Below, one piece after another: positions 1 through 64,000 of a stretch of DNA of 64,000 nt. Every line of letters begins with the position of its first letter. Position 1 is the stretch's first letter. The translations under genes were made by a program, and so were the position numbers. This DNA is from Promethearchaeota archaeon (GTDB lineage: Archaea > Asgardarchaeota > Lokiarchaeia > Sigyniarchaeales > SOKP01). The stretch is from NCBI GenBank assembly GCA_048940925.1, contig JBHLOC010000002.1, forward strand, positions 64,001 through 128,000. The letters run 5' to 3'. A model generated the notes under the pieces. The model had not been told where the DNA came from. It did no database searches and worked only from the letters and a program-made list of their open reading frames with translations.

Positions 1-864
1 TGCTCGAATGGATATCTTAGTTTCACTGATCCATATCCTTGGGATTATTACAATGTTCCATTTCCTTCGGCAGATCCTTTACACACATATATGATAGCTC
101 CGTTTTGGGATGATTTGTACCAACCTGGAGGCGGAAATATCTATGTACAATCATTCGGGACTTATTGGGTGGCAGAATGGCTTAATATTGAACATATTAA
201 TGGATATGTAGCTGGATCTTTTGAAGTAATTTTGTACGAGACAGGTGAAATTGTTTTTAATTATGATTATCTTGACTATACTGCTGGTTTCTATACATGT
301 GGTTTGAATCTAGGTGTAGATACCCTATATTATAATTCATATTCAGGATTAGATGATAATACTGATGACTTTTCAATACAATTTTATCATGAAGGTCCAC
401 CCGAAGCTTTTGGATTACATAGCACTGCTGGAACACCAAACGATGATGATGGTGCATTTACTTTAACATGGGATCTCTCCCCGAGAGCAGTTAATTACTC
501 CGTATATCAATATTCTAAATCAATAACAGAATATAATCAAAGTTTAACTTCATTAATAGAGGGATCAACTGATCATTCATTATCTCGCAGTGGATATACA
601 AACGGAACTTATTACTTTATAGTCATCGCTTATAATGATGATGGAGAAACACTTTCAAACTGTATAAAAGTTGATGTACTTATACCTCCTCCAGAACCAG
701 AGCCAGAACCGGAACCAGAACCAGAACCAGAGCCAGAACCGGAGCCAGAACCGGAGCCAAAAAAGCAAATTCCTGGATATAGTTTATATTTCCTTTTTGC
801 ATTTATAGCAATTACATTGATTTTTATTATGAAAAAAAAATATAAATTTACAAATAATCTATAA
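1..864 (+). CDS. 5'-truncated cell-surface protein: NIDO-like region, FN3-like domain, PE linker, Loki-CTERM-like sorting anchor
   Basis: Frame is open from base 1 (CSNGYLSF...IAPFWDDL). Followed by a beta-sandwich with YYFIVIAYN, a (PE)n linker, and C-terminal IPGY + hydrophobic helix + KKK. Confidence 0.75.
   Translation, partial: CSNGYLSFTDPYPWDYYNVPFPSADPLHTYMIAPFWDDLYQPGGGNIYVQSFGTYWVAEWLNIEHINGYVAGSFEVILYETGEIVFNYDYLDYTAGFYTCGLNLGVDTLYYNSYSGLDDNTDDFSIQFYHEGPPEAFGLHSTAGTPNDDDGAFTLTWDLSPRAVNYSVYQYSKSITEYNQSLTSLIEGSTDHSLSRSGYTNGTYYFIVIAYNDDGETLSNCIKVDVLIPPPEPEPEPEPEPEPEPEPEPEPEPKKQIPGYSLYFLFAFIAITLIFIMKKKYKFTNNL
691..759 (+). repeat. CCRGAR hexamer tandem repeat encoding a (Pro-Glu)11 linker
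   Basis: ccagaaccagagccagaaccggaa... is directly visible. Confidence 0.95.
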
Positions 865-1121
865 AAATAATCTAATTTTTTTTTTTTAATATTTTTTATT
901 TTTAAAGTGGAAAAGTACTGAATATTTACCTCCAATAGGGGGATTATACTTGGATTTAATTTACTCTTCTTGCTTGATATTATTATAATAATACCAATAT
1001 CATTAACAAGAAAGCATATTAAGAAAAAATAAATTCTTTAAGAAAAAATTTGAATTATTCAGCGATTACATTTTTTTGTTTTAGAATAAAACTTAAATAT
1101 ATAATTTTCTTCTTAAATAAA

Positions 1122-1452
1122 GAGACGAGTGAGATATGGAGCTGACGGTGGGTTTAACCTGCTGAGGAACCTCGCCCCACACTCCAAGCAAGGTGTAGAA
1201 AACTACTATGATGAGAATCATATTTTAGCAACTGAAACGACACTGCCTTCTTACAGATATTAATGACCTGGAAATAAGCCAGAGAAATTGTAGGAGGGAA
1301 TGGTTGGAACGAGCTAAAACCTTGGTGCAAGGCCAAATGAAAGTTATGAGGCACTTGGAACGAACTTTAGGTAGGCCGCATAGTTGGATGCTCCAACTGG
1401 CACTTGGTGACGAGTGCAGTACAGAAGGGCGGGTATATATCTCAAGCGTCTC
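1122..1452 (+). ncRNA. rnpB: Archaeal RNase P RNA
   Basis: GC-enriched island with complementary ends (GAGACG/CGTCTC, GAGATAT/ATATCTC = P1). CR-I GAGGAACCTCGCCC (1164-1177) pairs with CR-V ACAGAAGGGCGGGT (1421-1434) to form P4. Internal GCAAGGCCAAAT/GGTAGGCCGC elements. Confidence 0.9.
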
Positions 1453-1499
1453 AATTCTCTTTAAAAATAAGTTGAAGAATTAAATCTAAAATTGAGATT

Positions 1500-2534
1500 T
1501 TAATATTTTCTTTTAGAATTAGGATATCCACATAATGGACAGTGCCATCCTTTAGGCATATCGACTTGTTCTTCATTTCCACATTCCAAACAGGTCCATA
1601 TAGCTTTTTCGGTATCTCTTTCAGCTTGTTTTAAGGATATATCATACTTTAAAGGTTGTGACGTGCTTCTTCTGAAGTAAGCTTTCGATCGATTACATGA
1701 AGGGCAATGGAATTTATCTGGCAATTCATTCATTACAACTTCATATCCACATTCTAAACATTTCCATATAGCCTTATCAGCTTCTTTAGCAGATATTTCA
1801 TAGCGATCAGGTTTTAAAGATTTTCTTCTGAAATAAGCTTTCGAATGACTACATGATGGACAATTAAAGTTATCTGGTAATTCATTCATTATAACTTCAT
1901 ATCCGCATTCCATGCAAATCCAAATGGTTTTTTCAGCATTTGTTTCTTCGACTAAAGTTAAAATATATTTCTGAAAGTAAGGTTTAAAATGTTTGCATGA
2001 AGGACACTGAAAATTTTCTGGTAATTCATCTCTAGGGACTTCGTATCCACATTCTATACATTTCCACACATTAATTTCACTATGTTTAAGCAAAGCATCA
2101 TCCTTCGCTAGTTGTAAAAGCATTTGTAATCGATTAAAATGACTTCTTTCAATTTTCACTACGTCATTTATTTTTTTAGCAATTTCAGAATATCCCTCCT
2201 CTTTTGCGATTAAGGCAAAATTTGGATACATCTCGCGAAATTCAAAAGCTTCTTCTTTGATAGCAGATTTTAAGTTCTCGATTGTTGTGCCATATACAGT
2301 TGTACTTTGAATTTCAACCTTTAAATTATCAAAAAATTCATCTTTCTTTAATCTTTGGAGCAACAAATAATTCCACGTTGCGTGTTCTCTTTCTTGATCT
2401 GCTATCTCTTCAAAAAATTTTGAAAATAATATTAACCCTTCATTTCTTGCAGTTTTTGAATATAATTCATAACGATTTCGTGCTTGTGATTCATAAACAA
2501 AAGCCTGCATCAAATTATTGACTGTTTCTTTCAT
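1500..2534 (-). CDS. Rubrerythrin with four C-terminal rubredoxin-like domains
   Basis: ESQARNRY, EREHA, E..E...MYP and E..H diiron motifs, followed by four W-x-C-x-E-C-G...C-P-x-C units. Confidence 0.85.
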   Translation of the reverse strand: MKETVNNLMQAFVYESQARNRYELYSKTARNEGLILFSKFFEEIADQEREHATWNYLLLQRLKKDEFFDNLKVEIQSTTVYGTTIENLKSAIKEEAFEFREMYPNFALIAKEEGYSEIAKKINDVVKIERSHFNRLQMLLQLAKDDALLKHSEINVWKCIECGYEVPRDELPENFQCPSCKHFKPYFQKYILTLVEETNAEKTIWICMECGYEVIMNELPDNFNCPSCSHSKAYFRRKSLKPDRYEISAKEADKAIWKCLECGYEVVMNELPDKFHCPSCNRSKAYFRRSTSQPLKYDISLKQAERDTEKAIWTCLECGNEEQVDMPKGWHCPLCGYPNSKRKY

Positions 2535-2669
2535 TTCAATAGCCTTTTTTATCTAATATATTCAAATTATATTTTTATTAAAATAATTAACTAGTTTTTC
2601 ACTCTTTTCTAAAGCACGCAAAAATATAAAAAAAAAATTAAATTTTATTTTAAAAGAATTTCATTACGA

Positions 2670-3431
2670 TTATAATTTCTTCAGTAATGAACTGATTTCA
2701 GTTGGCATAAAAATTACAATCTTTTGAGACGGTTCATGAGAAATATCTTGAATTGTTTGGAGTGTTCTTAACTGGATTGCTGCTGAATTTGAAGCTAATA
2801 ATTCTGCAGCTTTAGCAATATTTTGTGCTGCTTCATATTCACCTTCTGAAGCGATAATTGTAGCGCGTTTTTCACGTTCTTTTTCAGCTTGTACTGCCAT
2901 TGCTCGTTTCATGTTTTCTGGTAATGAAATTTGTTGAATCTTAATTTGACTGATTTCTATTCCCCATTCTCTCGTTTCTTCATCAACTACTTTACGTATT
3001 CCTGTGGAAATTTTTTCTCTCTGAGTTAACACTTCGTCAAGTTCCATACCTCCGATGACATCTCTCAAAGCTCCTTGAGTGTAATTGAATACGGCCCTAA
3101 CATGATTTTCTATCTTTGTAGTTGCATATTCAGGATTAATCACCTTATAAAATACACTTGTATCTACAGTAACAGGAATGTTATCCTTAGTTATTATATC
3201 TTGCTTAGCTATGTCCAATGTTTTAATTCTTATATCAATACTTAACGACTTTTCAATGAGAGGTAATACATAAACAATACCGGGACCGATGGTTCTTTTG
3301 TATTTTCCAAATCGAAAAATTATAAGCCGATTATATTCTGTCGCAGTCTTAATTCCTGTTAAAATCCATATAATAACAAAAAATAGGATAATGCCAACAA
3401 CAACACCGATAATAGCAAATTCTGTTGAAAT
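2670..3431 (-). CDS. SPFH/stomatin (band 7) family protein; probable ATT start
   Basis: QDIITKDN, LRDVIGGMELDEVL, AMAVQAEKERE, QLRTLQT. Frame extends 71 codons upstream of the tracked TTG through a TM helix and FRFGKY..IGPG to an ATT after GGAGGG. Confidence 0.88.
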   Translation of the reverse strand: MSTEFAIIGVVVGIILFFVIIWILTGIKTATEYNRLIIFRFGKYKRTIGPGIVYVLPLIEKSLSIDIRIKTLDIAKQDIITKDNIPVTVDTSVFYKVINPEYATTKIENHVRAVFNYTQGALRDVIGGMELDEVLTQREKISTGIRKVVDEETREWGIEISQIKIQQISLPENMKRAMAVQAEKEREKRATIIASEGEYEAAQNIAKAAELLASNSAAIQLRTLQTIQDISHEPSQKIVIFMPTEISSLLKKL

Positions 3432-3737
3432 TTTAATCCCTCCATAATTATTTTTTTATTTTTAAGCATAGAGATTTATTTTATTGTAAATTGGATTGAC
3501 ACTTTAATTAAATAAGAAGGGAAATATAAAAATCTTACTATAAATATTATAATTCTCTTTCTTCCAAAGAATTTCCTATTTCTTTAAAATTAATCTATTA
3601 AAATAATCAAAATATTTGTTATAACTACTGCCAACATCTTTTGAATTCTTAACAAAATTAGATTCGGTTTAATTTTGCTATTCTTATAAAAGGTTAAGAT
3701 TTTTAAACAACTTTCTGAGATATGAGGAAATAGAAAG

Positions 3738-3863
3738 TTAGTCTAATAGAGTAAAAGAACAGTTATCTTCTCCGCATCCTGGGCATTTAAACTCCTCATC
3801 TGGGAAATCATCTAAGTCAAATTCATGACCACATTTATCGCATTTAAATTTTAAAAATCCCAT
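3738..3863 (-). CDS. 41-aa rubredoxin/zinc-ribbon microprotein (not in ORF track)
   Basis: Own translation: MGFLKFKCDKCGHEFDLDDFPDEEFKCPGCGEDNCSFTLLD*, two CxxC motifs. Confidence 0.75.
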   Translation of the reverse strand: MGFLKFKCDKCGHEFDLDDFPDEEFKCPGCGEDNCSFTLLD

Positions 3864-4073
3864 AAATCCCCATTGGCAGTAGTATTAAGCATCCTAATTA
3901 TTAAATTAAAATTATCGTAAATTTAAATTTTTAGGAATAGGGATGCCTAAAAGTATACTTATATATAGATTCATAATAATTTTTTAATATTTTGTTTAAC
4001 TGTATCAATCTACATTATTATAAATATTATGACTCAAGGAAATGATAATATTTTGTAATATATTATCTATATT

Positions 4074-4607
4074 TTAAGTAATAATCTTAAAGACTATTTT
4101 TTGATAAATCTCCTGAAAGTTTTGATGATTTAAATTAAAAATACTTACATTTGGAAGATCCAAAATGAAATTTTTCACTGGATGTTTTAATTTTAATCCT
4201 ATTGTAGCTAAAATGGTAACATCAGAAGAAAATATATTTCTAATAAAATTTTGAAATTTTTTAGAATACAGCTCCATTTTTCCAATCTCATCAATAACCA
4301 ATAAATTTATCTCATTAAATTCAATAAGTTCTAATTTTGATATCATTTCCTCAAGTTCTTCTACAAATACAGAATACTTTCCTACTTTATATTTGGTGTC
4401 ATAATTTCCAATACGTGCTAATTTTCTATACTCTTGAGAATAAATATCTTTTATATCAAAACCAATTCGGTTACCCTTTTTCCTTATTTCTGGTGTTAAA
4501 AATCCATGAATTGTATAATTCAACTTATTAAAATAATCCAACAATTTAGAGATCAGGGTACTTTTTCCACACCTAGGTGGACCGGTAATAAGTATTTTTG
4601 GTTTCAA
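4074..4607 (-). CDS. NTPase (NTPase_1/THEP1 family)
   Basis: ILITGPPRCGKST, GFLTPEIR..G.RIGF, VGKY, VIDEIGKMEL. Confidence 0.9.
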   Translation of the reverse strand: MKPKILITGPPRCGKSTLISKLLDYFNKLNYTIHGFLTPEIRKKGNRIGFDIKDIYSQEYRKLARIGNYDTKYKVGKYSVFVEELEEMISKLELIEFNEINLLVIDEIGKMELYSKKFQNFIRNIFSSDVTILATIGLKLKHPVKNFILDLPNVSIFNLNHQNFQEIYQKIVFKIIT

Positions 4608-4714
4608 TTTTTACTTGCTTGAATTTTTTTGATTTACTTGTATCAATACTCAAACTATATATATTTTGCAATGAAATAAAATTTAATACTCATAATAAAT
4701 GATGTGAAGCGATT

Positions 4715-5554
4715 ATAAGGCGTTTTGATGGAGAATTTATTGGACTAGATCATACAAACCTTTATTATCAAGCTTGGATACCCGATAGTGAACCTAAAGC
4801 TATAATTATAATGCTACATGGGTTTGCGTCACATTCTGGACGATTAATTAATGTTGTAAATGCCCTTGTGCCTTTAAATTACGCAATTTTCGCTAATGAT
4901 CATCGGGGTCATGGAAAGTCTGGAGGTAAAACAAATTTTGCTAAGAATATGGATCAATATGTAGAAGATGAAAGGATTTTCTATGATATTGTTAAAGAAA
5001 AGTATGTTGACTTACCGATTTTTATGTTGGGTCACTCAATGGGGTCAGGAATTACATTTTATTTTGCAAAAAAATATGAAAATCTTTTAAAAGGAATTAT
5101 TATTTCTGGCTCTGGTACTAAATATGGAGGTGATGATATACCAGGAATAGTAAAAACATTAGCAAAAGTAATGTCTAAAGTTGCCCCAAAATTTTCTGCT
5201 AAAACTAGTTTGGATCCTAATTTACTTTCTCATGATACTGAAGTTGTAAAAAAATATAAAGAGGACCCTCTTGTGCATTATAAAAAAACAACTGTGGGAC
5301 AAGTAAATGCTATGTTTGAAAGTTTTAAAAAATTACCTAATATCGTAGGAGATATAAATTATCCAATCCTAATACAAAAAGGATTAGCAGATGCTACAGT
5401 TACTGGATATGATGAATTAAAGAATGCGTTAAAGACTGAAAATGTTACAATTCAAGAATATGATGGTTTATATCACGAAATTTATAATGAATCAGAAGAG
5501 GATCGAGAAAGAGTTTTAAAAGACCTTAGAGAATGGTTAGAAAATCATATTTAG
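4715..5554 (+). CDS. Alpha/beta hydrolase, lysophospholipase/monoacylglycerol lipase family; probable ATA (or ATT 4712) start
   Basis: HG..SH, DHRGHGKS, GHSMG, YHEIYNE. Frame extends upstream through LYYQAWIPDSEPKAIII to ATA/ATT, with an in-frame TGA at 4700. Confidence 0.85.
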   Translation: MRRFDGEFIGLDHTNLYYQAWIPDSEPKAIIIMLHGFASHSGRLINVVNALVPLNYAIFANDHRGHGKSGGKTNFAKNMDQYVEDERIFYDIVKEKYVDLPIFMLGHSMGSGITFYFAKKYENLLKGIIISGSGTKYGGDDIPGIVKTLAKVMSKVAPKFSAKTSLDPNLLSHDTEVVKKYKEDPLVHYKKTTVGQVNAMFESFKKLPNIVGDINYPILIQKGLADATVTGYDELKNALKTENVTIQEYDGLYHEIYNESEEDRERVLKDLREWLENHI

Positions 5555-5599
5555 AAAATGAAAAAACAAATAGATATATAAAAATATTTTTTTTCAACC

Positions 5600-6733
5600 C
5601 TATTTATTCAATTCTTGAAACTTTAATAACAGATCTTTTTGTTTATCACTTATTTTCTGAGGAATTTCAATATTTACTATTACATATTGGTCCCCACGAC
5701 CTCTTCCCCGTAAATACGTGATTCCTCTATTTTTAATTCGAAATTCGGTTCCAGGCTGAGTTCCCGCTGGAATTGTTAGTTCTTTTTCAGTAATTTTCTC
5801 TTCTTTATGATCTAAAGTTGGTACTGTAATCTTCCCTCCTATGATTGCGGTGACCACATCTACATTAATAGGAGTGTAAAGATCATTCCCTCGGCGTATA
5901 AAATTCTCATTCTCTTTTATTCGAATACCTAAATAAAGATCACCTGGAATAGCATTGACAGAAGGTACATGTCCGGCACCTTGAACTTTTAAATGAACTC
6001 CATCTTCCACTCCGGGTGGTATTTCGACGTGAATTGTTTTTTGTTCGGAGACAACTTTTGAACCATTACAAACCTTACATTTCTTTTCAATTATTCTTCC
6101 AGAACCATTACATCTGTTACATCCTGTTTCACGGATGATAGTGCCAAATCCAGACTGTGACATTTTTCTTATTCGTCCTGTTCCTTGGCATTCTGGGCAT
6201 GTGATTATACTTGAAGGATCTTCTGCGCCTGTTCCCTCACAAGCATCACAAGGAGTGTATCGTTCTATAGTCACATCTTTTTTTACTCCAAACATAGCTT
6301 CTTTAAAACTAATTTCAATATGATCTTCAATATCTTGTCCTACTTCACGACGAGGTGCTGCTCTTCTTCTTGCTCTTGAGCCAAAGCCACCAAATCCAAA
6401 ATCATTGAAACCGCCAAAAGGACTAAAATCACCAAAAATCGACCGAAAAAGTTCATCTATTCCAGGAATACCTCCACTGAAAATATCACTCATATCAATG
6501 TGGACACCACTGTGTCCAAAACGATCATAATTACGTCTTTTGTTCTCATCGCTTAAAACTTCATAAGCTTCTTGGAGTTCGATAAATTTCTCCTTAGCTT
6601 GTGGATCTGTTTTATTCACATCTGGATGTAATTTTCGAGCTAATCTACGATATGCTAATTTAATATCGTTTAAAGTAGCATCCTTGTTTACTCCTAGAAC
6701 TTCGTAGTAATCTCTTTTTTTACTAGAACTCAT
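5600..6733 (-). CDS. dnaJ: Chaperone DnaJ
   Basis: J domain with HPD, G/F-rich region, four CxxCxGxG-type repeats, GDQYV C-terminal domain. Confidence 0.97.
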
Positions 6734-6839
6734 GATTTATTAGATTCTTGTTATTATTGAATACGTTCTAAAATCAAGTAAATAAAATTGTTTTTGAAAT
6801 TTAATTTTTTAGGTATTTGGTAATTAAATAGTTAAATTC

Positions 6840-7229
6840 CCAAATTTTTAAATTTCGACAAATTAATAGGAATTCATCAAAAAACTTGGCAAATTTGCTT
6901 TCCACATTATAAGAAAGGAAAACTAAATCAAACCCACTATATTACAGTGGATTGAAAGACTATGCCTAAAGGATCATAAAGAATTTCTAGAGCAAACATG
7001 CACTTTTGAACGTTTAAATCTCTTGTCAAACATGAAATTTAACTTATTAATCGTAGATTTAGATAAAATTAACCTACGTCAAGATTTAATATACTTCAAA
7101 TCTGATTCTTATAATTTTTTCGAAGAATTAAATTTGAGAGTGGAAGAAATGGAAATATCACTTTTGCTTGGATGTTCTATTGACCCTTTAATTGCTAATA
7201 ATGAAAATATGGAACTAATGGATGTATAA
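6840..7229 (+). pseudogene. Possible degraded or frameshifted ORF of unknown family
   Basis: Two overlapping open stretches (FLNFDKLIGIHQKTWQICFPHY... and ILQWIERLCLKDHK...MELMDV) with no good start. Confidence 0.25.
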
Positions 7230-7267
7230 CAAAAAAAATGATTCTTAGGATGTATAACAAAAAAAAA
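7220..7267 (+). repeat. Direct repeat GGATGTATAAC-A(8-9), two copies
   Basis: Copies at about 7220 and 7248. Confidence 0.7.
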
Positions 7268-7331
7268 GTTATGCTCATATGGGTCTTATCGAAAAATGAT
7301 ATCTTTTTAAATTAAGAGATCTATAAACAAT

Positions 7332-7706
7332 TTGATTATGAATAAAAGGGATCCGAAGCTAACAGCCCTTCTGTTTAATGAATGTATTAATAATCAAGAT
7401 ATCAAAAGGCTTACAAGTCTAATGTCAGATGACCATGTATTTATCGATCGTCATGGAGATTGTTATGGAGATATGGTTAAGGGGTGGATGGAGTTTTTTG
7501 ACAATTATTCTACCTATAAAAACATTTTTACCAGAATTGAATCACAAGATAACTTAGTAATTTTAATAGGTTATGCCAAATGGTCTAAAGACTCTTTAGA
7601 AGAAGATCATGCAATTTGGACAGCAACCATCGAGAATGATCTCGTCACTAAATGGCAGATTTATGAGGATACGGAAAAAAATAGGAAAAAACTCAATATA
7701 TTTTGA
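7332..7706 (+). CDS. NTF2/SnoaL-like protein
   Basis: FNECINNQDI..L..LMSDDHVFID...W..FF...KWQIYED pattern. Confidence 0.75.
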   Translation: MIMNKRDPKLTALLFNECINNQDIKRLTSLMSDDHVFIDRHGDCYGDMVKGWMEFFDNYSTYKNIFTRIESQDNLVILIGYAKWSKDSLEEDHAIWTATIENDLVTKWQIYEDTEKNRKKLNIF

Positions 7707-7796
7707 ACTAGCTAATAATATTTAATCTTTTTATATTATTAACATGTAAATTTATATAAAAAAATAGATAATTAAAAAGGAAACATCAATTGGGAA

Positions 7797-9809
7797 TCAG
7801 TCCTCATCCCAATCCACATCTACGACCTTCTTTTTCTTGTCTTCTTCTTTTTCTTTTTCAGTTTTGTATGAAGCTCCTCCAGTACCCGCATCTGCGCCAC
7901 CCATCCCGCCAGGGGGTACACCACCCATCCCCCCAGGGGGAACTCCTCCCATCCCACCAGCTGCACGTTGGGCTTGTTCAGCAGCTTGTTGATATACTTG
8001 ATCTTGAGCTTGTGAAGCATATATTCTCTGCGAAAAACTATACATGGATTTCTGTAAATTTTCTATTCCCAATTTAATCCGATTGACATCATCAGTTTTA
8101 ATATCCTCTTCTAATGATGAAATTGCAGATTCAATTTGTTGTTTTTCATTATCTTGAATTTTATCTTTATTTTCATCTATTAATTTTCTTGTTTGATAAA
8201 TCATCGAATCAGCATTATTTTTTGCTTCAACCAATTCTCTCACTTTTTTATCTTCATCTTCAAATTGGGAAGCTGTTCTAATTTTTTCTTCAATCTCTTC
8301 AGGGGTTAATCCTTGGGCGCCTGTAACCGTAATCCCAGTTTCTTTCCCAGTCCCTAAATCTTTTGCGGTTACATGCACTATTCCATCAGCATCAATTGAG
8401 AATTTAACTTCTATTTGAGGAACACCTCGAGGCGCTGGAGGAATTCCAGTTAGATGAAACATACCTAAGGAAATGTTATCCTTCGCCATTGCTCTCTCTC
8501 CTTGAAGAACATTAATTGTAACAGCAGGCTGATTATCTGCTGCTGTACTAAACTTCTCAGCTTTTTCAGTTGGTATAGTGCTATTTCTTTCAATTAATTT
8601 AGTAAATACTCCTCCGAGCGTTTCAACTCCAAGTGAAAGAGGAGTAACATCTAATAATAGAAGATCTTCCACATCTCCTGCAATAATTCCTCCTTGAATC
8701 GCAGCTCCTATTGCAACACATTCCATTGGATCAACTCCATGTTCTGGTTCCTTTCCGAAAAACTTTCTAAATCGTTCTTGGACTGAGGGCATTCTAGTTG
8801 GACCCCCAACCAATATAACTTTGTGTACATCAATAGCGGATATTTTCGCATCAGAAACAGCTCTTTGCATTATTGGGTCTAGCCTTCTAAGAGTAGGTTC
8901 TATTAATTGCTCTAATTTTGCTCTTGTAAGTTCCATATTAATATGAACAGGATTACCTTCTTTTTGTGAGATGTAGGGTAAATCAATCGTAGTGGAAAGG
9001 GTTGTCGATAATTCAATTTTAGCTCTTTCTCCAGCATCTTTAATTCTGATCATTGCTTTACTGTCCCCTCTTAAATCAATCCCTTCTTTCTTTTTGAATT
9101 CTTCAGTTACCCAATCAATTATCGCGTTGTCCATATCAGTTCCACCCAACTGGGTATCTCCTGCTGTGGAAAGGACTTCAACTACATTTTCACCGTATTC
9201 AATAATTGTTATATCGAATGTTCCACCTCCGAGGTCTAGAACGCAGATTTTCAACAATTTATCTCTTGTATCTTTATCTAAACCATAAGCTAAGCATGCT
9301 GCAGTAGGCTCGTTAATCATTCGGACAACTTCAAGCCCTGCAATTTCACCCGCATTTTTAGTGGCGGTTCTTTGAGCATCATTGAAATAGGCAGGAACTG
9401 TTATAATAGCTTTTTTTACAGGTTTTCCGAGATATGCTGAGGCATCGTTTTTAATCTTAGTTAAAATCATGGCTGAAATCTCTTCGGGTGAGAATTCTTG
9501 TAATTTATCCCCTACTTTCAATTTTGCTTTATAGGAGGTACCCATCTTTCGTTTTATAGCAGTGATCGTACCATCAGGATTACTTACCGCTTGTCTTCGA
9601 GCAGGTTCACCTACTATCTTACGTCCATTCTCATCGAAAGCTACGTATGAAGGGAAGGCTTTTCCTCCGAGTGTTCTTCCCTCCGCAGCAGGTACTATTT
9701 CAGGTTTTCCTGTTGGTGTTAAAACGGCACATGCGCTATTGGAAGTACCAAGGTCGATCCCGACAATAGTCTCCTTTTTTGTTGGTTTTTTTGATTCTTC
9801 TTCACTCAT
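7797..9809 (-). CDS. dnaK: Chaperone DnaK (Hsp70)
   Basis: [47 protein letters not shown]. Confidence 0.98.
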
Positions 9810-10053
9810 AATTAAACCATCTTCTCTTCTAAGAATTTTGAGTATAAATTAACCTAATTTTCAAAGGTTTTCTACTATTTAATAATTTAATGATTATAGA
9901 ATTGTAAATTTACTATAAGTAAGTAATTAAACTAAATTTTTATTCTTTTTTATTTATAAAGATCCCTAAGTCATAAAATTAAAAAAAGTTTATCGCTTTT
10001 TAATCATATAAAAATAGTTCATTAATATACTTCATTAATTATAGGGAAACACT

Positions 10054-10905
10054 ATGAATGAAACTAATAACAGCGCTCCCAAAAAAAGTGAAAATAACGC
10101 AGCTAGCGTCAGTAAAGATAGTGAGAATAAAGTTTTAGAAGAAGACAAAAAGGCTCAAAATGTTGAAAGTGTAATAAAGCCAGATAAAACGAAGAAACTA
10201 GAGGAAAAAGAGCATTTTGAATTGGAATATTTTTCGAAAGAGGAGTTTATTGAGAAACTTCAAAACCTGGAGAAAACCTTAGAGGAAAAGGAAGACCAAT
10301 TAAAAAAAGTTAAAGAAGAAAAAGAAAAATCCCAGAAAAAATATATGCACCTCCAAGCAGAATTTGAAAACGCTCAGAAGCGATGGGATAAAAATAGACA
10401 AAGTTTAAGAATTGAATATACTGCTTCTGCGTTAAAAACATTCCTACCGCTCTATGATTCTTTTAAAAAAGCCCTTGATAGTGCAAATGACACAGAAAAA
10501 AAAATACTTAATAGTTTCTATACCCAATTTATGAACATATTCAAGTCGCATGGAGCTGAACCTATACATGTAGAGTTAAATGACCAATTTGATTATAATT
10601 TACATGAAGCCTTAACTTCCGTTGAAAAAGGAGATATCCCCGAAAATAGTATAGTTGAAATAGTTCAAGATGGATGGAAATATGGCAAAGAAGTTTTACG
10701 TTATGCAAAAGTAATAATCTCGAAAAAACCTAAACCTCCAGAACCTGAACCTGAGCTGGAAGAAGAAAAAATTGAAGAGGAAGAGGATAAAGAACCAATT
10801 TCTGAAGAAGCTACCACTGAACAAGTAAAGATTGAGGAAGATAATAGAAAAGAGAAAATAGTCAAGAAGCATAAGAAAGATAAAGAAGAAAAAAAATCTG
10901 AATAA
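10054..10905 (+). CDS. grpE: Nucleotide exchange factor GrpE with acidic/lysine-rich extensions
   Basis: AEFENAQKR, FDYNLHEA, QDGW....VLRYAKV. Confidence 0.92.
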   Translation: MNETNNSAPKKSENNAASVSKDSENKVLEEDKKAQNVESVIKPDKTKKLEEKEHFELEYFSKEEFIEKLQNLEKTLEEKEDQLKKVKEEKEKSQKKYMHLQAEFENAQKRWDKNRQSLRIEYTASALKTFLPLYDSFKKALDSANDTEKKILNSFYTQFMNIFKSHGAEPIHVELNDQFDYNLHEALTSVEKGDIPENSIVEIVQDGWKYGKEVLRYAKVIISKKPKPPEPEPELEEEKIEEEEDKEPISEEATTEQVKIEEDNRKEKIVKKHKKDKEEKKSE

Positions 10906-11026
10906 TCAATAATTTCAAATCTTTCTTTTTCTATGATTGTTAAATTTTGGATTTATTTATTTTAACCTAAAAAGTTAATAGGGGTTGTTTTTTTTATAAC
11001 TTAAAGAGTATAAAAGATGTAAAAAA

Positions 11027-11284
11027 ATGGCAGAGGAACCACAACTCCCTCCTATCCCTGCGATCGGAGATATTTTAGATCGAAAGAAGAGATTTGTTGA
11101 AAGAAAACATAGTGTTATAAAATGTGACGCATGTAAATCTGATTATTCAAGAACTTTCAAACCTGGAGATTTTGTATTCAAAAAAATCACCAATGAAGAA
11201 TGTAATAAATGTAAACGGAGCGACTCCTTAATAATTGTTGAGATTTACTCTGAATGGATCGATCCAAAGAAAGAGAAAGTCTAA
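11027..11284 (+). CDS. Small zinc-ribbon protein
   Basis: CDAC...FKPGDFVFK...CNKC. Confidence 0.65.
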   Translation: MAEEPQLPPIPAIGDILDRKKRFVERKHSVIKCDACKSDYSRTFKPGDFVFKKITNEECNKCKRSDSLIIVEIYSEWIDPKKEKV

Positions 11285-12282
11285 GAATTATTATTGTTCA
11301 AAAACATTTTAAGAATTTCTCCCGCCAACGAATAAGGATCTAAAGATTTTTTAATAGCTTTATCAATATATTGCTCTATTTTTTCATCAGAATTTATCAA
11401 TTCTTCTACTTTTTTAGTTAATTTGTGTTTCAATATTTCAATTGTTTCACTTTTAATCCTATTTTTTATGTAGTTTGAAATAACTCCTGATTCTTCCAAA
11501 AAGTGTTTATGATTTTTTATGAGTTCAAGAAGTTTTTCAAAATTTTCTCCTGTTTTTGAATTTACTTTTGTGATTTCTGGTGTCCATTGAATTAATTTAG
11601 CAAACTTAACACTGAACTCCGTTGATTCGTATTTATAACTATTTCTAAATTCAAGCATTTGTTTGATTTCAGCTTCTTTCTTATCTGCACCAGGTAAATC
11701 CATTTTGTTCACAACAAAAATATCTGTTATTTCCATAATTCCCGCTTTGATTGCTTGAATGTCATCTCCTAAACCGGGAACCAATAATACAACCACTGTT
11801 TCAGCAGATTTGAAGATATCTACTTCAGATTGTCCAACGCCAACTGTCTCAATTATTATAATATCACATCCATAGGCATCAAGTATTTTTATTACATCCT
11901 CTGTAGCTCTAGCCAGCCCTCCTAGCTGACCTCTATTAGCCATACTTCTAATAAATACATTATCGAGTGAGAAATTTTGTTTCATTCGAATTCTATCTCC
12001 TAAAAGAGCTCCACCAGTTAAAGGAGAAGTAGGATCAACACAAATAATGCCAACTTTCTTATCCTGATCAACATACATTTTTGTTAATGTTGAGATAAAG
12101 GTAGATTTACCAGTACCAGGAGCCCCTGTAATACCTAATATGTATGCATTTCCAGTATGTTCATAAATGGAATTGATAATTTGTTCTGCTGCATCTATAT
12201 CATTTTCAACAAAAGTAATTAAGCGAGCTGCAGCTCTAGGGTTTCCTTCTAATAAACGAGAGATAAAATTAGAGTAGTCCAT
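11281..12282 (-). CDS. meaB: MeaB/ArgK GTPase, methylmalonyl-CoA mutase chaperone
   Basis: GITGAPGTGKST, DPTSPLTGGALLGDRIRM, IETVGVGQSE, NKMD. Confidence 0.95.
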   Translation of the reverse strand: MDYSNFISRLLEGNPRAAARLITFVENDIDAAEQIINSIYEHTGNAYILGITGAPGTGKSTFISTLTKMYVDQDKKVGIICVDPTSPLTGGALLGDRIRMKQNFSLDNVFIRSMANRGQLGGLARATEDVIKILDAYGCDIIIIETVGVGQSEVDIFKSAETVVVLLVPGLGDDIQAIKAGIMEITDIFVVNKMDLPGADKKEAEIKQMLEFRNSYKYESTEFSVKFAKLIQWTPEITKVNSKTGENFEKLLELIKNHKHFLEESGVISNYIKNRIKSETIEILKHKLTKKVEELINSDEKIEQYIDKAIKKSLDPYSLAGEILKMFLNNNNS

Positions 12283-12289
12283 TCTGATA

Positions 12290-12691
12290 TTATCTTTTTA
12301 AATTATTTCTAACAAATTCGACAATTGTTTTTAAGTCAGTGCCAGGACCATAAAAACCTTTTAAACCATGCTTTTCTAAAAAAGGTTTATCTTCATCAGG
12401 AATAATTCCCCCAACTGCAACAAGAACATCATCTATACCATGTTCTTTTAACTTGTCCATGATTATTGGACATAATGCATTATGAGCTCCCGACAACATA
12501 CTTAACATTACTGCATCAGGATCTTCCTGAATAACAGTATTCACAACATCATCTGGAGTCTGGTGAATTCCTGTGTAAATTACCTCCATTCCAGCATCCC
12601 TTAGAGCCCTAGCAAGAACTTTCGCACCTCTGTCATGACCGTTCAAACCTGGCTTACATACAAGAATTTTTATTTTTTTACTTTCTGACAT
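12290..12691 (-). CDS. Acyl-CoA mutase small, cobalamin-binding subunit
   Basis: KPGLNGHDRGAK (DxHxxG variant with N), SMLSGAH, GGIIP, GPGT. Confidence 0.93.
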   Translation of the reverse strand: MSESKKIKILVCKPGLNGHDRGAKVLARALRDAGMEVIYTGIHQTPDDVVNTVIQEDPDAVMLSMLSGAHNALCPIIMDKLKEHGIDDVLVAVGGIIPDEDKPFLEKHGLKGFYGPGTDLKTIVEFVRNNLKR

Positions 12692-12705
12692 TTAATATCA
12701 CCAAA

Positions 12706-14361
12706 TTAAAAAACTGAATCCTCATGATAAGTTCCAAATACTTTTTTTAAAGTATTTATAATTTCTCCTATAGATGCATATTCTCTTACTGCATCAATTA
12801 TAAATGGCATTAAATTTTCTGTTCCTTTCGCTGCTTCTTTTAATTTTTCAAGTTTCTTCTTTACTTCATCATTATCTCTTTCTTCCTTTATTTTCTTTAG
12901 CTTTCGAATTTGTTCTTTCGCAACTTCTTCATCAATCTTTAAAAGAGGAACATTACAAGGTTCTCGTTGTTCAAATTGATTTACTGCTACAATTGTTCTA
13001 TCTCTATTTTCAATTTCGTTTTGATATTTATAAGAGGCATTAGCAATTTCTTTTTGGAAGAAGTTTGCTTTTATTGCTGGCACAACACCACCAAGATCTT
13101 CTATCCTTTTGAAATAAACTTCTGCTTCTTCTTCCATCTTGTTTGTAAGCCATTCAACAAAATAGGATCCTGCTAATGGATCTACTGTGTCTGTAACACC
13201 TGATTCATGAGCGATTATTTGTTGGGTTCGTAGAGCTATTTTTACAGCGTTTTCAGTGGGAAGACATAATGCTTCATCAAAAGAATTAGTATGTAAAGAT
13301 TGTGTTCCTCCCAAGACAGAAGCTAGAGCTTGTATTGTTACTCTAGCAATATTGTTTTCTGGCTCTTGAGCTGTCAATGAAACACCAGCAGTTTGGGTAT
13401 GAAACCGTAATCGCATCGATTCAGACTTTTTTGCTCCATATCTATTTTTCATATGTCTAGCCCATATTCGCCTGGCAGCTCGATATTTACATATTTCCTC
13501 AAAAAAATTATTATGAGAATTAAAGAAAAAGGATAATCGGGGAGCAAAATCATCGATATCTAACTCTCTCTCAAGTGCAGCTTCCACATATGCAAATCCA
13601 TCTGCTAAAGTGAATGCTAATTCTTGAACAGCTGTAGATCCTGCTTCCCTTATATGATATCCACTAATGCTAATTGTATACCACTGAGGCACATGTTTTG
13701 TACAATACTCTATTGTATCGACTATAATTCGCATGGATGGTTCCGGAGGAAAAATCCATGATTTCTGGGCAATATATTCTTTTAAAATATCATTTTGAAT
13801 CGTTCCTCTCAATTGTTCTGGAGTATGACCTTGTTTTTCAGCAGTTACAATATATAAAGCTAGTAATATTGAAGCGGGACCATTTATAGTCATAGAAGTG
13901 CTTATTTTAGAAAGATCAATACCCTCAAATAAAGTCTCCATATCTTTCAGAGTGTCTATTGCGACACCCTCTTTTCCAATTTCTCCTAAAGCTCTCGAAT
14001 CAGTTGCTTCGATCCCATATATGGTATGTAAGCTAAAAGCTACACTTAATCCAGTATTACCATGATCAATTAAAAATTTATATCGCTCGTTGGTCTGTTC
14101 TGCCGTTCCAAATCCCGCGAATTCTCGCATCGTCCATAGTTGTCCTCTATACATATTTGGATATGATCCTCGAATAAAAGGATATTGCCCTGGAAATCCC
14201 AAGTCAAGAGCATAATTCAAATCTTTAATGTCATTAGGAGTATATAAACGTTTGATTTCAATATCAGACAAATTTCTAAAACTTTCATTTCTTTCTTTCT
14301 TAAGTGATATAGAATTCTCCCATTCTTCCTTTTCTTGTTCAATTTTGTCATATTCAGTCAT
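12706..14361 (-). CDS. Methylmalonyl-CoA mutase family large subunit
   Basis: PGQYPFIRG...WTMREFAGFG, GTIQNDILKE, SISGYHIREAG, QSLHTNSFDEA. Confidence 0.95.
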   Translation of the reverse strand: MTEYDKIEQEKEEWENSISLKKERNESFRNLSDIEIKRLYTPNDIKDLNYALDLGFPGQYPFIRGSYPNMYRGQLWTMREFAGFGTAEQTNERYKFLIDHGNTGLSVAFSLHTIYGIEATDSRALGEIGKEGVAIDTLKDMETLFEGIDLSKISTSMTINGPASILLALYIVTAEKQGHTPEQLRGTIQNDILKEYIAQKSWIFPPEPSMRIIVDTIEYCTKHVPQWYTISISGYHIREAGSTAVQELAFTLADGFAYVEAALERELDIDDFAPRLSFFFNSHNNFFEEICKYRAARRIWARHMKNRYGAKKSESMRLRFHTQTAGVSLTAQEPENNIARVTIQALASVLGGTQSLHTNSFDEALCLPTENAVKIALRTQQIIAHESGVTDTVDPLAGSYFVEWLTNKMEEEAEVYFKRIEDLGGVVPAIKANFFQKEIANASYKYQNEIENRDRTIVAVNQFEQREPCNVPLLKIDEEVAKEQIRKLKKIKEERDNDEVKKKLEKLKEAAKGTENLMPFIIDAVREYASIGEIINTLKKVFGTYHEDSVF

Positions 14362-14615
14362 TATTATTATCCCTCTAAGGATACCCTTAAAGTTTAATCA
14401 ATTATTTTATGATAATCAGTTCTTCAATTAGATAAGAGTTTAAAATTATTTTAACTTTATTTTATCAATTTTAAGAGAAAAAGAATTATTATAAAATTTG
14501 GTTTTCAACCTTTAATCCAAATATTGAGTATACTCTGTTTTTCACCAAATTATTTAATTTATAATTTCAAATATTTTATTATTCAATACTTCACAAAAGA
14601 TTTATGGTGAAATAA

Positions 14616-15098
14616 TTGAAAAAGGTAAAACCTTATATCAAGTTAAAAAGAGAAGCGAAAGAGTCAGGTATGATGAATTTACCTTTAACTGAAGTATATT
14701 TTAGTAAACAAGAGAGAAACAGTCAAGTAAATCCCGATGTACATTATAAAGTCAGGAAATTTCTTAAAAGAATTATCACTGATAAGACATTAAGACAAGA
14801 GGCTTCTTTACTACAAAATCATCAGAGATTCAATAATTATATGATTCCCAGTTTAAGATTGTACATCGAAATTGATGACATCCCCATTAAAATATGGGGA
14901 TTTGCAAAAACACCTCACGCGTTTCATATGAAAATTTATTGTGATAATAAAGATACAATGCGTGAGATTGCAAAAATTGCATTTGCACTATTTAAAAAAG
15001 GGGATCTTATCGAAAAAACAGATTGGGATGCTGTTGAATCTATATTTAATGTTAATCACGAGGAATGTATATCGATATGGAAAGCAATATTAAATTAG
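14616..15098 (+). CDS. Hypothetical protein
   Basis: 160-aa ORF with a TTG start after a GGTGA SD-like motif. Confidence 0.6.
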   Translation: MKKVKPYIKLKREAKESGMMNLPLTEVYFSKQERNSQVNPDVHYKVRKFLKRIITDKTLRQEASLLQNHQRFNNYMIPSLRLYIEIDDIPIKIWGFAKTPHAFHMKIYCDNKDTMREIAKIAFALFKKGDLIEKTDWDAVESIFNVNHEECISIWKAILN

Positions 15099-15278
15099 AA
15101 GGATAATTTCTCCTATTATTTATTCATTAAATAATTAGAAGCATCTTTCAAAGGTAATTTTTGATTTTGGTAAATATTATTTACTTTATAAAAACTCTTA
15201 TTGAATCTTAAAAGAATTTGATTTTAATTTTATTTCACCTAATTTAAGATTAATAAATATCAAAGACTATAATTAATC

Positions 15279-16019
15279 ATGACTAAACTTATCTATCTTG
15301 GGTGTTTAAGCACCAGATCCTATGAATCAACTTGTAAAAACGCGATAAAAATCATTCAATTCTTAGACAGTGAATATCAAGTTCTAGAAAATGTTCCATG
15401 TTGTGGTTCTTTAGCTTATAACATTACTTTAGAAGAAAATATGAAAGAACATGTAAAGTCTGTAAATGAATGGTTTAAAACTAATAATATAACTGAACTT
15501 GTAACGATATGTGCAGGCTGTTATTCTTATTTATCTCGTTATTATAAAGAATTTTTAGGATCTGAATTCAATGTTCAAATAAAACACTTATTACAATTTA
15601 TTACTGAACCTGAAAATTTAGAAAAGTTAAATCTAAAGTATTCAGGAAAACCACTCAAAGTAAATTATCATGACGCATGTCATTTACGCAATGCTCCAGT
15701 TCCAATATTAGAAGAACCAAGAACTATATTAAACTCGATCGAGAACATTGAATTAGTAGAATCTGATTATAATAAAACAAAAAGCATTTGTTGTGGAGCA
15801 GGAGGGGGTGTTTATTCAATTTTTAAGGAAAATAGTGATTATAATGCGAAAGCAATTTTTAACAATATGAAAAAAGGGAAAGCTCTATTGACTGCTTGCC
15901 CTTTTTGCTATACTGCGTTGAAACGTATAAAGGAAGAGAATAACATACGGAAACTTGTTATCAAATTTGAAGATTTTATAGTAAAGATTATGGAGGGAGT
16001 TGATCCTATAAGTGAGTGA
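15279..16019 (+). CDS. CCG-domain Fe-S protein (LutA/HdrB/GlpC-like)
   Basis: CCG, CAGC, YHDACHL, CCGAGGG, ACPFC. Confidence 0.88.
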   Translation: MTKLIYLGCLSTRSYESTCKNAIKIIQFLDSEYQVLENVPCCGSLAYNITLEENMKEHVKSVNEWFKTNNITELVTICAGCYSYLSRYYKEFLGSEFNVQIKHLLQFITEPENLEKLNLKYSGKPLKVNYHDACHLRNAPVPILEEPRTILNSIENIELVESDYNKTKSICCGAGGGVYSIFKENSDYNAKAIFNNMKKGKALLTACPFCYTALKRIKEENNIRKLVIKFEDFIVKIMEGVDPISE

Positions 16020-17316
16020 TAAAGGAAAAGAGTTATATAAAAAAGTAAAGGACAAAATAAAAATTCGGCACACAAAAGGAACCCTAGAAAACAAATTTGG
16101 GAACTTCTGGACAATAGCTTGGAATTTAAAATTTAAACAGCATGATTTGCGATATTTATATGATAACTCAAGTCGAGAGTTTGTAGAGAAATATAGAGAT
16201 CGACTTATTGCAATAAAAGAAGAATTTGTAAATAATATGGATTACTATGTAGAGAAATGTATTAAAGTAATGCGGGAAGCAAATGATATGAAAGTTTTTT
16301 ATGCAAAAACAAACGAGGAAGCTCATGATATTTTTATGAAAGAAATCGGAGATGCAACAGTAATATATAAATCGAAATCAAATGAAGCAAAAGATATTGG
16401 GATTATTGATGTATTAAAGAAAAATAACATTAAAATTAAAGAGACTGATTTAGGAGACGTTCTTGTAGAATTATTCGATTATAAATTGCCCAAATTTGGC
16501 GTAGGTCCTGGAGCACATTTTACACGTGAAGAAATTGTTGCTAAAATAAAAGAAGTTCACGGGGTAGAACTCGAACCATCAGCAAAAGCTATTGTTGAAT
16601 ATTATAGAAATACTTATCGTAAGGAATTACTTAATGACGTTAAAATATCATTAACTTCTGCTAATGCTATATCTGCTGAAGATGGTACAATTGTGCTTGG
16701 AGAAAATGAAGGAAACATATCACTCTTAACAAGGGCGACTGAAAAGCATATTGTTCTATGTGGGATTACCAAAATTGTTCCTACCATCCTAGACGCTGTA
16801 CTTGTGGCAAAATTGCAAACTAGAATAAATAACGTGTCTTTTAACTATATTAATCTTATTTCAGGCCCTTCTGCTACAGCTGATATTCAAGGTGAAAAAG
16901 TAATAGGGATGTACGGCGCTAAAGAGGTTGTTGTAATTCTTGTCGATGACTGGCGTACAAAAGCTTTGAAAGAAGATTTACCATATAAAGAATTTTTAAA
17001 GTGCATTGGTTGTAGAACATGTAACTATGCCTGCACAGCATCACGAGCTTTCGGAAATATTTTCGCATCAAAGTATGGGTTAGGAGCCGATGGAATTATT
17101 CGAGATTATATTCATAATGGACTTGAAGCTGCTGTTAAAGATGGGTTATACCTTTGTACTGGTTGTGAAAATTGCCTTCATTGGTGTCCTGTATCTATTA
17201 ATCTAGGTGTAATCATGAAATCAATTAAGAAAGAAGCAACCGCTGCCGGATTATGTCCCCCTCCTTTAAAGGAATATCAAGAAAAAATACTTAAAGAAAA
17301 AAATCCATTTAAATAA
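16012..17316 (+). CDS. LUD-domain 4Fe-4S protein (LutB-like)
   Basis: KSKS, ETDLGD, ENEGN, ISGPSATADI, CIGCRTC...C and CTGCENC...CP. Overlaps the CCG gene by 8 nt. Confidence 0.85.
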   Translation: MSDKGKELYKKVKDKIKIRHTKGTLENKFGNFWTIAWNLKFKQHDLRYLYDNSSREFVEKYRDRLIAIKEEFVNNMDYYVEKCIKVMREANDMKVFYAKTNEEAHDIFMKEIGDATVIYKSKSNEAKDIGIIDVLKKNNIKIKETDLGDVLVELFDYKLPKFGVGPGAHFTREEIVAKIKEVHGVELEPSAKAIVEYYRNTYRKELLNDVKISLTSANAISAEDGTIVLGENEGNISLLTRATEKHIVLCGITKIVPTILDAVLVAKLQTRINNVSFNYINLISGPSATADIQGEKVIGMYGAKEVVVILVDDWRTKALKEDLPYKEFLKCIGCRTCNYACTASRAFGNIFASKYGLGADGIIRDYIHNGLEAAVKDGLYLCTGCENCLHWCPVSINLGVIMKSIKKEATAAGLCPPPLKEYQEKILKEKNPFK

Positions 17317-17344
17317 GCTAATCATATTTTCGTTTAAAAAAAGA

Positions 17345-18226
17345 TTATGCTAAATAAGTAAGCATAAATTCTACTAATTTTCCAAATTTTTTAACATTCT
17401 CATATATGTTTGGAGAATTCTCTTCTAAAAAATTTTTAAAAGTATCCCAACTTCCTTTTTTTTCATCAGGTACTTCTTTTATAATCTTTTTCACTGGTTC
17501 AAAATAGCTTGGATAAATTAACTCATCATTCATTCTGTTTCCATAATCAGACATAAGGAACAAGTAATATTCTTTCAAATCTTCAGGATCTAATACACCT
17601 GGAGGTTTATTTCCATCCCCTGCTCTTCTTCCCCGTAACATCTTGGTGTCAACTTGGGTGGGTAGTATCATATTTACCGCTATATTTTCCCTTTTATATT
17701 CCATAGCTAATTCCTTTTGTAACCCCACAACTCCATATTTCGAAGCCGTATATGACGAAAATCTTCCCATTACTGAGGGATATACAGCACTTCCAGTTAT
17801 TATAAATCTTGCTTTATCATTATTATCATCTTTTTTTAAATATGGATAAGCTGCTCTAAATGTATGAAAAACTCCTATAATATTAGCGTTAATAACCATT
17901 GCAAATTTTTCAGGAGGTACTTCGTGAGCACTCGCCATCCAGGACGCACCTGCATTTGCGATTACTCCATTTAATAATCCCAATTCCTCATGAAACACCC
18001 TAAAGATTTTTTCAACTTCATCATATTTAGTAATATCACCACTTTGCACAAACACTTTAACTTCAAGTCCTAATTCTTCAATTTCTTTTTTAACTTTATT
18101 TAATTGCTCTAAAGTTCTCGAAGTTAATCCGATATTTGCTCCTTCTTTAGCAAATGCTATTGCTACAGCTCTACCAATGCCTCTACCTGAACCTGTAATC
18201 ACAATGTTTTTTCCTTTTAATAACAT
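17345..18226 (-). CDS. Short-chain dehydrogenase/reductase
   Basis: TGSGRGIG, NAG, YTASK. Confidence 0.92.
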   Translation of the reverse strand: MLLKGKNIVITGSGRGIGRAVAIAFAKEGANIGLTSRTLEQLNKVKKEIEELGLEVKVFVQSGDITKYDEVEKIFRVFHEELGLLNGVIANAGASWMASAHEVPPEKFAMVINANIIGVFHTFRAAYPYLKKDDNNDKARFIITGSAVYPSVMGRFSSYTASKYGVVGLQKELAMEYKRENIAVNMILPTQVDTKMLRGRRAGDGNKPPGVLDPEDLKEYYLFLMSDYGNRMNDELIYPSYFEPVKKIIKEVPDEKKGSWDTFKNFLEENSPNIYENVKKFGKLVEFMLTYLA

Positions 18227-18281
18227 GATTCATTTCACAATTATATATTAAATTATTAAAAAACAAGACACATTATAAATT

Positions 18282-19415
18282 TTAAGAAGCTCTATATGCT
18301 TCAGAAATAGCTGAACATCCACCACACCTTACACACCCAGCTTTACTTTTTAAAGGATTTACCCCATATTGTTTCATTAATATACCAGTTCTAAGATAAA
18401 TGTCTAATAATTTTTCATAATCTGTAATTGGAAGATCTTTCTTGCCAGGCACTGATCTTACAGGTGTGATGTAAGGAATTACTCCTAATGCGATAACTTC
18501 TTCTACAGCTTCCATGAATTCATTTCTGTTTTCACCAAATCCAGTTAAAATGTAAGTACTTACTTGATTATCACCAAAAACCTTAATAGCATGTTTCCAA
18601 TTCTTTTTATATAACTCATAAGACAGGTGAGCTTTTCCAGGTGTAATCTTTTCCCTTATGTTTTCATCTAATATTTCAATATGGATGCCGATAGTATCTG
18701 CTCCCGCTTCGTTTAACTTATCAATATACCGCATATCTTCTAATGCTTCAATTTGAACATGTAGAGGTATATCTGGATGATTCTCTTTTATTCCCTTTAA
18801 TAACTCAATATATCGATTTGCTCCTTTATCGATACTTTCTTCAGTTCCACTAGTTAAAGTCATATGGGAACATCTTCCTTCTTTCTTAGCAGCAGAAATA
18901 ACCTCTGACATTTGTATATAGTTTTTTTCTGCAATTGTTGTGTCGTAGGTTAGACTTAATTCAATACCACAAAATTCACACGCTTCTCCGCAAGCCCAAT
19001 ATATACATTTTTGGTATATAGTGCTAGCTAAACAGTCTATTCCATGGACTAAAGCAATTTTCTTCATTTCAATTCCATCAGAAGTCGTACTATTATAAAA
19101 TTGAGGATTTTCAACGAGTTTCAATTTACCAAAATATGCTCCTGTATTCTTGTCATATACATCAAAAAACCCATCTTTTTTCTCTCCTAATCTTAGACTT
19201 GTCTTTTGTGGATTATTCCAAAGTGCAACATTTATTAAAGTACTATTATCCTCTAATAAGAAGTACCTCCCTCCTAAAGGTCCTGCACCACCTTTTCTAC
19301 CGAAATCAATTTCTATTCCCTGTGATTTATAATGATCGATTAATACGTCATCTAAATATAAACCCTTACAGAGTAATTCTGTTTTCTTTTCAAAGGCAGT
19401 CTGAATATTAATCAT
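18282..19415 (-). CDS. Radical SAM protein, MSMEG_0568-like family
   Basis: RKGGAGP, C-x8-C-x2-C (CIYWACGEACEFCG), TLTSGT, C-terminal KAGCVRCGGCS. Confidence 0.8.
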   Translation of the reverse strand: MINIQTAFEKKTELLCKGLYLDDVLIDHYKSQGIEIDFGRKGGAGPLGGRYFLLEDNSTLINVALWNNPQKTSLRLGEKKDGFFDVYDKNTGAYFGKLKLVENPQFYNSTTSDGIEMKKIALVHGIDCLASTIYQKCIYWACGEACEFCGIELSLTYDTTIAEKNYIQMSEVISAAKKEGRCSHMTLTSGTEESIDKGANRYIELLKGIKENHPDIPLHVQIEALEDMRYIDKLNEAGADTIGIHIEILDENIREKITPGKAHLSYELYKKNWKHAIKVFGDNQVSTYILTGFGENRNEFMEAVEEVIALGVIPYITPVRSVPGKKDLPITDYEKLLDIYLRTGILMKQYGVNPLKSKAGCVRCGGCSAISEAYRAS

Positions 19416-19740
19416 GAGTTTTTAAAATAAAAAGAAGGTAGTCGTAAATATCGTGAGTTACTAAATATTAAATGTATTTAATTTTAAGTCTTATCAAAAA
19501 TAATAAAAAAAAGGATTGGTCATTATTTTAGCAATCTTTTTCTTCTAATCTTTTATAGAGATATATTGAATCTAAAACTTCAAAATATTTAATAATTCGA
19601 TTTTCCCAAGTTTAAAATTAACTTATAATTCAACCTTGAGAGTGTCAAAAAATTTATTAGAAATACGGTATTTATAATCTCAATTGTTTATTTGTATTTG
19701 TAAATTACTTTATTACTTCAATTAAAAAAGGTGTATTATC

Positions 19741-20373
19741 ATCGCCCATAAACGTCCGTGGCACTGTTATTCGAAATGGACTCGTAGACCATATCAATAT
19801 AAGAGATCATCTAATCGTAGACGAGAGTTTGCTCGAGGGGGAGCCCAAAGTAAGATAGTGAGATACTGGGGAGGAAATAAATTAATTCCATGGGAAGATT
19901 GGGACTTAACAGTCTCACTCAAATGTAATCATCAAGTCCAAATTTCATCAAACACACTCGAGGCAATAAGAATCACAATAAATGGTGTACTTCAGCGTAA
20001 ATTGGGTCGACCTAACTATCGACTTAGAGTACGTCCAAAACCATTTCATAAAATAAGAGAAAATCGTATGCTTGCTTTTGCGGGAGCAGATCGCGTCCAA
20101 TCAGGTATGAGAAACTCTTTTGGAAGGTCTACAGGAGTTTGTGCACGAGTAAAAGCAGGACAAATAATTATTGATATTGGCACTTATATAAAGAATCTTC
20201 CTCTTATAAGAGATAGGCTTAGAGTAGCTTCAATGAAAATACCAAGCTCATGTCAAATTGTCGTCACTAAATATAAAACTCCAGAACTTTTAAAACAGTC
20301 AGGTTTACCATTATATGATGCTAAAAAAAGAAGAGAAATCCCACTTTATGAATTACAATTAGCTGAAACCTAA
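19741..20373 (+). CDS. rpl10e: 50S ribosomal protein L10e (uL16); probable ATC start
   Basis: N-terminus AHKRPWHCYSKWTRRPY, LEAIRI, RENRMLAFAGADRVQSGMRNSFG. In-frame TAA at 19723, and no ATG/GTG/TTG precedes the conserved N-terminus. Confidence 0.92.
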   Translation: MAHKRPWHCYSKWTRRPYQYKRSSNRRREFARGGAQSKIVRYWGGNKLIPWEDWDLTVSLKCNHQVQISSNTLEAIRITINGVLQRKLGRPNYRLRVRPKPFHKIRENRMLAFAGADRVQSGMRNSFGRSTGVCARVKAGQIIIDIGTYIKNLPLIRDRLRVASMKIPSSCQIVVTKYKTPELLKQSGLPLYDAKKRREIPLYELQLAET

Positions 20374-20596
20374 AATTAAATAAGATTGTAACTATTTTCT
20401 TGATATTCAAGCTTTTCTTCTACCTTTTTAATACATTCATTAAGAAATTCCTTTTACAGTTAATATTACTAATGATATTAGTTCTATTAATAGTATAACA
20501 TTTGAGGTTCTAATAAGTTCAAAATAAACAATTTATGAGTTGCAAAATAAAACTTAAAACATTAACCATCTTTTTATCTTATATTAAATTAATTGA

Positions 20597-21556
20597 GTGT
20601 GTGAAAGACAATTGGAATATCTAAAAGAAGAAGAGCCAGTAGCTCATAAAATATTATTTACTGGATTAGACTTTGCCGGTAAATCAAGTATAATTCAAGT
20701 TCTTAAACGTGAATTTTCAAAAATTTCTAAAATTCAACCAACAAAAGGGGCTCATAGAAGAGTTTTTACTCTATTAGATAGAGAAGTAAGTGAATGGGAT
20801 CTAGGTGGTCAAGAGACTTATCGAATATCTTACTTAAAAAATCCAAGTAAATTTTTTGATGATACCGAAATTGCGATATATGTTATTGATATCCGGAACA
20901 CTGAACGAATTGATGAGGCATTAAGTTATCTAAAGGATGTGATTACACAGTTTTCAAAATTAAAAATAAATCCTCCAATCAACATTTTTTTTCATAAATG
21001 TGATCCTAGCTTAGTAAGAAGCAGCCTTGACAATTTAAATAATACTATTAGTGAATTGTGGGAACGAATTCAAAAATCTGTTAAATACAACCCTATTCAT
21101 TTTTTTAATACTTCTATATATGATACATATTCTCTTATGAATGCTATGTCTCAAATTTTATTAGAATTATATCCAAAATCGCAATTAATACAAAAAACAA
21201 TTGAAGAATTTGCGAAAAAATTAAATTGTGAAGGATTAATGATTATTGATGACAATACACTGGTTATCGGTGCATATTATGAAAATGAAGAAACTAAGCT
21301 ATTTTTAACAAAAAGTATAGGATATTTTTTAACTCTTAATGATAATTTCTTAGAAATGGGATTAGGAGAACCTGAAGACCAGTTTCTTATACACAAATTA
21401 GGAAAATATTTTCTATTCAAACAATTTAAGATAAAGGGAAGTGTTCAGCCCTATTATGCTTTAATCCTTAAATCGCATAACCCATTTGACTTATATTTCA
21501 TTAAGAAGGAATATAGCATTTTTATTAATATCTTGAATGAAATAATAAGTAAATAA
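20597..21556 (+). CDS. Rag/Gtr-like small GTPase with C-terminal roadblock-like domain (start possibly TTG 20612)
   Basis: GLDFAGKSS, PT, WDLGGQ, HKCD (Rag-type HKxD), TSIYD, plus a roughly 130-aa alpha/beta C-terminal domain. Confidence 0.8.
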   Translation: MCERQLEYLKEEEPVAHKILFTGLDFAGKSSIIQVLKREFSKISKIQPTKGAHRRVFTLLDREVSEWDLGGQETYRISYLKNPSKFFDDTEIAIYVIDIRNTERIDEALSYLKDVITQFSKLKINPPINIFFHKCDPSLVRSSLDNLNNTISELWERIQKSVKYNPIHFFNTSIYDTYSLMNAMSQILLELYPKSQLIQKTIEEFAKKLNCEGLMIIDDNTLVIGAYYENEETKLFLTKSIGYFLTLNDNFLEMGLGEPEDQFLIHKLGKYFLFKQFKIKGSVQPYYALILKSHNPFDLYFIKKEYSIFINILNEIISK

Positions 21557-21636
21557 AATTTTAAATAAAGAGTGGGTTGCTTTTTTTCCTTTTATGCTCA
21601 AATTAGAGCAGTTACATAGTTATGGATGTTTTGCTT

Positions 21637-22500
21637 TCATAATTTAAGATTTTCATCTGACTTCTTGAATATATTCATTAAGAAAATTCCTACTATTATT
21701 AATGCTACAGATAGTATTAGTCCAATTGATATTGTGGCATTTTCTATTATTAGTAGTTCAAATACTATAGGTGCAATAATGTAAAGTGAATTATACATTG
21801 GTACTAATTCTGAAGCATCTGCTCCTTTAGCAAACCCTATTTGAGTAAGTATCATTGCTAAAAAGCCAAGAAAGAAACTAATTAGAAAAATAAAGCTAAG
21901 CAGTTCTCCTCGAAACGCTCCAATAAAAGCTTCAAAAAAATTGCTTGAACTTAATCCCATTCTTTTAAAAACATTATCCATTCCACCAAGCGTTCCTGCA
22001 ACTGCCCCAAAAATAAAAGCAATACCAATCTTTGTTTTCCATGAAAAACTGATAAGGATAGTAAAAAGAATTGCAATAACAATAAGTAAGATAAAAAAAT
22101 TAGAATAGATAATCACCCCGGTTTCAGGGGATTCTATAATATAAAGAATACCAACAAATGTTGTACCAATAATGATTAATACGGCTCCAATTAATTCTTG
22201 CTTAATTATCTCCTCATCTAATATGTAGTGTGAATATATCATTAATAAAATCAAACCTAAACCAAAAACACTTGAGAAGACTGCTGCTGACGCAAATGTT
22301 GTTCCTATAATTTGCCAAATAACTATTGTATTATTTAAAATAAACCCAATAATATAAATTAAGGGTTTTTTACCCTTTTCTTTAAACGATTTTTTTCTAG
22401 AAAAGATTTCTATTCCATGTCGCTCCATGGCTTTTGCTAAATGAAGAACCATAGTGCTAATAATACCAAAAATCAAACCTAAGATAATTATATTTGCCAA
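21637..22500 (-). CDS. DMT-superfamily membrane transporter (NIPA-like)
   Basis: About 9 TM helices. ILDEEI...LIGAVLIIIG and LTQIGF..GA.ASELVPMY resemble NIPA/DMT. Confidence 0.6.
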   Translation of the reverse strand: MANIIILGLIFGIISTMVLHLAKAMERHGIEIFSRKKSFKEKGKKPLIYIIGFILNNTIVIWQIIGTTFASAAVFSSVFGLGLILLMIYSHYILDEEIIKQELIGAVLIIIGTTFVGILYIIESPETGVIIYSNFFILLIVIAILFTILISFSWKTKIGIAFIFGAVAGTLGGMDNVFKRMGLSSSNFFEAFIGAFRGELLSFIFLISFFLGFLAMILTQIGFAKGADASELVPMYNSLYIIAPIVFELLIIENATISIGLILSVALIIVGIFLMNIFKKSDENLKL

Positions 22501-22898
22501 AACAATCCTTAATATAAATTATTACTTATATTTTATTTAAAATGGTGAATTAGTCGAATCTATATACAAAATATAACTTTTATTTCCGAGTAATTATGAA
22601 TATATTAAGAAAGCTTAAAAAAAAAATCTAATTTTGATAAATTTTTTTAAGATCCTCTTAAATTTCAACGTTTTTCATTATTACTAAAAAAATATTTTAT
22701 ATTTTTTTCATGATCTTTGAAGTCCTCTTTTAAAATTAATAAAAAGAATCTCTAATAAGAGAAATTTTTATTTTTCTATATTTTAATTTTGCTATAAAAT
22801 AAAATTGGATATTATGATATTGATTTTTAAAAAATCTTCTATAAATCTCATACATAGAAAATTTATTAAGATTGTTCACTTTACTAAATTAGAATAAC

Positions 22899-24248
22899 TT
22901 GAAAAATCTCGAGCCTTTCTTTAATCCCAAAAGCATTTTAATAGTTGGCGTATCAAGAAAAGCCTATACATTTAATTATACTATCTTAAAAAATCTTTTA
23001 GAAATTTTTTATCGAGGAAAATTATACATCTTAAATCCTAATGCTGACGAAATTCTGGGCGTAAAATCATACCATTCTTTAGAAGAATTACCTGAGATAC
23101 CAGAATTAGCAGTTATTGTATTGGGTAAGAGTATTGCTACTATTTTTGAGAAATTAGCTAAATTTGGAGTGAAAAATATAGCAATAGAATCTGAATTACG
23201 AATTGATACCGAGGATGTATTATTATTGGAAACATTAAATCAAATTGGGGAACATTACGGAGTTTCTTATATGGGACCATCTATGCTAGGAATAATAAAT
23301 TTTATTAACAATTTCACTACTTCAATAATTCCCGTACGGCAGTATCTCATGCAAAAATATAGAAAAATAAAAGATGGTCTTAGTTTCATTGCACAATCTG
23401 GAGGTTTAGCAGGAGCTATGGGTTGGTGGTCGCCATCTCAAGATATCCCTATTTCTAAGGTCATTCACTTAGGATATGAATTTGATATTAATGACGCAGA
23501 TGTTTTAAAATATTTTAAAGAAGACATAAGTACAAAAGTGATTTCGATTTTTTTAAGAGAAATCACAGACGAGATTATTGAGGCTGTAAGAGAAATAACT
23601 CCTATCAAACCAGTTTTAATCTTTTATGTAGGAAAGGATATAGAAAAAGAAGAACAGCTAATAAACGCAGGTGGAATATGTGTAACAAACTACATCGAAT
23701 TATTCGAATTTGCCAAAATTTTCCTATGGTGTCCAGAACCGAAAGGTCCAAATTTAGGAATAATTGGTCCTAGTTCTGGAGCAATATACGTAATTGTAAA
23801 AGAGATGAGAAAGCAGGGTCTTTCACTTGCGAAGTTAACTAATGAACATAAAGACATCATACTTGATAAAGTTGGAGGTTCTACATGTAATTTAGGAAAT
23901 CCTGTTGATTATTGGCCCCCAGAACGGTTTGTAGGTACAAAAATCTGTGAAATTTATAACACTTCTTCTAAAACTCTGCTACAAGATGATGCCGTAGATG
24001 GATTGATATTGGCTTTAGAATTTTTTATCGAAATAGAATTTGATTTTAACATATTTCACAAAATTAAAAATTTATTTCCAGATAAACCAATAATCACTGT
24101 ATTAATTCAGGCAGAACGTGAGGGTGCCAAAAGAGTTATTAAATCTGCTTCTGAGCTTAAAATACCTGTATTCGAAAATGAGGTAGAAAGAGCAGTTCGT
24201 GGTTATAAATTACTTTATAATTGGTATTCAAAAATAAAAAAGAAATAA
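22899..24248 (+). CDS. ADP-forming acyl-CoA synthetase alpha-subunit-like protein, apparently lacking the phospho-His loop
   Basis: FFNPKSI..VG, MGP..LG, IAQSGG, SSG, NPVD motifs. No SHTG segment. Confidence 0.75.
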   Translation: MKNLEPFFNPKSILIVGVSRKAYTFNYTILKNLLEIFYRGKLYILNPNADEILGVKSYHSLEELPEIPELAVIVLGKSIATIFEKLAKFGVKNIAIESELRIDTEDVLLLETLNQIGEHYGVSYMGPSMLGIINFINNFTTSIIPVRQYLMQKYRKIKDGLSFIAQSGGLAGAMGWWSPSQDIPISKVIHLGYEFDINDADVLKYFKEDISTKVISIFLREITDEIIEAVREITPIKPVLIFYVGKDIEKEEQLINAGGICVTNYIELFEFAKIFLWCPEPKGPNLGIIGPSSGAIYVIVKEMRKQGLSLAKLTNEHKDIILDKVGGSTCNLGNPVDYWPPERFVGTKICEIYNTSSKTLLQDDAVDGLILALEFFIEIEFDFNIFHKIKNLFPDKPIITVLIQAEREGAKRVIKSASELKIPVFENEVERAVRGYKLLYNWYSKIKKK

Positions 24249-24252
24249 ATAT

Positions 24253-25506
24253 TTAACTCAAGAAAATCTCCTTTAACTCTTCAGGGACTTCATCAGATTC
24301 ATCCATTAAAGAGAGAACATAAACAGTTTCGCCACATTTGCATTCTTTCCCTTCAAATAGGTAGAATTTAAATTGATTTTTCCAATTACAAATTTGAATA
24401 TTTGTAAATTCAACAACTTCACCACACACGCAATAAATAAACAGATTTTCAGAAAAGTTAGGGATAATTGATTTAAACTCCTGAGGAGCTTTACTAAACT
24501 CAGATTCATTTAACAGTTTATTAATTTTTTCTGCTTGTGCATCTTTGAGAGTTGGGACGAAATAAGTTATTACTCCTCCCATTCCCTTCATTTCAGTAAG
24601 CACAATAAAATTTTTTTCGGGTCTTTCTTTTCTCTCTGGAAATAATGCTTTTTCATACTGCATTAGTTGTTCAGGGATCGGAAGTGGTTCCATATCGGGA
24701 GGATATTCAAAAGTATAAAAATACTGCATAGTTCCTCTTACATTACTTTGATTTAACAAACTTAAATTTTCATAATCCCTACTATGCAACATGAATTTTA
24801 TTAACTGCAATGGGACTTTTAACTCTAACAGGCGAGATCTAATATTATTTAAAACTTCTCCAGCATAAGTTTTTAGTATCATTATTTCTTCTCGATTTTC
24901 AGAGTAAATCTGATTTTTATTCTGGTCTTTAAATGTAAACCATTTCTTGACTACTGTTCCTCTAATCAGCTGGGGAATCATACATAAAACACACAGAATT
25001 GGAAAAACAATGAACAAATTAAAAGGTAAAAATGCAAACGCAAAAACGACCGCAAGTAAGGGAAGCGTTACTATTAAATTTAATCTGCGTAAACGTGTAG
25101 ACATAGATGTCTTTATCCCCTTACTAAGCGCCAATTCTTCTGCTTTTAATTTCAAATTTTCTATGATTCCAGGAATGTTTTTTGATTCAAAACTTTGCTT
25201 TAACAAGATATCCTCTTCTCTTCCCTGAATAAAGGTATTAATATGTGTGGTTATCTGAGATAAATATTGCTTTATAGTATTGTCTTTAAATATGAACTCT
25301 AGGGTTTCTTCTCCAAAATAATCGAGAAAGCGAACAATGAAAAGCTTTTTCTCAACATTTTGGATTTCTATAGGATCTAAACCAAGCGCTTCTTGTATAA
25401 TCTGACCTTGAGTTTTCCTCACTCGTTTTCGTGATTTTTTTCCTTCTTCTTCTTGCGCTTTCGAGCTTTCTATTTCTGTACTTTTGTCAACCATATCTTC
25501 TTTCAT
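24253..25506 (-). CDS. Hypothetical membrane protein (2 TM, C-terminal Cys pairs)
   Basis: 417-aa ORF with a hydrophobic hairpin and CVCG/CKCG. Confidence 0.6.
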   Translation of the reverse strand: MKEDMVDKSTEIESSKAQEEEGKKSRKRVRKTQGQIIQEALGLDPIEIQNVEKKLFIVRFLDYFGEETLEFIFKDNTIKQYLSQITTHINTFIQGREEDILLKQSFESKNIPGIIENLKLKAEELALSKGIKTSMSTRLRRLNLIVTLPLLAVVFAFAFLPFNLFIVFPILCVLCMIPQLIRGTVVKKWFTFKDQNKNQIYSENREEIMILKTYAGEVLNNIRSRLLELKVPLQLIKFMLHSRDYENLSLLNQSNVRGTMQYFYTFEYPPDMEPLPIPEQLMQYEKALFPERKERPEKNFIVLTEMKGMGGVITYFVPTLKDAQAEKINKLLNESEFSKAPQEFKSIIPNFSENLFIYCVCGEVVEFTNIQICNWKNQFKFYLFEGKECKCGETVYVLSLMDESDEVPEELKEIFLS

Positions 25507-25793
25507 ACTTTTCTCAAAGCTTCAATTTTTTAATATAACGTAAGTAATTATTTACAGATAAATAACTTTTTGGAAAAAAAAAATAATGAATTTAAAGAAT
25601 AAATTGAAAAATCAAAAGAAAAGTAGAATAAATAATTGATAATTAAACTTATGAGTATCAATAAATAGCGATCAACTTATAATTTGAATTTACCGTAAAC
25701 TTTAATTATATTCTTATTCAAATATTAATTCATAACACATTCTTAAAATACATTCATATTATTTCAATTTAGAAATCAATTAAGGCAGTTAAT

Positions 25794-27509
25794 ATGGGAG
25801 AAAAGACCATAAATCCTAATAAAAAACCTAAATCCAAGAAGAAAAAAATTTTAGTAGAACATAAACCAATAGTTATAGGAGGCATAATTGCTGCAGTAGC
25901 AATAGCTGGAATTGTTGGTGGTATTGTTTTATTTTTAGGTGAAAAGAAAATAGGGGGTACTTTTATTTTTGGCTACGGTGGAGGGCTTGATAGAATAGAC
26001 CCTCTTATTGCAAATTTATATGATCCAATAATCATTGCTAGCATTGCTGAGCCATTATTCACTGAATATTATAATCAAACTGGTAAATATTATGAAAACT
26101 CCCCACATTTGGCAGAAGAAGGAACTTGGAGCCCTGATGGTTTAAATTTTACTTGCACTCTAAAGAAAGGGGTTGAATTTCATGACGGTACGAAATTTAA
26201 CGCCTCAGCAGTTAAGTGGAACTTCGATAGGCTACATAATTTGCTAGTCAATATGTCCATTTATGGTGTAGATTATTTGTGGTATCATCCGGATGGGACT
26301 CTTATTTTAAATAGGACCGAAATAATCAACGATTACACCGTAAGGTTTGTGTTGAATAGACCTTTTGTTCCTTTTCGAGCATTACTTACTATTCCTCACG
26401 CATACATTTTATCACCTGCATCTACTCCTGAAGACAGATTCCTTGATGCTTTCACTGAAAAATTAATTGGGACAGGTCCTTATATTTATGAATCCAATGT
26501 GGTATATGTTAATACAACTATAATAAAAAATAAAAATTATTGGGGTACTCCCAAACCCGTAATGGATACATATGTTTTCATTCCTTATTCTTATCAAGAA
26601 AGTAATGAACATTTTTTTGCAAAAGAAACTGATTATGCCGTAGGAAATGACAGCCTTTTAGAAGAATATAGCGCAGATTCTACGATTGTAGTAGACGATT
26701 TTGTAGAGCATGGATTCGATTATCTTGGAATGAATAACAAAAGGATAAACACCACGATGAGGAAGGCAATCTCTTATGCTTTAAATTACACCTCTATTCT
26801 TGAACTAGCTGATTCACTCTCACATGGATCAAATATAAGATGTAGATCTCCATTGTCGTTAGAAACTCTTTATTCAAATTGGGAAGATTTTGATGTCCCT
26901 TATTATAATATAACAAAGGCAAGACAAACTCTAAAGGATGTGAATTGGCCTGGAACTACTGATTTGACCGCAAATAATATTATAACTATTGGAAACGAGT
27001 GGGAAACGATAGCAAATATGACACCTCTTATGACACTTAATATTTCATATATTTTTGGAGGATGGAATTGGCTAGAAGAATTATCATATATCATAGTTGA
27101 TAATCTCAAACAAATTGGAGTAAAAGTCGAAAATCTACCCCTAACATATGAAGATCACTGGGATAATGTATTTGCTTCAAAAATAGACCTTTTCTGGCTA
27201 GGTTGGTTAATTGATTACAATGATCCTTCAAATACTCTTAATGCTATATTTTCAACTCAACTTGAAGGGTGGAATAATTTTCAACAAACTAATGATTCTA
27301 TTGTTCAAGGATGGCTGGACCAAGGAACAGTAGAGACTAATCCTTTTAATAGAAGTCGACTCTACTACGATATTCAGAGAGAGTTGATTGAAAGAGTGTA
27401 TCCCGTAGCTTGGTTATATTCTAATGTATGGTTTGACGTGTACCGATCGAATGTAAGAGGTTGGGGCATTTGGGGTGCGGGATCATTGAGATATATATAC
27501 CGCGTTTAG
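25794..27509 (+). CDS. Family 5 (DppA/OppA-like) solute-binding protein, copy 1
   Basis: LKKGVEFHDGTKFNASAVKWNFDR, GTGPY, RKAISYA, W..DYNDP. Basic N-tail plus TM anchor. Confidence 0.9.
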   Translation: MGEKTINPNKKPKSKKKKILVEHKPIVIGGIIAAVAIAGIVGGIVLFLGEKKIGGTFIFGYGGGLDRIDPLIANLYDPIIIASIAEPLFTEYYNQTGKYYENSPHLAEEGTWSPDGLNFTCTLKKGVEFHDGTKFNASAVKWNFDRLHNLLVNMSIYGVDYLWYHPDGTLILNRTEIINDYTVRFVLNRPFVPFRALLTIPHAYILSPASTPEDRFLDAFTEKLIGTGPYIYESNVVYVNTTIIKNKNYWGTPKPVMDTYVFIPYSYQESNEHFFAKETDYAVGNDSLLEEYSADSTIVVDDFVEHGFDYLGMNNKRINTTMRKAISYALNYTSILELADSLSHGSNIRCRSPLSLETLYSNWEDFDVPYYNITKARQTLKDVNWPGTTDLTANNIITIGNEWETIANMTPLMTLNISYIFGGWNWLEELSYIIVDNLKQIGVKVENLPLTYEDHWDNVFASKIDLFWLGWLIDYNDPSNTLNAIFSTQLEGWNNFQQTNDSIVQGWLDQGTVETNPFNRSRLYYDIQRELIERVYPVAWLYSNVWFDVYRSNVRGWGIWGAGSLRYIYRV

Positions 27510-27629
27510 AATAATTCCCAATTAATAACTTATTTTTTTTTAGAAATGAAAATTCTGAACCATAATTATGCTCTGTTGCATATTTTTAGACTTATATAAT
27601 TGATATAATATATTTAAAGAAGAACCATT

Positions 27630-28640
27630 TTAACTAAATGGAATACTGGAGAGGTTTACAGAATATTCTCCAAAATCTTTATTTTTAAACAACGATATAT
27701 TAAAATGGTTTTTAGCAGGAAAATCGTTGGATTTAAATATGTATCCCACGTCAGGGAAATCATAAAATGATTCAGGGTTTTCAGGAAAACCAACCCAAGT
27801 ATTATATACTCCACCCCAACCACCTGAATAGTTATGAAATGTAAACCTTGCCCCAATATCGGGTGAACTATCACGATAAATTACTCTAATCGCTCCAATA
27901 TTAGTTTCCCCTGTGCCCGTTATGTTTGCACCCATATCTCTATCTTGAATGATATTAAATATAATTTCACCATCGTTGTTAGTAAGATCCCATATATTGT
28001 TTCGAGTATATCTAACATTATTTGCCTTTAACTTTATATCACCAAAGTTTACATATCCAGTTATGTTACCTTTGGTTGTACAGTAGCTAAAATCATATAA
28101 AATATTACCACTAGAGATATCAACAGCAACATTATTTATATGAATACCAAATGGAACGTATAGTCCTACATTCCCTTCTTTATTAATGGTAGTATTAATA
28201 TCAAATAGGATGTTCGCATTAAGTGTTATAGTAATACTTACATTTTGATTAATCCAAATTAAAGCATCAAACCAGGAATCCGATAAAAGTTTCAGAGTGA
28301 AAGTTGGTATAGTGCTTGTATTGCCCCAATCCACACTTAAAAAATCCGTGTACTTCTCGCCAATGAGATTCTTACCACTCATCTCAATATTTAACTCAAT
28401 TTTCACATGATAATCAACTGGTGCATAGCTGTAGGTTATTTCAATATTTCCCACATCAACGTTAAGATGCAATTCTTCGATATCATAGGAATTGATAGGA
28501 GTATATTCATGACTCTCAAAATGTTCTAATGTAATGTAGGAGGAAAATCCAGTTGATAGGATAATGATCGGAACAGAAATAATCATACTTAATCCAAATA
28601 AAAATATTATTATGACTCCAACTATTCCTTTTTTCCTCAT
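27630..28640 (-). CDS. Membrane-anchored beta-rich extracellular protein, copy 1 (DUF4097-like)
   Basis: N-terminal TM helix, LNVDVG.I.I.Y...PVDY motif, repeated G-N/D-I turns, many NxS/T sequons. Confidence 0.6.
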   Translation of the reverse strand: MRKKGIVGVIIIFLFGLSMIISVPIIILSTGFSSYITLEHFESHEYTPINSYDIEELHLNVDVGNIEITYSYAPVDYHVKIELNIEMSGKNLIGEKYTDFLSVDWGNTSTIPTFTLKLLSDSWFDALIWINQNVSITITLNANILFDINTTINKEGNVGLYVPFGIHINNVAVDISSGNILYDFSYCTTKGNITGYVNFGDIKLKANNVRYTRNNIWDLTNNDGEIIFNIIQDRDMGANITGTGETNIGAIRVIYRDSSPDIGARFTFHNYSGGWGGVYNTWVGFPENPESFYDFPDVGYIFKSNDFPAKNHFNISLFKNKDFGEYSVNLSSIPFS

Positions 28641-28851
28641 CTTTTAAATCCTATGAACTAAATGTCTAATACATTAATTATTTAGATAAGAGATACTTTT
28701 ATTTAAATCAATCTATCTATATGTTTATGGTTTATACCATATAAGATCATAAGGTTTAATAACAAGGTTATTCAAATATTGAATTATTATAAAAATGCAA
28801 AATTCAATGAGATTTTACTAAATTGTAAATATCTAATAAAAAGGGTTAAAA

Positions 28852-30576
28852 ATGAGTGAGAAAAAACCTGTACCTAAGAAGAAGAAATTAATTGCTGAGC
28901 ATAAGACAATTGTGGTGGGAGGAATAGTCGCTGCTGTTGCATTAGCTGGAATTGTAAGTGGTATTGTATTGTTTACAGTAGAAGTAGAGAAAAAGAGAGG
29001 TAATATCGTCTGTGCTTTTAATTTCGTTGTAGATGATCTCGATCCACATTCTACTCGAGGCGGCTCATGGAATGTTTTTTTTTGGTCTCAGGTGGCGGAA
29101 GGCTTATTTGAACATGATTATTCTAATCCTAATAATCGTATTATAAGTAATCTAGCAATAAAAGGTGAATGGAGCCAAGATCTCTTAAACTTTACATGCA
29201 CCTTGAGAAAAGGAGTAAAATTTCATGATGGTACACCATTTAATGCAACGGCAGTCAAATGGAATTTTGATAGAATTCACAGATTACTTGACTATATGGA
29301 TTGGTCTTATTTATGGCGAATTTCTGAAGATAAAACACGTATCAACAGAACGGAAGTTATAGATACCTATATAGTAAGGTTTGTGTTAAATAAACCTTAT
29401 ATACCTTTCAAAGCGTTATTATGTTCTCCAATTTCGTATATGTTATCTCCAACCTCTACTCCCGCTGATGAATTCATAGACATTAATTCAACTCTAGTTG
29501 GAACTGGTCCTTTTAAGTTCGATGTCTGTACCAACACCTGGCAAGGGAGTTATATAGGCATATGTGTAAATACAACACTAACAGCTAATCTAGATTATTG
29601 GGGTAAAAAACCATATTTTGATAAAATTAGAATCACAGATGGATCATATCTTGATAGAATAGAGGGTATGAAGTCTAAGGAGATTTCTTTTGTAGAACCA
29701 GATCGTTATGAAGAAATCGAAGCATATAGAAATATGACCGATGTGACTATACTGGAGAAACCAGGTTTAGGTGTTTTTTGGCTTCATATGAATCATAAAC
29801 TCTTTCCTGTAGAAATGAGAAAAGCGATTTCTTATGCTTTTAATTATACATATTATCTTGAAGCCGCTTCATATTATAATGATATTGATTATGGAAGAGC
29901 AAAATCACCTATCACTAAAGGATTGCTGTATTCGAATTGGGATGATTTTGATGTTCCAGTGTACGATATTAAAGTTGCACGGCAGGCATTAATTGATGCA
30001 AATTGGCCTGGAACTTCTGGTTTAACTGCTGATGATGACATCAGTCCTGGTAATGAATGGGAAACCCTAGCAAATGGTCCAAATCCCCTTGCAACTTATA
30101 ATTATTCATACGTGTTTGATAGTTGGTTCCAAGGAAACTTATCGCTTGAGGTAGCTAAAAATCTTAAGCAAATCGGAGTGAAAATAGAACCTCTTGGTTT
30201 TAATCAACTAGAAATTTGGATAAAAATGTTCACGGGTGATTATGATTTTATACTTATAGGCTGGGCTCCATCTTATAATGATCCTGCCGAAGTAATAAAT
30301 CCTAATTTTTCATCTAAAGCTGATGGTTTCTTTAATTATATTAATTTTAACGATACACTAATACAAAAATGGATGGACGAGGCTCTCGAAGAACCAGATC
30401 CTAGTGCAAGAGAAAAACTATATTATCAAATTCAAGAACGACTTATTGAAGAACTTTATTCTGCTATTTGGTTAGGCTCAAGAGTGCAATACTATATTTG
30501 GGCATCGAATATAAAGGGGATTCAGCAAGAAGGGCCTCCATTAAAAATTCTTCTAAAAAATGGTTATTTCATTTAA
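28852..30576 (+). CDS. Family 5 solute-binding protein, copy 2
   Basis: LRKGVKFHDGTPFNATAVKWNFDR, GTGPF, RKAISYA. Paralog of 25794..27509. Confidence 0.9.
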   Translation: MSEKKPVPKKKKLIAEHKTIVVGGIVAAVALAGIVSGIVLFTVEVEKKRGNIVCAFNFVVDDLDPHSTRGGSWNVFFWSQVAEGLFEHDYSNPNNRIISNLAIKGEWSQDLLNFTCTLRKGVKFHDGTPFNATAVKWNFDRIHRLLDYMDWSYLWRISEDKTRINRTEVIDTYIVRFVLNKPYIPFKALLCSPISYMLSPTSTPADEFIDINSTLVGTGPFKFDVCTNTWQGSYIGICVNTTLTANLDYWGKKPYFDKIRITDGSYLDRIEGMKSKEISFVEPDRYEEIEAYRNMTDVTILEKPGLGVFWLHMNHKLFPVEMRKAISYAFNYTYYLEAASYYNDIDYGRAKSPITKGLLYSNWDDFDVPVYDIKVARQALIDANWPGTSGLTADDDISPGNEWETLANGPNPLATYNYSYVFDSWFQGNLSLEVAKNLKQIGVKIEPLGFNQLEIWIKMFTGDYDFILIGWAPSYNDPAEVINPNFSSKADGFFNYINFNDTLIQKWMDEALEEPDPSAREKLYYQIQERLIEELYSAIWLGSRVQYYIWASNIKGIQQEGPPLKILLKNGYFI

Positions 30577-30688
30577 CAAATTCATCCAAGCCATTATTAA
30601 AATAATCTAACTTTTTTGAGAGGTAATTATTTCATTTATTATTCATTATATTTAGCAAAAACAAAAAATATATACCTATTTATTAAGC

Positions 30689-31696
30689 TTATTTATTATA
30701 TAATTTCCAAAGATATGCTATGTCATGCCAAAATCCGGTGTACATAGAGAAATTATAGTTATTCTTTGCAGGAAAATCATAAGATACGAATTCACGCCCG
30801 GAAGGCTTTGAAACATCTTCATAAAATCCTTCAGAGGTGCTATCGGAATGACCCCAACCCAAAAAATCGATCATTTTAATCCATGCTCCTACATTCTGAG
30901 TATAATCTTGATAAATGAGATGAACATGTCCTGTCGTAGAGTTTAGGATTCCAGTAATGTTGGCACCCATTTCTTCATATTGAATAATATCAAATGTGAG
31001 TATACCCTCATCATTAGAAAGATTTAATATACTATTCTGAATATATTGGACGTTAATGGTTTTTAATTCTATATCAGCAAAATTTCCATTAGCAGTTATA
31101 TTACCTTCGATAGTACAATAATCAAAATATATTAAAGATTTGCTAACTGTTTTGTTATTTAATTTATTGATAATTACATTGACATTATTTACGTTAACTC
31201 CGCCTGGAACGTATACTTTAACATTACCTTCAAGATTCGTTGTTGTATTAATATCAAACAAGATGTTTGCGTTAAGAGTCACTATTATACTAACATCTCG
31301 GGTAATCCATAGCGAGGTATCAAACCATGATTCTGATAAAAGTTCCATACTAAAAATGGCCGAATTGGTTGAATTTTTCCACACTGGAGCTTTAAAATAA
31401 TCTAAATATGATTTTCCAGGAAGATTTTGACCACTCATGTTAATAAATACCTCTACTTTCACATGATAATCAACTGGTGCATAAGTGTAGGATATTTCAA
31501 TATCTCCTACATCAACATTAAGATTTATTTCTTCAATTGTAGAAGAATTTAATGAAGTATATTCAAAAGACTTATAATGCTCAATTTTAATGTATGGAGA
31601 GAAACTCGAGGAAAGGATAACAACAGGAATAGACGCAATTATAACGAATCCAAAAATAATACTGATGATTATCGCTATTTTTCCTTTTATCAGCAT
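30689..31696 (-). CDS. Membrane-anchored beta-rich extracellular protein, copy 2
   Basis: Paralog (LNVDVGDIEISYTYAPVDYHVK). Start placed at MLIKGK (31696) by alignment with the paralogs rather than at 31834. Confidence 0.65.
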   Translation of the reverse strand: MLIKGKIAIIISIIFGFVIIASIPVVILSSSFSPYIKIEHYKSFEYTSLNSSTIEEINLNVDVGDIEISYTYAPVDYHVKVEVFINMSGQNLPGKSYLDYFKAPVWKNSTNSAIFSMELLSESWFDTSLWITRDVSIIVTLNANILFDINTTTNLEGNVKVYVPGGVNVNNVNVIINKLNNKTVSKSLIYFDYCTIEGNITANGNFADIELKTINVQYIQNSILNLSNDEGILTFDIIQYEEMGANITGILNSTTGHVHLIYQDYTQNVGAWIKMIDFLGWGHSDSTSEGFYEDVSKPSGREFVSYDFPAKNNYNFSMYTGFWHDIAYLWKLYNK

Positions 31697-31870
31697 TGTT
31701 AAATTATGATAGGTAAATTTTATGGTTGATAAATTATTTAGATAAGGGGAATTTTTATTAAAATTTTGTTTTATATAATAGCTTTGAAAATAAATTTTTA
31801 TATTGAAATCTCTTATAAGTTTATTATAATTCACATAATTACATTCTTTTAATTTTTTTGGTGAACCCCA

Positions 31871-32974
31871 ATCGTATTATTTATCACTTATGATCCAATC
31901 GAACGCTTTCTTTCAAGCTTGACTATTACTGCTTTAATTGTGTGTAGTATATTTTTTTTATTGCAAGGTCGAAAGAGAGAAGTGTATCATGAAAAAATCC
32001 TGATGTATGGTTTTGCGAGTTTATGGATAAGCATTGGCTTAACAAGACTTTTCTTTTATTTTAGCGACTATTGGTTAGTAGGAACCTATACTGGAGATGT
32101 AGAAAGCATTTTTCAAGTAAATAATCTCCTACAAATAATAATTTATTACTTTTACATGTATCTTTACATCTATATTTATATAAATGTAATAATATTATGT
32201 TTGATGTTTGTTTGGTTTTCCATTAAATTAAAAGTTGAATTTCAAGCAATTTCCTCGATGATGGCGCTTGGTTTTACTGTATTTTTAATTGGTTGGACAT
32301 TTGAGGCAGTATCGATAAAAGCTTTAGGTTTTTTATTTTCTGGAATATCCTCTATACTTGTTTTAATCGGAGTTTTAATTGCAATTTCTCCCTTAGTGCT
32401 TGAGTTCGAATTCTTTTCTAGAAGATTAGCAATTTGGTTAATTATATCAATTATTGGTTTTATAGGCGTTTTTCTTACTTCTACATTCATCTTTAATCTT
32501 GAAACAATTGCCTTAATTTTAGTTATGATTGGATTTTTCTCAATATTATTAGGTTCAGTAATAGTATATATGATATTTTATGCAATTAGATCAACTAAAG
32601 CACCGAAGGAACAGAAAGAAGAACTTCAAGAAACATTAAGATTCTTTACTAGACGCCAAAAGTTTACAGAAGAAGAGGTCGCATTTCATAGAGAAAGAAA
32701 AATTTGTTTAGTGTGCAAAACTCATATTTCAAGATTAAGCTATATTTGCCCGGAGTGTGATGCTCTATATTGTGTTAAGTGCTCTGAGGCATTAAGTAAT
32801 TTAGAAAATGCATGTTGGGTTTGTGAAACCCCATTCGATGAAACTAAAGCCGTTCATATTGTGAGAGAAGAAAAGGCACTTTTAGAAGTTGATGAGACAA
32901 TCGTTTCTGAAATTGAAGATAAAAAAAGTAAAAAAGCACCTAAGAAAATTAAAAATGATATGAAAAAGAATTAA
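31871..32974 (+). CDS. Multi-pass membrane protein with C-terminal C4C4 RING-like domain (candidate E3 ligase); probable ATC start
   Basis: About 7 hydrophobic segments, then C-x2-C-x10-C-x2-C-x4-C-x2-C-x10-C-x2-C. GGTGA + 6 nt + ATC lies upstream of the tracked TTG. Confidence 0.7.
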   Translation: MVLFITYDPIERFLSSLTITALIVCSIFFLLQGRKREVYHEKILMYGFASLWISIGLTRLFFYFSDYWLVGTYTGDVESIFQVNNLLQIIIYYFYMYLYIYIYINVIILCLMFVWFSIKLKVEFQAISSMMALGFTVFLIGWTFEAVSIKALGFLFSGISSILVLIGVLIAISPLVLEFEFFSRRLAIWLIISIIGFIGVFLTSTFIFNLETIALILVMIGFFSILLGSVIVYMIFYAIRSTKAPKEQKEELQETLRFFTRRQKFTEEEVAFHRERKICLVCKTHISRLSYICPECDALYCVKCSEALSNLENACWVCETPFDETKAVHIVREEKALLEVDETIVSEIEDKKSKKAPKKIKNDMKKN

Positions 32975-33021
32975 ATTGAGATTAATAGTAATTCAGAAAA
33001 AAAAAAGAGATGTTTTGATTT

Positions 33022-33264
33022 ATGTTTTATAATACCTTTTCTATATATAACGATCTCAATTCATTAGTGAATTTACTCCTCATAATATTCTTAATAATAC
33101 CTTATGTGGCTTTATCACTTGTAGCAGTCTGGGTGTATAGAGATGCGAAAAGAAAAGGTATTAACGCTGCCGCTTGGATGCTTATCGTGTGGATAATTCC
33201 ATTTTTCATCGGTTTTATTATATATTTATCTAAAAGAGATAAATTTTTAGAAAATATTTCTTAA
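33022..33264 (+). CDS. Small 2-TM protein (PLD_N-like)
   Basis: WVYRDAKRKG...W...V...P..G.IIYL pattern. Confidence 0.7.
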   Translation: MFYNTFSIYNDLNSLVNLLLIIFLIIPYVALSLVAVWVYRDAKRKGINAAAWMLIVWIIPFFIGFIIYLSKRDKFLENIS

Positions 33265-33283
33265 AACACGTTTACAGATTTAA

Positions 33284-34963
33284 ATGGTAGTAGAAAAACC
33301 TAAAACTAAGAAAAAAGTTTTGAAAAAGAAGAGGTTTATATCAGAACATAAACGATTAGTAGCAGGAGGAATAATAGTTGCTATTGCTATCGCAGGAGTT
33401 ATCAGTGGCATTGTTCTTTTTGTTGAAGAGCCGAAAGGAGGAATTTGTATAATAGGGATTATAGGAGAGATTGGAGACATTGACCCTATCATCCATGGAT
33501 AATCTGGATTCCACGATGAGATAGTAGTTAATCAAGTTGCCGAAACTTTATTTGATTTCGATCATAGTGGTAAACAACCTATACTTATATATACTTTAGC
33601 AAAAAATTATAAGTGGAATGATGAAGCAACAGAATTAACCTGTTACCTTAGAAAGGGGGTTAAATTCCATGATGAAACCCCATTTAATGCGACAGCAGTT
33701 AAATGGAACTTCGATAGAATCCATCGTTTGGTCACGTGTTGGGCTAAGTATTTATTCTTATTACCTGATGGACGCTGGATTGTGAATAAAACTCAAGTTA
33801 TAGATGAATATACTGTAAAATTTGTAATAAATGAACCTTTTGTTCCATTTTTACATTTGTTAACTCTTGCTACTACTGGCATTTTATCGCCAACATCCAC
33901 ACCTGCTAATAAAACCATTAACATAAATACTGATGATTTAGTTGGGACAGGACCTTTCACGTATGATGAGTATGAACCCCATGTTAATATAACAATGATT
34001 CCAAATTAACATTACTGGGGAAAGACACCTAGAATAGACAAATTGGTTTTTCAATTTTATGAATATCCCACTGAAGGTGAGGACTTATGGAATGCACTTT
34101 TAGCAAAAGAAATTAGCATTTTAGAGCCTTATTTCTATATACTATATCCGAATTGGTCAATCCAGACTCTCAAGAATGATCCAGGGATTACAGTTCGAGA
34201 AAAGCCACCTACTAATTATCGTTTTATTGGAATGAATAACAAACTCATTAATCTTACCATGCGAAAGGCAATCTCATATGCTATTAACTATACTTACATG
34301 GCTGAGGATATTTTGCCCAACAAGGCAGTAAATGCTCGTTCTTCTATTCCAGAAGGGATCATCTACTCCGATACGACTTCATTTGATGTTCCTTATTATA
34401 ACATTTCATTGGCACGACAAATATTAAAGGATGTGGGGTGGCCTGGAACCTCTGATTTAACAGCAAATGATGATATTAGTGCTGGTAACCCCTGGGAAAT
34501 GTTAGTTTCTAATGAAACACCTCTTGCGACATATACATTGGATTATATACCCGGGAATCCATTATCTACTGGTATGGCATTTCCCGTTCCAAATAATCTC
34601 AAACAAATTGGAGTCAAGGTAATAAATCAATTTAATTGGTCCTTTCCGTTGCAGCTTGTTGCATTGGGCTAGATATATGATTATAACGATCCACATAATG
34701 CTATGTTAGATTACTATAGTAAAACCAACTGGATACAAATGAATGATAGTTTGGTCGACCAATGGATAGAAGAAGGGTTAAGAGAGACTAATCCTGCTCT
34801 CAGAGAAGAGATATATTATAAGATTCAAGAACGCATTATGGAAGAACTATATCCTGTTATATTTACCTTCTCTAGTATAGAATTTAATATACAGGTAAAA
34901 AATTTGAGAGGTTGGCAACCTAATCCACTCAAAACCCAATTAAAAAACGTCTATTTTGTATAA
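33284..34963 (+). pseudogene. Family 5 solute-binding protein, copy 3, with three in-frame stops
   Basis: Four tracked ORFs share one frame. Stops are TAA 33500, TAA 34007 and TAG 34670 (at the conserved Trp of LGW..DYNDP). Sequence between the stops remains homologous. Confidence 0.85.
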
Positions 34964-35020
34964 TACAAATCTATACGAAAATTTTATGTTTTTGTTTCAG
35001 TTGCGAATTTTAGTATATCT

Positions 35021-36175
35021 TCATTCGAGAACTAAGGGTACACTTGTAAGATCGGATTCAAAAGATCCCTGGATAATTTCAAATGTTATATTATATAAAT
35101 TTTTAACCATATTTGCTATTAAATCTTTTGATGTTAAGTATAAAATACCTGTATATACAGTTGTCGGAATTTTCCCATCCGAATATAAACCATTGACAGA
35201 ATTTTTCCATCCGTAATCAAATCCATGTATTAACGTACATGTGAGATTGTAGATACTTACTATGCACCCCGGAAGTCCATATTTATCCATAAAAGTATTC
35301 CCGAAGGGTATTTCAAGAATAGCTCCTATCTTTGGATCATTATCCTCATATTTGACAAATACATCTCCATTATTAATTTTTACTATACCCGTTATATTAG
35401 CTCCAAATACTTTATATTGGTCAATATATAAATCATAATCACCATTTTCTACTTCAAAAGTCCATACACAATTTTGAGTATAGTTCACGTTCCTTGTCGT
35501 AAATTCTACATTTCCAGTTTTAACAATTCCAGTAACATAACCTCTAACTGTGCAATGGTTAAAATTATAGATAATATTACCTATGTTGATTATACCTGTT
35601 ATATTACCTTCAATATTACAGTCAGTAAAGTTATAAATAATATTGCCATTGGTGATATTAGTAATTACATTGTTGACAGAAATCCCCCAAGGAACTGTGA
35701 TTACAACACCCCCCTCATCAATGTTTGATGTAATATCAAAGATTCTATCTTTTCTAATTAACACATCTATACTTACGTTTTTTATTATCAAATTTGAAGA
35801 ATCAAACCACCTATCTGAAATTAGTTCTAATGTAAAATTAACAGCAGAACTAGTATTCTGCCATAAAAAATTGAAATAATCTGTATATGAATCTCCTTCT
35901 AAATTATGACCTACTATATCTATATTTACTTCTATCTTCATATAATAGTCAACTGGAGGAGAAATATAATATATTTTGATATCCCCTACATCAACATTAA
36001 GATTTAGTTTTTCAGTAGATGTTGGAGATTTTGGGTAATATTTGAAAATAAGAGATTCATTAATCATTTCATAAGATAAGATATTAGTTGAAAGAATGGT
36101 GATAGGGGCGACGATAATAAGACTAAAGCCTATAATAATTATTGGTATTATTACAATAATACTTTTCTTCACCAT
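35021..36175 (-). CDS. Membrane-anchored beta-rich extracellular protein, copy 3
   Basis: LNVDVGDIKIYYISPPVDY, with an internal duplication of GNIIYNF..C. Confidence 0.65.
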   Translation of the reverse strand: MVKKSIIVIIPIIIIGFSLIIVAPITILSTNILSYEMINESLIFKYYPKSPTSTEKLNLNVDVGDIKIYYISPPVDYYMKIEVNIDIVGHNLEGDSYTDYFNFLWQNTSSAVNFTLELISDRWFDSSNLIIKNVSIDVLIRKDRIFDITSNIDEGGVVITVPWGISVNNVITNITNGNIIYNFTDCNIEGNITGIINIGNIIYNFNHCTVRGYVTGIVKTGNVEFTTRNVNYTQNCVWTFEVENGDYDLYIDQYKVFGANITGIVKINNGDVFVKYEDNDPKIGAILEIPFGNTFMDKYGLPGCIVSIYNLTCTLIHGFDYGWKNSVNGLYSDGKIPTTVYTGILYLTSKDLIANMVKNLYNITFEIIQGSFESDLTSVPLVLE

Positions 36176-36350
36176 CTTTTGTTACATCCGTGAGATTTAT
36201 TAATTTTACAATTAATTAGATAAGAGAGCCTTTTATTTAAATTAATCCATCAAATATCTTTGATAAAAATCAATTTATAAAAGATAAAAATTAAAAAACT
36301 ACTAAAATAATATTTACATTATATAAGTAAAATCGAATGGTGCGAAAAAA

Positions 36351-36608
36351 ATGAGAATTACTGTTGAGGATTCAAGAACGGGAAAAGTAATCAAATTAGA
36401 TGTAAAATCTCATCACCAAATAGAAAGAATAGTTGATATTATTATAAAGCATATGGGTATTATCAGCGCAGAACAACGTTCTTATTCTTTAGTACTTAAA
36501 GATCAAGAACTCCCAAATACCATTACAATTGAGGATGCTGTTCATAAATTTGGCTTACAAGAAAATGATAAATTAATCTTATGGGCAAAAGTTGTGGGTG
36601 GGTCTTAA
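36351..36608 (+). CDS. Ubiquitin-like (beta-grasp) protein ending in GG-S
   Basis: MRITVED..TGKVIKLDV...L...TIED..GLQENDKLIL...VVGGS. Adjacent to E2/E1/JAMM. Confidence 0.85.
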   Translation: MRITVEDSRTGKVIKLDVKSHHQIERIVDIIIKHMGIISAEQRSYSLVLKDQELPNTITIEDAVHKFGLQENDKLILWAKVVGGS

Positions 36609-36634
36609 GTCTCAAGTTCAAGTTATTTTATATT

Positions 36635-37201
36635 TTAGTCATCGATGATTAAAATTTCATCATCTTCTTCTTCTTCCTCAAATAATTGATCTTCGATGCT
36701 ATATTCTTTTTTAAGTTCTTCAACCGATGTTTTATTAAAAAATTCCGCAGCTTCTAAACATATAGGATAATTTAATGGATCATCAGGATTAGGATGTTCT
36801 ACCAGAGTTCTAAGAGCTTTAATCGTCGTTTCTAAATCAGATAACCTTGACCATTTTTTTAAGACGTTCAAGCAAATATATCCTGTCCCTGTGCTCCTTG
36901 ATGGGTTTTTAACAGGATGGATATTTGGATGAAAAATGCTTGAAAACCAAGAAAAATCAATCCCACCAGGATAAGGAAATGATCTATTAATCTTCAAGAA
37001 AATTCTATGAGATGTTTGTGGTTTTAATTCACCGTCTAATTTAGTTACCCCAAAAGCATTGATTAATATTGTAAATTCAACACTATTATTACCTTTAATT
37101 ACAGAATTTTCTACTAACACTTTAAGCTTTTGAATATTTTTAAGTTCATTTTCGATCCTATCTTTCCATATTTCATACGGAAGTTCTGGCACTTTCTTCA
37201 A
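36635..37201 (-). CDS. Ubiquitin-conjugating enzyme E2
   Basis: FPYP, IFHPNI...GYICLNVLKKW, PNPDDPLN..AA. Acidic C-terminal tail. Confidence 0.9.
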   Translation of the reverse strand: MKKVPELPYEIWKDRIENELKNIQKLKVLVENSVIKGNNSVEFTILINAFGVTKLDGELKPQTSHRIFLKINRSFPYPGGIDFSWFSSIFHPNIHPVKNPSRSTGTGYICLNVLKKWSRLSDLETTIKALRTLVEHPNPDDPLNYPICLEAAEFFNKTSVEELKKEYSIEDQLFEEEEEDDEILIIDD

Positions 37202-37283
37202 CCCTTTAATTTCTTAATTTTTTATATAGAGTATTATATTGATATTTTTTTATACCTTACTTTTTTAATATTATCTTCTAAAT

Positions 37284-38168
37284 TCATTTTTTCTTTTTAT
37301 ATGAACATGTCCAGCATTCTGGGTTCTTTAATTTTTTTACAATCCTAAATTGATTTAATAAACCATTGTAATTAAGTTGTTTACCAATCAAAGGTTTTCC
37401 TATGTGAGGATGCCATTTACCATGTTCTTTAAAATAGTCTAAACCTAAAAGAAATTTCAATACTTGTTGAGATTGTAAACCACCTATAATAGATGTGGTG
37501 GTGATGATTGTTGCCATTTTTGCTATTGTCTCACCATTTTCACTTTCGATTTCTTGACCGGTACATGAAAATTTTTTCCACATGATATCTAAATCAGTAT
37601 TTGAAATACTACATTGCAAACATGCGGCATCTTCTTCTCCAGAATATACAGATTGTACACTACCATAAAATTCTTCAATTCCTGAATCTACAAAGGGAAC
37701 ATCGTTGTAATAAGCATAATTGTTTGCTTCAATTCTAGCCTCTACGTTATCTAAACATGAACATATTACATCTGATTTTGTATAGAGCTTTTTATTAATA
37801 TCTTTTAAATCCTTTTTTATTGCCATTATAGACGTGTCCGGATTTAGTTGCTCACATGCACTTTTTATAACATCGACTTTATATTCTTTATTTTGAGCGC
37901 TTTTTTCATTAAATAGTACACAACGATTTAGATTAGAAATATTAATAAAATCATAATCTATCAATATTAGTTTTCCTATACCGGTTAAAACTAAGTTTTT
38001 AACAACTTCATTGCCAGTAGCCCCTACACCGATAACCATCACTGTGGCATTAGAAATTTTACTTTGATCCCAGCCAAATATACGCTTTTGGCGATCAAAC
38101 TTATCTGAATCTATTGATTCAATCCCATAAACTTTATACTCATCTTGATTTTTTTTATTATTTTGCAT
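37284..38168 (-). CDS. Ubiquitin-activating enzyme E1 (ThiF family)
   Basis: FDRQ, GVGATG, DYD.I..SNLNR, CLDNVEAR, ACLQC, putative catalytic SCT, CWTC. Confidence 0.9.
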   Translation of the reverse strand: MQNNKKNQDEYKVYGIESIDSDKFDRQKRIFGWDQSKISNATVMVIGVGATGNEVVKNLVLTGIGKLILIDYDFINISNLNRCVLFNEKSAQNKEYKVDVIKSACEQLNPDTSIMAIKKDLKDINKKLYTKSDVICSCLDNVEARIEANNYAYYNDVPFVDSGIEEFYGSVQSVYSGEEDAACLQCSISNTDLDIMWKKFSCTGQEIESENGETIAKMATIITTTSIIGGLQSQQVLKFLLGLDYFKEHGKWHPHIGKPLIGKQLNYNGLLNQFRIVKKLKNPECWTCSYKKKK

Positions 38169-38181
38169 TTAGATTTTAAAT

Positions 38182-38685
38182 TTATGTTATGTTTGGTTTA
38201 TCAACTAAAACAGCATAGCTAATTGATTTATAACCTTTATCTGAAGAATTATCAAGAGTGAAGAATTCTAATTCATCTCTTACGGGATCTATAACTAAGG
38301 CCACCTGGAAACTTTCTGGGAAGAAATAATTTTGTGTTTTTATATCAGTTGTAGAGAGAAAGCATCCAAAATCAGGATGAGAATGCCACCATCCCAAAAT
38401 TCGAAGCGAAGGATTATTTCTTGCTTTTTTTAGTCTTTGAAACTTCTTTTCATATTTTCCTGCAGTTCCTTCTATTTGAGCTGTTGAATATTTTTCACTA
38501 TGCACTGCGCCCAAAAGAAAAAGTAGATCCTCAATAACAATATAAATATTATCTTTCCATTTTAATATATTTCCAATTAAATAGCCGAAAATTTCATTTT
38601 CAATGTTCTTACATAATTGAATAATCTTCCGAATTGTGTTATCATAAATATATACAGGAAATATATATTTTTTTTCGAATTTCAT
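38182..38685 (-). CDS. JAMM/MPN+ metalloprotease (Rpn11-like deubiquitinase)
   Basis: E(IFGYLIG)...GWWHSHPDFGCFLSTTD..TQ...ALVIDP. Confidence 0.92.
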   Translation of the reverse strand: MKFEKKYIFPVYIYDNTIRKIIQLCKNIENEIFGYLIGNILKWKDNIYIVIEDLLFLLGAVHSEKYSTAQIEGTAGKYEKKFQRLKKARNNPSLRILGWWHSHPDFGCFLSTTDIKTQNYFFPESFQVALVIDPVRDELEFFTLDNSSDKGYKSISYAVLVDKPNIT

Positions 38686-38721
38686 GATTTATAATGTTTC
38701 CAAAGTTCTATAAATATATTT

Positions 38722-39621
38722 TTATTGATACTTGGCTTTAAATCTTCCACTCTTTTCAATTATGGAATTTTGAATCATTTTGTTTATTATTTCATATATT
38801 TCTTCTTTCGCCTTTTTATCAATCGCAGAAAAACCAAAAGTTATTAATCCAAATGATTCAGTTATTTTTTCTGGTTCAAAAGATGATTTCGTCAAATCTT
38901 GAAAGTTAGCAATAATATAAAAATCTGCTTTAATTGCCCTTCTTTTTAAATGATCATAAATGTTCTTAGTCCTACCTAAATTGCCAGCACCTGAATTTGT
39001 AACGATACAAATAATATCAAATGAATCCAGTAGAGGCTTATATAAAGCAGAATTTTCATATATATCTTGTAAATTAACCTCTCTAATAATAACCTCATTT
39101 AATTTTTCAAAATTAGATAAAACAACCTTTTTTTCTAATATTTCATTAAAATCATCGTCCAATTCCAAGACAGTTTCTCCAGGAAATAAGTTTAAAATAG
39201 AAGTTTTGCCTACTCCTTCTTCTCCTATTAGCAATATCCTTGGAGGTATAAAAATATGTTTTTCGGTAAATTCATCTAATTCTTTAATAATTTTGATTTT
39301 TTTATCCCAACTAAACGATTTAAGTTTATATCGCCTAATAAATTCTCGTTTTAATAATTCTAATCGATTTCTTAATTCTAATTCTTGATCTCCCCCACCA
39401 CTTATTAGTATATACATGAAATTTTGCTCATCATAAGAATAGATAAATTTAAAGTTCGTAAAGTTCAAGGATCTTATTTTACCTCCTCCTAATTTTCTAC
39501 TGTAATCATTAAAAGTAGTGAGGTAATTTACTATATCATTATCAACAACATGGGGACTCATAAATGTTTTAGAATAACATAATTCTCCCTCTGCGGTGAT
39601 AATAAATATTTTTGAGATCAT
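38722..39621 (-). CDS. Longin domain-small GTPase fusion, paralog C
   Basis: Longin-like N-half. GEEGVGKTS P-loop, NFQD, FSA. Confidence 0.75.
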   Translation of the reverse strand: MISKIFIITAEGELCYSKTFMSPHVVDNDIVNYLTTFNDYSRKLGGGKIRSLNFTNFKFIYSYDEQNFMYILISGGGDQELELRNRLELLKREFIRRYKLKSFSWDKKIKIIKELDEFTEKHIFIPPRILLIGEEGVGKTSILNLFPGETVLELDDDFNEILEKKVVLSNFEKLNEVIIREVNLQDIYENSALYKPLLDSFDIICIVTNSGAGNLGRTKNIYDHLKRRAIKADFYIIANFQDLTKSSFEPEKITESFGLITFGFSAIDKKAKEEIYEIINKMIQNSIIEKSGRFKAKYQ

Positions 39622-39667
39622 TCCAATTTTGTATTAATTTATTTTAATAATTTTTATTTTTTTCATT

Positions 39668-40564
39668 TTAAATTTGTTTTTTCATAATCTTTTCTACTAT
39701 TGAAGATTTTACCATCTCACTAATTATGTCATTTATTTTTCCTTTTGCCTCTTTTTTAATTGCCGAGAGCCCAAAAGTTTTAACTCCAAATATTTCCTCT
39801 ATTTTTTCGGGTTCAAAAGATGTGCTTTCTAAATCTTGAAAATTAGCAATAATGTAAAAATCAGCTTTCTTTACTCTTTCTTGTAACATAGAAAATAATC
39901 TTTTTGTTCTTCCCAAATTACTAGCTCCAGAGTTAGTGACAATACATATAATATCAATAGCATCTAAAAGTGTTCTATAGACTTTTGTATTGTCAATCAA
40001 TTCTTTTAGATCAAGTTCTCTTAAAATTAATTCGTTTATTCTATCGAAAACAGGTAAATGTATTGGCTTTTGAATTATTTCAATTAAATCATCATCTAAT
40101 TCTATTATAGTTTCTCCCGGAAATAAATTCATGATTGTACTCTTTCCCACTCCATCTTCGCCAACTAGTAAAACTTTAGGAGGAATAAAAATATTTTTTT
40201 CTGCAAACTCATCAAATTTTTCATATTTAGTTGTTTCACATGACCAGTTTTTTAAATCCTCATAATATCTCTTCATAAATTCCTCTTTAAGTAACTCAAG
40301 TTTCGCAGTGACTTCTTCCTCTGGGTCATTAATATCAGTTACTATAATAAACATTCCTAGTTTTTCATCATCATAAGTATAAACAAAATTGAAATTTCTG
40401 AAGTTTAATGACTTTATTTCTCCACCCCCTATTTCTTCAGCTATATTGCTAATCGCGGTTAGAAATCCACTTATCAAATCACCACTAATTTGATCATCAC
40501 CGATAAATGTCTTTGAATAGCAAAGCACGCCACCAGGACCAATAATAAGTATTTTTGAAATCAT
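39668..40564 (-). CDS. Longin domain-small GTPase fusion, paralog B
   Basis: ILII..GGVLCYSK...LISGFLTAI...EIGGGEIKSL longin signature. GEDGVGKST, NFQD, LSA. Confidence 0.8.
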   Translation of the reverse strand: MISKILIIGPGGVLCYSKTFIGDDQISGDLISGFLTAISNIAEEIGGGEIKSLNFRNFNFVYTYDDEKLGMFIIVTDINDPEEEVTAKLELLKEEFMKRYYEDLKNWSCETTKYEKFDEFAEKNIFIPPKVLLVGEDGVGKSTIMNLFPGETIIELDDDLIEIIQKPIHLPVFDRINELILRELDLKELIDNTKVYRTLLDAIDIICIVTNSGASNLGRTKRLFSMLQERVKKADFYIIANFQDLESTSFEPEKIEEIFGVKTFGLSAIKKEAKGKINDIISEMVKSSIVEKIMKKQI

Positions 40565-40693
40565 TTTGGGGTTTATATTATATCCATTTATTAATTAATT
40601 TAATAATAGAAAGATTGATTATTTAAAATGATCATATGAAATTTCAACAATTATAAATATATTATTCTCATTTAAATACAATTGTGAAATATT

Positions 40694-40843
40694 TTGGATG
40701 AAAGAGACGAAGATACGCAACCCCATGATAAGGAACCAACAATTATAAGCTCCGAAGATCAAGAAATTAAAGAAAAGAAACCTCCAAATGATAAAATAAT
40801 TTATTGTAAAATAGTAGAAAATGATAAGAATTCAGATTTTTAA
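40694..40843 (+). CDS. Possible 49-aa acidic microprotein
   Basis: TTG start after GTGA. MDERDEDTQPHDKEPTIISSEDQEIKEKKPPNDKIIYCKIVENDKNSDF*. Confidence 0.35.
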   Translation: MDERDEDTQPHDKEPTIISSEDQEIKEKKPPNDKIIYCKIVENDKNSDF

Positions 40844-40907
40844 AATAAAGAAGCCTAACTTTAGTAAAACTAATTTAATTCACTTTTTTGAAAAAATATA
40901 GCCAAAA

Positions 40908-41858
40908 TTAATTTAAAATAATAGTAATATCGTCATCATTCTCTATTTTACTCCCATCTTGTTCTTTTTTAGAAGAAGAATATTTTTTAATAATTGAGTA
41001 TTCAACCATTTCTGTAATTATGTTATAAATTTTTTTATTTGCCTTTTTTGATATAGCTGAGATACCAAAAGTCTTTATTTTAAAATATTCTTCAATTTTT
41101 TCGGGCAGAAATGACATATCTTTTAAATCTTGGAAGTTAGCAATTATATAGAAATCGGCTTTTTTTACTTTTGGTTTCAAAAGAGTGAACAGTCTTTTTG
41201 TTTCTTTTAAATTCTTTGCCCCTGAATTGGTAACGATACAAAAAATTTCCACAGAGTCTAAGAATTGTTGATGAGTATTCAAATTATCAATTAAATCACG
41301 TAGATCAATTTCCCTGACAATAATTTCCCCTATCTCTTTTAGTTTTGGTAAATAAATTGTTTTTTGTATAATATCATTCATATATTCATCCAGTTTTATT
41401 ACTGTATCTCCTGGAAATAGATTCATAATAGTCGTTTTTCCCACACCAACTTCTCCAACTAACAATATTTTAGGAGGAATAAAAATCTGTTTCTCAGTAA
41501 ATTCATCAAAGCTTTTAAATTTTCTAATATCATAATCCCAGTTTTCTAAATCATGTCGATATCGTTTCATAAACTCCATTTTTAATAATTCTACTTTATA
41601 TCTTATTTCGTCTTCCAAGTCATCAACGTCAGTTATAATTATGAATATATAAGATTTTTCATAATTGAAGGAATAAAAAATATTAAAGTTCCTAAAACTT
41701 AGAGATTTTATTTCTCCTCCACCAATTTCCTTAGCAATGTCGCTAACAGCTGTAAAGAAACCACTTACAAAATCTTCATCTATTCTTTTTTCATCCATAA
41801 ATGATTTTGAATAACAAAGAACTCCATTAGACTTTATAATTAATATTTTCTTAATCAT
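40908..41858 (-). CDS. Longin domain-small GTPase fusion, paralog A
   Basis: FVSGFFTAV...EIGGGEIKSL. GEVGVGKTT, NFQD, ISA. Confidence 0.8.
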   Translation of the reverse strand: MIKKILIIKSNGVLCYSKSFMDEKRIDEDFVSGFFTAVSDIAKEIGGGEIKSLSFRNFNIFYSFNYEKSYIFIIITDVDDLEDEIRYKVELLKMEFMKRYRHDLENWDYDIRKFKSFDEFTEKQIFIPPKILLVGEVGVGKTTIMNLFPGDTVIKLDEYMNDIIQKTIYLPKLKEIGEIIVREIDLRDLIDNLNTHQQFLDSVEIFCIVTNSGAKNLKETKRLFTLLKPKVKKADFYIIANFQDLKDMSFLPEKIEEYFKIKTFGISAISKKANKKIYNIITEMVEYSIIKKYSSSKKEQDGSKIENDDDITIILN

Positions 41859-41917
41859 TAAAAATCTTTAATCTGTCAGTTTTCATTTAATGATAGATCT
41901 ATTGCTTATTTAAAACA

Positions 41918-43816
41918 TTATAATTCTTCAATCTCCGCAAGAAAAATATCTGCTATTTTATTCCACTTCTCTTTAATATCCGATTGAGTTGATGCTGAAT
42001 TTGTCATTTCTTTTCCCTTTTTCAAGTTTTTTACAGCTAGTTCATCACTTTTGAGTTCTTTATAACAGATACCTAGCTTAATATAAGTTTGATTAATATA
42101 CCATTCGTTATTGGCTATTTCTATTACCTTTTGAAACTGCTTTATGGCATTTTGATAGTCTTGAAAATACATTAATATTTCTCCGTATGTATCGTAATAA
42201 ATTCCAGTCTCTGGATTACGCTTAATGAGATCACGAATAACATCCAATGATTCTTCCTCCTTATTTAAATATTGTAACCAATAAGCTTTATACACTAGTA
42301 GTTCATTATCCTTTGGATATTTCTGAAGTAATTCATTAATTATTTCAAATCCATCTTTAACCTCCTTTATTCTTTTAAGTACAGAAGCTTTTTTCATTTT
42401 GATATCCTTTTCACTTTCAGGAAATATTTCTAGCATTTCATCTAATAAATTTATAATTTCGTCTATTTGGTCAAAATAGATTAAAATTTTGATTTTAGAA
42501 TAATATAATTCAAGATTTTTTGGAGTTTTTTCGATGTCTTGATTAATCTCTTCAAGTTCCTTTTTATATTGCTTTTCTAAATCTTCTGAATTCTGCGTTT
42601 GAAATACTTTTAGCATACCCTGCCAGATAATTCCCTCTAATTTATCATATTCCTCTTTTAACTCTACTTTTGCTTCAATCTTATATGCTAAATAGTTAAT
42701 GTAATTTGGTAAAAATTCCCTTAAGGATTCCTTTAATCTTTCATCAAATAGTAAATCGGTAATTTCCTCTAAAATACTATTTAATGTGGTATTAATATCT
42801 ATTGATCTTGAAAATAATTTATCTAGATAGGTAAATTCACTGATGGAATCTTCAGTAATTGCACGTATTATTGTTTCTAACTTTTCATTTTCCTGGAAGT
42901 AATAAAAATTGCCGGGAGGTACCTTTAATTTAAAAAATTTTATTGGATATATGTTATTCTCTACAATTTCATCAATATAATAAGTAAGCGTATTCTCCTT
43001 AATTCCATATTTTCGGGAGAATTCTTCAGATGAAATATATTCTGGATACCGAACAGGATGATTCAATGAAAGATATAACAATATTTTATGAAAATCATCC
43101 TCATTTTTTAACAAAGACTCAACTCTATTATAATCTAGTTTTAATACGTTGTTGAGAAACCTAAATTGTGTGCGTGTATCATTTATGTTAAACTCATCAA
43201 AAAAATTTAGTGTCTTGCGAGCAACTTCTTCAATTCTCTTACTTTCCTCTTCCAAAATCGTTTGTCTATCTAAATCATAATATTGCAACATTCGTGAATA
43301 CTCAGATTTACCTACTTGAGTAATTCTGTATTCTTTCTTATCATCATCTTTTCCTACATACCCATTCCTTATCATTAATTTCATTGTCTTGGATAATGAT
43401 GACTGATTAATAGAAAGCGGTTCTGCTAGAAAATCTGCCCACTTGCAGTAGTTATTATTATACAACATCCACAAAATCCAATGGTCATAATTCCTACTCT
43501 TTAACATTATTTCAGGAGGATAACTCAACGTTCTTTTTTTCTTCTTTACTTTAGATAAATCATGGAATCTTCTCTTGCCTTCAGACGTGATTTTATAATG
43601 TCCTTTTGAAATTTTATTTATATACTTTTCATTTATTAACGTTGTAAGGTATCTTGAAAGTGTAGATGTAGATATTTCAAGTGGTTCCTGAATAAAATCA
43701 GACCATTCACATTCTTTGTTATTATATAACATCCAGAGAATGATATGCTCGAAATTTTTCTTTTCTAAACTTGGAGGGTTAAAAATTTCTTGAGGTGGGT
43801 AATTTCGACTTGACAT
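41918..43816 (-). CDS. Tandem winged-HTH (MarR-like) + TPR protein, paralog 1
   Basis: Two repeats of YP...HxILWML.NN..C...F...P..I..SxLS...L...Y.IT..GK. C-terminal TPRs (YYDTYGEILM, TYIKLGICY). Confidence 0.75.
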   Translation of the reverse strand: MSSRNYPPQEIFNPPSLEKKNFEHIILWMLYNNKECEWSDFIQEPLEISTSTLSRYLTTLINEKYINKISKGHYKITSEGKRRFHDLSKVKKKKRTLSYPPEIMLKSRNYDHWILWMLYNNNYCKWADFLAEPLSINQSSLSKTMKLMIRNGYVGKDDDKKEYRITQVGKSEYSRMLQYYDLDRQTILEEESKRIEEVARKTLNFFDEFNINDTRTQFRFLNNVLKLDYNRVESLLKNEDDFHKILLYLSLNHPVRYPEYISSEEFSRKYGIKENTLTYYIDEIVENNIYPIKFFKLKVPPGNFYYFQENEKLETIIRAITEDSISEFTYLDKLFSRSIDINTTLNSILEEITDLLFDERLKESLREFLPNYINYLAYKIEAKVELKEEYDKLEGIIWQGMLKVFQTQNSEDLEKQYKKELEEINQDIEKTPKNLELYYSKIKILIYFDQIDEIINLLDEMLEIFPESEKDIKMKKASVLKRIKEVKDGFEIINELLQKYPKDNELLVYKAYWLQYLNKEEESLDVIRDLIKRNPETGIYYDTYGEILMYFQDYQNAIKQFQKVIEIANNEWYINQTYIKLGICYKELKSDELAVKNLKKGKEMTNSASTQSDIKEKWNKIADIFLAEIEEL

Positions 43817-43864
43817 TTAATATATAATTCTATTTTATGAATACTAAGTGAAGATGTGTATTGG

Positions 43865-43915
43865 TTCTATTTATATTTATCTTTCAATAACCCCATGATA
43901 GTTCGGAACTATCAT
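43865..43915 (-). promoter_or_regulatory. TATA-like box plus perfect inverted repeat ATGATAGTTC-G-GAACTATCAT (putative operator)
   Basis: Palindrome at 43895-43915. TATAAATAGAA on the minus strand. Homologous element upstream of paralog 2. Confidence 0.65.
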
Positions 43916-44013
43916 AGGACTACGAAAATAAAAACTGATAATGAGACAAAATAATTGCTTTCTATCAAAAATTAATTGTCAAAAAACAGATTATTTTTTC
44001 CTAGTTTCCCCCT

Positions 44014-44043
44014 ACTTCCAAAGTAGTTCGGAACTCTCATGAA
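44014..44043. promoter_or_regulatory. Second operator copy (AGTTCGGAACT core)
   Basis: ACTTCCAAAGTAGTTCGGAACTCTCATGAA resembles the 43895 and 50328 elements. Confidence 0.55.
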
Positions 44044-44452
44044 ACCGCTATATTCAAAACTATAAATGTAACTGAATGTATATTTATTATTGAAAATCTT
44101 TTGACCGATCTAAATTTAGAAAAAAAGGTTTGATGCATTAGGAATTCGTCAAACTGAGAATGACTTCGATACAATGAATCCATTTCCATATGAATTCACT
44201 AGATTCAAGGAAGGGAGAGACTTTAAACATGGGTTGTTTTTTTTTAATTAACTTATAGAATTGGAAGAATATCTGTAGGATAGTAGATTGTCGATCTATT
44301 ATACCACCTAAACTAATATTCTTCCATTCTATTTTTTTTCTACTAAAAATTTAATAGTATTCGTAATAATCATTTTAGCGTTTTAAGAAAGCTTTATATA
44401 ATTATACATCTAGACTTACTTTAATTACAATCCTCTTCTATTATATCCTTCT

Positions 44453-44995
44453 ATGAATGAGTCTGGAAAAGAATTACGATTTAAGATTACAGTTATAGGA
44501 GATGGAAAAGTAGGAAAGACATCTCTTATTAAAAAATTCACTCAGGGTACATTTGATACTAACTATGTCGAGACGATTGGGGCTCAATTTTCCAAGTATG
44601 ATAAAAAAATAGATGGGGATAATATAAGATTATTATTTTGGGATATTGCAGGTCAAGATTCATTTCACTTTTTACGTCCTTCTTTCTTTAGAGAGAGTTC
44701 TGCTGCTATTATTGTATATAGTCTTGAAAAAAATGAGCTTGGAAGCCGAAGTTTTGAACATATAACTAATTGGTATGAGGATGTTAATCGTTTTTGTGGA
44801 CAAATCCCTATTGTTATATTTGCTAATAAGGTTGATCTAATTGAAGAAGATAAACTAGACCACTCACAAATTCAAAAAATTGTACAAAAACACAATTTTC
44901 TAGATTATTTTATTACTTCTGCGAAATCAGGACAAGGAGTTTATAAGGCATTTAATGCAATTATTAATAAATTGTATAATGATTTAATACGCTAA
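44453..44995 (+). CDS. Rab-like small GTPase
   Basis: GDGKVGKTS, TIG, WDIAGQ, NKVD, TSAK. Confidence 0.92.
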   Translation: MNESGKELRFKITVIGDGKVGKTSLIKKFTQGTFDTNYVETIGAQFSKYDKKIDGDNIRLLFWDIAGQDSFHFLRPSFFRESSAAIIVYSLEKNELGSRSFEHITNWYEDVNRFCGQIPIVIFANKVDLIEEDKLDHSQIQKIVQKHNFLDYFITSAKSGQGVYKAFNAIINKLYNDLIR

Positions 44996-45062
44996 TAACT
45001 AAAGTTGAAATTAAAAAGAAAAAATGTTAATCGAAATAGCTCCTGAAATTGATTAATTTTAT

Positions 45063-45308
45063 TTAGTAAGGAACACTTACAACTTCCTTAACATCTGGAA
45101 CAAACTGTTTAAGAGCCCTCTCGATACCTAGCTTTACCGTCTGTGAACTATAAGGGCATCCCGCGCAATGACCCATTAAACGAACCTTAACAGTTCCATC
45201 ATCAGCTATATCGACTAGCTCCACATCTCCACCATCCATCTGGAGTTGTGGTCGAATCTTATCTATTACTTGTTTTATTTTATCTTTATCCAAACTCGAT
45301 TCACTCAT
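45063..45308 (-). CDS. NifU/Nfu-family Fe-S cluster protein
   Basis: IRPQLQMDGGDVEL...LMGHCAGCP.S..T...GIE. Confidence 0.92.
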   Translation of the reverse strand: MSESSLDKDKIKQVIDKIRPQLQMDGGDVELVDIADDGTVKVRLMGHCAGCPYSSQTVKLGIERALKQFVPDVKEVVSVPY

Positions 45309-45515
45309 TAATATTATATTCTTTAATAAAAAAAAGGCAAATTAACTTTTAAAGGATTCTTTTTATATTTTATTAATATTTATTCATAATCGTTAATTTT
45401 ACCAAAGCATTTTGATATTTTTATTATAGAATAAAGTGAATTTTCTAAAACTGTTTAAAACAGCTAAATCTCTCCATTTGAAAATGATTATTTCAGGTAA
45501 TGATAGAGTTTTCTA

Positions 45516-46115
45516 CTACAATGCTTCGTATCCTAATCGTAAGGCTTTTAAATTAGCTTCAATAGCTTTCTTAGGTACTACTTTCGGAATGATATCTATC
45601 AGCTGTTCCAAACCTAATGGGAAACCGTTAATTTTAGCTAGAGAACCTAAAAGAGCAACATTTAAGGTAAGGGGGTTACCTGCTTTTTTAGCTATATCTA
45701 AAGCATCTATAATATGAATATTTTTTGTCACCTCTCGTAATTGTTCTACTATCCTTCCAATAGTAATGTATGGTATCTCAGGATTTTTCACTCGCTCAAA
45801 AGTACTTTGAATAGGATGCCATATATAGTTGTTTAAAATAATAATTCCATTCGGTTGTAAGTATTCTATATATCTCAATGTTTCTATCGCTTCTATTCCA
45901 AGTAAAACATGCGCTTCTCCGTAAGGAATTAAGGGAGAATACACTTCCTTTCCAATACGAATATGTGTATAGATTGAGCCTGAACGCTGAGCTAATCCAT
46001 GAGTTTCTGCAGTTCTAATTTTTAAACCGAATTCAGCACAAGCTAATCCTAAGATATTTGACATTAGCATTAACCCTTGACCTCCAACACCACATGTCAT
46101 TATGTTATAAGTCAT
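45516..46115 (-). CDS. iorB: Indolepyruvate:ferredoxin oxidoreductase beta subunit
   Basis: GVGGQG, ETHGLAQRSGS, N.ALLG. Confidence 0.9.
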   Translation of the reverse strand: MTYNIMTCGVGGQGLMLMSNILGLACAEFGLKIRTAETHGLAQRSGSIYTHIRIGKEVYSPLIPYGEAHVLLGIEAIETLRYIEYLQPNGIIILNNYIWHPIQSTFERVKNPEIPYITIGRIVEQLREVTKNIHIIDALDIAKKAGNPLTLNVALLGSLAKINGFPLGLEQLIDIIPKVVPKKAIEANLKALRLGYEAL

Positions 46116-48102
46116 GACGAATCTCCCTGAGTATTTTATATGGTTTGATTACATTATGTTCGGAAGGGTGCTCTGGATCAGTATATGGACAAATTATGGA
46201 ACATACCCCACATCCATCGCATAACTCAGCAGAAATATGCGAAGAATAACCTTTCCACATCTTTCCATCTTTATCAGAGAAATCAGTGATGCTAGATTCC
46301 ATATGTATAGCAGGACAATAAAAATCTTGCATACAGGTATGACATTTTCGACATATTGTTTGATCCACATAATAGGGTTGAATCTTTTCTCCTCTTTTTC
46401 TCTTGTTTCTATCCTTCCAAAGTGCACAAGGTCCTCGGGATATAATAATCGAAGGACCTGGTCTCTCTAATGCCTTTTTAAATGCAGGGACGCAATTTTT
46501 AGTATCAAAACAATCATTGATGACAATATTGGTAAATCCAATCCCCTTAAGAACATTTTCAATCAGAATCCTATTTTTAGGAACATCACCAGCTCCGTAT
46601 CCTGTACCGGGATTTGGTTGCTGTCCTGTCATAGCGGTTACAGAATTGTCTAAGATTATGACAACTACATCTTCATTATTATTGCAGATATTTATTATTC
46701 CAGGTAAACCAGCATGGAAGAATGTGCTATCGCCAATCACTGAGATTACTTTTTCATTAGCGGCTAATGAAACACCACTCGCTGTTCCTAATGTAGCACC
46801 CATAGCTAAAAGTAAATCATCAGCATTCATCTTCGAATAAACATCTTTATTCAATAAAAGCATCGAATAACAACCAATATCATTCATGAAAGCAATTTTA
46901 TCAGATTTTCCTGTTAATGCTCTGTTTAATGCCCAAAAAGTAGATCGATGGGGGCATCCAGGGCAAAATACGGGAATTCTGGCAGGCAATATCGATTTCA
47001 GCTTATTAGATCTTTCTAAATATGCTTGGTATTCAATATCAGTCTTAACATTATAAATGTCCTTAAATGCTTTGAAGACAATTGGAACATTATATTCGAA
47101 TGCTTCTCTAAAATGATTAGATTCTTTCCCAAAAATCTTGAGATCCGGATTTACATCCTTAGCTAATGCTTTCACATTTTGTTCAAGATATGGAGATAAT
47201 TCTTCTACAATAATTACTCCTTTTAGTTTCTCTATGAAGTTATTAATTAAATTTTTAGGTAATGGATATGTCGTTCCTAATTTCAAAATCGGTGGGTTAA
47301 TTTGGAGTTTTTTGCAAGCTTCAAGTACGTAGTTGTATGATACTCCGGAAACTATTACGCCGTAGTTTGAAGTACCATTAATTAATGAATTGAATTGTGA
47401 GGTTTCAAAATCGTTTCTGATTTTGTCCCTTTTTTCAAGAAGTTTTAATTTCAACTCTCTAGCTTTGCTTCCTACAGTTGCATATTTTTTATTACCTTTT
47501 CTAAAACTCCCTGAGGTAAATTCAGTTCTCTTTATTGGTTCCAACGGTACAATTGTAGATTGATGATTTATTCTTGTTGTAGTTCTAATTAAAACAACGG
47601 TTTGATATTTTTCTGACAAATAAAATGCTGATTTAACCATTTCTTTAGCTTCTACAGGATCAGTAGGTTCTAACATAGGAATGTACGCATTTGAAGCAAA
47701 AAATCGTCCATCTTCTTCACTCTGTGAGGAATGACAGAAGGGATCATCTGCAAAAACTAATACACATCCTTTATTTATTCCCGTATAACCTAAACTAAAG
47801 AATGTATCTGAAGCTACGTTAAGGCCTACACTTTTCATTGCTGTAAATGATCTCTGGTCTCCCATAGATGCTCCGGCTACGATTTCAAGAGCTACTTTTT
47901 CATTAGAAGCAACTTCCATTTTTATATTAAATCTATCAGCAATTTGCAAAAATGTATCTAGTATTTCTGATACTGGAGATCCTGGATAAAATGCTACGAC
48001 CTTAACATCAGACTCAAGAGCAGCTCGAACAATAGCTTCATTACAAAACAGAAAAGCATTCGACTTTTTATTTGAAATAACATCTGAAATCATCGTTATC
48101 AT
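46105..48102 (-). CDS. iorA: Indolepyruvate:ferredoxin oxidoreductase alpha subunit
   Basis: NEA..R, YPGSP, NEKVALE, MKSVGLNVA, FCPGCPH, DIGCY, GDSTFFH, ferredoxin domain. Confidence 0.92.
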   Translation of the reverse strand: MITMISDVISNKKSNAFLFCNEAIVRAALESDVKVVAFYPGSPVSEILDTFLQIADRFNIKMEVASNEKVALEIVAGASMGDQRSFTAMKSVGLNVASDTFFSLGYTGINKGCVLVFADDPFCHSSQSEEDGRFFASNAYIPMLEPTDPVEAKEMVKSAFYLSEKYQTVVLIRTTTRINHQSTIVPLEPIKRTEFTSGSFRKGNKKYATVGSKARELKLKLLEKRDKIRNDFETSQFNSLINGTSNYGVIVSGVSYNYVLEACKKLQINPPILKLGTTYPLPKNLINNFIEKLKGVIIVEELSPYLEQNVKALAKDVNPDLKIFGKESNHFREAFEYNVPIVFKAFKDIYNVKTDIEYQAYLERSNKLKSILPARIPVFCPGCPHRSTFWALNRALTGKSDKIAFMNDIGCYSMLLLNKDVYSKMNADDLLLAMGATLGTASGVSLAANEKVISVIGDSTFFHAGLPGIINICNNNEDVVVIILDNSVTAMTGQQPNPGTGYGAGDVPKNRILIENVLKGIGFTNIVINDCFDTKNCVPAFKKALERPGPSIIISRGPCALWKDRNKRKRGEKIQPYYVDQTICRKCHTCMQDFYCPAIHMESSITDFSDKDGKMWKGYSSHISAELCDGCGVCSIICPYTDPEHPSEHNVIKPYKILREIRHDL

Positions 48103-48340
48103 AACACATATTAAAAGAAAATTGGTTAAGGATTACTAACCAAATATGATAGTTTAATATTATTTGAATATAACTCTAATTCTTATTTTTTATAATTTTA
48201 ATCTTCAATACTTACATAACATCTTGTTGAAATAGTATATAAGTCAACAATAGAAATCTATGAAATAAACTATAGCGCTGGTGATTCAGCTGAATTTCAA
48301 ATTATTAATTAAAGAGCAATTAAGATAAATCTTGAAATAA

Positions 48341-50254
48341 TTAATGTGAAGGTGATTCTTGTTTTTGTTCCCTTATTTCTGCAAGGAAAAGGTCTATAAT
48401 AGGTAACCATTTATTTTTTGAATCAAGATCACTTATAATTTTATTTGTCAATTCTTTTCCTTTCTTAAGATATCTTCTTGCTAACTCAAAATCTTCAAGT
48501 ACTGTATAACAGATTCCTAACTTTATATACGTCTGGTGTATATACCACGCAGTAGGCTCAAATTCTATGGCTTTTTGGAATTCTTTTATGGCTTTTTCAT
48601 ATTCTTTAAAGGATATCAAGATCTCTCCATAGGTATCATGATAAATTCCTTTTTTTGGTTCATTTTCGGTTAGATTCTGAAGAATATCCACAGCTTCTTG
48701 TTGTTTCCCCAGATATGATAACCAATATGCTTTATAATTAAATAAATTAGTATCATTTGGGTATTTTTCGAGTAACTGTTCAATAATTTCTAAGCCAGCT
48801 TCTAGACTTTTATCTCTTTTAAGAGTGTATGCTTTTTTTATCATGATATCCATTTCTTGTTCTGGGAATTCTTCAATCATTTTCTCTAATACCATCAATG
48901 CATCATTATATTGGTTAAAATAAAGGAGAGTTCTAAGTTTTGAATTATATAATTCATAGTTCTTAGGATTTAGGTCGATTTCTTTATCAATTTCTTTAAT
49001 TTTTTCTTCATATTGAGTTTCTAATGTTTCAGAATTCAGGGAATGCATAAGCTCTGTCATGTTCTGCCAGATTATTCCTTCTAGTTTATCATAAGTTTCT
49101 TTTAAATCTCTTTTCGTCTCAATTTTATAAGCTAAATATTTTATATATCCTGGTAAAAAATCTCTTAATGATTCCTTGAAATGTTTATGGAATGTGGTTT
49201 CACAAATTTCATCAAGAATATCATCTATAGTAGAATTTAAGTCACCAGTCCTTCCAAATTTTTCCAAATATTTGTTAGTTGCAATATGTTCTTCAGTAAT
49301 AGCTCGAAGTATCTTCTCTAGTTTTTCATCTGAATGAAAATAATAATATTTATCTGGAGAAAATTCTAACTTAAAGAACTTAAGGTCATATAAATCGCTT
49401 TCTACAATCTCATTTACCCAAAAATAAACGGTTCTCTTTTTAATTGTATAATATCTTGAAAAATCCTCAAAAGATAGATAATCGGGATAAAAATCAGGAT
49501 GGTTAATTGATATAAAGAGTAAAATTTTATGGAAATCCTCTTCATTTTTTAATACTCCTTTTACTTTTGAATAATCTAATTTTAACACATTATTAAGAAA
49601 TCTAAATTTGACATGGTCATCAGTTATTTTGAATTTATCAAAAAATTGGGATGTCTTTATAGTAATTTCATCAATCCTTTTCCTTTCCTCTTCTAAAATT
49701 GTTTGTCTGTCTAAATTATATTGTTGAAGAATCTTCGAATATTCTGCCTTTCCTGATTGAGTAATTAAATATCTTTTGTTTTCGTTGATGATAAATCTCT
49801 TTTTGATTAATGAACTTAGACTTTTTGATAAGGATGATTGATTTATAGAAAATGGTTCCTCAAGAAAATCAGACCTTTTACAAAAACCATTATTGTACAC
49901 CATCCATAGAATCCAATGGGAATAATTCCTCACACTTTTTAAAATGATTTTTGGTGGATAACTCAACTTTCGTTCCTTTCTTCTTTCTTTTGATAACTCA
50001 TTGAATTTCTTTTTCCCTTCTGCAGTTATTCTGTATTGTCCTCTCGCAAACTTTTCAATAAATCCTTTAAAGATTAATCTTGTGAAATGACGCGATAACG
50101 TAGAAATGGGAATTTCAATTGGTTTTTGCTCAAAATTAGACCATTCACAACTTTCATTATTTGCCAACATCCAAAGAATTATATGGTCATAATTCTTTCT
50201 TTGTAGTTTCGAGGGGTTAAGAATCTCGTCAGAGGGATAATTTAATTTTCCCAT
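48341..50254 (-). CDS. Tandem winged-HTH + TPR protein, paralog 2
   Basis: Full-length similarity to 41918..43816 (LDRQTILEEE, EDFHKILL, YDKLEGIIWQ). Confidence 0.78.
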   Translation of the reverse strand: MGKLNYPSDEILNPSKLQRKNYDHIILWMLANNESCEWSNFEQKPIEIPISTLSRHFTRLIFKGFIEKFARGQYRITAEGKKKFNELSKERRKERKLSYPPKIILKSVRNYSHWILWMVYNNGFCKRSDFLEEPFSINQSSLSKSLSSLIKKRFIINENKRYLITQSGKAEYSKILQQYNLDRQTILEEERKRIDEITIKTSQFFDKFKITDDHVKFRFLNNVLKLDYSKVKGVLKNEEDFHKILLFISINHPDFYPDYLSFEDFSRYYTIKKRTVYFWVNEIVESDLYDLKFFKLEFSPDKYYYFHSDEKLEKILRAITEEHIATNKYLEKFGRTGDLNSTIDDILDEICETTFHKHFKESLRDFLPGYIKYLAYKIETKRDLKETYDKLEGIIWQNMTELMHSLNSETLETQYEEKIKEIDKEIDLNPKNYELYNSKLRTLLYFNQYNDALMVLEKMIEEFPEQEMDIMIKKAYTLKRDKSLEAGLEIIEQLLEKYPNDTNLFNYKAYWLSYLGKQQEAVDILQNLTENEPKKGIYHDTYGEILISFKEYEKAIKEFQKAIEFEPTAWYIHQTYIKLGICYTVLEDFELARRYLKKGKELTNKIISDLDSKNKWLPIIDLFLAEIREQKQESPSH

Positions 50255-50303
50255 TTTCTAAAAAAATAAAACATTATTTTCGATAGATATAAATTGGGAA
50301 CAT

Positions 50304-50380
50304 TTCTATTTATACCTATTTTTCAAAACTTCCACATAATTTCGGAATTTTCAAGGAATTATCGAAAGTGGAACTATAAA
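50304..50380. promoter_or_regulatory. Divergent promoter region with a TTCGGAA operator homologous to 43865-43915
   Basis: TTCTATTTATA...TTTCAA..CTTCCACATAATTTCGGAATTTTCAAGGA, followed by ACTATAAATG as at about 44059. Confidence 0.55.
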
Positions 50381-50477
50381 TGGATAGAAATCTACACTTT
50401 TCATTGATCATCATCTTAATGATAAAACTTGGAATTAAAAATTTAAAAAAAGATTTGAATAAAAAAAAATATTTGAG

Positions 50478-51155
50478 GTGAAAATGGTAGTGAAAAAGAA
50501 ATTAAAAATGACTATACCACTGATCGCAACAACATTTTTAATAACGATCTTCGCACTTGTTTCATCAGTTAACGCTTGTCCCTCTAATCATATCTTAGTC
50601 ATAGCAAAAGGGGATGACTTAGATATCGATGCTACTAATCTTATTATAGGGAGGATTAAATTCGGTGAAGGCGATGAGCCTCCATCGGTGAAAGCAGTTT
50701 TCCATCAAAGAATCTATGATGAATCAGGTAAAAAACTGTATGAGATGAAGGGAATGCTTGAAGATGGATTACTTCTAACGACTCATTATTACTTTTATTG
50801 TCCAGTCTTTGAAGTCTATTTTATTAACATTTCGTGGGTCATGGGTGAGGGAATGGTTAAAACTACTGATACTGATTACACAGTATTTTTTCGAAATTTA
50901 TTTCCAATAACCATGCCAAATACTGAAGGCAAATACGTATCAGCACAGATTTTAATGTTTCTAAGCCCTACAGCTGAATATTGTGATAATGATCCCGGAG
51001 CAATTAAGCCAGGATCCCCTGGCAATCCAATCAAAATTTTAGAACTAGGAGCATGGGCACTTGCTGCGGTTATATGGGAAGTTGAAACACCGATGGGTCT
51101 AATGGAATTACCGGTCGGTCCATTATCTTCTTTGACAAAATACTTGGAAATATAG
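50478..51155 (+). CDS. Secreted hypothetical protein
   Basis: Basic N-terminus, hydrophobic stretch and VNA cleavage-like site. Confidence 0.6.
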   Translation: MKMVVKKKLKMTIPLIATTFLITIFALVSSVNACPSNHILVIAKGDDLDIDATNLIIGRIKFGEGDEPPSVKAVFHQRIYDESGKKLYEMKGMLEDGLLLTTHYYFYCPVFEVYFINISWVMGEGMVKTTDTDYTVFFRNLFPITMPNTEGKYVSAQILMFLSPTAEYCDNDPGAIKPGSPGNPIKILELGAWALAAVIWEVETPMGLMELPVGPLSSLTKYLEI

Positions 51156-51276
51156 GTTCCATAACGTCAAATCAATTGTAACAGATAAAAAATATTTTCT
51201 AAAATCTTTTTTTTTTTTGAAAAAAACTGATCGTCAATTTGATGATAAAATTAATACCAAAAAAAAATAAATTTAG

Positions 51277-51684
51277 TTGAAAAAAAAAATAACCGAAATT
51301 AAAAAACTTACAAAAATCGTACTTTTAGTGGATGTTATTCTTTGGTTCATATTTGGGATACTCCTTACATTTCTATATGATATTACCTTGAATCCTATGG
51401 GTTGGACTAATCCCTATCTCCCAAGATTATTTGGAGGAGTTAATTTAGTATCTGCTATTTTCGCAATTTTAATGCTTCGCAAAAAGGAATGGGAAGATAT
51501 TAAATTGACATTTGAGTATTTTATAGGGTTACTTATAACATCATTAATCATTGAAGTTGCCGTATATACTACATTATACTCCACTTTTGAAGCTTCATGG
51601 AGACTACAAGGTTTATTTACTATAACTGTAGAGGCTGTACTTTTTACGCTTGGAATTGTCTCTTTTATCAAACAGAGAAGCTAA
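51277..51684 (+). CDS. Hypothetical 4-TM membrane protein
   Basis: Hydrophobic ORF with a P..PRLFG motif. Confidence 0.6.
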   Translation: MKKKITEIKKLTKIVLLVDVILWFIFGILLTFLYDITLNPMGWTNPYLPRLFGGVNLVSAIFAILMLRKKEWEDIKLTFEYFIGLLITSLIIEVAVYTTLYSTFEASWRLQGLFTITVEAVLFTLGIVSFIKQRS

Positions 51685-51842
51685 ACGCCATATATTAAAA
51701 AATTTCTAATCAATTTTTTTTTTAACCCTTATTTATAGAAATAAAAAACACTCTGTCTTTTTTCAATGGAATTAAACATTATATTTAAAATACTATTTAG
51801 CTTAGTATTTTCATAAAGTTATAATCTAATTCTCACAAATTT

Positions 51843-53771
51843 ATGTCTCATCCAGAGCTAAATCAGCTTACATTGGCAGAAGAGCTTTTTGATAATGGCA
51901 AGCTTAATGAAGCTCTTGATATATTAAATGATGAGATCCATTTTGAGGGGCTTACTCTTCAGCAAAAAAGTCATTTTCAGTTTCTTAAGGGTCTAATACT
52001 TTTTTATCATAATAAATGCGATGATCTTATTAATTTAGGTGAGAAAATATATACTGAAGGTCAGAATCGTAATGATTCTCTCCAATCTTTTGATGGGTTG
52101 TGGTTTATTTCCACTGGATTGGGTTTATCGAATAAATATGATGAAGCATTCAAACTTATTAAAAAAACTGAAATCTTTATCAAAAATATTTCGAATGTAT
52201 CTAAAGATGTTTTAACTTTAAGAAAAGTTCGTCTAAGTGTAATAAAGGCTTATGTTGGATTGTTTGGTGGTAAAGTAGATTTGGTTGAGAAATCTTTAGA
52301 GTGGATCTTAGATTCACAAGAAAAATTTGATAAATCATTCGAAATCGTATGGGCTAATCTTTTAATGGGGTGGTTTGATCTTAGTAGGGAGCACTTCAAA
52401 AAAGCATTATCTCTTGCAAAGGAAATTAAATTTAATCACTTCTGGATTGGTTTGTGTCGAATCTTTTTTGGAATGTATTATTTATCTATTGGCGAAATGG
52501 ATAAAAGCTTGAAATATAACAAAAAGGGTTTAGAATTATTTAAAAAGATGAAGAATAATGCTCATATTGCATTTCTATTAAATAATATGGGGATTTTATA
52601 TGGTGAAATGGGTGAATATGAACTTGCTTTGGAACATTTAGAGGAGAGTATAAATCTTTACGAGCAGAATCCTCATAGTTTGTTTAATATAGAAACCACT
52701 ATTGATAGTTTAATAACCTTAGCCATTGAACATGGAGATAACGAACGTGCTCAAAAACATTTTCATCGTCTGGAAGATATTTATAACCAAAAAAGAAACG
52801 ATATAATTGAAATTATTTACAAATTTGATAAAGCCCTAATTTTAAAAACAAGTTCTCGAATCCGAGATAAAGCAAAAGCGGAAGAATTATTCAAAGAACT
52901 TGTAGAAACTGATTTTACAAATTCTGATCTTATTATAAAAGCTCATGTCCATCTTTGTGACTTACTTCTCACGGAATATCGTATAGAGAATAACATTGAG
53001 GTACTTAATGAACTTAATTATTATATTTCCAGGCTATTGGATATTGCTGAAAAGCAACATTCATATCTAGTTTTTTGTGAGGCGTTCATATTACGAGCCA
53101 AAATAGCTTTAATTAGTTTCAATATGAAAACAGCAAGGCGTTATTTAACTCAAGCTCAAAAAATAGCGGAATCTTATGGTATGAAACGATTAACAATGAA
53201 AATTTCATATGAACATGATGAATTACTTAAAAAAACTAAAATGTGGGAGAATTTGAAACCTTCTGAAGTGTCCTTATCTGAACGTTTGGAGCTTAGTGGG
53301 TTGAACGAGCAAATGGGAAATATGGTAAAAAGACGAATGATTGAAGTTCCAGAGATATCAAAAGAAGACCCTGTTATGTTACTAATCTTAACTGAGGGTG
53401 GGAATCTCTTATTCTCTAGAAAATTTATTGAGGAATTTCTTTTTGAAGATGATATCTTAGGGGGCTTTCTAACTTCGATAAATTATTTTATTAGTGAAGT
53501 ATTTTCTGAAGGGCTTGAAAGGGCCGTTTTTGGTCAATATACACTTCTTATGATGCCCCTTGAACCCTTTTTAATTTGTTATATCTTTAAGGGGCACTCT
53601 TATTTTGCTCAACTTAAGATAAAATCTTTTATTACTTCACTACAGAATGATAATTTTATTTGGCAATCTTTACAGAAATTTTTCCAAAAGAGTAAATCTA
53701 TTCAAACTAACGATATCCCATCGCTTGAATCATTGATAATAGAGATTTTTATCAGAAAAAATATTCAGTAG
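51843..53771 (+). CDS. TPR protein with C-terminal longin domain
   Basis: TPRs (LLNNMGILYGEMGEYELALEHLEES), then LLILTEGGNLLFS...ILGGFLTSI...EVF longin signature. Confidence 0.78.
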   Translation: MSHPELNQLTLAEELFDNGKLNEALDILNDEIHFEGLTLQQKSHFQFLKGLILFYHNKCDDLINLGEKIYTEGQNRNDSLQSFDGLWFISTGLGLSNKYDEAFKLIKKTEIFIKNISNVSKDVLTLRKVRLSVIKAYVGLFGGKVDLVEKSLEWILDSQEKFDKSFEIVWANLLMGWFDLSREHFKKALSLAKEIKFNHFWIGLCRIFFGMYYLSIGEMDKSLKYNKKGLELFKKMKNNAHIAFLLNNMGILYGEMGEYELALEHLEESINLYEQNPHSLFNIETTIDSLITLAIEHGDNERAQKHFHRLEDIYNQKRNDIIEIIYKFDKALILKTSSRIRDKAKAEELFKELVETDFTNSDLIIKAHVHLCDLLLTEYRIENNIEVLNELNYYISRLLDIAEKQHSYLVFCEAFILRAKIALISFNMKTARRYLTQAQKIAESYGMKRLTMKISYEHDELLKKTKMWENLKPSEVSLSERLELSGLNEQMGNMVKRRMIEVPEISKEDPVMLLILTEGGNLLFSRKFIEEFLFEDDILGGFLTSINYFISEVFSEGLERAVFGQYTLLMMPLEPFLICYIFKGHSYFAQLKIKSFITSLQNDNFIWQSLQKFFQKSKSIQTNDIPSLESLIIEIFIRKNIQ

Positions 53772-53874
53772 AATTGTAATATTCAATCACTCCAGCACAC
53801 CAAAATTTTATATTAAACTAAACCTAGTCTTACATTAAAAAAAAATTATATTTTCATTAAGAATTAGAAATCTG

Positions 53875-54417
53875 ATGAATATTTCTGAGGAATTTCGATT
53901 TAAGATAGTAGTTGTTGGAGATGGAGCTGTAGGTAAAACATCCTTAATTAAAAAATACACAAAAGGAACATTTGAAAAGGATTATGTAAAAACAATCGGG
54001 GCTCAGTTTTCAAAATATAATAAAGAAATTAATGGAGACATGATTAGGTTAATATTCTGGGATATAGCAGGTCAAGATGATTTCAATTTTCTGCATCATT
54101 TGTTTTATAAAGAGGCTAAAGCAGCAATTATAGTATATAGCCTTGAAGAAAATGAACTTGGGAAAAATAGCTTTACACATATAAAGAACTGGCATGAAGT
54201 AGTAGTAGAAAATTGTGGAAATATTCCAGTGGTATTATTTGCTAATAAAATAGATTTAGTGGACGAAAATAATCTAAATATCACAAAAATCCAAAATCTT
54301 GTTGATCAACTTAATTTTTTGAAATTTTTCTTCACATCCGCAAAAACTGGGCAAAGGGTTGTTGAAGCGTTTAACGCGATTATAGAACAACTATATTTTA
54401 AATTCAAATCGTTGTAA
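53875..54417 (+). CDS. Rab-like small GTPase (paralog of 44453..44995)
   Basis: GDGAVGKTS, WDIAGQ, NKID, TSAKTG. Confidence 0.92.
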   Translation: MNISEEFRFKIVVVGDGAVGKTSLIKKYTKGTFEKDYVKTIGAQFSKYNKEINGDMIRLIFWDIAGQDDFNFLHHLFYKEAKAAIIVYSLEENELGKNSFTHIKNWHEVVVENCGNIPVVLFANKIDLVDENNLNITKIQNLVDQLNFLKFFFTSAKTGQRVVEAFNAIIEQLYFKFKSL

Positions 54418-54595
54418 AAAATAGTATGAATCCATGAAATTATATATTTTAATTTTTTAACATTTCTCTATTTTTAGTTTTATGATGATATATCAAGAAG
54501 TTAACATATTTGAAAAAAAATTGAAAATTACATTTTTTTAGCTACCTTCGATAAACACTTTAAAGGTTTAATACCTTCAATTATTAATTGAGATT

Positions 54596-54997
54596 ATGAT
54601 TATTATGAATGCTAAAGAATTTATGGATCAATTGAAAGAAGTTCAGAAATTAATGAATTTAGAAAAATATAAAGAAGCAATTATAATCCTTGACAAATTA
54701 AAAGAATTAGAAAAAAAGGGCGAATATAATTTTAATTACAGTTTAATCCACACTTTATATCAAATAGATTCTAATTGTCGGTCAAATTATAATCAAGCAA
54801 TCATATTAACTCATATTAAAAAGATTTCAAATAAACAAAAATTAATTTCTTTGCAAGAATTAAATAAAATCATTAAAAACGACGAAGAATTGGATATTAA
54901 CGAGGACATTTTAAGAAGAGAAGTGGAATTACTTATTCTAAGAAATTTAATAACTGGTGTCATAAAAAAAGACTCAATTATTTTAAAATCAAGTTAA
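54596..54997 (+). CDS. Hypothetical helical protein with PCI/winged-helix-like C-terminus
   Basis: TPR-like N-terminal hairpin. ISLQEL...EVELLILRNLITGVI pattern. Confidence 0.5.
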   Translation: MIIMNAKEFMDQLKEVQKLMNLEKYKEAIIILDKLKELEKKGEYNFNYSLIHTLYQIDSNCRSNYNQAIILTHIKKISNKQKLISLQELNKIIKNDEELDINEDILRREVELLILRNLITGVIKKDSIILKSS

Positions 54998-55214
54998 TTA
55001 GATTGGGGGCTATAGTAAATAAATTCTCAATTTTTTGAAAAACATAGTAAAGATATAATTAGATCAAATTTTTATTTAATCTACTATCTGAGAAATATTT
55101 TGCTTATACCTAAAGCATAGAATAACTTGTCTTTCAGGAAAATTTAATATAAATTTTCTAGCATTTTTTAAGTCTATTTTTTAATTCAGTATTAAAATTC
55201 TCCTAAGATAAATT

Positions 55215-55808
55215 ATGATAGTAGATCATCTTGATAAAACGATTAGCATAAAAATTGTATATTTTGGTCCAGCTTTATCAGGTAAGACGACTTCTATAAA
55301 ATCTCTATTTTCTCACTTTGGTAAAAAGGAAGACTTAAAATCGATTGAGAGCACTGTAAAAAGGACTTTATTTTTTGATTATGGTGTGGTGACATTCCAA
55401 AATGAGGAATGGTTGTTAAAAATTAACATTTATACTACAACTGGTCAAGATTTTTACATTATAACAAGACCAATTACTATACGGGCAGTTGATGGGATTA
55501 TTTTTGTTATCGATTCCCAAAAGAAAGTATATGAAAGGAATTTAATTTCTTGGAATGAATTAACATCATATTTTCAAGATGTTCTTAACAATATTCCAAT
55601 TATAATAGCCTTTAATAAACAAGATTTACCAGATAAATTCAATTCTATACAATTCCTAAAAAGAATCACCTTTCAAAAGTACAAAAGAATGGATTCACGA
55701 AATACTATAGCTATTAATGGAGAAGGTATTTTAGAATGTTTTGAAGAGATATTAAGATTAATTTTGAAAAAATATTTTGATTATAAAGAAATTTCAGCAG
55801 TTCATTAG
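55215..55808 (+). CDS. MglA-family small GTPase
   Basis: KIVYFGPALSGKTT, RTLFFD, TTGQ..Y...R, VDGIIFVIDS, NKQDL, A..GEGI. Confidence 0.85.
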   Translation: MIVDHLDKTISIKIVYFGPALSGKTTSIKSLFSHFGKKEDLKSIESTVKRTLFFDYGVVTFQNEEWLLKINIYTTTGQDFYIITRPITIRAVDGIIFVIDSQKKVYERNLISWNELTSYFQDVLNNIPIIIAFNKQDLPDKFNSIQFLKRITFQKYKRMDSRNTIAINGEGILECFEEILRLILKKYFDYKEISAVH

Positions 55809-55828
55809 AGAATATAGTTCAAGTTTAC

Positions 55829-57049
55829 CTAAAAAAAACTTGCTTCCGCGACAGGTGTTTGTATCCTAATACTTTGTTGACTGTTATCTTCTAAAATAGT
55901 AATAAGAGCTGAAATATCCTGCTTAATTTCATAGATAATCTCTTTTTCTTCATCCTTTTTCCATATATTAAATCCAGTTAAATTTGGAGCAGTTTCAAAT
56001 AATCCTTCTTGTAACCCTAATACTTTAACAGTCACACCTTGAAGCTTTTCTTTTGAGATATTCTTTATTCTTAATTTATATCTATCGATATCAGAGTCAA
56101 TAGAAATGACCTTATAGACTTTTTGAAATTTAGAAGAGATTCCGTCGAATAAAGAAGAAGCTTCAGCAGCACCACCCGCGAATAAATCAACACCAGCTTT
56201 TTCTTCTGAAATAGGACTTCCTGTAATTGTAATAGGGACTTCTAATTTGATTGGTTCTTGCCCAAATTCAGGTTTCTTTTTTCCTATAATTAATAATGAC
56301 CATTTGGTATAAGCACCATAACGAAAACCAAAAAGTTCTTTTTCAGAAGGAGACCATAGATAATTATGAGTTGGTTCTGCGATTTCAGGGACTTTTAAAA
56401 GCAAAAATCCTTTATCAATATTTGTGGTTTTGCTATCACCTGCTATTGCGGGTGGGAGTTCTTCAACTTTACTGCAATTTTGCCCATATGCTTCACAGTA
56501 GCACACTATATTTGCATTTTGTAAAAGTCTTACTTCAATCTCTCTTAGAATATCAGAGGTGAAACTTATTTTAATTGTTTCACCAGGTTTATAAATGTCT
56601 TTAGTAAGTAAGACATTTAATCCTGAAATTGAAAATGAAATAGGATTTGGCATTTTAGTTTGAAGACCAGAGTCTTTTGCTTTTATCTCTATATCATGAG
56701 TTTTATTAATAATTAACTCATCTTCAGGATTGATTGGATTTGGTTGTCTTAATATTAATTTTAAAAAATATTTTAAATTTCGATTCTTAATGGTAGGAAC
56801 TACATTTGATTTTATTAAAAGGGATTTTTCTCTGATATATTCTCCTGCTTCAAAATGGCCTTTACTAAACACTTCCTCTTTAGAGACCTGAAGCTCTCTC
56901 AAACATGGAGGATTTGTAATTAATCGAATACCACTCCACAAAATATCAGAGTCTTTCTCAAAATTAAATTTAGTTCTAACAGTAAGCTTATCTCCAATGA
57001 ATACAGAACCTTCACCTAAGTCTCTTAATTCTAGTTTTACCAAGTCCAA
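55829..57049 (-). CDS. Arrestin-fold-like protein
   Basis: Beta-rich. L.KDIYKPGETIKI....REIEVRLLQ...LEVPITI matches the arrestin C-domain pattern. Confidence 0.55.
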   Translation of the reverse strand: MDLVKLELRDLGEGSVFIGDKLTVRTKFNFEKDSDILWSGIRLITNPPCLRELQVSKEEVFSKGHFEAGEYIREKSLLIKSNVVPTIKNRNLKYFLKLILRQPNPINPEDELIINKTHDIEIKAKDSGLQTKMPNPISFSISGLNVLLTKDIYKPGETIKISFTSDILREIEVRLLQNANIVCYCEAYGQNCSKVEELPPAIAGDSKTTNIDKGFLLLKVPEIAEPTHNYLWSPSEKELFGFRYGAYTKWSLLIIGKKKPEFGQEPIKLEVPITITGSPISEEKAGVDLFAGGAAEASSLFDGISSKFQKVYKVISIDSDIDRYKLRIKNISKEKLQGVTVKVLGLQEGLFETAPNLTGFNIWKKDEEKEIIYEIKQDISALITILEDNSQQSIRIQTPVAEASFF

Positions 57050-57300
57050 ACAGATTTAACGTTTATTATTATCTTAATTTTATTATTTAAAATATAGACT
57101 TTTATAAAAATTTTTTATTATTAATTGTTAAGACTTATGGATTTAAGTATTTTAGCTATACATTTAAGATTTTTTTCAAGAGTGTTAAAGTGTTAGTGAA
57201 TTTATAAGAATTATTCGTACGTATGAGTCAAAATTATTAAATTGTCGATAAGTAAATAATTTAACTCAATATTATTATTATAATAGAAAAAAGAAGTATT

Positions 57301-58032
57301 ATGATTAAGAAAATGTCAAAAAGATTAGGCTCTACTATTAAAGCAATTCTCTTCGATCTAGATAAAACACTTCTTGAAGTCGACCTAGATATGTTTGTCT
57401 CACAATACATAAAACTTTTAGCCCAAAGCGTAGCTTCTCTAAATATATCTCCTAAAAAGTTTATTTCAAAGTTAATGAAAGCTTCCAGAGCTGTTGAGAG
57501 AAATAATGGTCATATTACAAACGAAGAAGTGTATGCTAATGCTTTTTTTCCTTTAGAAGGGCATTCTAGAGAGGAAATCGAACCTTTTTTCGACAAGTTT
57601 TATAAAAATGATTTTCATAAATTAAAACAATGTACTAAAAGAAAACCTGAAGCAAGAGAAGTGGTTCAAACTGCTTTTGATAAGGGTTATGATGTAGTAA
57701 TAGCTACGATGCCAATCGTGCCAAGAATTGCTATTGAAAAACGTCTTGAATGGGCCGGTGTAGCGGATTTTCCTTATCGTTTAATCACCACCCTCGAAAA
57801 TAGTTGTGCTTCTAAATCTTTAATTCATCTAATATATTATGAGCAAATTTTAGATAGAATCGGTTATAGTGCGGAGAATTGTCTAATGGTTGGCGATGAG
57901 GATAGAGATATGGTTTGCAAACGACTCGGATTACAAACTTTTCTAATTGAAGGTAATCATAAGAAATGGGATAACAGTGTTCCAGAACCAACATATAGAG
58001 GTTCTTTGGAAGTTTTAAAATCTTTACTTTAA
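57301..58032 (+). CDS. HAD-superfamily hydrolase
   Basis: FDLDKTLL, IAT, K, CLMVGD..RD. Confidence 0.9.
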   Translation: MIKKMSKRLGSTIKAILFDLDKTLLEVDLDMFVSQYIKLLAQSVASLNISPKKFISKLMKASRAVERNNGHITNEEVYANAFFPLEGHSREEIEPFFDKFYKNDFHKLKQCTKRKPEAREVVQTAFDKGYDVVIATMPIVPRIAIEKRLEWAGVADFPYRLITTLENSCASKSLIHLIYYEQILDRIGYSAENCLMVGDEDRDMVCKRLGLQTFLIEGNHKKWDNSVPEPTYRGSLEVLKSLL

Positions 58033-58384
58033 TATTTTACGCTAAGGCCATGTATATCCAATTTTTGTCATACTATAAATATGAGTGGGATCTTCTATTA
58101 GTAATTTAGCTAAACATTTAGAACAAAGATAAACTTCTTTAGTCTTACCACTAAAGAAGCACATAAATAACTTCTCTTTCTTTAAACAGCCCTCACATCT
58201 CATCATTCAACTTATAATCTTTTATGAAAAGATAAAAATATTTTTATTAAATTCTCAATAATTTTCGGATGAAATTTTCTTTTTATACTCTGAAGCTATA
58301 AGAGTTAAAGTTAAATACAAAATCTTTTATAATTTTTTTTAAAAAGAAAATACTTTACTTCCCATTATTATCCCATCACTTTGA

Positions 58385-59257
58385 ATGTTATTTTTAGAGC
58401 TTACAAAAATGAATGATCTCATATTGTTATGTTTGATTATGTTTATGTGTGTAAGGGCTATAGGATTAGGAGTTTCGATTGATTTCTTTTATGATTCAAA
58501 AGATCATAAATTCTTATATTTTATATTATGTTGGTGTTTTTGGATTGTCGCTAATATTTTTCCGATAATTGTTGATTTGACAGAAATTAATATTTTAATG
58601 GAGTTTTATCTCGTGTTAAATATATTGTTTGCTGTTCTCGGCTTTGTTTTTTATATTTGGGGATTTTTCAAATATTATCTAAAAGTGCCTTTTAGATTTA
58701 TGGTATTTTTAACAATAATTACCATAACAATTCCCCTTTTACTATATATTATAATTGATTATATAAGTGCAATTCTGTTTTCTATGTTCCTTCTTAATAT
58801 TTTACTTTTAGGTGGTTACATTATACCTCTAGTAAAAAAGAAAGACTTTATTAAATATATGGGAAAAAGTTTAAGATGGTATTTTGCGATAATATTAACA
58901 TTTATTATTTATTTCCCCGTTTCAGCTATAAGCATCTCATTGGGCTATAGTTATGGACTGTATAATGCTGAAAATACATTGATTATAATACTGTATTATG
59001 TTCCTACTATTAGCTCTACTTTTTTACTTATTATATTACTTGTTCATCTTGAATATACCATTTCTTCTCGGGAAAAATTTGGACTGAAAGATAAATATTC
59101 TCATAATCTAGGAAATATTATGCAAGTAATTTATAGTGCTTCTGACATTGTTAAGAGGACAACTAAAATAGAAAATGAAGAAGAAGAAAAATTAGACTTG
59201 ATTGAAAGAAAATGTAAGGAAGCTTCTAAATTAATAAAAGAGATTAGGAAACTTTAA
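58385..59257 (+). CDS. Multi-TM sensor with a HisKA(DHp)-like tail but no HATPase domain, copy 1
   Basis: About 7 TM, then DKYSHNLGNIMQVI H-box. Ends after the second DHp helix. Confidence 0.7.
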   Translation: MLFLELTKMNDLILLCLIMFMCVRAIGLGVSIDFFYDSKDHKFLYFILCWCFWIVANIFPIIVDLTEINILMEFYLVLNILFAVLGFVFYIWGFFKYYLKVPFRFMVFLTIITITIPLLLYIIIDYISAILFSMFLLNILLLGGYIIPLVKKKDFIKYMGKSLRWYFAIILTFIIYFPVSAISISLGYSYGLYNAENTLIIILYYVPTISSTFLLIILLVHLEYTISSREKFGLKDKYSHNLGNIMQVIYSASDIVKRTTKIENEEEEKLDLIERKCKEASKLIKEIRKL

Positions 59258-59280
59258 AACATCTTTTCGGAGGGATCAGT

Positions 59281-59436
59281 ATCGCCAATATATTTATAAT
59301 TTATAATAATCAAGACCTTGTTGCGCTTTTTAAACGATTCTTAGGATTAAAGGGACATCAATTATTTGCTAAAGTGTTTAATCTTGGTTTGATATATATT
59401 AAATATTTTTATATCTCAAATTTATCATATTGTTAA
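59281..59436 (+). pseudogene. Truncated, degenerate response-regulator remnant
   Basis: IANIFIIYNNQDLVALFKRFLGLKGHQLFAKVFN aligns to the N-terminus of the 60347 gene; acidic pocket residues are lost. Confidence 0.75.
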
Positions 59437-59463
59437 GCATTAAAGAGAGAGGTTAGTTGTACT

Positions 59464-60312
59464 ATGCATGAACTTATATTTTTTAGTATGTTGTTATTAG
59501 TCTTCATAAGATTACTTGGAATTATTGTCTCGGTGAATTTTTACTATGAATCAAAAACTAATACATACATTTATCTCACTATTGGATGGTGTTTTTGGGT
59601 TATCGCTGGCATTGTTACTCTACTTTCTGCAATTGTTATTAATCAAACGCAAGAAAAATTATTTCTTTTAATGAATTATATTTTTGGACCATTAGCAATA
59701 TTTTTTATAACATCTGGACTATGCTCTTATTATATTAACATCTCTTCTAATAAAATTAGAGTTTTCTCTGTGGTCTTAATAATTTTACCCCTAACTATTT
59801 ATCTTTCTTTAGGTATAATTCTTGTCGCGTTTTATGCCCGGATTTTTCAGTTTTTGGGAATCATATTTATGATCTTAATACCTATTTTAAAGTACAACAC
59901 TTTTAAGAAAAAAATTGGGAAAAGCATTAGATGGTATTATCTAATGTGCTTTTCAATAGCTTTATATATACCGATAGCAGTTTTTAGTATGATTACTTCT
60001 ATATCCTCCGGTTTATTCCAAAGTGAAAATATTACTATAATCGTTGGAGCGTATTTATCTATCATAATAATGACTATTTTGCTTATAGCATTCATAATTC
60101 ATTTAGAATATACCATATCTAATAAACAACAATATCAATTGAAAGATAAATATTCTCATGAATTAGGAAATATTATGCAGGTAATTTATAGCGCTTCTGA
60201 CATTGTCAAGAGGATAACTAAATTAGAAAATGATGAAGAAGAAAAATTAAACTTAATTGAAAGAAAATGTAAGGAAGCTTCTAAATTAATAAATGAAATA
60301 AGAAACATCTAA
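59464..60312 (+). CDS. Multi-TM sensor with a HisKA(DHp)-like tail but no HATPase domain, copy 2
   Basis: DKYSHELGNIMQVI. C-terminus is nearly identical to copy 1. Confidence 0.7.
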   Translation: MHELIFFSMLLLVFIRLLGIIVSVNFYYESKTNTYIYLTIGWCFWVIAGIVTLLSAIVINQTQEKLFLLMNYIFGPLAIFFITSGLCSYYINISSNKIRVFSVVLIILPLTIYLSLGIILVAFYARIFQFLGIIFMILIPILKYNTFKKKIGKSIRWYYLMCFSIALYIPIAVFSMITSISSGLFQSENITIIVGAYLSIIIMTILLIAFIIHLEYTISNKQQYQLKDKYSHELGNIMQVIYSASDIVKRITKLENDEEEKLNLIERKCKEASKLINEIRNI

Positions 60313-60346
60313 TTATTTTTTAAAAAAGAATTTCTGAGGGATTAAA

Positions 60347-60724
60347 ATAGCTAACATCTTTATTATTGATGATGACAAAGATATAGTTCTATTATTTGAA
60401 CGACTTTTAGGATTAGAGGGACATCAAGTAATTGCAAAAGCTTTCAATGGGGAACAAGCTATAAAAATTTATAAAAATTTCCATAATTTTCCTGACATTA
60501 TTCTAATGGATCATAGAATGCCTCTTAAAAATGGTTTAGAGACTACTAAAGAATTATTGCGTATTGATCCTAATTGTAAGATAATTTTTATTAGTGCAGA
60601 TTATAGTGTTAAAAATGAAGCTTTAGAACAAGGTGCTATTGATTTCTTAGAGAAACCAATAGATTTCTCAACTCTTTTTAAATTAATTGAAAAATATAGA
60701 TTACCTGAAAGCAAAATTCACTAA
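60347..60724 (+). CDS. Single-domain (CheY-like) response regulator; probable ATA start
   Basis: IFIIDDD...PDIILMDHRMPLKNG...FISA...GAIDFLEKP. The tracked ORF lacks the first 53 codons. Confidence 0.88.
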   Translation: MANIFIIDDDKDIVLLFERLLGLEGHQVIAKAFNGEQAIKIYKNFHNFPDIILMDHRMPLKNGLETTKELLRIDPNCKIIFISADYSVKNEALEQGAIDFLEKPIDFSTLFKLIEKYRLPESKIH

Positions 60725-60726
60725 AA

Positions 60727-61311
60727 TTAATGTTTCTTTTTTACTTTTTGATTAATTTCTTCATATCTAAAGCAATCAATTACATGGTCATTTACCATAC
60801 CAACAGCTTGCATAAACGCATAGCAAATTGTTGGACCTACAAATTTGAATCCTCTTTTTTTCAAATCTTTACTCATTTGCTCAGAGATTTCTGTTTTAGA
60901 AGGTAATTCTGAGAGATCTTTAAAATTATTTATTATTTGCTTATGACCTACAAATTTCCATATATATTTATCAAAAGAACCGTACTCTTTTTTAACTTTT
61001 AAAAATGCTTTAGCATTTGATATCACAGCTTCTATTTTTCGTCGATTTCTTATTATTCCTTCATTATTTAGTAATTCTTCTATTATCTTCTCATTATAAT
61101 TTACAATTTTCTGAGCATCAAAATCATTAAATGCTTTTCTATAATTCTCACGCTTTCGCAAGATCGTAGTCCAATTTAAACCTGCTTGAGCACCTTCTAA
61201 ATTTAAAAATTCAAAGAGGAGTCTATCATCATGAATAGGAGTTCCCCATTCTTTATCATGATATTCCCTCATCTGAGGATTGTCACCAACCCAGCTACAG
61301 CGATTAATCAT
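60727..61311 (-). CDS. tag: DNA-3-methyladenine glycosylase I
   Basis: RCSW, YHDKEWG, LEGAQAGLNW, FKFVGPTICYAFMQAVGMVNDH..C. Confidence 0.95.
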   Translation of the reverse strand: MINRCSWVGDNPQMREYHDKEWGTPIHDDRLLFEFLNLEGAQAGLNWTTILRKRENYRKAFNDFDAQKIVNYNEKIIEELLNNEGIIRNRRKIEAVISNAKAFLKVKKEYGSFDKYIWKFVGHKQIINNFKDLSELPSKTEISEQMSKDLKKRGFKFVGPTICYAFMQAVGMVNDHVIDCFRYEEINQKVKKKH

Positions 61312-61484
61312 TACTAATTCAACTAAATACTTTTAATAGATAGCATTAATGCAAATAATAAAATTTGATGCAAAAATTGCCATAAAAATATTATATATAA
61401 CTAGGTAAATTAAGATAAATAAAAAATAATCTTATATCAAATTACAATAAAAAGTGAATTCAATAAAAAATTTCTATTGAATTT

Positions 61485-61832
61485 ATGGGAATGATGGAAG
61501 AAAAAATCTCATTTTGCGGTTTAGATTGTCTTTCTTGTCCAGCTTATATAGCTACTCAACATGGTGATAGAAAAGCATTAGAACGAATTGCAATTGAATG
61601 GTCTAATAATGAACTTAAATTTGATTCAAAAAATATTGATTGTGTGGGGTGTACTGAAGATGGACGTCACTTTAGTTGGTGTGATATCTGTCCGATAAGA
61701 AAATGCGGAATGGGAAAAAAAATAAAAAATTGCGCACATTGCATATATTATCCCTGTGAAGAATTAAATCAATCTCTTAAAAATTCATTTAAGGCAAGAC
61801 AAAAACTAGATGACATTAGAAAAAATCTATAA
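61485..61832 (+). CDS. Cys-rich DUF3795-like protein
   Basis: CGLDCLSCP...CVGC...CPIRKC...CAHC..YPC. Confidence 0.8.
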   Translation: MGMMEEKISFCGLDCLSCPAYIATQHGDRKALERIAIEWSNNELKFDSKNIDCVGCTEDGRHFSWCDICPIRKCGMGKKIKNCAHCIYYPCEELNQSLKNSFKARQKLDDIRKNL

Positions 61833-61902
61833 TATTATTATTCTCTATTAGATTTTTCAAAATTTTTACATTAGAATAAATAATATTCTAAAAACTCCAT
61901 TT

Positions 61903-62790
61903 TTAATTTTTAACTTTAGATGCGTTTTTAGAAATTCCATTTATTACTTGTGGCCACACTTCTGGTGGTAAACTATGCCCCATTCCTTCAATAATGAGTA
62001 GCTCTGCCTTAGGAATCGCCTCCACCGTATCTTTACCTCCTTCAAGCGGAATAAGAGGATCAGCACTTCCATGAATTACAAGGGTAGGAACATTTATAGA
62101 ACCTAAAGCTGATTTACGATTACCAGTAGCCATAATTGCTGCCATTTGACGTGTATAGCCAGGCTGATAATTTGAACGATCATATGAAGCAGAAACAAAT
62201 TTACGCGCCCTTTCTTCATCAAAAGGAATACCAGTACCATGAAAAATTCGCATACGATTTACACCATCTTCAATAATTGCTTCACGTCCATTAGGTGGGG
62301 GTTTTATTAATTCTTGCATAACTTCTGATTTTGGGCGGGGTAAATCAGGATTACCTGTACTACTCATAATAGAAATAAGAGATAAAACACGAGAAGGGTG
62401 CCTGTATGCAATCACTTGAACGATCATCCCTCCCATTGAAGCACCACAAATATGCGCTTTTTCAATATTAAGAATATCAAGAAGTCCAACAGCATCATCA
62501 GCCATATCTTCTAAAGTATATGGTGCTTCAACTTTCTCTCCTTTTTGTGCAGCCATGAATAATTTCATCAAATCTGGTTCGCCTACTTTTTCAAATTTGG
62601 TAGATAGTCCAACATCACGATTATCAAAGCGAATCACAAAGAAACTATATTCCACGAGTTTTTTGCAAAATTCTTCGTCCCAATGGATCATCTGGTCGCC
62701 AAGTCCGTTAATTAATAATAAAGGCTTTGAGCTAGGATCCCCAAATGTGTCATATTCTATTTCAATATTATTAAATTTTGCCCTTGGCAT
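61903..62790 (-). CDS. Alpha/beta hydrolase
   Basis: RFDNRDVGLS, GASMGG, HGSADPL, GMGH. Confidence 0.9.
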   Translation of the reverse strand: MPRAKFNNIEIEYDTFGDPSSKPLLLINGLGDQMIHWDEEFCKKLVEYSFFVIRFDNRDVGLSTKFEKVGEPDLMKLFMAAQKGEKVEAPYTLEDMADDAVGLLDILNIEKAHICGASMGGMIVQVIAYRHPSRVLSLISIMSSTGNPDLPRPKSEVMQELIKPPPNGREAIIEDGVNRMRIFHGTGIPFDEERARKFVSASYDRSNYQPGYTRQMAAIMATGNRKSALGSINVPTLVIHGSADPLIPLEGGKDTVEAIPKAELLIIEGMGHSLPPEVWPQVINGISKNASKVKN

Positions 62791-63011
62791 AGTTTTTTCC
62801 TGTTACTACAATCTTGAATTATTACTATTTAGGTATTATTGAATGAGTATTAATTTTAATTAATTTAAAATTATTTCAATTTCAAAAAATCTATTTTTTT
62901 GCTATATACTCTTCAAGAAAATATTATTATAGAATATTTTTAAAAAGTTTAGATAGTTAAAAAAAAGGAAGTTAATGAAATTAAATTTTCTATAATATAA
63001 GCTTTTTAGAA

Positions 63012-63389
63012 TTAACCCTTTTCCTTACGGAGTTCCCAGAATGTCCAAAATGCGAAAGCAAGATCAATAACACCAAATAAAATAATAAGAGGACTCACTA
63101 ATTCTAATATAACAAATATTATTAAGAAAATTATAACCGTAGCTCTTGTTTGTGCTGTCCACATAAAAAATTTTTTCATTCCCTCTTCGTCTATGGATGC
63201 CCGAATAAAGTAATAAGCTAAAAATAAAAAAATCATTCCTAAGACACGTGAAGCTACATCAGGGGGATTTGGTTCTGCTAGTATTGTAAACATGAGTCCA
63301 GGAAAAAACAAAAATGTTATCCCCAAAAATATTAGATATATACCGAAGATAAAAACAGATAAGGCAGCTCTACTCATATCTTTAAACAT
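63012..63389 (-). CDS. Hypothetical 4-TM membrane protein
   Basis: Hydrophobic ORF with an upstream GGTGA. Confidence 0.65.
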   Translation of the reverse strand: MFKDMSRAALSVFIFGIYLIFLGITFLFFPGLMFTILAEPNPPDVASRVLGMIFLFLAYYFIRASIDEEGMKKFFMWTAQTRATVIIFLIIFVILELVSPLIILFGVIDLAFAFWTFWELRKEKG

Positions 63390-63602
63390 TTAGAATTTCA
63401 CCATTTAATCCTTAAATATAAATTCAGTTTCAATTTATTACTGATTTAAATTAGGTGTAAGCATTCTTCATTTTTAATAACTCTATTTATTAATTAGAAA
63501 ATAAGTCAGAACTATTTAATTGAAAATATAATTTCTAAAATTTTGCCATTTTGAGTTAATTTCTATAATCTTAAAATGAAAAAAAGATATGAATAAAAAT
63601 AT

Positions 63603-63998
63603 TTATTCAGTATGAGCTGATATTATTAAATCAGCAAAAAGTTTCATGTCATTTAATAACATATTTAATTTATCTTGAGACTCTCTGTCCAAATCTCCGG
63701 ATTTCATTACAAGCACAGATATAATATACTTGAAAATATGAAGTTCAATTTCTTTACCATCACCATCTCTTCCACCAAATTTAGCAGAATCTGCCATAAA
63801 GATGTTTTCCCGAACTGTATTACATGCATTAATAAAATCTCTTAAATCCCCTCGTAGAGTTAAACCACTACTTACTCCTTGAACATTATGAACAATTACA
63901 TTCCCTGAAATATCGGCAATTATTACCTTCGCCTTAATCTCATCAAGTTGTTTTTCTGCCTTTTCAACATGAGTTTTTAGTTCTGCATAAGAAGATAT
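63603..63998 (-). CDS. Hypothetical protein running to the window edge (possibly roadblock/profilin-like)
   Basis: Frame is open from 63998 (ISSYAELK...KVIIADISGNVIVHN...). Confidence 0.5.
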   Translation of the reverse strand: MSSYAELKTHVEKAEKQLDEIKAKVIIADISGNVIVHNVQGVSSGLTLRGDLRDFINACNTVRENIFMADSAKFGGRDGDGKEIELHIFKYIISVLVMKSGDLDRESQDKLNMLLNDMKLFADLIISAHTE

Positions 63999-64000
63999 TA

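Follow-up and report, generated by a model that had tools for sequence, protein, structure and literature searches.

In a Lokiarchaeia genome of the SOKP01 type (Asgard archaea) and across its genus, ATT, ATA and ATC codons (ATH), along with some ACG codons, head conserved reading frames without ATG, GTG or TTG and are swapped for ATG or TTG between species. We place a probability of roughly 0.8 on the reading that near-cognate initiation, compensated by a strong Shine-Dalgarno (SD) sequence, is a normal and inherited gene feature; judging from the sequences, about 2-3% of the genes in this archaeon and its genus appear to use it, including those for ribosomal protein L10e and the initiation factor aIF1. 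SD-guided AUH initiation had been put forward as a lineage trait on the basis of a single 64,000-nucleotide stretch of this genome (the window), and ortholog swaps, conservation and a controlled census now support it well. Archaeal starts are held to be AUG, GUG and UUG, and SD sequences have been called rare in Lokiarchaeia (PMC7531240, PMC12993045); a literature search, with most subscription journals outside its scope, did not turn up any description of AUH starts for Asgard archaea. The few strong SDs here would license a fourth class of starts beside AUG, GUG and UUG.

The window holds five intact genes with ATH starts. An in-frame stop lies 2-8 codons upstream of the Ile codon in all five, and in four of them the Pfam match begins upstream of the first canonical codon, as expected from the claim that conserved N-termini extend above any ATG, GTG or TTG and are bounded by a stop. 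The six ATH contexts originally listed, and the canonical reference context (GGTGA-6 nt-ATG of a gene with a B12-binding domain, 12290..12691, minus strand), all proved exact on re-reading. The stomatin/SPFH (Band_7) gene (2670..3431, minus strand, 253 aa) starts at ATT 3431-3429, with its nearest canonical codon, TTG 3218, 71 codons downstream and PF01145 spanning residues 30-198. Its SD, GGAGGG (3438..3443, minus strand), stands 6 nt 5' of the ATT, pairs with the 16S 3' end GAUCACCUCCU and is kept in orthologs; among the matches listed, the start is ATT in 18 of 22 genus orthologs, one of which has TAG directly 5'. The stand-alone response-regulator receiver (60347..60724, plus strand, 125 aa) starts at ATA 60347 behind GAGGG (60336-60340, plus strand), matches PF00072 from residue 4 at profile position 1, and has its first ATG (60506) 53 codons below; all three readable orthologs likewise start with ATA. 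Its presumed remnant (59281..59436, plus strand, 51 codons, ATC behind GGAGGG at 59269-59274) is indeed a truncated tandem duplicate (59018-59382 versus 60073-60448, 295/362 identities), a pseudogene that has lost the acidic DDD pocket and departs from the frame after ~35 codons, and is no independent case of an ATH start.

The multi-pass membrane protein with a C-terminal Cys-rich zinc finger (31871..32974, plus strand, 367 aa) starts at ATC 31871 behind GGTGA (31860-31864, plus strand), the TGA of which is the in-frame stop, and its first ATG/GTG/TTG is only 16 codons below. In 17 close homologs, the start codon or the next one is always ATH, ATG or GTG; ATT occupies position +1 in 12 of the 17, and homologs with GTA, GTT or ACA at +1 have ATC or ATA at position 0. 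The 'RING' label originally attached to this protein found no backing in Pfam, which returned only weak, sub-cut-off zinc-ribbon matches. The Hydrolase_4 lipase gene (4715..5554, plus strand, 279 aa; domain match from residue 26) starts at ATA 4715, 32 codons above the first ATG/GTG/TTG, behind a weak SD, GTGA (4704-4707, plus strand). This ATA is private to the present species, the position being ATG in 5 and TTG in 8 of 13 homologs, and the exact start is uncertain by one codon (tandem Ile codons ATT-ATA).

The gene for ribosomal protein L10e (uL16; 19741..20373, plus strand, 210 aa), present in a single copy, starts at ATC 19741, with AGGTG (19729..19733, plus strand) 7 nt 5' of it; the L16/L10e domain begins at residue 21 and the next canonical codon, GTG 19858, is 39 codons below the ATC. 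The start is uncertain by one codon (tandem ATT-ATC-ATC), and the same ATC is found in contigs from runs of other studies and in 13 other species. Across 80 related species, the start codon is ATG in 57, ATC in 13, TTG in 7, GTG in 2 and ATA in 1, so that ATG and ATH alternate at the same codon, as they do, with TTG, at the lipase start. The median SD energy is -10.2 kcal/mol for ATC-started and -5.8 kcal/mol for ATG-started L10e genes, kin not being independent in this comparison. If AUH starts were here as inefficient as in Escherichia coli, where they reach 1-2% of the AUG level (10.1101/063800), the ribosome-scale demand for L10e would hardly be covered, which implies a much higher efficiency or full compensation by the SD.

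Could these starts be artefacts, that is, assembly errors, pseudogenes, overlooked downstream canonical starts or true starts on an upstream exon that BHB splicing attaches? Pseudogenes do occur in the genome (33284-34963 and 59281), as does a BHB-like mRNA insert in the aIF2-gamma gene at least, and the lipase ATA is confined to one species. Nevertheless, the same codons recur in many independently assembled species and in other runs, downstream starts would remove the Pfam cores, and the ATG orthologs start at the identical codon, leaving no room for a missing exon. This explanation, very improbable overall, has for the most part been refuted in the case of the L10e, stomatin, receiver and membrane-protein genes; lipase position 4715 is covered by contigs of other runs, with the agreement there only partly cleared. 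A change of the genetic code, by which AUA would mean Met everywhere, as it does in certain mitochondria, deserves hardly any credence. A search of 61 Lokiarchaeia genomes failed to reveal TiaS, nor was any tRNA-Ile convincingly detected, but ATT and ATC starts are enriched as strongly as ATA, and internal Met residues of relatives (n=4186) stand opposite ATA 232, TTA 204 and ATT 179 times, so that ATA behaves as an Ile codon.

The genome-wide census was restricted to stretches lacking canonical codons, since SD-like words follow the reading-frame periodicity in coding DNA, and ortholog pairing was filtered to remove antisense frames. A strong SD at a spacing of 7-10 precedes 104 of 2548 ATH codons versus 143 of 14174 other codons (OR 4.2, p 1.4e-24). 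The aligned spacing peaks at 8 for both ATH and ATG starts, in line with the original prediction, and an ATH peak at the ATG-like spacing is present in three genomes and at 80 family loci. The excess amounts to ~78-82 genes, or 2% of genes by the census and 2.5-3% by orthologs; ATG-to-ATH swaps alone yield ~0.5-1%, because this count passes over genes for which both species have ATH. These genes share no function. As the Ilyobacter control chromid (34% GC, 338 genes, SD-rich) gave an excess of 0.1 against ~7 expected at the Loki rate, the suspected elevation far above typical rates holds, but the 8% in the window (~5 of 60 genes) was a high draw (P of at least 5 of 60 ~0.04 at a 3% genome rate). 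The E. coli and Methanocaldococcus jannaschii controls were of insufficient size for counting, and the census in other Lokiarchaeia families, with 87 genes, was underpowered. A strong SD (at least 5 nt) precedes only 12% of ATG starts, most of which have none; near-cognate codons account for about one-fifth of strong-SD starts and, among SD-led genes, are about as frequent as TTG.

An alternative is that the initiation machinery itself is altered, through a weaker aIF1 or a changed P site or initiator tRNA, such that AUH is read nearly like AUG with the third position relaxed. The AUH rate far above the control would fit this, as would the L10e starts in other families of the class (ATG 20, GTG 1), the failure to find TiaS in the 61 genomes, and loop 1 of aIF1, which reads RKWGR where Pyrococcus abyssi has the 30S-binding residues R31-Y32-G-K34. 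However, the differences in this loop are conservative, and aIF1 of sister families whose starts are ATG or TTG also carries RKWGK. Furthermore, the enrichment at the SD spacing of ATH codons extends to ACG (6/48, p 2e-6) and, weakly, to CTG, and relaxation is therefore not confined to the third position, contrary to what had been proposed. AAG and AGG showed no enrichment whatever in the genome census, AT-rich control codons were flat, and GTA, CTA, TTA and GTT were not enriched as classes, although single cases occur. The ATH excess is measured behind strong SDs only: where an ATA without an SD overlaps the preceding stop as ATAA, it is hardly commoner than TTA (17 versus 14), which is no excess. 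On inspection of the machinery, aIF1 (two copies), aIF1A and aIF2 alpha, beta and gamma are all present, the initiator tRNA is canonical (CAU anticodon, A1:U72, three G-C pairs), and no alteration explaining AUH use was found among them. An agmatidine-modified initiator was considered and is unsupported, TiaS being absent from the results for the 61 genomes searched. On balance, an altered machinery seems unlikely.

SD-compensated initiation as an inherited feature has also to be weighed against mostly tolerated drift, whereby AT-biased mutation turns ATG into ATA or ATT behind a strong SD with no regulatory role outside aIF1. Drift is favoured by swaps private to one species, the lipase and several ATG-to-ATH pairs among them, by the lack of a common function among ATH genes, and by the L10e tree, on which the start-codon label switches repeatedly (minimum 3, maximum 8 changes). 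Against it, L10e retains ATC in 14 of 15 ATH cases, although ATC is the rarest Ile codon in the canonical-free zones (289 versus 1208 and 1051 for the other two), and ATT is kept in the 18 of 22 stomatin orthologs listed and in 21 of 21 readable aIF1 genes of the genus. That stomatin and aIF1 hold an invariant ATT, though ATA and ATC also encode Ile, favours a start function for this codon. We regard drift as a possible, though not the probable, general explanation; it is compatible with SD compensation for part of the genes.

Under SD compensation, the helix between the SD and the anti-SD in the 16S tail would keep the near-cognate codon longer in the P site, where the ordinary Met-tRNAi(CAU) would pair at two of three bases and pass aIF1, yielding a Met-started, full-length protein at an efficiency below that of AUG. 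A strong SD with a weak codon might then be interchangeable with a weak SD and AUG in setting output. The aIF1 gene, which lies outside the window, has a stop 1-3 codons upstream of its ATT, no canonical codon ahead of the zinc knuckle and an interrupted SD (AGGTTGTGA), the spacing of which is at the upper limit of the range. By analogy with IF3, aIF1 could restrict its own synthesis, and its self-limited level would set the permissiveness for the other ~80-110 genes. We offer only as a doubtful conjecture that Lokiarchaeia possess a start-codon-stringency regulon, in which aIF1, self-limited by AUU, tunes ~100 genes with near-cognate starts behind an SD, those for ribosomal proteins among them, and most AUG genes are SD-free. 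The L10e ATG/ATC alleles and the aIF1 ATT provide natural test cases for the division of start selection between aIF1 and the SD, in the lineage nearest eukaryotes.

There are also consequences for annotation. Ab initio gene finders shorten proteins with near-cognate starts in this genus, the lipase being called at 247 and 250 aa in databases versus 279 aa from the ATA. The suspected N-terminal mis-annotation is thus genuine, but it is incomplete: the full-length 210-aa L10e from ATC is already in NCBI for three relatives (NVM38084.1, MFX1305015.1, MEE9376433.1). Taking near-cognate starts into account would correct tens of N-termini in each genome, and proteins of this group are in wide use for modelling and expression.

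Compared with known systems, neither the internal AUA read as Met of mitochondrial-type codes nor the missing factor or altered tRNAi of a relaxed-fidelity type is seen here. NCBI translation table 11 lists ATT, ATC, ATA and CTG as initiators, as used here, and does not include ACG; these four make up <0.1% of annotated starts in model bacteria (10.1101/063800), and archaeal reviews admit AUG, GUG and UUG only (PMC7531240). In Haloferax volcanii, ~30% of 160 putative alternative sites in Ribo-seq are near-cognate (PMC7261190), placing an archaeal ribosome at such codons, but the authors left those alternative sites out of consideration, whereas in the Loki genome main, conserved genes have no other possible start. 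The autoregulation of IF3 (AUU) and of eIF1 through a poor-context AUG (Ivanov 2010, as cited in PMC6237735) resembles the aIF1 case in that a proofreading factor keeps a poor start across a group (ATT 21/21); here, AUH also opens many unrelated genes, and the feedback is putative. The closest parallel is with bacterial genes with AUU/AUA-type starts behind strong SDs, namely, E. coli infC and pcnB (as cited in 10.1101/063800) and Staphylococcus aureus infC, cvfC1, ccpN and citZ, the latter behind extended SDs (10.1101/2025.06.19.660503). As in the infC/pcnB/ccpN type, AUH is the sole possible start of a conserved frame, a strong SD stands at the spacing of AUG genes (weak for the lipase), codon and SD are conserved (stomatin 18/22, receiver 3/3, L10e ATH 14/80; the lipase private), and a fidelity factor is among the users. 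Unlike the 2-4 genes per genome of that type, however, the predicted Loki set comprises ~80-110 genes, includes a core ribosomal protein, and operates against an SD-poor background with the eukaryote-type aIF1/aIF2 machinery of archaea.

Each SD motif (complementary to the 3′ end of 16S rRNA) and Ile codon described in the original prediction proved exact on re-reading of the sequence: stomatin (ATT at 3431, minus strand), lipase (ATA at 4715, plus), ribosomal protein L10e (ATC at 19741, plus), a membrane protein (ATC at 31871, plus) and a response regulator receiver (ATA at 60347, plus). The 16S rRNA of the source genome (4.8 Mb, 30% GC; the window is part of its contig C41) terminates in GGATCACCTCCT, and GGAGG, AGGTG and GGTGA are therefore genuine SD pieces. 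As had been claimed, an in-frame stop lies 2–8 codons above the Ile codon in each intact gene. The first canonical codon (ATG, GTG or TTG) lies 16–71 codons below it, and a start there would remove part of the Pfam core in stomatin, the lipase, L10e and the receiver. The ATC at 59281 also has the exact context, GGAGGG included, but is not a separate case: it heads a 51-codon remnant (59281–59436, plus) of a tandem duplication at 58385–60724 (plus), comprising a membrane protein with a weak HisKA-like tail and the receiver, the first receiver copy being truncated, and is counted once with 60347. The membrane protein at 31871 ends in a Cys-rich tail, for which Pfam gave no RING match. Elsewhere in the window, stops split an SBP_bac_5 solute-binding gene (33284–34963, plus) into four same-frame pieces; its N-terminus resembles those of intact genes at 25794 and 28852.

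Ortholog alignment revealed the expected alternation of ATG with ATT, ATC or ATA (collectively ATH) at the same position in L10e and the lipase. Across 80 species, the L10e start position holds ATG in 57, ATC in 13, TTG in 7, GTG in 2 and ATA in 1; 21 genomes from other families have ATG (20) or GTG (1). The L10e relatives are Promethearchaeota/Lokiarchaeia metagenome-assembled genomes, including SOKP01000096.1, and the genus counts at least 54 species. On a quick tree, every ATH allele of L10e lies within a single 44-row part. Eight changes of the start-codon label are needed on this tree, and strong branch support makes three of these unavoidable. The ATC alleles have stronger SDs than the ATG alleles (median −10.2 vs −5.8 kcal/mol, kin not being independent), and the ATC is identical in contigs assembled from other studies' runs. 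Each of the 13 lipase homologs carries ATG or TTG at this codon, making the ATA a private swap. Stomatin keeps a GGAGGG-like SD, a 6-nt gap and ATT in 18 of the 22 orthologs displayed, one with a stop immediately preceding, and the remaining four have ATG close by. The receiver has ATA in 3/3 orthologs, and the membrane protein has ATH, ATG or GTG at position 0 or +1 in 17/17 close homologs, usually directly after the in-frame TGA of GGTGA.

Genome-wide, we surveyed the codons preceding the first canonical one in a cleaned set of 3754 genes. SDs of at least 5 nt at spacing 7–10 precede ATH in 104/2548 cases vs 143/14174 for other codons (OR 4.2, p = 1.4e-24), with the ATH spacing peaking at 8, matching ATG and TTG as had been proposed; two relatives gave the same outcome. 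Enrichment was found for ATT (42/1208), ATC (12/289), ATA (44/1051) and ACG (6/48), with p ≤ 4e-6 for each, but not significantly for CTG (2/71), while AAG, AGG, TTA, AAA, AAT, TTT, GTA and CTA were flat. Both ACG and CTG, behind strong SDs, head long frames lacking canonical starts on C55, C56, C58, C67, C71 and, outside the window, C41. The excess, about 78 ATH and 6 ACG genes, corresponds to no less than 2% of genes and to roughly one-fifth of strong-SD starts. Of the 372 ATG starts rated as confident, just 12% follow a strong SD. For 1092 genes an ortholog could be aligned at the N-terminus; when the best-SD codon of each was picked blind to its identity, it was ATH in 27, of which two are doubtful, with about six more missed by one register, giving 2.5–3%. 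Applied to 350 kb of the Ilyobacter chromid, which is AT-rich and SD-rich, this pipeline yielded an excess of 0.1 among 338 genes. Given the census, the ortholog estimate and this control, the ATH-start trait is real and lies far above the rate annotated in model bacteria (<0.1%; 10.1101/063800). The predicted excess over typical prokaryotic rates holds, the rate being 2–3% of genes, but the window's 5 of about 60 genes was a high draw.

Several frames stand apart. In single cases, TTA lies opposite ATG or TTG, or a frame opens with GTC where its ortholog, with the same SD, has ATA (C73 20673, plus; C26 12704, minus; C40 100737, plus); neither codon is enriched as a class. The C5 frame 56874–57996 (minus), kept in three genomes, has no SD and no canonical codon across 64 codons; its ATA overlaps the TAA of the upstream gene, and a coupled restart or a frameshift is possible. 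Conserved frames on C72 (3585 and 5310, plus) and C62 (62656, minus) begin immediately behind an in-frame TGA whose context is G-U-x-C-K or W-U-x-H-C, and probably represent selenocysteine read-through rather than odd starts.

The systematic N-terminal mis-annotation originally suggested is only partial: lipase database entries run to 247 and 250 instead of 279 aa, but NCBI records of three relatives give L10e at full length, from ATC.

The main aIF1/SUI1 gene (C31 ~2211–2528, plus, outside the window; locus L078:1426–1740) itself starts with ATT in 21/21 readable genus copies, with a stop 1–3 codons above; the following Ile codon varies synonymously, the start being invariant. Other families have ATA (at least two genomes), TTG or ATG. 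The conserved leader of the gene, AGGTTGTGA, contains a TTG-TGA start-stop in the reading frame of aIF1 and, in another frame, a 5-codon GTG frame with a TAA that overlaps the ATT. In a second paralog, on C58, a GTG is available. Two copies of aIF1 were found, together with aIF1A and the alpha, beta and gamma subunits of aIF2; loop 1 of aIF1 (RKWGR) differs conservatively from R31-Y32-G-K34 of P. abyssi (PMC6237735). The initiator tRNA shows the anticodon CAU, the A1:U72 pair and three G-C pairs; its gene (C31 30449–30580, minus) is interrupted by an intron in the anticodon loop and, apparently, by another insert ahead of the T arm. Internal ATA acts as Ile; no convincing tRNA-Ile was found among the tRNA calls of the source genome, nor TiaS (PF08489) in 61 Lokiarchaeia genomes. 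In the aIF2-gamma gene, a 30-nt insert with stops (C68 ~45855–45885, minus; also L354–L357) splits the P-loop Lys codon and folds like a bulge-helix-bulge intron; genomes G001 and G003 also have stops at this place, and four metagenome contigs carry similar inserts; the insert is absent from G023.

ATH starts occupy conserved positions, interchange with ATG and are associated with strong SDs. Judging from archaeal initiation (PMC6237735, PMC7531240), the SD helix would pre-position the ATH codon, and ordinary Met-tRNAi would pair with two of its three bases and pass the aIF1 check. The product would begin with Met, as is the case in E. coli for reporters that start at AUC and ACG (10.1101/063800). 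If the parallel with infC and eIF1 holds, aIF1 may limit its own synthesis and set the stringency for other ATH genes; the machinery might in addition be laxer in itself.

We found no report of AUH starts in Asgard archaea in the literature searched; in Haloferax, Ribo-seq detected near-cognate alternative sites, which the authors set aside (PMC7261190). In their working, the lokiarchaeal starts resemble the AUU/AUA starts that follow a strong SD in bacteria, namely E. coli infC and pcnB and S. aureus infC, cvfC1, ccpN and citZ (10.1101/2025.06.19.660503), but they occur on another scale, in another domain of life, and include a core ribosomal protein.

Follow-up and report, generated by a model that had tools for sequence, protein, structure and literature searches.

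A stretch of 64,000 nucleotides from a Promethearchaeota archaeon (hereafter the window) carries a ubiquitin-like conjugation cassette together with genes coding for longin-pseudoGTPase (LG) proteins, and the linkage between the two, seen in co-occurrence and in adjacency across related genomes, goes beyond chance. Judging by their motifs, the cassette-linked LG proteins are pseudo-GTPases and not classic switches. It is somewhat probable that they act as non-catalytic adaptors or regulators of a membrane-associated, lineage-specific accessory ubiquitylation module of the Lokiarchaeia (Promethearchaeia), and ubiquitin tagging in this lineage is probably coupled to an adaptor at the membrane. 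No published description of the linkage was found in the literature, in agreement with the original prediction, which knew of none.

Layout of the locus and its ubiquitin cassette

The enzyme operon is encoded on the minus strand, where the genes for LG_B (39668-40564; of the paralogs, the nearest to single-copy orthologs), LG_C (38722-39621), a Rpn11-like JAMM/MPN+ metalloprotease (JAMM, 38182-38685), E1 (37284-38168) and E2 (36635-37201) follow each other with gaps of 46, 36, 13 and 82 nt, respectively. A third paralog, LG_A (40908-41858, also minus), lies 343 nt upstream of LG_B and is possibly on its own transcript. The ubiquitin-like modifier precursor (Ubl) is an ORF of the plus strand (36351-36608), whose stop codon converges with that of E2, leaving 26 nt between them. 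The ORFs, gaps and catalytic motifs first noted for this locus, as well as the convergent Ubl and E2 genes and the upstream position of paralog A, agree with the ORF calls, coordinates and alignments. The genes annotated in the window, which cover part of the 64 kb, include none recognised as ESCRT.

Pfam assigns E2 to UQ_con (1.5e-10), E1 to ThiF (2.3e-49) and JAMM to JAB (5.8e-12). Ubl alone gave a weak Rad60-SLD match and nothing else; a profile of 12 of its orthologs covers, with residues 7-84, residues 6-76 of ubiquitin (polyubiquitin, E 1.9e-17). The modifier ends in VVGG-S, and its GG is invariant in 30 orthologs and followed by 0-15 variable residues (Ubl orthologs share 58-94% identity). 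E2 has a UBC fold with an HPN...C motif and ends in a conserved tail of acidic and hydrophobic character. The HPN and the cysteine of GYICLN are kept in the cassette E2 orthologs of both families that carry the module; in three distant E2s from other families, included in the same alignment, HPN and the Cys are kept and nothing further. Its matches in the PDB are eukaryotic E2s (Pex4 at the top, UBE2H, UBE2C and Rad6). E1 is a ThiF/MoeB-type adenylation domain whose GxGxxG, Arg29, Asp140, catalytic Cys202 and four zinc-site cysteines are invariant in 52 orthologs. The JAMM motif (E...HSHP...S..D) is kept in all aligned orthologs, with E31, H101, H103, S111 and D114 invariant, and the PDB matches of the protein are Rpn11 (6e-10), the Rpn11-like entry 6fjv (1e-9) and also CSN5. 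E2, Ubl and JAMM are, thus, nearest to eukaryotic E2s, ubiquitin and Rpn11, respectively. With a modifier ending in GG, an E1 with its Cys, an E2 with HPN and Cys and an intact JAMM motif, the four genes constitute, as far as sequence can tell, a eukaryote-like archaeal ubiquitin cassette that is predicted to carry out conjugation.

Distribution of the module and its conserved neighbours

In 161 genomes of the class, which are related and hence not independent samples, the LG subfamily and the E1 ortholog are both present in 70, LG alone in 3, E1 alone in 3 and neither in 85. Their presence is patchy, yet identical within genera: the module was found in 41 of 53 species of the genus, in 14 of 42 of the sister genus, and further in 6 of 10 and 2 of 7. 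Two families of a single order account for all its occurrences, and the MK-D1/Lokiarchaeum family gave no match to the queries used. In about 47 of the 51 loci that could be judged, the gene directly upstream of that of JAMM, and read in the same direction, is of the LG type, with LG to JAMM gaps of -26 to 83 nt. This adjacency covers six genera of the own family and three of the second one (nine in total); in the second family it persists at LG identities of 32-37% and with E2 relocated. The gene order recurs on an independent contig from a metagenome. LG copy number varies from one to three per locus with the enzymes unchanged, and the three-paralog layout was also seen in four other genomes. 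There are exceptions: two members of the degenerate LG clade (P0004, P0005) are encoded on contigs without ubiquitin genes, one genome has no LG next to the cassette (G119) and one has E1 and no LG of the degenerate clade (G103). The comparison of neighbourhoods, therefore, confirms that the linkage is present in related genomes, and co-occurrence and adjacency bear out the idea of a conserved unit in which ubiquitin cassette and longin-GTPase genes are passed on together.

Two genes for membrane proteins belong to the same neighbourhood. The RING protein (31919-32974, plus strand) is a polytopic membrane protein with at least five strongly hydrophobic segments (it was also described as 7TM) and a C-terminal C4C4 RING/U-box-like zinc finger, and tm80 (33022-33264, plus strand) is an 80-aa two-pass membrane protein that travels with it. 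Most related loci keep the RING gene as a neighbour of Ubl; in the window, an insertion of about 3 kb separates RING and tm80 from Ubl. In many loci an ortholog of tm80 (46-69% identity) separates RING from Ubl or LG, and in two loci RING, tm80, pseudoGTPase, JAMM, E1 and E2 are all on one strand. The finger (CxxC-x10-CxxC-x4-CxxC-x10-CWxC-xxP) has its eight cysteines invariant in 22 homologs, and the core of the AF2 model reaches a pLDDT of 85-91. The top 50 Foldseek and the top 50 VIA-align matches of the finger are all RING/U-box domains, with middling scores (best Foldseek E 0.013; VIA-align Z 5.1-7.0), and its Pfam RING matches are below threshold. Fold and conserved neighbourhood together make this protein a candidate for a conventional E3. 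The original prediction had set this locus against the usual association with RING E3 genes, but an E3 candidate is at hand in the membrane protein with a RING/U-box fold that is kept near Ubl.

The LG genes are preceded, in the window as in some 10 loci within the genus, by a gene for a wHTH-wHTH-TPR protein (41918-43816, minus strand; Pfam HTH_34, MarR and TPR), a probable regulator. The same protein also occurs in a repeated module elsewhere in the genome. A canonical Rab/Ras-like small GTPase (44453-44995, plus strand; Pfam Ras 1.4e-41) is also a frequent neighbour: of about 26 loci in the genus, 18 have an ortholog (57-75% identity) no more than about 5 kb away. Within subclades the flanks are syntenic; they contain substrate-binding proteins, regulators and GTPases and showed no gene recognised as belonging to a defence system or a mobile element.

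The longin-pseudoGTPases and their proposed role in the module

The AF2 model of LG_B (pLDDT 90.3) has an N-domain of the order beta-beta-alpha-beta-beta-beta-alpha-alpha, followed by a G-domain. The N-domain profile matches AP-2 sigma (6e-8) and also AP-3/4 sigma, Bet5 and Mon1, and this relatedness, together with the fold order, identifies it as a longin domain. Against Pfam, LG members match Fuz_longin_1 (17/52), Longin (9/52) and Clat_adaptor_s (9/52). The fold matches of the G-domain are Arf, Arl, Sar and MglA, and these findings sustain the longin-GTPase label given at first. A Rag GTPase was considered and rejected, because the domain order is reversed (in Rag, the G-domain comes first and a C-terminal roadblock follows) and the partner domain in LG is a longin. 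LG relatives comprise 310 cluster representatives at E <= 1e-3 among 1.84 billion, and the few named records are from Promethearchaeota and Thorarchaeota MAGs.

The G-domain of the cassette-linked LG proteins retains an invariant G1 P-loop, GE(D/V/E)GVGK(S/T), which conforms to GxxxxGK[ST]. At G2, where canonical relatives have (I/V)PT, there is an acidic stretch (e.g. ELDDD) with no aligned Thr, and at G3 the WDxAGQE of canonical relatives is replaced by RE(L/I/V)(D/N)L(K/R/Q)(E/D)(L/I), with loss of Gly and Gln, so that neither the switch-I Thr nor the DxxG(Q) of the Ras superfamily is found. In G4 (NKxD), the N, Q and D of N-x-Q-D are invariant and the Lys is replaced by Phe (mostly NFQD), relatives having Trp, Met or Lys at this position. 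The cassette-linked proteins form one clade (support 100/99, long stem) with a common loss of the G2 Thr and the G3 DxxGQ; this degenerate clade has a single origin, and its members are essentially those that occur with the cassette. Because both switch residues are lost while the P-loop and, in altered form, the guanine-specificity motif are kept, the G-domain probably holds nucleotide without cycling, and nucleotide gating in the classic sense, which had been one of the suggestions for these proteins, is unlikely.

In other species LG occurs as part of a larger protein, joined to a TPR-nitrilase-type amidohydrolase: all 35 longer LG homolog clusters are LG-CN_hydrolase fusions (named 'signal recognition particle receptor subunit beta' by one source), with Glu/Lys/Cys motifs readable in the translation, and among these clusters no fusion to JAMM, E1, E2 or RING was found. 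Such a fusion is more in line with targeting or regulation than with LG being a substrate. In complex predictions, JAMM with LG_C scored 0.57 (runs 0.64, 0.57 and 0.54) versus 0.00 for the best control, with a partner pLDDT of at least 74 and a contact agreement of at least 80%, which weakly supports a contact.

The mechanism that we propose has the Ubl precursor, the ThiF-type E1, the UBC E2 and the Rpn11-like JAMM at its core. JAMM would trim the tail of the Ubl precursor and probably also remove conjugates, and E1 would charge E2 with Ubl. The membrane RING protein, whose finger is predicted to be cytoplasmic and whose gene, with tm80, adjoins that of Ubl, would bring E2~Ubl to the membrane. 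The LG proteins (one to three genes in the JAMM operon, directly upstream), with a longin platform and an Arf/Sar-like G-domain, would be non-catalytic adaptors or regulators through which the soluble enzymes (JAMM being the likeliest) are linked to the ligase in the membrane or to clients.

Operon linkage would serve equally well if LG proteins were the main substrates of the cassette, with Ubl attachment and JAMM removal regulating a longin-pseudoGTPase scaffold that works elsewhere, e.g. together with the nearby Rab-like GTPase in remodelling membranes. LG_C has a lysine in the former switch-I region (K164) that is invariant within the degenerate clade, and LG proteins evolve faster than the enzymes (46-72% versus 65-85% identity), both in favour of this explanation. 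However, the first gene of an enzyme operon is rarely a substrate across family-level divergence, the fusion to a CN_hydrolase enzyme suggests a targeting module, LG copies vary with constant enzymes and the JAMM-LG_C prediction is weak, so a substrate role appears unlikely. LG proteins could also be non-canonical E3s bridging E2~Ubl and substrates, as was first suggested, and the minus-strand operon of the window indeed has no RING gene inside. This is very improbable, and the least needed option, since the conserved RING/U-box-fold neighbour of Ubl already supplies a conventional E3 candidate; besides, fold and profile searches of LG show no recognisable E2-binding fold.

The patchy, accessory presence within genera, the varying architecture of the non-enzyme parts and a match of the fused nitrilase domain to a defence-associated RT-nitrilase model (4.8e-14) would suit a conflict or antiviral system like Bil/Bub or CBASS Cap2/Cap3, in which LG would be an NTPase-like sensor component and the nitrilase and membrane proteins effectors. 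E1 and JAMM weakly match CBASS E1-E2 and JAB models, although the PADLOC matches (E1 domain 7.7e-18, JAB 8.6e-8) are to generic domains, with none for E2, Ubl or LG, in a search that would miss an unlisted family. This, the eukaryotic affinities of E2, Ubl and JAMM and the syntenic flanks make an antiviral role rather improbable. Longin, roadblock and GTPase genes crowd Asgard genomes (there are dozens in this one), and LG and cassette do occur apart in P0004, P0005 and G119, as would be expected from co-inheritance without joint function, LG being an independent GTPase-type module in a common transcription unit. The near-perfect match of presence and absence, an adjacency that outlasts both LG divergence and the relocation of E2, and the single origin of a clade that essentially equals the cassette-linked set argue against it and render it decidedly improbable. 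An adaptor or regulator role for LG, thus, remains the preferred reading. The original prediction also saw here a precursor of eukaryotic ubiquitin-controlled GTPase signalling, to which the distribution gives no support: in an accessory module that only two families of Lokiarchaeia carry, no obvious eukaryotic precursor is to be seen, and it would be a lineage-specific invention and no direct forerunner of the eukaryotic ubiquitin system.

Comparison with known systems

The eukaryote-like ubiquitin operons of Caldiarchaeum subterraneum and Asgard archaea comprise Ub, E1, E2, a small RING protein and a Rpn11-like JAMM (PMC5654768, PMC9192718). The module shares with them a GG-ending ubiquitin-fold modifier with a trimmable tail, a ThiF-type E1, an HPN...Cys E2, a Rpn11-like JAMM (6fjv being among its matches) and a candidate RING-type finger protein nearby. 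It differs in that the finger forms the end of a polytopic membrane protein (their RING protein is small and soluble), in the longin-pseudoGTPase at the head of the enzyme operon and in its accessory presence in only two Lokiarchaeial families. Bacterial Bil, Bub, CBASS Cap2/Cap3 and 6A-E operons (the latter among the ubiquitin-like operons with a compact Ubl/E1/E2/JAB set in PMC1779556) resemble it in this compact set, in lineage-specific extra genes and in patchy distribution, whereas here E1 and E2 are separate and eukaryote-like, defence-model matches are generic and neither a CD-NTase nor another known effector is present in the module.

LG belongs to the same wider family as the Asgard longin/roadblock-GTPase fusions described as 'Rag/Arf-like' (bioRxiv 10.1101/2020.10.19.343400; PMC10933270), which also have an N-terminal longin and a C-terminal Arf/Rag-like G-domain; the cassette-linked clade is set apart by its missing G2 Thr and G3 DxxGQ and by its operon link to ubiquitin enzymes, neither of which is mentioned in those two works. 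A longin platform working with an Arf-like G-domain at membranes is also known from SR-alpha SRX/SR-beta and from the AP sigma/mu longin-Arf1 pairs, with homology at the domain level only; unlike these, LG is one polypeptide, its G-domain is switch-dead and its partners would be ubiquitin enzymes. Compared with Hrd1, MARCH and Pex2/10/12 with Pex4, the finger is C4C4 and the membrane part has no detected similarity, although RING domains of Hrd1 and Pex proteins turn up in the fold searches with the finger. The likeness is one of working principle only, namely a membrane-spanning protein of several passes whose RING-type finger would face the cytosol, with a dedicated E2 encoded beside it.

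The ubiquitin cassette and its longin-GTPase neighbours

The cassette is composed of a gene for a ubiquitin-like modifier (Ubl; 36351-36608, plus strand) and, on the minus strand, the E2 (36635-37201), E1 (37284-38168) and JAMM (38182-38685) genes, which are preceded on that strand by three longin-GTPase (LG) paralogs, LG_A (40908-41858), LG_B (39668-40564) and LG_C (38722-39621). The positions of these seven ORFs agree exactly with the original prediction, as do the minus-strand gaps (46 nt for LG_B-LG_C, 36 nt for LG_C-JAMM, 13 nt for JAMM-E1 and 82 nt for E1-E2) and the convergence of the Ubl and E2 genes, whose stop codons are separated by 26 nt; LG_A lies 343 nt upstream of LG_B. Pfam assigns UQ_con to E2 (1.5e-10), ThiF to E1 (2.3e-49) and JAB to JAMM (5.8e-12). 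The nearest relatives of E2 are eukaryotic E2s, and those of JAMM are Rpn11, the Rpn11-like entry 6fjv and CSN5. A single Ubl sequence gives only a weak SUMO-like Pfam match; a profile of 12 orthologs aligns end to end with ubiquitin. The catalytic motifs are intact, as had been claimed: HPN...C of E2 and E/HxH/S/D of JAMM are found in every aligned ortholog, and Cys202 of E1 is invariant, together with a four-Cys zinc site, across 52 orthologs. In the Ubl orthologs the C-terminal GG is invariant and the tail after it has 0-15 variable residues, so that most copies would need trimming and a few would not. PADLOC and NCBIfam searches of the cassette returned only generic E1 and JAB matches, and a promoter/terminator reading of the AT-rich spacers was uninformative. 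The E2 C-terminus (window 36635-36700) carries an acidic run, a hydrophobic stretch and then acidic residues (here EEEEDDEILIIDD), a tail that occurs in orthologs of both families in which the module is found and not in three distant E2s from other families in the same alignment. It resembles a SUMO-interaction-type beta-strand motif, and could allow non-covalent Ubl binding.

Among 161 genomes of the class (searched at E <= 1e-35 for degenerate LG and E <= 1e-50 for the E1 ortholog), the clade of degenerate LG proteins to which the window paralogs belong was found in 73/161 genomes and the E1 ortholog in 73/161, together in 70, with LG alone in 3, E1 alone in 3 and neither in 85. Their presence is patchy, but agrees genus by genus: the six genera of the window's family have them in 41-42/53, 4/6, 1/2, 6/10, 14/42 and 2/7 genomes, and a second family has them in 4/4 genomes. 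The other families of the class, including the one that has closed genomes (4.4 and 6.0 Mb), gave no match to the LG and E1 queries. One genome counted as having LG only (G045) actually has a truncated E1 adjoining LG-JAMM. This E1 (locus L056, in a closed genome) is called truncated because the open frame after LG-JAMM has only 113 aa; the E2 ortholog of the same genome lies 1 Mb from LG-JAMM, beside a gene with a weak gelsolin-repeat match.

In gene maps drawn for 60 fetched loci, JAMM is immediately preceded by a co-directional LG-type gene in about 47 of the 51 judgeable loci, with gaps of -26 to 83 nt. In the second family, where LG is 32-37% identical, LG-JAMM-E1 is still contiguous and E2 is elsewhere, and an unrelated metagenome contig contains LG, JAB, ThiF and UQ_con genes plus a convergent 85-aa gene. 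Exceptions include one genome (G119) where large TPR and nitrilase genes adjoin JAMM in place of LG, another (G130) with a rearranged locus, and a third (G111) in which 72 aa of the LG longin domain survive just upstream of the cassette, some 600 nt from E1 (G111:C2:172758-172931), its intact LG copy being on a different contig. Two divergent clade members (P0004 and P0005) are on contigs without ubiquitin genes, one of them adjoining a metallo-beta-lactamase gene. The linkage, which spans nine genera in two families and is kept at about one third identity, is well beyond chance, even though the genomes are related and not independent samples.

Longin-pseudoGTPases and their nitrilase fusions

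An AlphaFold2 model of LG_B, obtained with a 49-sequence alignment, is confident (pLDDT 90.3), and its N-terminal 125 residues show the longin order of strands and helices. The profile of this part matches AP-2 sigma (6e-8) and also AP-3/4 sigma, Bet5 and Mon1, and Pfam longin families match many LG members; the C-terminal domain matches the G-domains of Arf, Arl, Sar, MglA and FeoB. The family is small (310 cluster representatives at E of 1e-3 or better, out of 1.84 billion proteins), and the named records carrying it come from Promethearchaeota and Thorarchaeota MAGs. The G1-G5 motifs are canonical in most members. The window paralogs group with their orthologs in a single clade with a long stem (100/99 support), in which the Thr of switch I and the DxxGQ of switch II are gone and the P-loop and N-x-Q-D are kept, and the cassette-linked LGs are therefore pseudo-GTPases. 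Nucleotide binding by them is plausible from these motifs, although with this loss the classic switch, implied by the earlier proposal of a nucleotide-gated protein, is not expected. LG_A, LG_B and LG_C are a lineage-specific tandem expansion (100/95 clade), and the same triplet occurs in G008, G030, G005 and G021. Two features set the degenerate clade apart from canonical relatives, which have neither: an invariant Lys in what was switch I (K164 in LG_C) and a near-invariant Pro-Gly in an LFPGE motif after the P-loop helix. These residues could stand in for a phosphate contact or supply an acceptor lysine.

The LG adjoining JAMM is in many species a protein of 860-890 aa that combines LG with a TPR-like region and a carbon-nitrogen hydrolase domain (Pfam 1.2e-9); the nitrilase-superfamily motifs (Glu, Lys and Cys) are legible in its translation. 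This LG-TPR-CN_hydrolase architecture is present in 35/35 clusters of longer LG homologs, among which there is no fusion to JAMM, E1, E2 or RING. Some genomes carry TPR and nitrilase genes (1,000-1,277 aa) as separate neighbours of the cassette, and further variants have the pseudo-G-domain alone joined to the TPR-like region. From these architectures the pseudo-G-domain is the constant element, and it behaves like a module joining other parts to the cassette. No TPR-nitrilase homolog was found in the window's own genome. CN_hydrolase and TPR-like proteins recur with the cassette, fused or separate, at several loci (L039:9778-12420, L084, L086 and L093), and the nitrilase domain gives a further match, at 4.8e-14, to a defence-associated RT-nitrilase model.

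A membrane RING candidate near the Ubl gene

The operon itself lacks an E3 gene, but its neighbourhood holds a RING candidate (31919-32974, plus strand), a polytopic membrane protein that bears a C4C4 finger. The next gene, tm80 (33022-33264, plus strand), codes for a membrane protein of 80 aa. The proximity of these two genes to the Ubl gene is conserved in most loci, and at L090 and L091 the RING, tm80, pseudoGTPase, JAMM, E1 and E2 genes are all on one strand; cassette, LG and membrane RING protein are one conserved genetic unit. The eight Cys of the finger are invariant and a Trp and a Pro are conserved, the core of its model has a pLDDT of 85-91, and the best 50 matches in each of two structure searches are all RING or U-box, with scores (Foldseek E >= 0.013; VIA-align Z 5.1-7.0, rmsd 1.6-3 A) that are modest, as would be expected for some 60 residues. 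Given these modest fold matches and Pfam RING matches below threshold, the protein is a probable, not proven, RING-type E3.

In the window, about 3 kb (33300-36250) separate RING-tm80 from the Ubl gene. They contain a truncated gene (34043-34672) for a family-5 solute-binding protein, which covers positions 176-319 of the 368 in the Pfam model, together with a repeated unknown gene in one copy (35021-36175). Because RING-tm80 and Ubl adjoin in relatives, this stretch looks like an inserted, decaying copy of a solute-binding protein/unknown module that is repeated upstream. The neighbourhood often, but not always, includes a wHTH-TPR protein and a canonical Rab/Ras-like GTPase (Ras 1.4e-41). 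Pairs of a wHTH-wHTH-TPR gene and a Rab-like GTPase gene have at least 5 copies in the genome, with 56-64% identity (window 41918-43816 and 48341-50254; contigs C57 and C10), and seem to be a module of their own, independent of the cassette. Just past the Rab-like GTPase gene are POR gamma and TPP-binding/ferredoxin-domain genes (45516-48102), subunits of a pyruvate/2-oxoacid:ferredoxin oxidoreductase.

Possible function and relation to known systems

While the parts of the module, their conservation and their arrangement are matters of observation, the way they work together can be proposed as follows: JAMM would trim Ubl, E1 would activate it and load E2, the membrane RING protein would draw in E2~Ubl, and LG would be a non-catalytic adaptor or regulator. 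Complex prediction of the LG proteins with the cassette had been suggested as a check, and was run for LG_C with JAMM using ortholog alignments. The median score was 0.57 (0.64, 0.57, 0.54) versus 0.00 for each of three controls, with partner pLDDT >= 74 and runs sharing >= 80% of contacts, a result graded by the tool as weak support, a grade at which predictions fail more often than they hold unless the pairing was already likely; as the adjacency is conserved, it may be taken as a mild push towards LG-JAMM contact.

Rival readings would make LG the main substrate of the cassette, the whole module a defence-type system, or LG and cassette simply co-inherited without joint function. That the LG proteins act as non-canonical E3s, as was once considered, is the least likely reading, since the RING candidate now exists. 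Starting from the adaptor or regulator role of LG, one may go further and propose, as a rather doubtful extension, that Lokiarchaeia of two families have evolved a machine of their own, based at the membrane, for ubiquitin sorting or quality control, with an obligatory longin-pseudoGTPase subunit. Its parts (a 7TM-RING ligase, a dedicated E1, E2, Ubl, JAMM and the longin-pseudoGTPase) would together select membrane clients or gate deubiquitylation, and, if this is true, prokaryotes would have coupled trafficking-type longin/Arf modules independently to ubiquitin signalling. The interest of the module lies in this testable coupling of trafficking-type domains with ubiquitin enzymes in a prokaryote: with six to eight defined proteins, the link between ubiquitin tagging and a trafficking-type adaptor can be tested outside eukaryotes, and the module is a natural example of a ubiquitin pathway that has taken in a pseudo-GTPase.

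The cassette belongs to the Caldiarchaeum/Asgard type (PMC5654768, PMC9192718), and longin-GTPase fusions of Asgard archaea have been already described (10.1101/2020.10.19.343400; PMC10933270), each having been treated separately until now. In the part of the literature covered by our search, no paper joins longin-GTPases with a ubiquitin cassette, as the original prediction had supposed, nor is the loss of the LG switch mentioned. The same prediction saw in the locus a possible prokaryotic precursor of eukaryotic signalling; the module's accessory, family-restricted distribution argues against this and for a lineage-specific invention, and such a narrow and patchy distribution is a warning against taking clusters of this type as direct ancestors of eukaryotic pathways. 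By analogy, the putative TPR-nitrilase amidase fused to LG in some species brings to mind the step carried out by the Nta1 amidase in the N-degron pathway of eukaryotes.

Follow-up and report, generated by a model that had tools for sequence, protein, structure and literature searches.

Fusions of a longin domain with an Arf-like GTPase domain have already been published from Asgard archaea (Klinger 2016, in the part of PMC4917890 that cites it; Liu 2021, 10.1101/2020.10.19.343400; Tran 2024, PMC10933270), and Asgard GTPase genes are rarely found in informative operons (PMC10933270). In eukaryotes, a longin fold is paired with an Arf-family G domain in SRX (SR-alpha)/SR-beta and in AP sigma or zeta-COP/Arf1, where the two partners are separate polypeptides and the switch works. 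Rag/Gtr proteins, including the Loki RagA-like protein 8yl2, combine a small G domain with a roadblock/longin-superfamily domain and form paralog pairs; the roadblock domain is C-terminal, dimerization occurs through it, and the G motifs are functional. The eukaryotic pseudo-GTPases AAGAB, CENP-M, the pG domains of p190RhoGAP and Rnd/RhoH are G-domain interaction modules with missing catalytic or switch motifs. A four-gene Ubl-E1-E2-JAB core is found in Caldiarchaeum/Asgard ubiquitin clusters, bacterial Bil and CBASS type II (Cap2/Cap3), and we know of none of these systems being described with a longin-GTPase component. The longin domains, small GTPases and ubiquitin parts of Asgard archaea are usually treated as separate eukaryotic signature systems.

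The window analyzed here, a 64,000-nucleotide stretch of DNA from a Promethearchaeota archaeon, carries three tandem genes on the minus strand, designated paralogs A (38722..39621, 299 aa), B (39668..40564, 298 aa) and C (40908..41858, 316 aa), B and C being separated by 343 nt. Their products share 50-52% pairwise identity, A being the most divergent of the three copies; B was used for structure modelling. A adjoins the gene for a JAB/MPN metalloprotease (38182..38685, minus strand), which lies 36 nt downstream and is the family's conserved partner, and genes for a ThiF-type E1 (37284..38168, minus strand) and a UBC-fold E2 (36635..37201, minus strand; UQ_con, 41 bits) lie beyond it. The E2 is the most divergent among three E2 genes found in the host genome. 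Convergent with this operon is the gene for an 85-aa ubiquitin-like protein with the C-terminus ...GG-S (36351..36608, plus strand). At the other end, C adjoins a gene for a 632-aa protein with two winged-helix domains and a TPR region (41918..43816, minus strand), which lies 59 nt upstream and accompanies C-type copies in syntenic position elsewhere. We consider A, B and C to be two-domain pseudo-GTPases, consisting of a longin domain and a degenerate Arf-type G domain, which would bind nucleotide and act as adaptor or regulatory subunits of the Ubl operon, and assign this reading a probability of about 0.55.

In architecture, the three proteins correspond to the Asgard fusions described in PMC10933270, with a longin domain at the N-terminus followed by an Arf/Rag-like G domain. 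The first-pass annotation had set this order apart as the opposite of that in Rag-type GTPases; the longin-before-GTPase order is nevertheless not new, having appeared in the literature (PMC4917890, in the part citing Klinger 2016; 10.1101/2020.10.19.343400; PMC10933270). The canonical fusions come from the same phylum and are distant relatives, their full-length identity to A, B and C being 25-30%. In them PTI, WDxxGQ and NKQD are intact and the Pfam Arf threshold is exceeded. The window's subfamily has lost these features, carries a 5-residue insert in switch I, shows invariant residues of its own and is tied to a Ubl operon. In contrast to the eukaryotic longin/G-protein pairs, the two domains are here fused and the G domain is degenerate; homology to any particular pair is not claimed. 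The eukaryotic pseudo-GTPases likewise have a G fold with missing motifs, but they show no sequence relationship to A, B and C, indicating an independent origin. The window has the four-gene core of the prokaryotic Ubl systems mentioned above, and its E1 and JAB weakly match the E1-E2 and JAB models of PADLOC as well as NCBIfam 6A-MBL cap2_3; its E2, unlike theirs, is of the eukaryote type (UQ_con). Literature searches on archaeal pseudo-GTPases and on Asgard links between ubiquitin operons and GTPases or defence yielded nothing about this family, and we found no published report of the degenerate subfamily or its association with the Ubl operon.

Checking each half separately by HHpred/Foldseek-type comparison placed a longin domain N-terminally and an Arf-like G domain C-terminally. 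In B, the longin domain covers about residues 1-125 (nt 40190-40564, minus strand) and the G domain about residues 130-297, starting at about 128-130 (nt 39674-40177, minus strand). The N-domain profile matched AP-2 sigma at E 1e-6, as well as AP-3 sigma, Bet5/Trs23 and VAMP7, and gave E 0.07 against SRX. In Foldseek, the N-domain matched the Sec22b longin domain with a TM score of 0.73 (E 1.5e-5); VAMP7, Ykt6, AP-2 sigma and SRX (1nrj) also matched, and roadblock proteins ranked lower. Entry 9ddt was among the longin matches, and the AAGAB pseudo-GTPase domain binds a sigma-adaptin of longin fold. DSSP assigned E2-8, E14-19, H28-44, E52-54, E58-64, E71-77, H82-105 and H112-125 in both models, a bb-a-bbb-a-a topology that follows the longin order and has no counterpart of the N-terminal helix of roadblock. 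With profile, structural match and topology in agreement, the N-terminal half of A, B and C is a longin fold, as had been proposed at first pass.

The C-terminal half is an Arf-like G domain. Its top Foldseek matches were Arl1 and Arf1, and structural comparison gave Z 17.6 for Arf1 (rmsd 2.8 A over 151 residues), compared with Z 14.8 for RagD (2q3f), 14.7 for SR-beta (2fh5_B) and 14.5 for 8yl2; Arf is structurally closer than Rag (17.6 vs 14.8). Arf proteins possess an N-terminal amphipathic helix that is usually myristoylated. No such free helix is present in A, B and C, in which the longin domain precedes the G domain, and the C-terminal roadblock domain of the Rag type is also absent, as the accessory domain is an N-terminal longin domain and the G domain is the last in the protein. 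Searches of Pfam, NCBIfam and PADLOC with A, B and C gave no family above threshold. Against Pfam Arf (PF00025), B scored 18.8 bits, below the 22.3 cut-off, and A and C had no Arf match, whereas the canonical longin-Arf relatives scored 65-80 bits.

The motifs reported at first pass, namely the P-loop, LFPG[ED]T, RE[VLI][DN]L, VTNSGA.NL, NFQD and the G5 SA, were all found in A, B and C, and their conservation among the three proteins and the 123 family members counted is far beyond chance. The P-loop (G1), GE.GVGK[ST], is encoded on the minus strand at 39202-39225 in A, 40139-40162 in B and 41433-41456 in C. It reads GEDGVGKS in B, and its two Gly and one Lys (G135, G140 and K141) are each present in 123/123 members. 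In switch I of B (40061..40102, minus strand), which contains the 5-residue insert ELDDD, Q165-K166 occupy the canonical P-T-I position, so that the G2 Thr is replaced by Q165. G4 is NFQD (38896-38907 in A, 39833-39844 in B, 41127-41138 in C, minus strand), with N in 121, F in 122, Q in 123 and D in 122 of the 123 members. This replacement of NKxD in all three paralogs was correctly noted before; the canonical relatives have NKQD, and the N and D that determine guanine specificity are kept. The G5 SA is largely kept in the family. VTNSGA.NL is no new motif but the subfamily form (D to N) of an [IV]TDS...N motif that occurs superfamily-wide after beta4.

The G3 region is REVNLQDI in A (39061-39084), RELDLKEL in B (39998-40021) and REIDLRDL in C (41292-41315), all on the minus strand. 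The first-pass annotation was right that DxxG is missing, but its RE[LVI][DN] is not the positional replacement, being out of register by three residues. In B, the DxxG equivalent is D185-L-K-E188 and not R182-D185, as shown by aligning the protein with canonical relatives and by where beta3 ends in the model (178-185). Across the subfamily this element is [D/N]-L-x-[D/E], within L-[D/N]-L-x-[D/E]-[L/I] where the canonical proteins have W-D-x-x-G-Q. The Walker-B Asp position is D in B and C and N in A (D in 80/123 and N in 40/123 family members), the DxxG Gly has become D or E in 117/123 (E188 in B), and the catalytic Gln is L or I (L189 in B). R182 and E183 of B form a newly conserved pair. 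In the A lineage the Mg2+ ligands are further decayed, with N185 and, in the A-type copy of one other locus (L007), GKK in place of GK[ST].

The copies fall into three orthogroups (A, B and C types), and alignment of homologs showed the G3 and G4 substitutions to be conserved across these old groups and about 120 homologs, with invariant columns, rather than canonical in most of the 123 members; the earlier suggestion of selection is in agreement with this. In deep relatives bearing a P-loop, the canonical T, DxxG, Q and NKxD were kept in 72 of 105. Seventeen of the 18 rows with the derived pocket fell in one clade (SH-aLRT 99), the eighteenth being an independent degenerate, and three intermediates (P0124-P0126) had lost G3 and retained NKQD or NWQD. 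The altered pocket, as judged from these alignments and groupings, is derived from canonical longin-Arf ancestors with a single origin. All homologs came from Promethearchaeota MAGs, and the offshoot is restricted to one Lokiarchaeial family. The series from canonical through intermediate to derived forms offers a natural model for a G domain becoming a pseudo-enzyme.

At the sequence level, a pseudo-GTPase is defined by a G-domain fold with one or more G motifs lacking or altered; A, B and C show conserved changes in G2, in the Gly and Gln of G3 and in the Lys of G4. Since the substitutions are conserved across orthogroups and appear derived from canonical ancestors, the reading of A, B and C as pseudo-GTPases or proteins of altered nucleotide chemistry, put forward in the first-pass annotation, stands on sequence grounds, and they are probably nucleotide-binding pseudo-GTPases. 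The elements expected to sense the gamma-phosphate and Mg2+ and to catalyze hydrolysis (switch-I Thr, DxxG Gly, catalytic Gln and, in A, also the Walker-B Asp) have been replaced, and those predicted to bind phosphate and guanine (P-loop GxxGxGK[ST], G4 N..D, G5 SA) have been kept. Guanine nucleotide would still be bound and the classical switching timed by hydrolysis would be lost. A cross-strand salt bridge between K166 and E183 that locks the interswitch is only an idea.

Gene neighborhoods were compared in 81 genomes, all of one GTDB family. The operon order was pseudo-GTPase(1-3) - JAB - E1 - E2 - Ubl, and JAB-E1(-E2-Ubl) was preceded by a family member both in the window and at loci L001, L003, L006/13, L007, L008/9, L010, L011, L014, L015 and L016. 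As counted from coordinates in the 81 same-family genomes, 38 of 42 JAB loci had a family member directly upstream. Pseudo-GTPase and JAB were both present in 40 genomes, 38 gave a match to neither, and 3 were discordant (78/81 concordant). Part of this synteny is inherited rather than independently maintained, because all compared genomes fall within one GTDB family. The module was also seen in at least three different flanking contexts, with variable copy number. These results indicate that the pseudo-GTPase genes are near-obligate first gene(s) of the Ubl operon, which is gained and lost as a unit. Depending on the genome, the slot is filled by one, two or three family copies or by a nitrilase-fused copy, and hetero-oligomerization through the longin domains, as suggested at first pass, cannot therefore be obligatory.

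By this neighborhood, the pseudo-GTPases would be non-catalytic adaptor or regulatory subunits of the Ubl-conjugation module that act via the longin domain; as such they might recruit substrates or the E2, regulate the JAB protease or themselves be targets of conjugation. A longin-Arf offshoot that appears to have lost canonical switch chemistry has become the near-obligate partner of a Ubl/E1/E2/JAB set, and an orphan Asgard GTPase-like family thereby gains a concrete set of partners open to testing. The association also hints that Ubl conjugation and longin/GTPase modules were combined already in archaea, possibly in a conflict system. The operon, which is the strongest functional clue at this locus, had been left out of the first-pass annotation.

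The last possibility deserves separate consideration. If the module served in conflict or against viruses, its degenerate G domain would be a sensor or switch acting together with a Bil/CBASS-like Ubl-E1-E2-JAB set, and the effector would be either a fused nitrilase or TIR domain or a separate protein. Fusions of this derived G domain to CN_hydrolase (nitrilase) make up at least 35 protein clusters (about 870-880 aa), and their nitrilase part matched the PADLOC DRT nitrilase model at 4e-15; fusions to TIR (P0134) and to TPR also exist. In PDB sequence searches, the nitrilase fusions had only weak matches for their middle and C-terminal parts (Nit2, E 0.003). Nitrilase fusions fill the slot directly upstream of JAB at L011 and in G192, G226, G235, G071 and G150. 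The module is accessory and patchy within genera, a congeneric genome of 100% completeness having no match to it. One genome (G228) carries two modules. On the other side, A, B and C had no meaningful match in PADLOC-DB 2.0, only marginal ones in the P-loop region (IetA 4.7e-4, mad3 6e-3), and E2 and JAB matched eukaryote-type Pfam models (UQ_con, JAB). The module lies at a conserved chromosomal neighborhood (SBP / membrane protein / RING-like gene) and not in obvious defence islands, the gene context of the TIR fusion contained no Ubl genes, and the literature search found no such system listed. We regard a conflict system as possible but doubtful. Equally tentative is the broader proposal that the proteins are dedicated subunits of a mobile Ubl module, performing E3-like substrate selection, gating JAB or being switched by Ubl, and in some genomes equipped with a nitrilase or TIR effector of their own. 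Such a system would physically link the trafficking-type longin/Arf toolkit with signalling of the ubiquitin type, perhaps for immunity as in Bil or CBASS type II.

The new residues would have another explanation if the proteins were active NTPases whose mechanism departs from the canonical one. D157, K166, S212 and N216 are each present in 123/123 members and E183 in 121/123, a conservation as strong as that of the P-loop, and D157, K166, E183 and, next to the gamma-phosphate site, D/E188 could build a different catalytic or Mg2+ site in place of a dead one. The part of the switch-I Thr would then be taken by D157 or K166, and the acidic residue at the Gly site would orient water or Mg2+. The hydrophobic residue at the Gln position would act as in the HAS-GTPases (FeoB, MnmE, Era), which have a hydrophobic residue for the catalytic Gln and keep DxxG and the switch-I Thr. 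The L/I at the Gln position is a HAS signature, the best PDB sequence match was the G domain of FeoB (E 0.004), which we take to belong to this class, and the retained G4 N and D and G5 SA lead one to expect a nucleotide still. The DxxG Gly and the G2 Thr, however, are lost in the window's subfamily. The Asn at the Walker-B position in 40/123 members and the A ortholog without the P-loop Ser/Thr are also hard to square with Mg2+-dependent catalysis in every paralog, and this explanation appears unlikely.

Nucleotide-free scaffolds, in which the fold is kept only as a protein-interaction surface, would accord with the alteration of three of the five G motifs and with the scores below threshold in Pfam GTPase models; for a pocket that is not used, the invariant P-loop Gly, Gly and Lys, the nearly invariant G4 N and D and the mostly kept SA would be unexpected, making this improbable. 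Least probable are ordinary Rag/Arf-like trafficking switches that heterodimerize via their longin domains and stand beside ubiquitin genes by chance. In favor of them, longin/roadblock domains commonly dimerize and bind GTPases (PMC10933270), three conserved orthogroups stand in tandem and the gene for a canonical Rab-like GTPase lies close by. Against them, the switch machinery has been lost, a copy number of one to three requires no fixed heteromer, and co-occurrence and adjacency with JAB-E1-E2 are near-perfect.

The nearby Rab-like gene (44453..44995, plus strand) encodes a canonical Rab/Ras-like small GTPase of 180 aa and recurs within a few kb of the module. The host genome also encodes about five canonical longin-Arf members, and an ESM-Atlas cluster of 376 Promethearchaeota proteins matched the full-length model with a TM score of 0.87.

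The interval 38722-41858 contains three co-oriented ORFs on the minus strand, paralogs A (38722-39621, 299 aa), B (39668-40564, 298 aa) and C (40908-41858, 316 aa), with pairwise identities of 50-52% in a window of approximately 30% G+C. All of their homologs were in Promethearchaeota (Asgard/Loki-type) MAGs. Searches of A, B and C with Pfam gave merely sub-threshold P-loop, Arf and RsgA matches, and NCBIfam and PADLOC models gave nothing meaningful. The motifs quoted in the first-pass annotation were found in A, B and C alike, and the coordinates were verified; that observation holds once the register of one motif is corrected.

An alignment of 60 sequences gave a confident AlphaFold2 model of B (pLDDT 86.7, pTM 0.81), which comprised an N-terminal (residues 1-125) and a C-terminal domain (residues 130-297). 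The N-terminal domain showed the order beta-beta-alpha-beta-beta-beta-alpha-alpha typical for longin domains, and its profile search matched AP-2 sigma at E 1e-6, as well as AP-3 sigma, the SRX domain, Bet5/Trs23 and VAMP7. When folded on its own (pLDDT 82.6), it matched the Sec22b longin domain over the full length (TM 0.73), followed by VAMP7, Ykt6, sigma-adaptins and SRX, with roadblock proteins lower still. These results uphold the longin fold proposed earlier for this half. The C-terminal domain has a small-GTPase fold nearest to Arf/Arl (Arf1, Z 17.6, rmsd 2.8 A over 151 residues), with Rag and SR-beta at Z about 14.5-14.8. The longin-then-GTPase architecture is already known: such fusions have repeatedly been described from Loki genomes, including in an AF2 survey of 74 MK-D1 GTPases, according to which small-GTPase genes are generally not found in operons with regulators (PMC10933270). 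In the part of the literature that was searched, no account was found of the motif-degenerate subfamily or of its operon with Ubl genes.

A phmmer scan of 1.8 billion representatives yielded 310 relatives, and the 113 of at least 250 aa among the 150 matches listed were aligned with A, B and C. The P-loop aligned in 105 of the 116 rows, 72 of these 105 being fully canonical, with GxxGVGKT, the switch-I Thr in P-T-I, W-D-x-x-G-Q and NKQD. Against Pfam Arf the canonical relatives scored 65-80 bits, above threshold, and some had weak longin matches. Compared with them, the window subfamily (123 members; residue numbers are those of B) has five residues inserted in switch I, E-L-D-[D/E]-D, of which D157 is invariant; Q165-K166, with K166 invariant, in place of T-I, so that the G2 Thr is lost; L-[D/N]-L-x-[D/E]-[L/I] for W-D-x-x-G-Q; NFQD for NKQD (Phe in 122/123); TNS for TDS after beta4; and Glu at P-loop position 2. 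Essentially invariant are G, G and K of the P-loop, N and D of G4, and SA of G5. Since beta3 of the B model ends at residue 185, D185 was confirmed as the Walker-B equivalent and E183 was ruled out. The absence of DxxG noted earlier holds, Gly being replaced by D/E in 117 of 123 members and Gln by L/I, but RE[LVI][DN], offered as its replacement, is shifted by three residues. The Walker-B Asp is kept in B and C, and Asn replaces it in A and, across the subfamily, in 40 of the 123 members; one A-type ortholog (contig stretch L007) has no P-loop Ser/Thr and reads GKK. Taken with general Ras-superfamily chemistry, the retention of P-loop, G4 and G5 beside the altered switch I and G3 predicts that the subfamily would still bind guanine nucleotide and would have lost gamma-phosphate sensing and the canonical catalytic machinery. 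As far as sequence can indicate, pseudo-GTPases, as suggested in the first-pass annotation, is the best reading of A, B and C.

The derived pocket has a single origin, a point added by the present analysis. In a G-domain tree of 162 columns, including the motif columns as a small share of the total, 17 of the 18 derived-motif rows formed one clade (SH-aLRT 99); the trait required two changes, the second being an unrelated degenerate sequence. Intermediates were observed: the homologs P0125 and P0126 retain NKQD despite the loss of G3 and G2, and P0124 has NWQD. Three groups emerged among the 123 subfamily sequences, one each around A, B and C, with weak (63), moderate (86) and good (98) support, respectively, window A having the longest branch. 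Besides about five canonical fusions of longin and Arf, the own genome carries exactly three subfamily copies, A, B and C. In the 201 genomes sampled from the phylum, the subfamily was seen only in the window's own GTDB family; matches in other families were at approximately 30% identity, the level of canonical relatives.

In the window, the minus-strand order is wHTH-TPR, C, B, A, JAB, E1 and E2, followed by a convergent Ubl gene ending GG-S; this order recurs in L003 and L007. In other contig stretches, B and A precede JAB-E1-E2 and Ubl (L008/L009), or a single copy precedes a complete JAB-E1-E2 and Ubl set (L015, L016), JAB-E1-E2 (L010) or JAB-E1 (L001), no Ubl being found in the last two. 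L006, L013 and L014 have one copy upstream of JAB-E1 and an 871-aa longin-pseudoG-nitrilase fusion nearby, and JAB in L011 is immediately preceded by an 880-aa fusion. C-type copies remain with the wHTH-TPR gene in L004 and L005. The paralogs may form hetero-oligomers, as suggested earlier; a fixed heteromer cannot be universal. The window E2 diverges most among the three in its genome, and the module is thus a specialised extra Ubl system, not the sole one. The own genome has a further ubiquitin-type cluster, marked by a second E2 (UQ_con, 90 bits) at G000:C30:43942-45095 and a JAB-like gene at a distance of approximately 0.5 kb; no pseudo-GTPase match was found at this cluster.

A survey covered 81 genomes of the window's GTDB family. 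A JAB ortholog was found in 41 and a pseudo-GTPase in 42; 40 had both and 38 matched neither, counts that are not independent because the genomes are related. Two of the three discordant genomes are assemblies 74-81% complete; the third is complete and has JAB, with no pseudo-GTPase match at E 1e-40 or better. Presence is patchy inside genera; for example, three own-genus genomes, one 100% complete, matched neither gene. By hand comparison of coordinates, a subfamily member (plain, nitrilase-fused or longin-less) lay directly upstream at 38 of 42 JAB loci; of the rest, one had a member within 2 kb, and the others were at contig breaks or had none found. Coupling of the subfamily to the JAB-E1-E2-Ubl module, with nitrilase- and TIR-fused variants, is near-obligate, which is also new here. 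Even with counts from related genomes, the varying copy number, the differing flanks and the shared gain and loss of the genes point to a functional unit. A same-genus genome, G228, carries two separate pseudo-GTPase-JAB modules (G228:C76:25809-27187 and G228:C13:6103-13171), one with a nitrilase fusion nearby, consistent with an accessory, duplicable unit.

Several neighbouring genes accompany the module. A candidate E3 for this E3-less operon is the 351-aa putative RING-like protein at 31919-32974 (plus strand). Its BLAST orthologs lie near the module in L003, L004, L005, L016, L017 and L018, and L006, L013 and L014 hold more distant matches in multiple copies. Two minus-strand paralogs (41918-43816 and 48341-50254) combine double winged-helix domains with TPR repeats. 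The former stays syntenic with C-type copies in contig stretches that have the JAB-E1-E2 block elsewhere (L004, L005, L016), and in both L017 and L018 shorter relatives adjoin G-only forms. The canonical Rab/Ras-like small GTPase nearby (44453-44995, plus strand; Pfam Ras 1.4e-41), possibly a client of the longin domains, has orthologs of 60-77% identity no more than a few kb from the module in L003-L007, L011 and L014, and a partial ORF at the stretch edge in L013.

A fourth family branch consists of the nitrilase fusions (L011:6001-8643, L006:6721-9336 and L014:6001-8616). At least 35 protein clusters of approximately 870-880 aa (P0271-P0305) share the layout of longin, degenerate G domain, a middle region of approximately 300 aa and a C-terminal CN_hydrolase (nitrilase superfamily), and in several genomes the fusion occupies the slot immediately upstream of JAB. 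Shorter proteins fuse the derived G domain to CN_hydrolase, TPR or TIR; one, P0134 (L022:7001-7942), is longin-less with TIR (TIR_2, 2.9e-15), and its recovered contig stretch showed no Ubl genes. The nitrilase part of the 870-880-aa fusions is similar to the PADLOC DRT nitrilase model (4e-15). Given these effector fusions and the accessory distribution, the module may have a role in conflict or immunity; A, B and C themselves had no meaningful match to any PADLOC defence model.

The gap between C and B (40565-40907) is unusually long, at 343 nt against 36-59 nt in the rest of the operon, and possibly holds an internal promoter or a small gene; in its L003 counterpart, a 51-aa ORF was called on the opposite strand. 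In one same-genus genome, approximately 3.9 kb separates C and B (L007:6534-10477), and this stretch contains a 95-aa fragment resembling C, which suggests local duplication or insertion.
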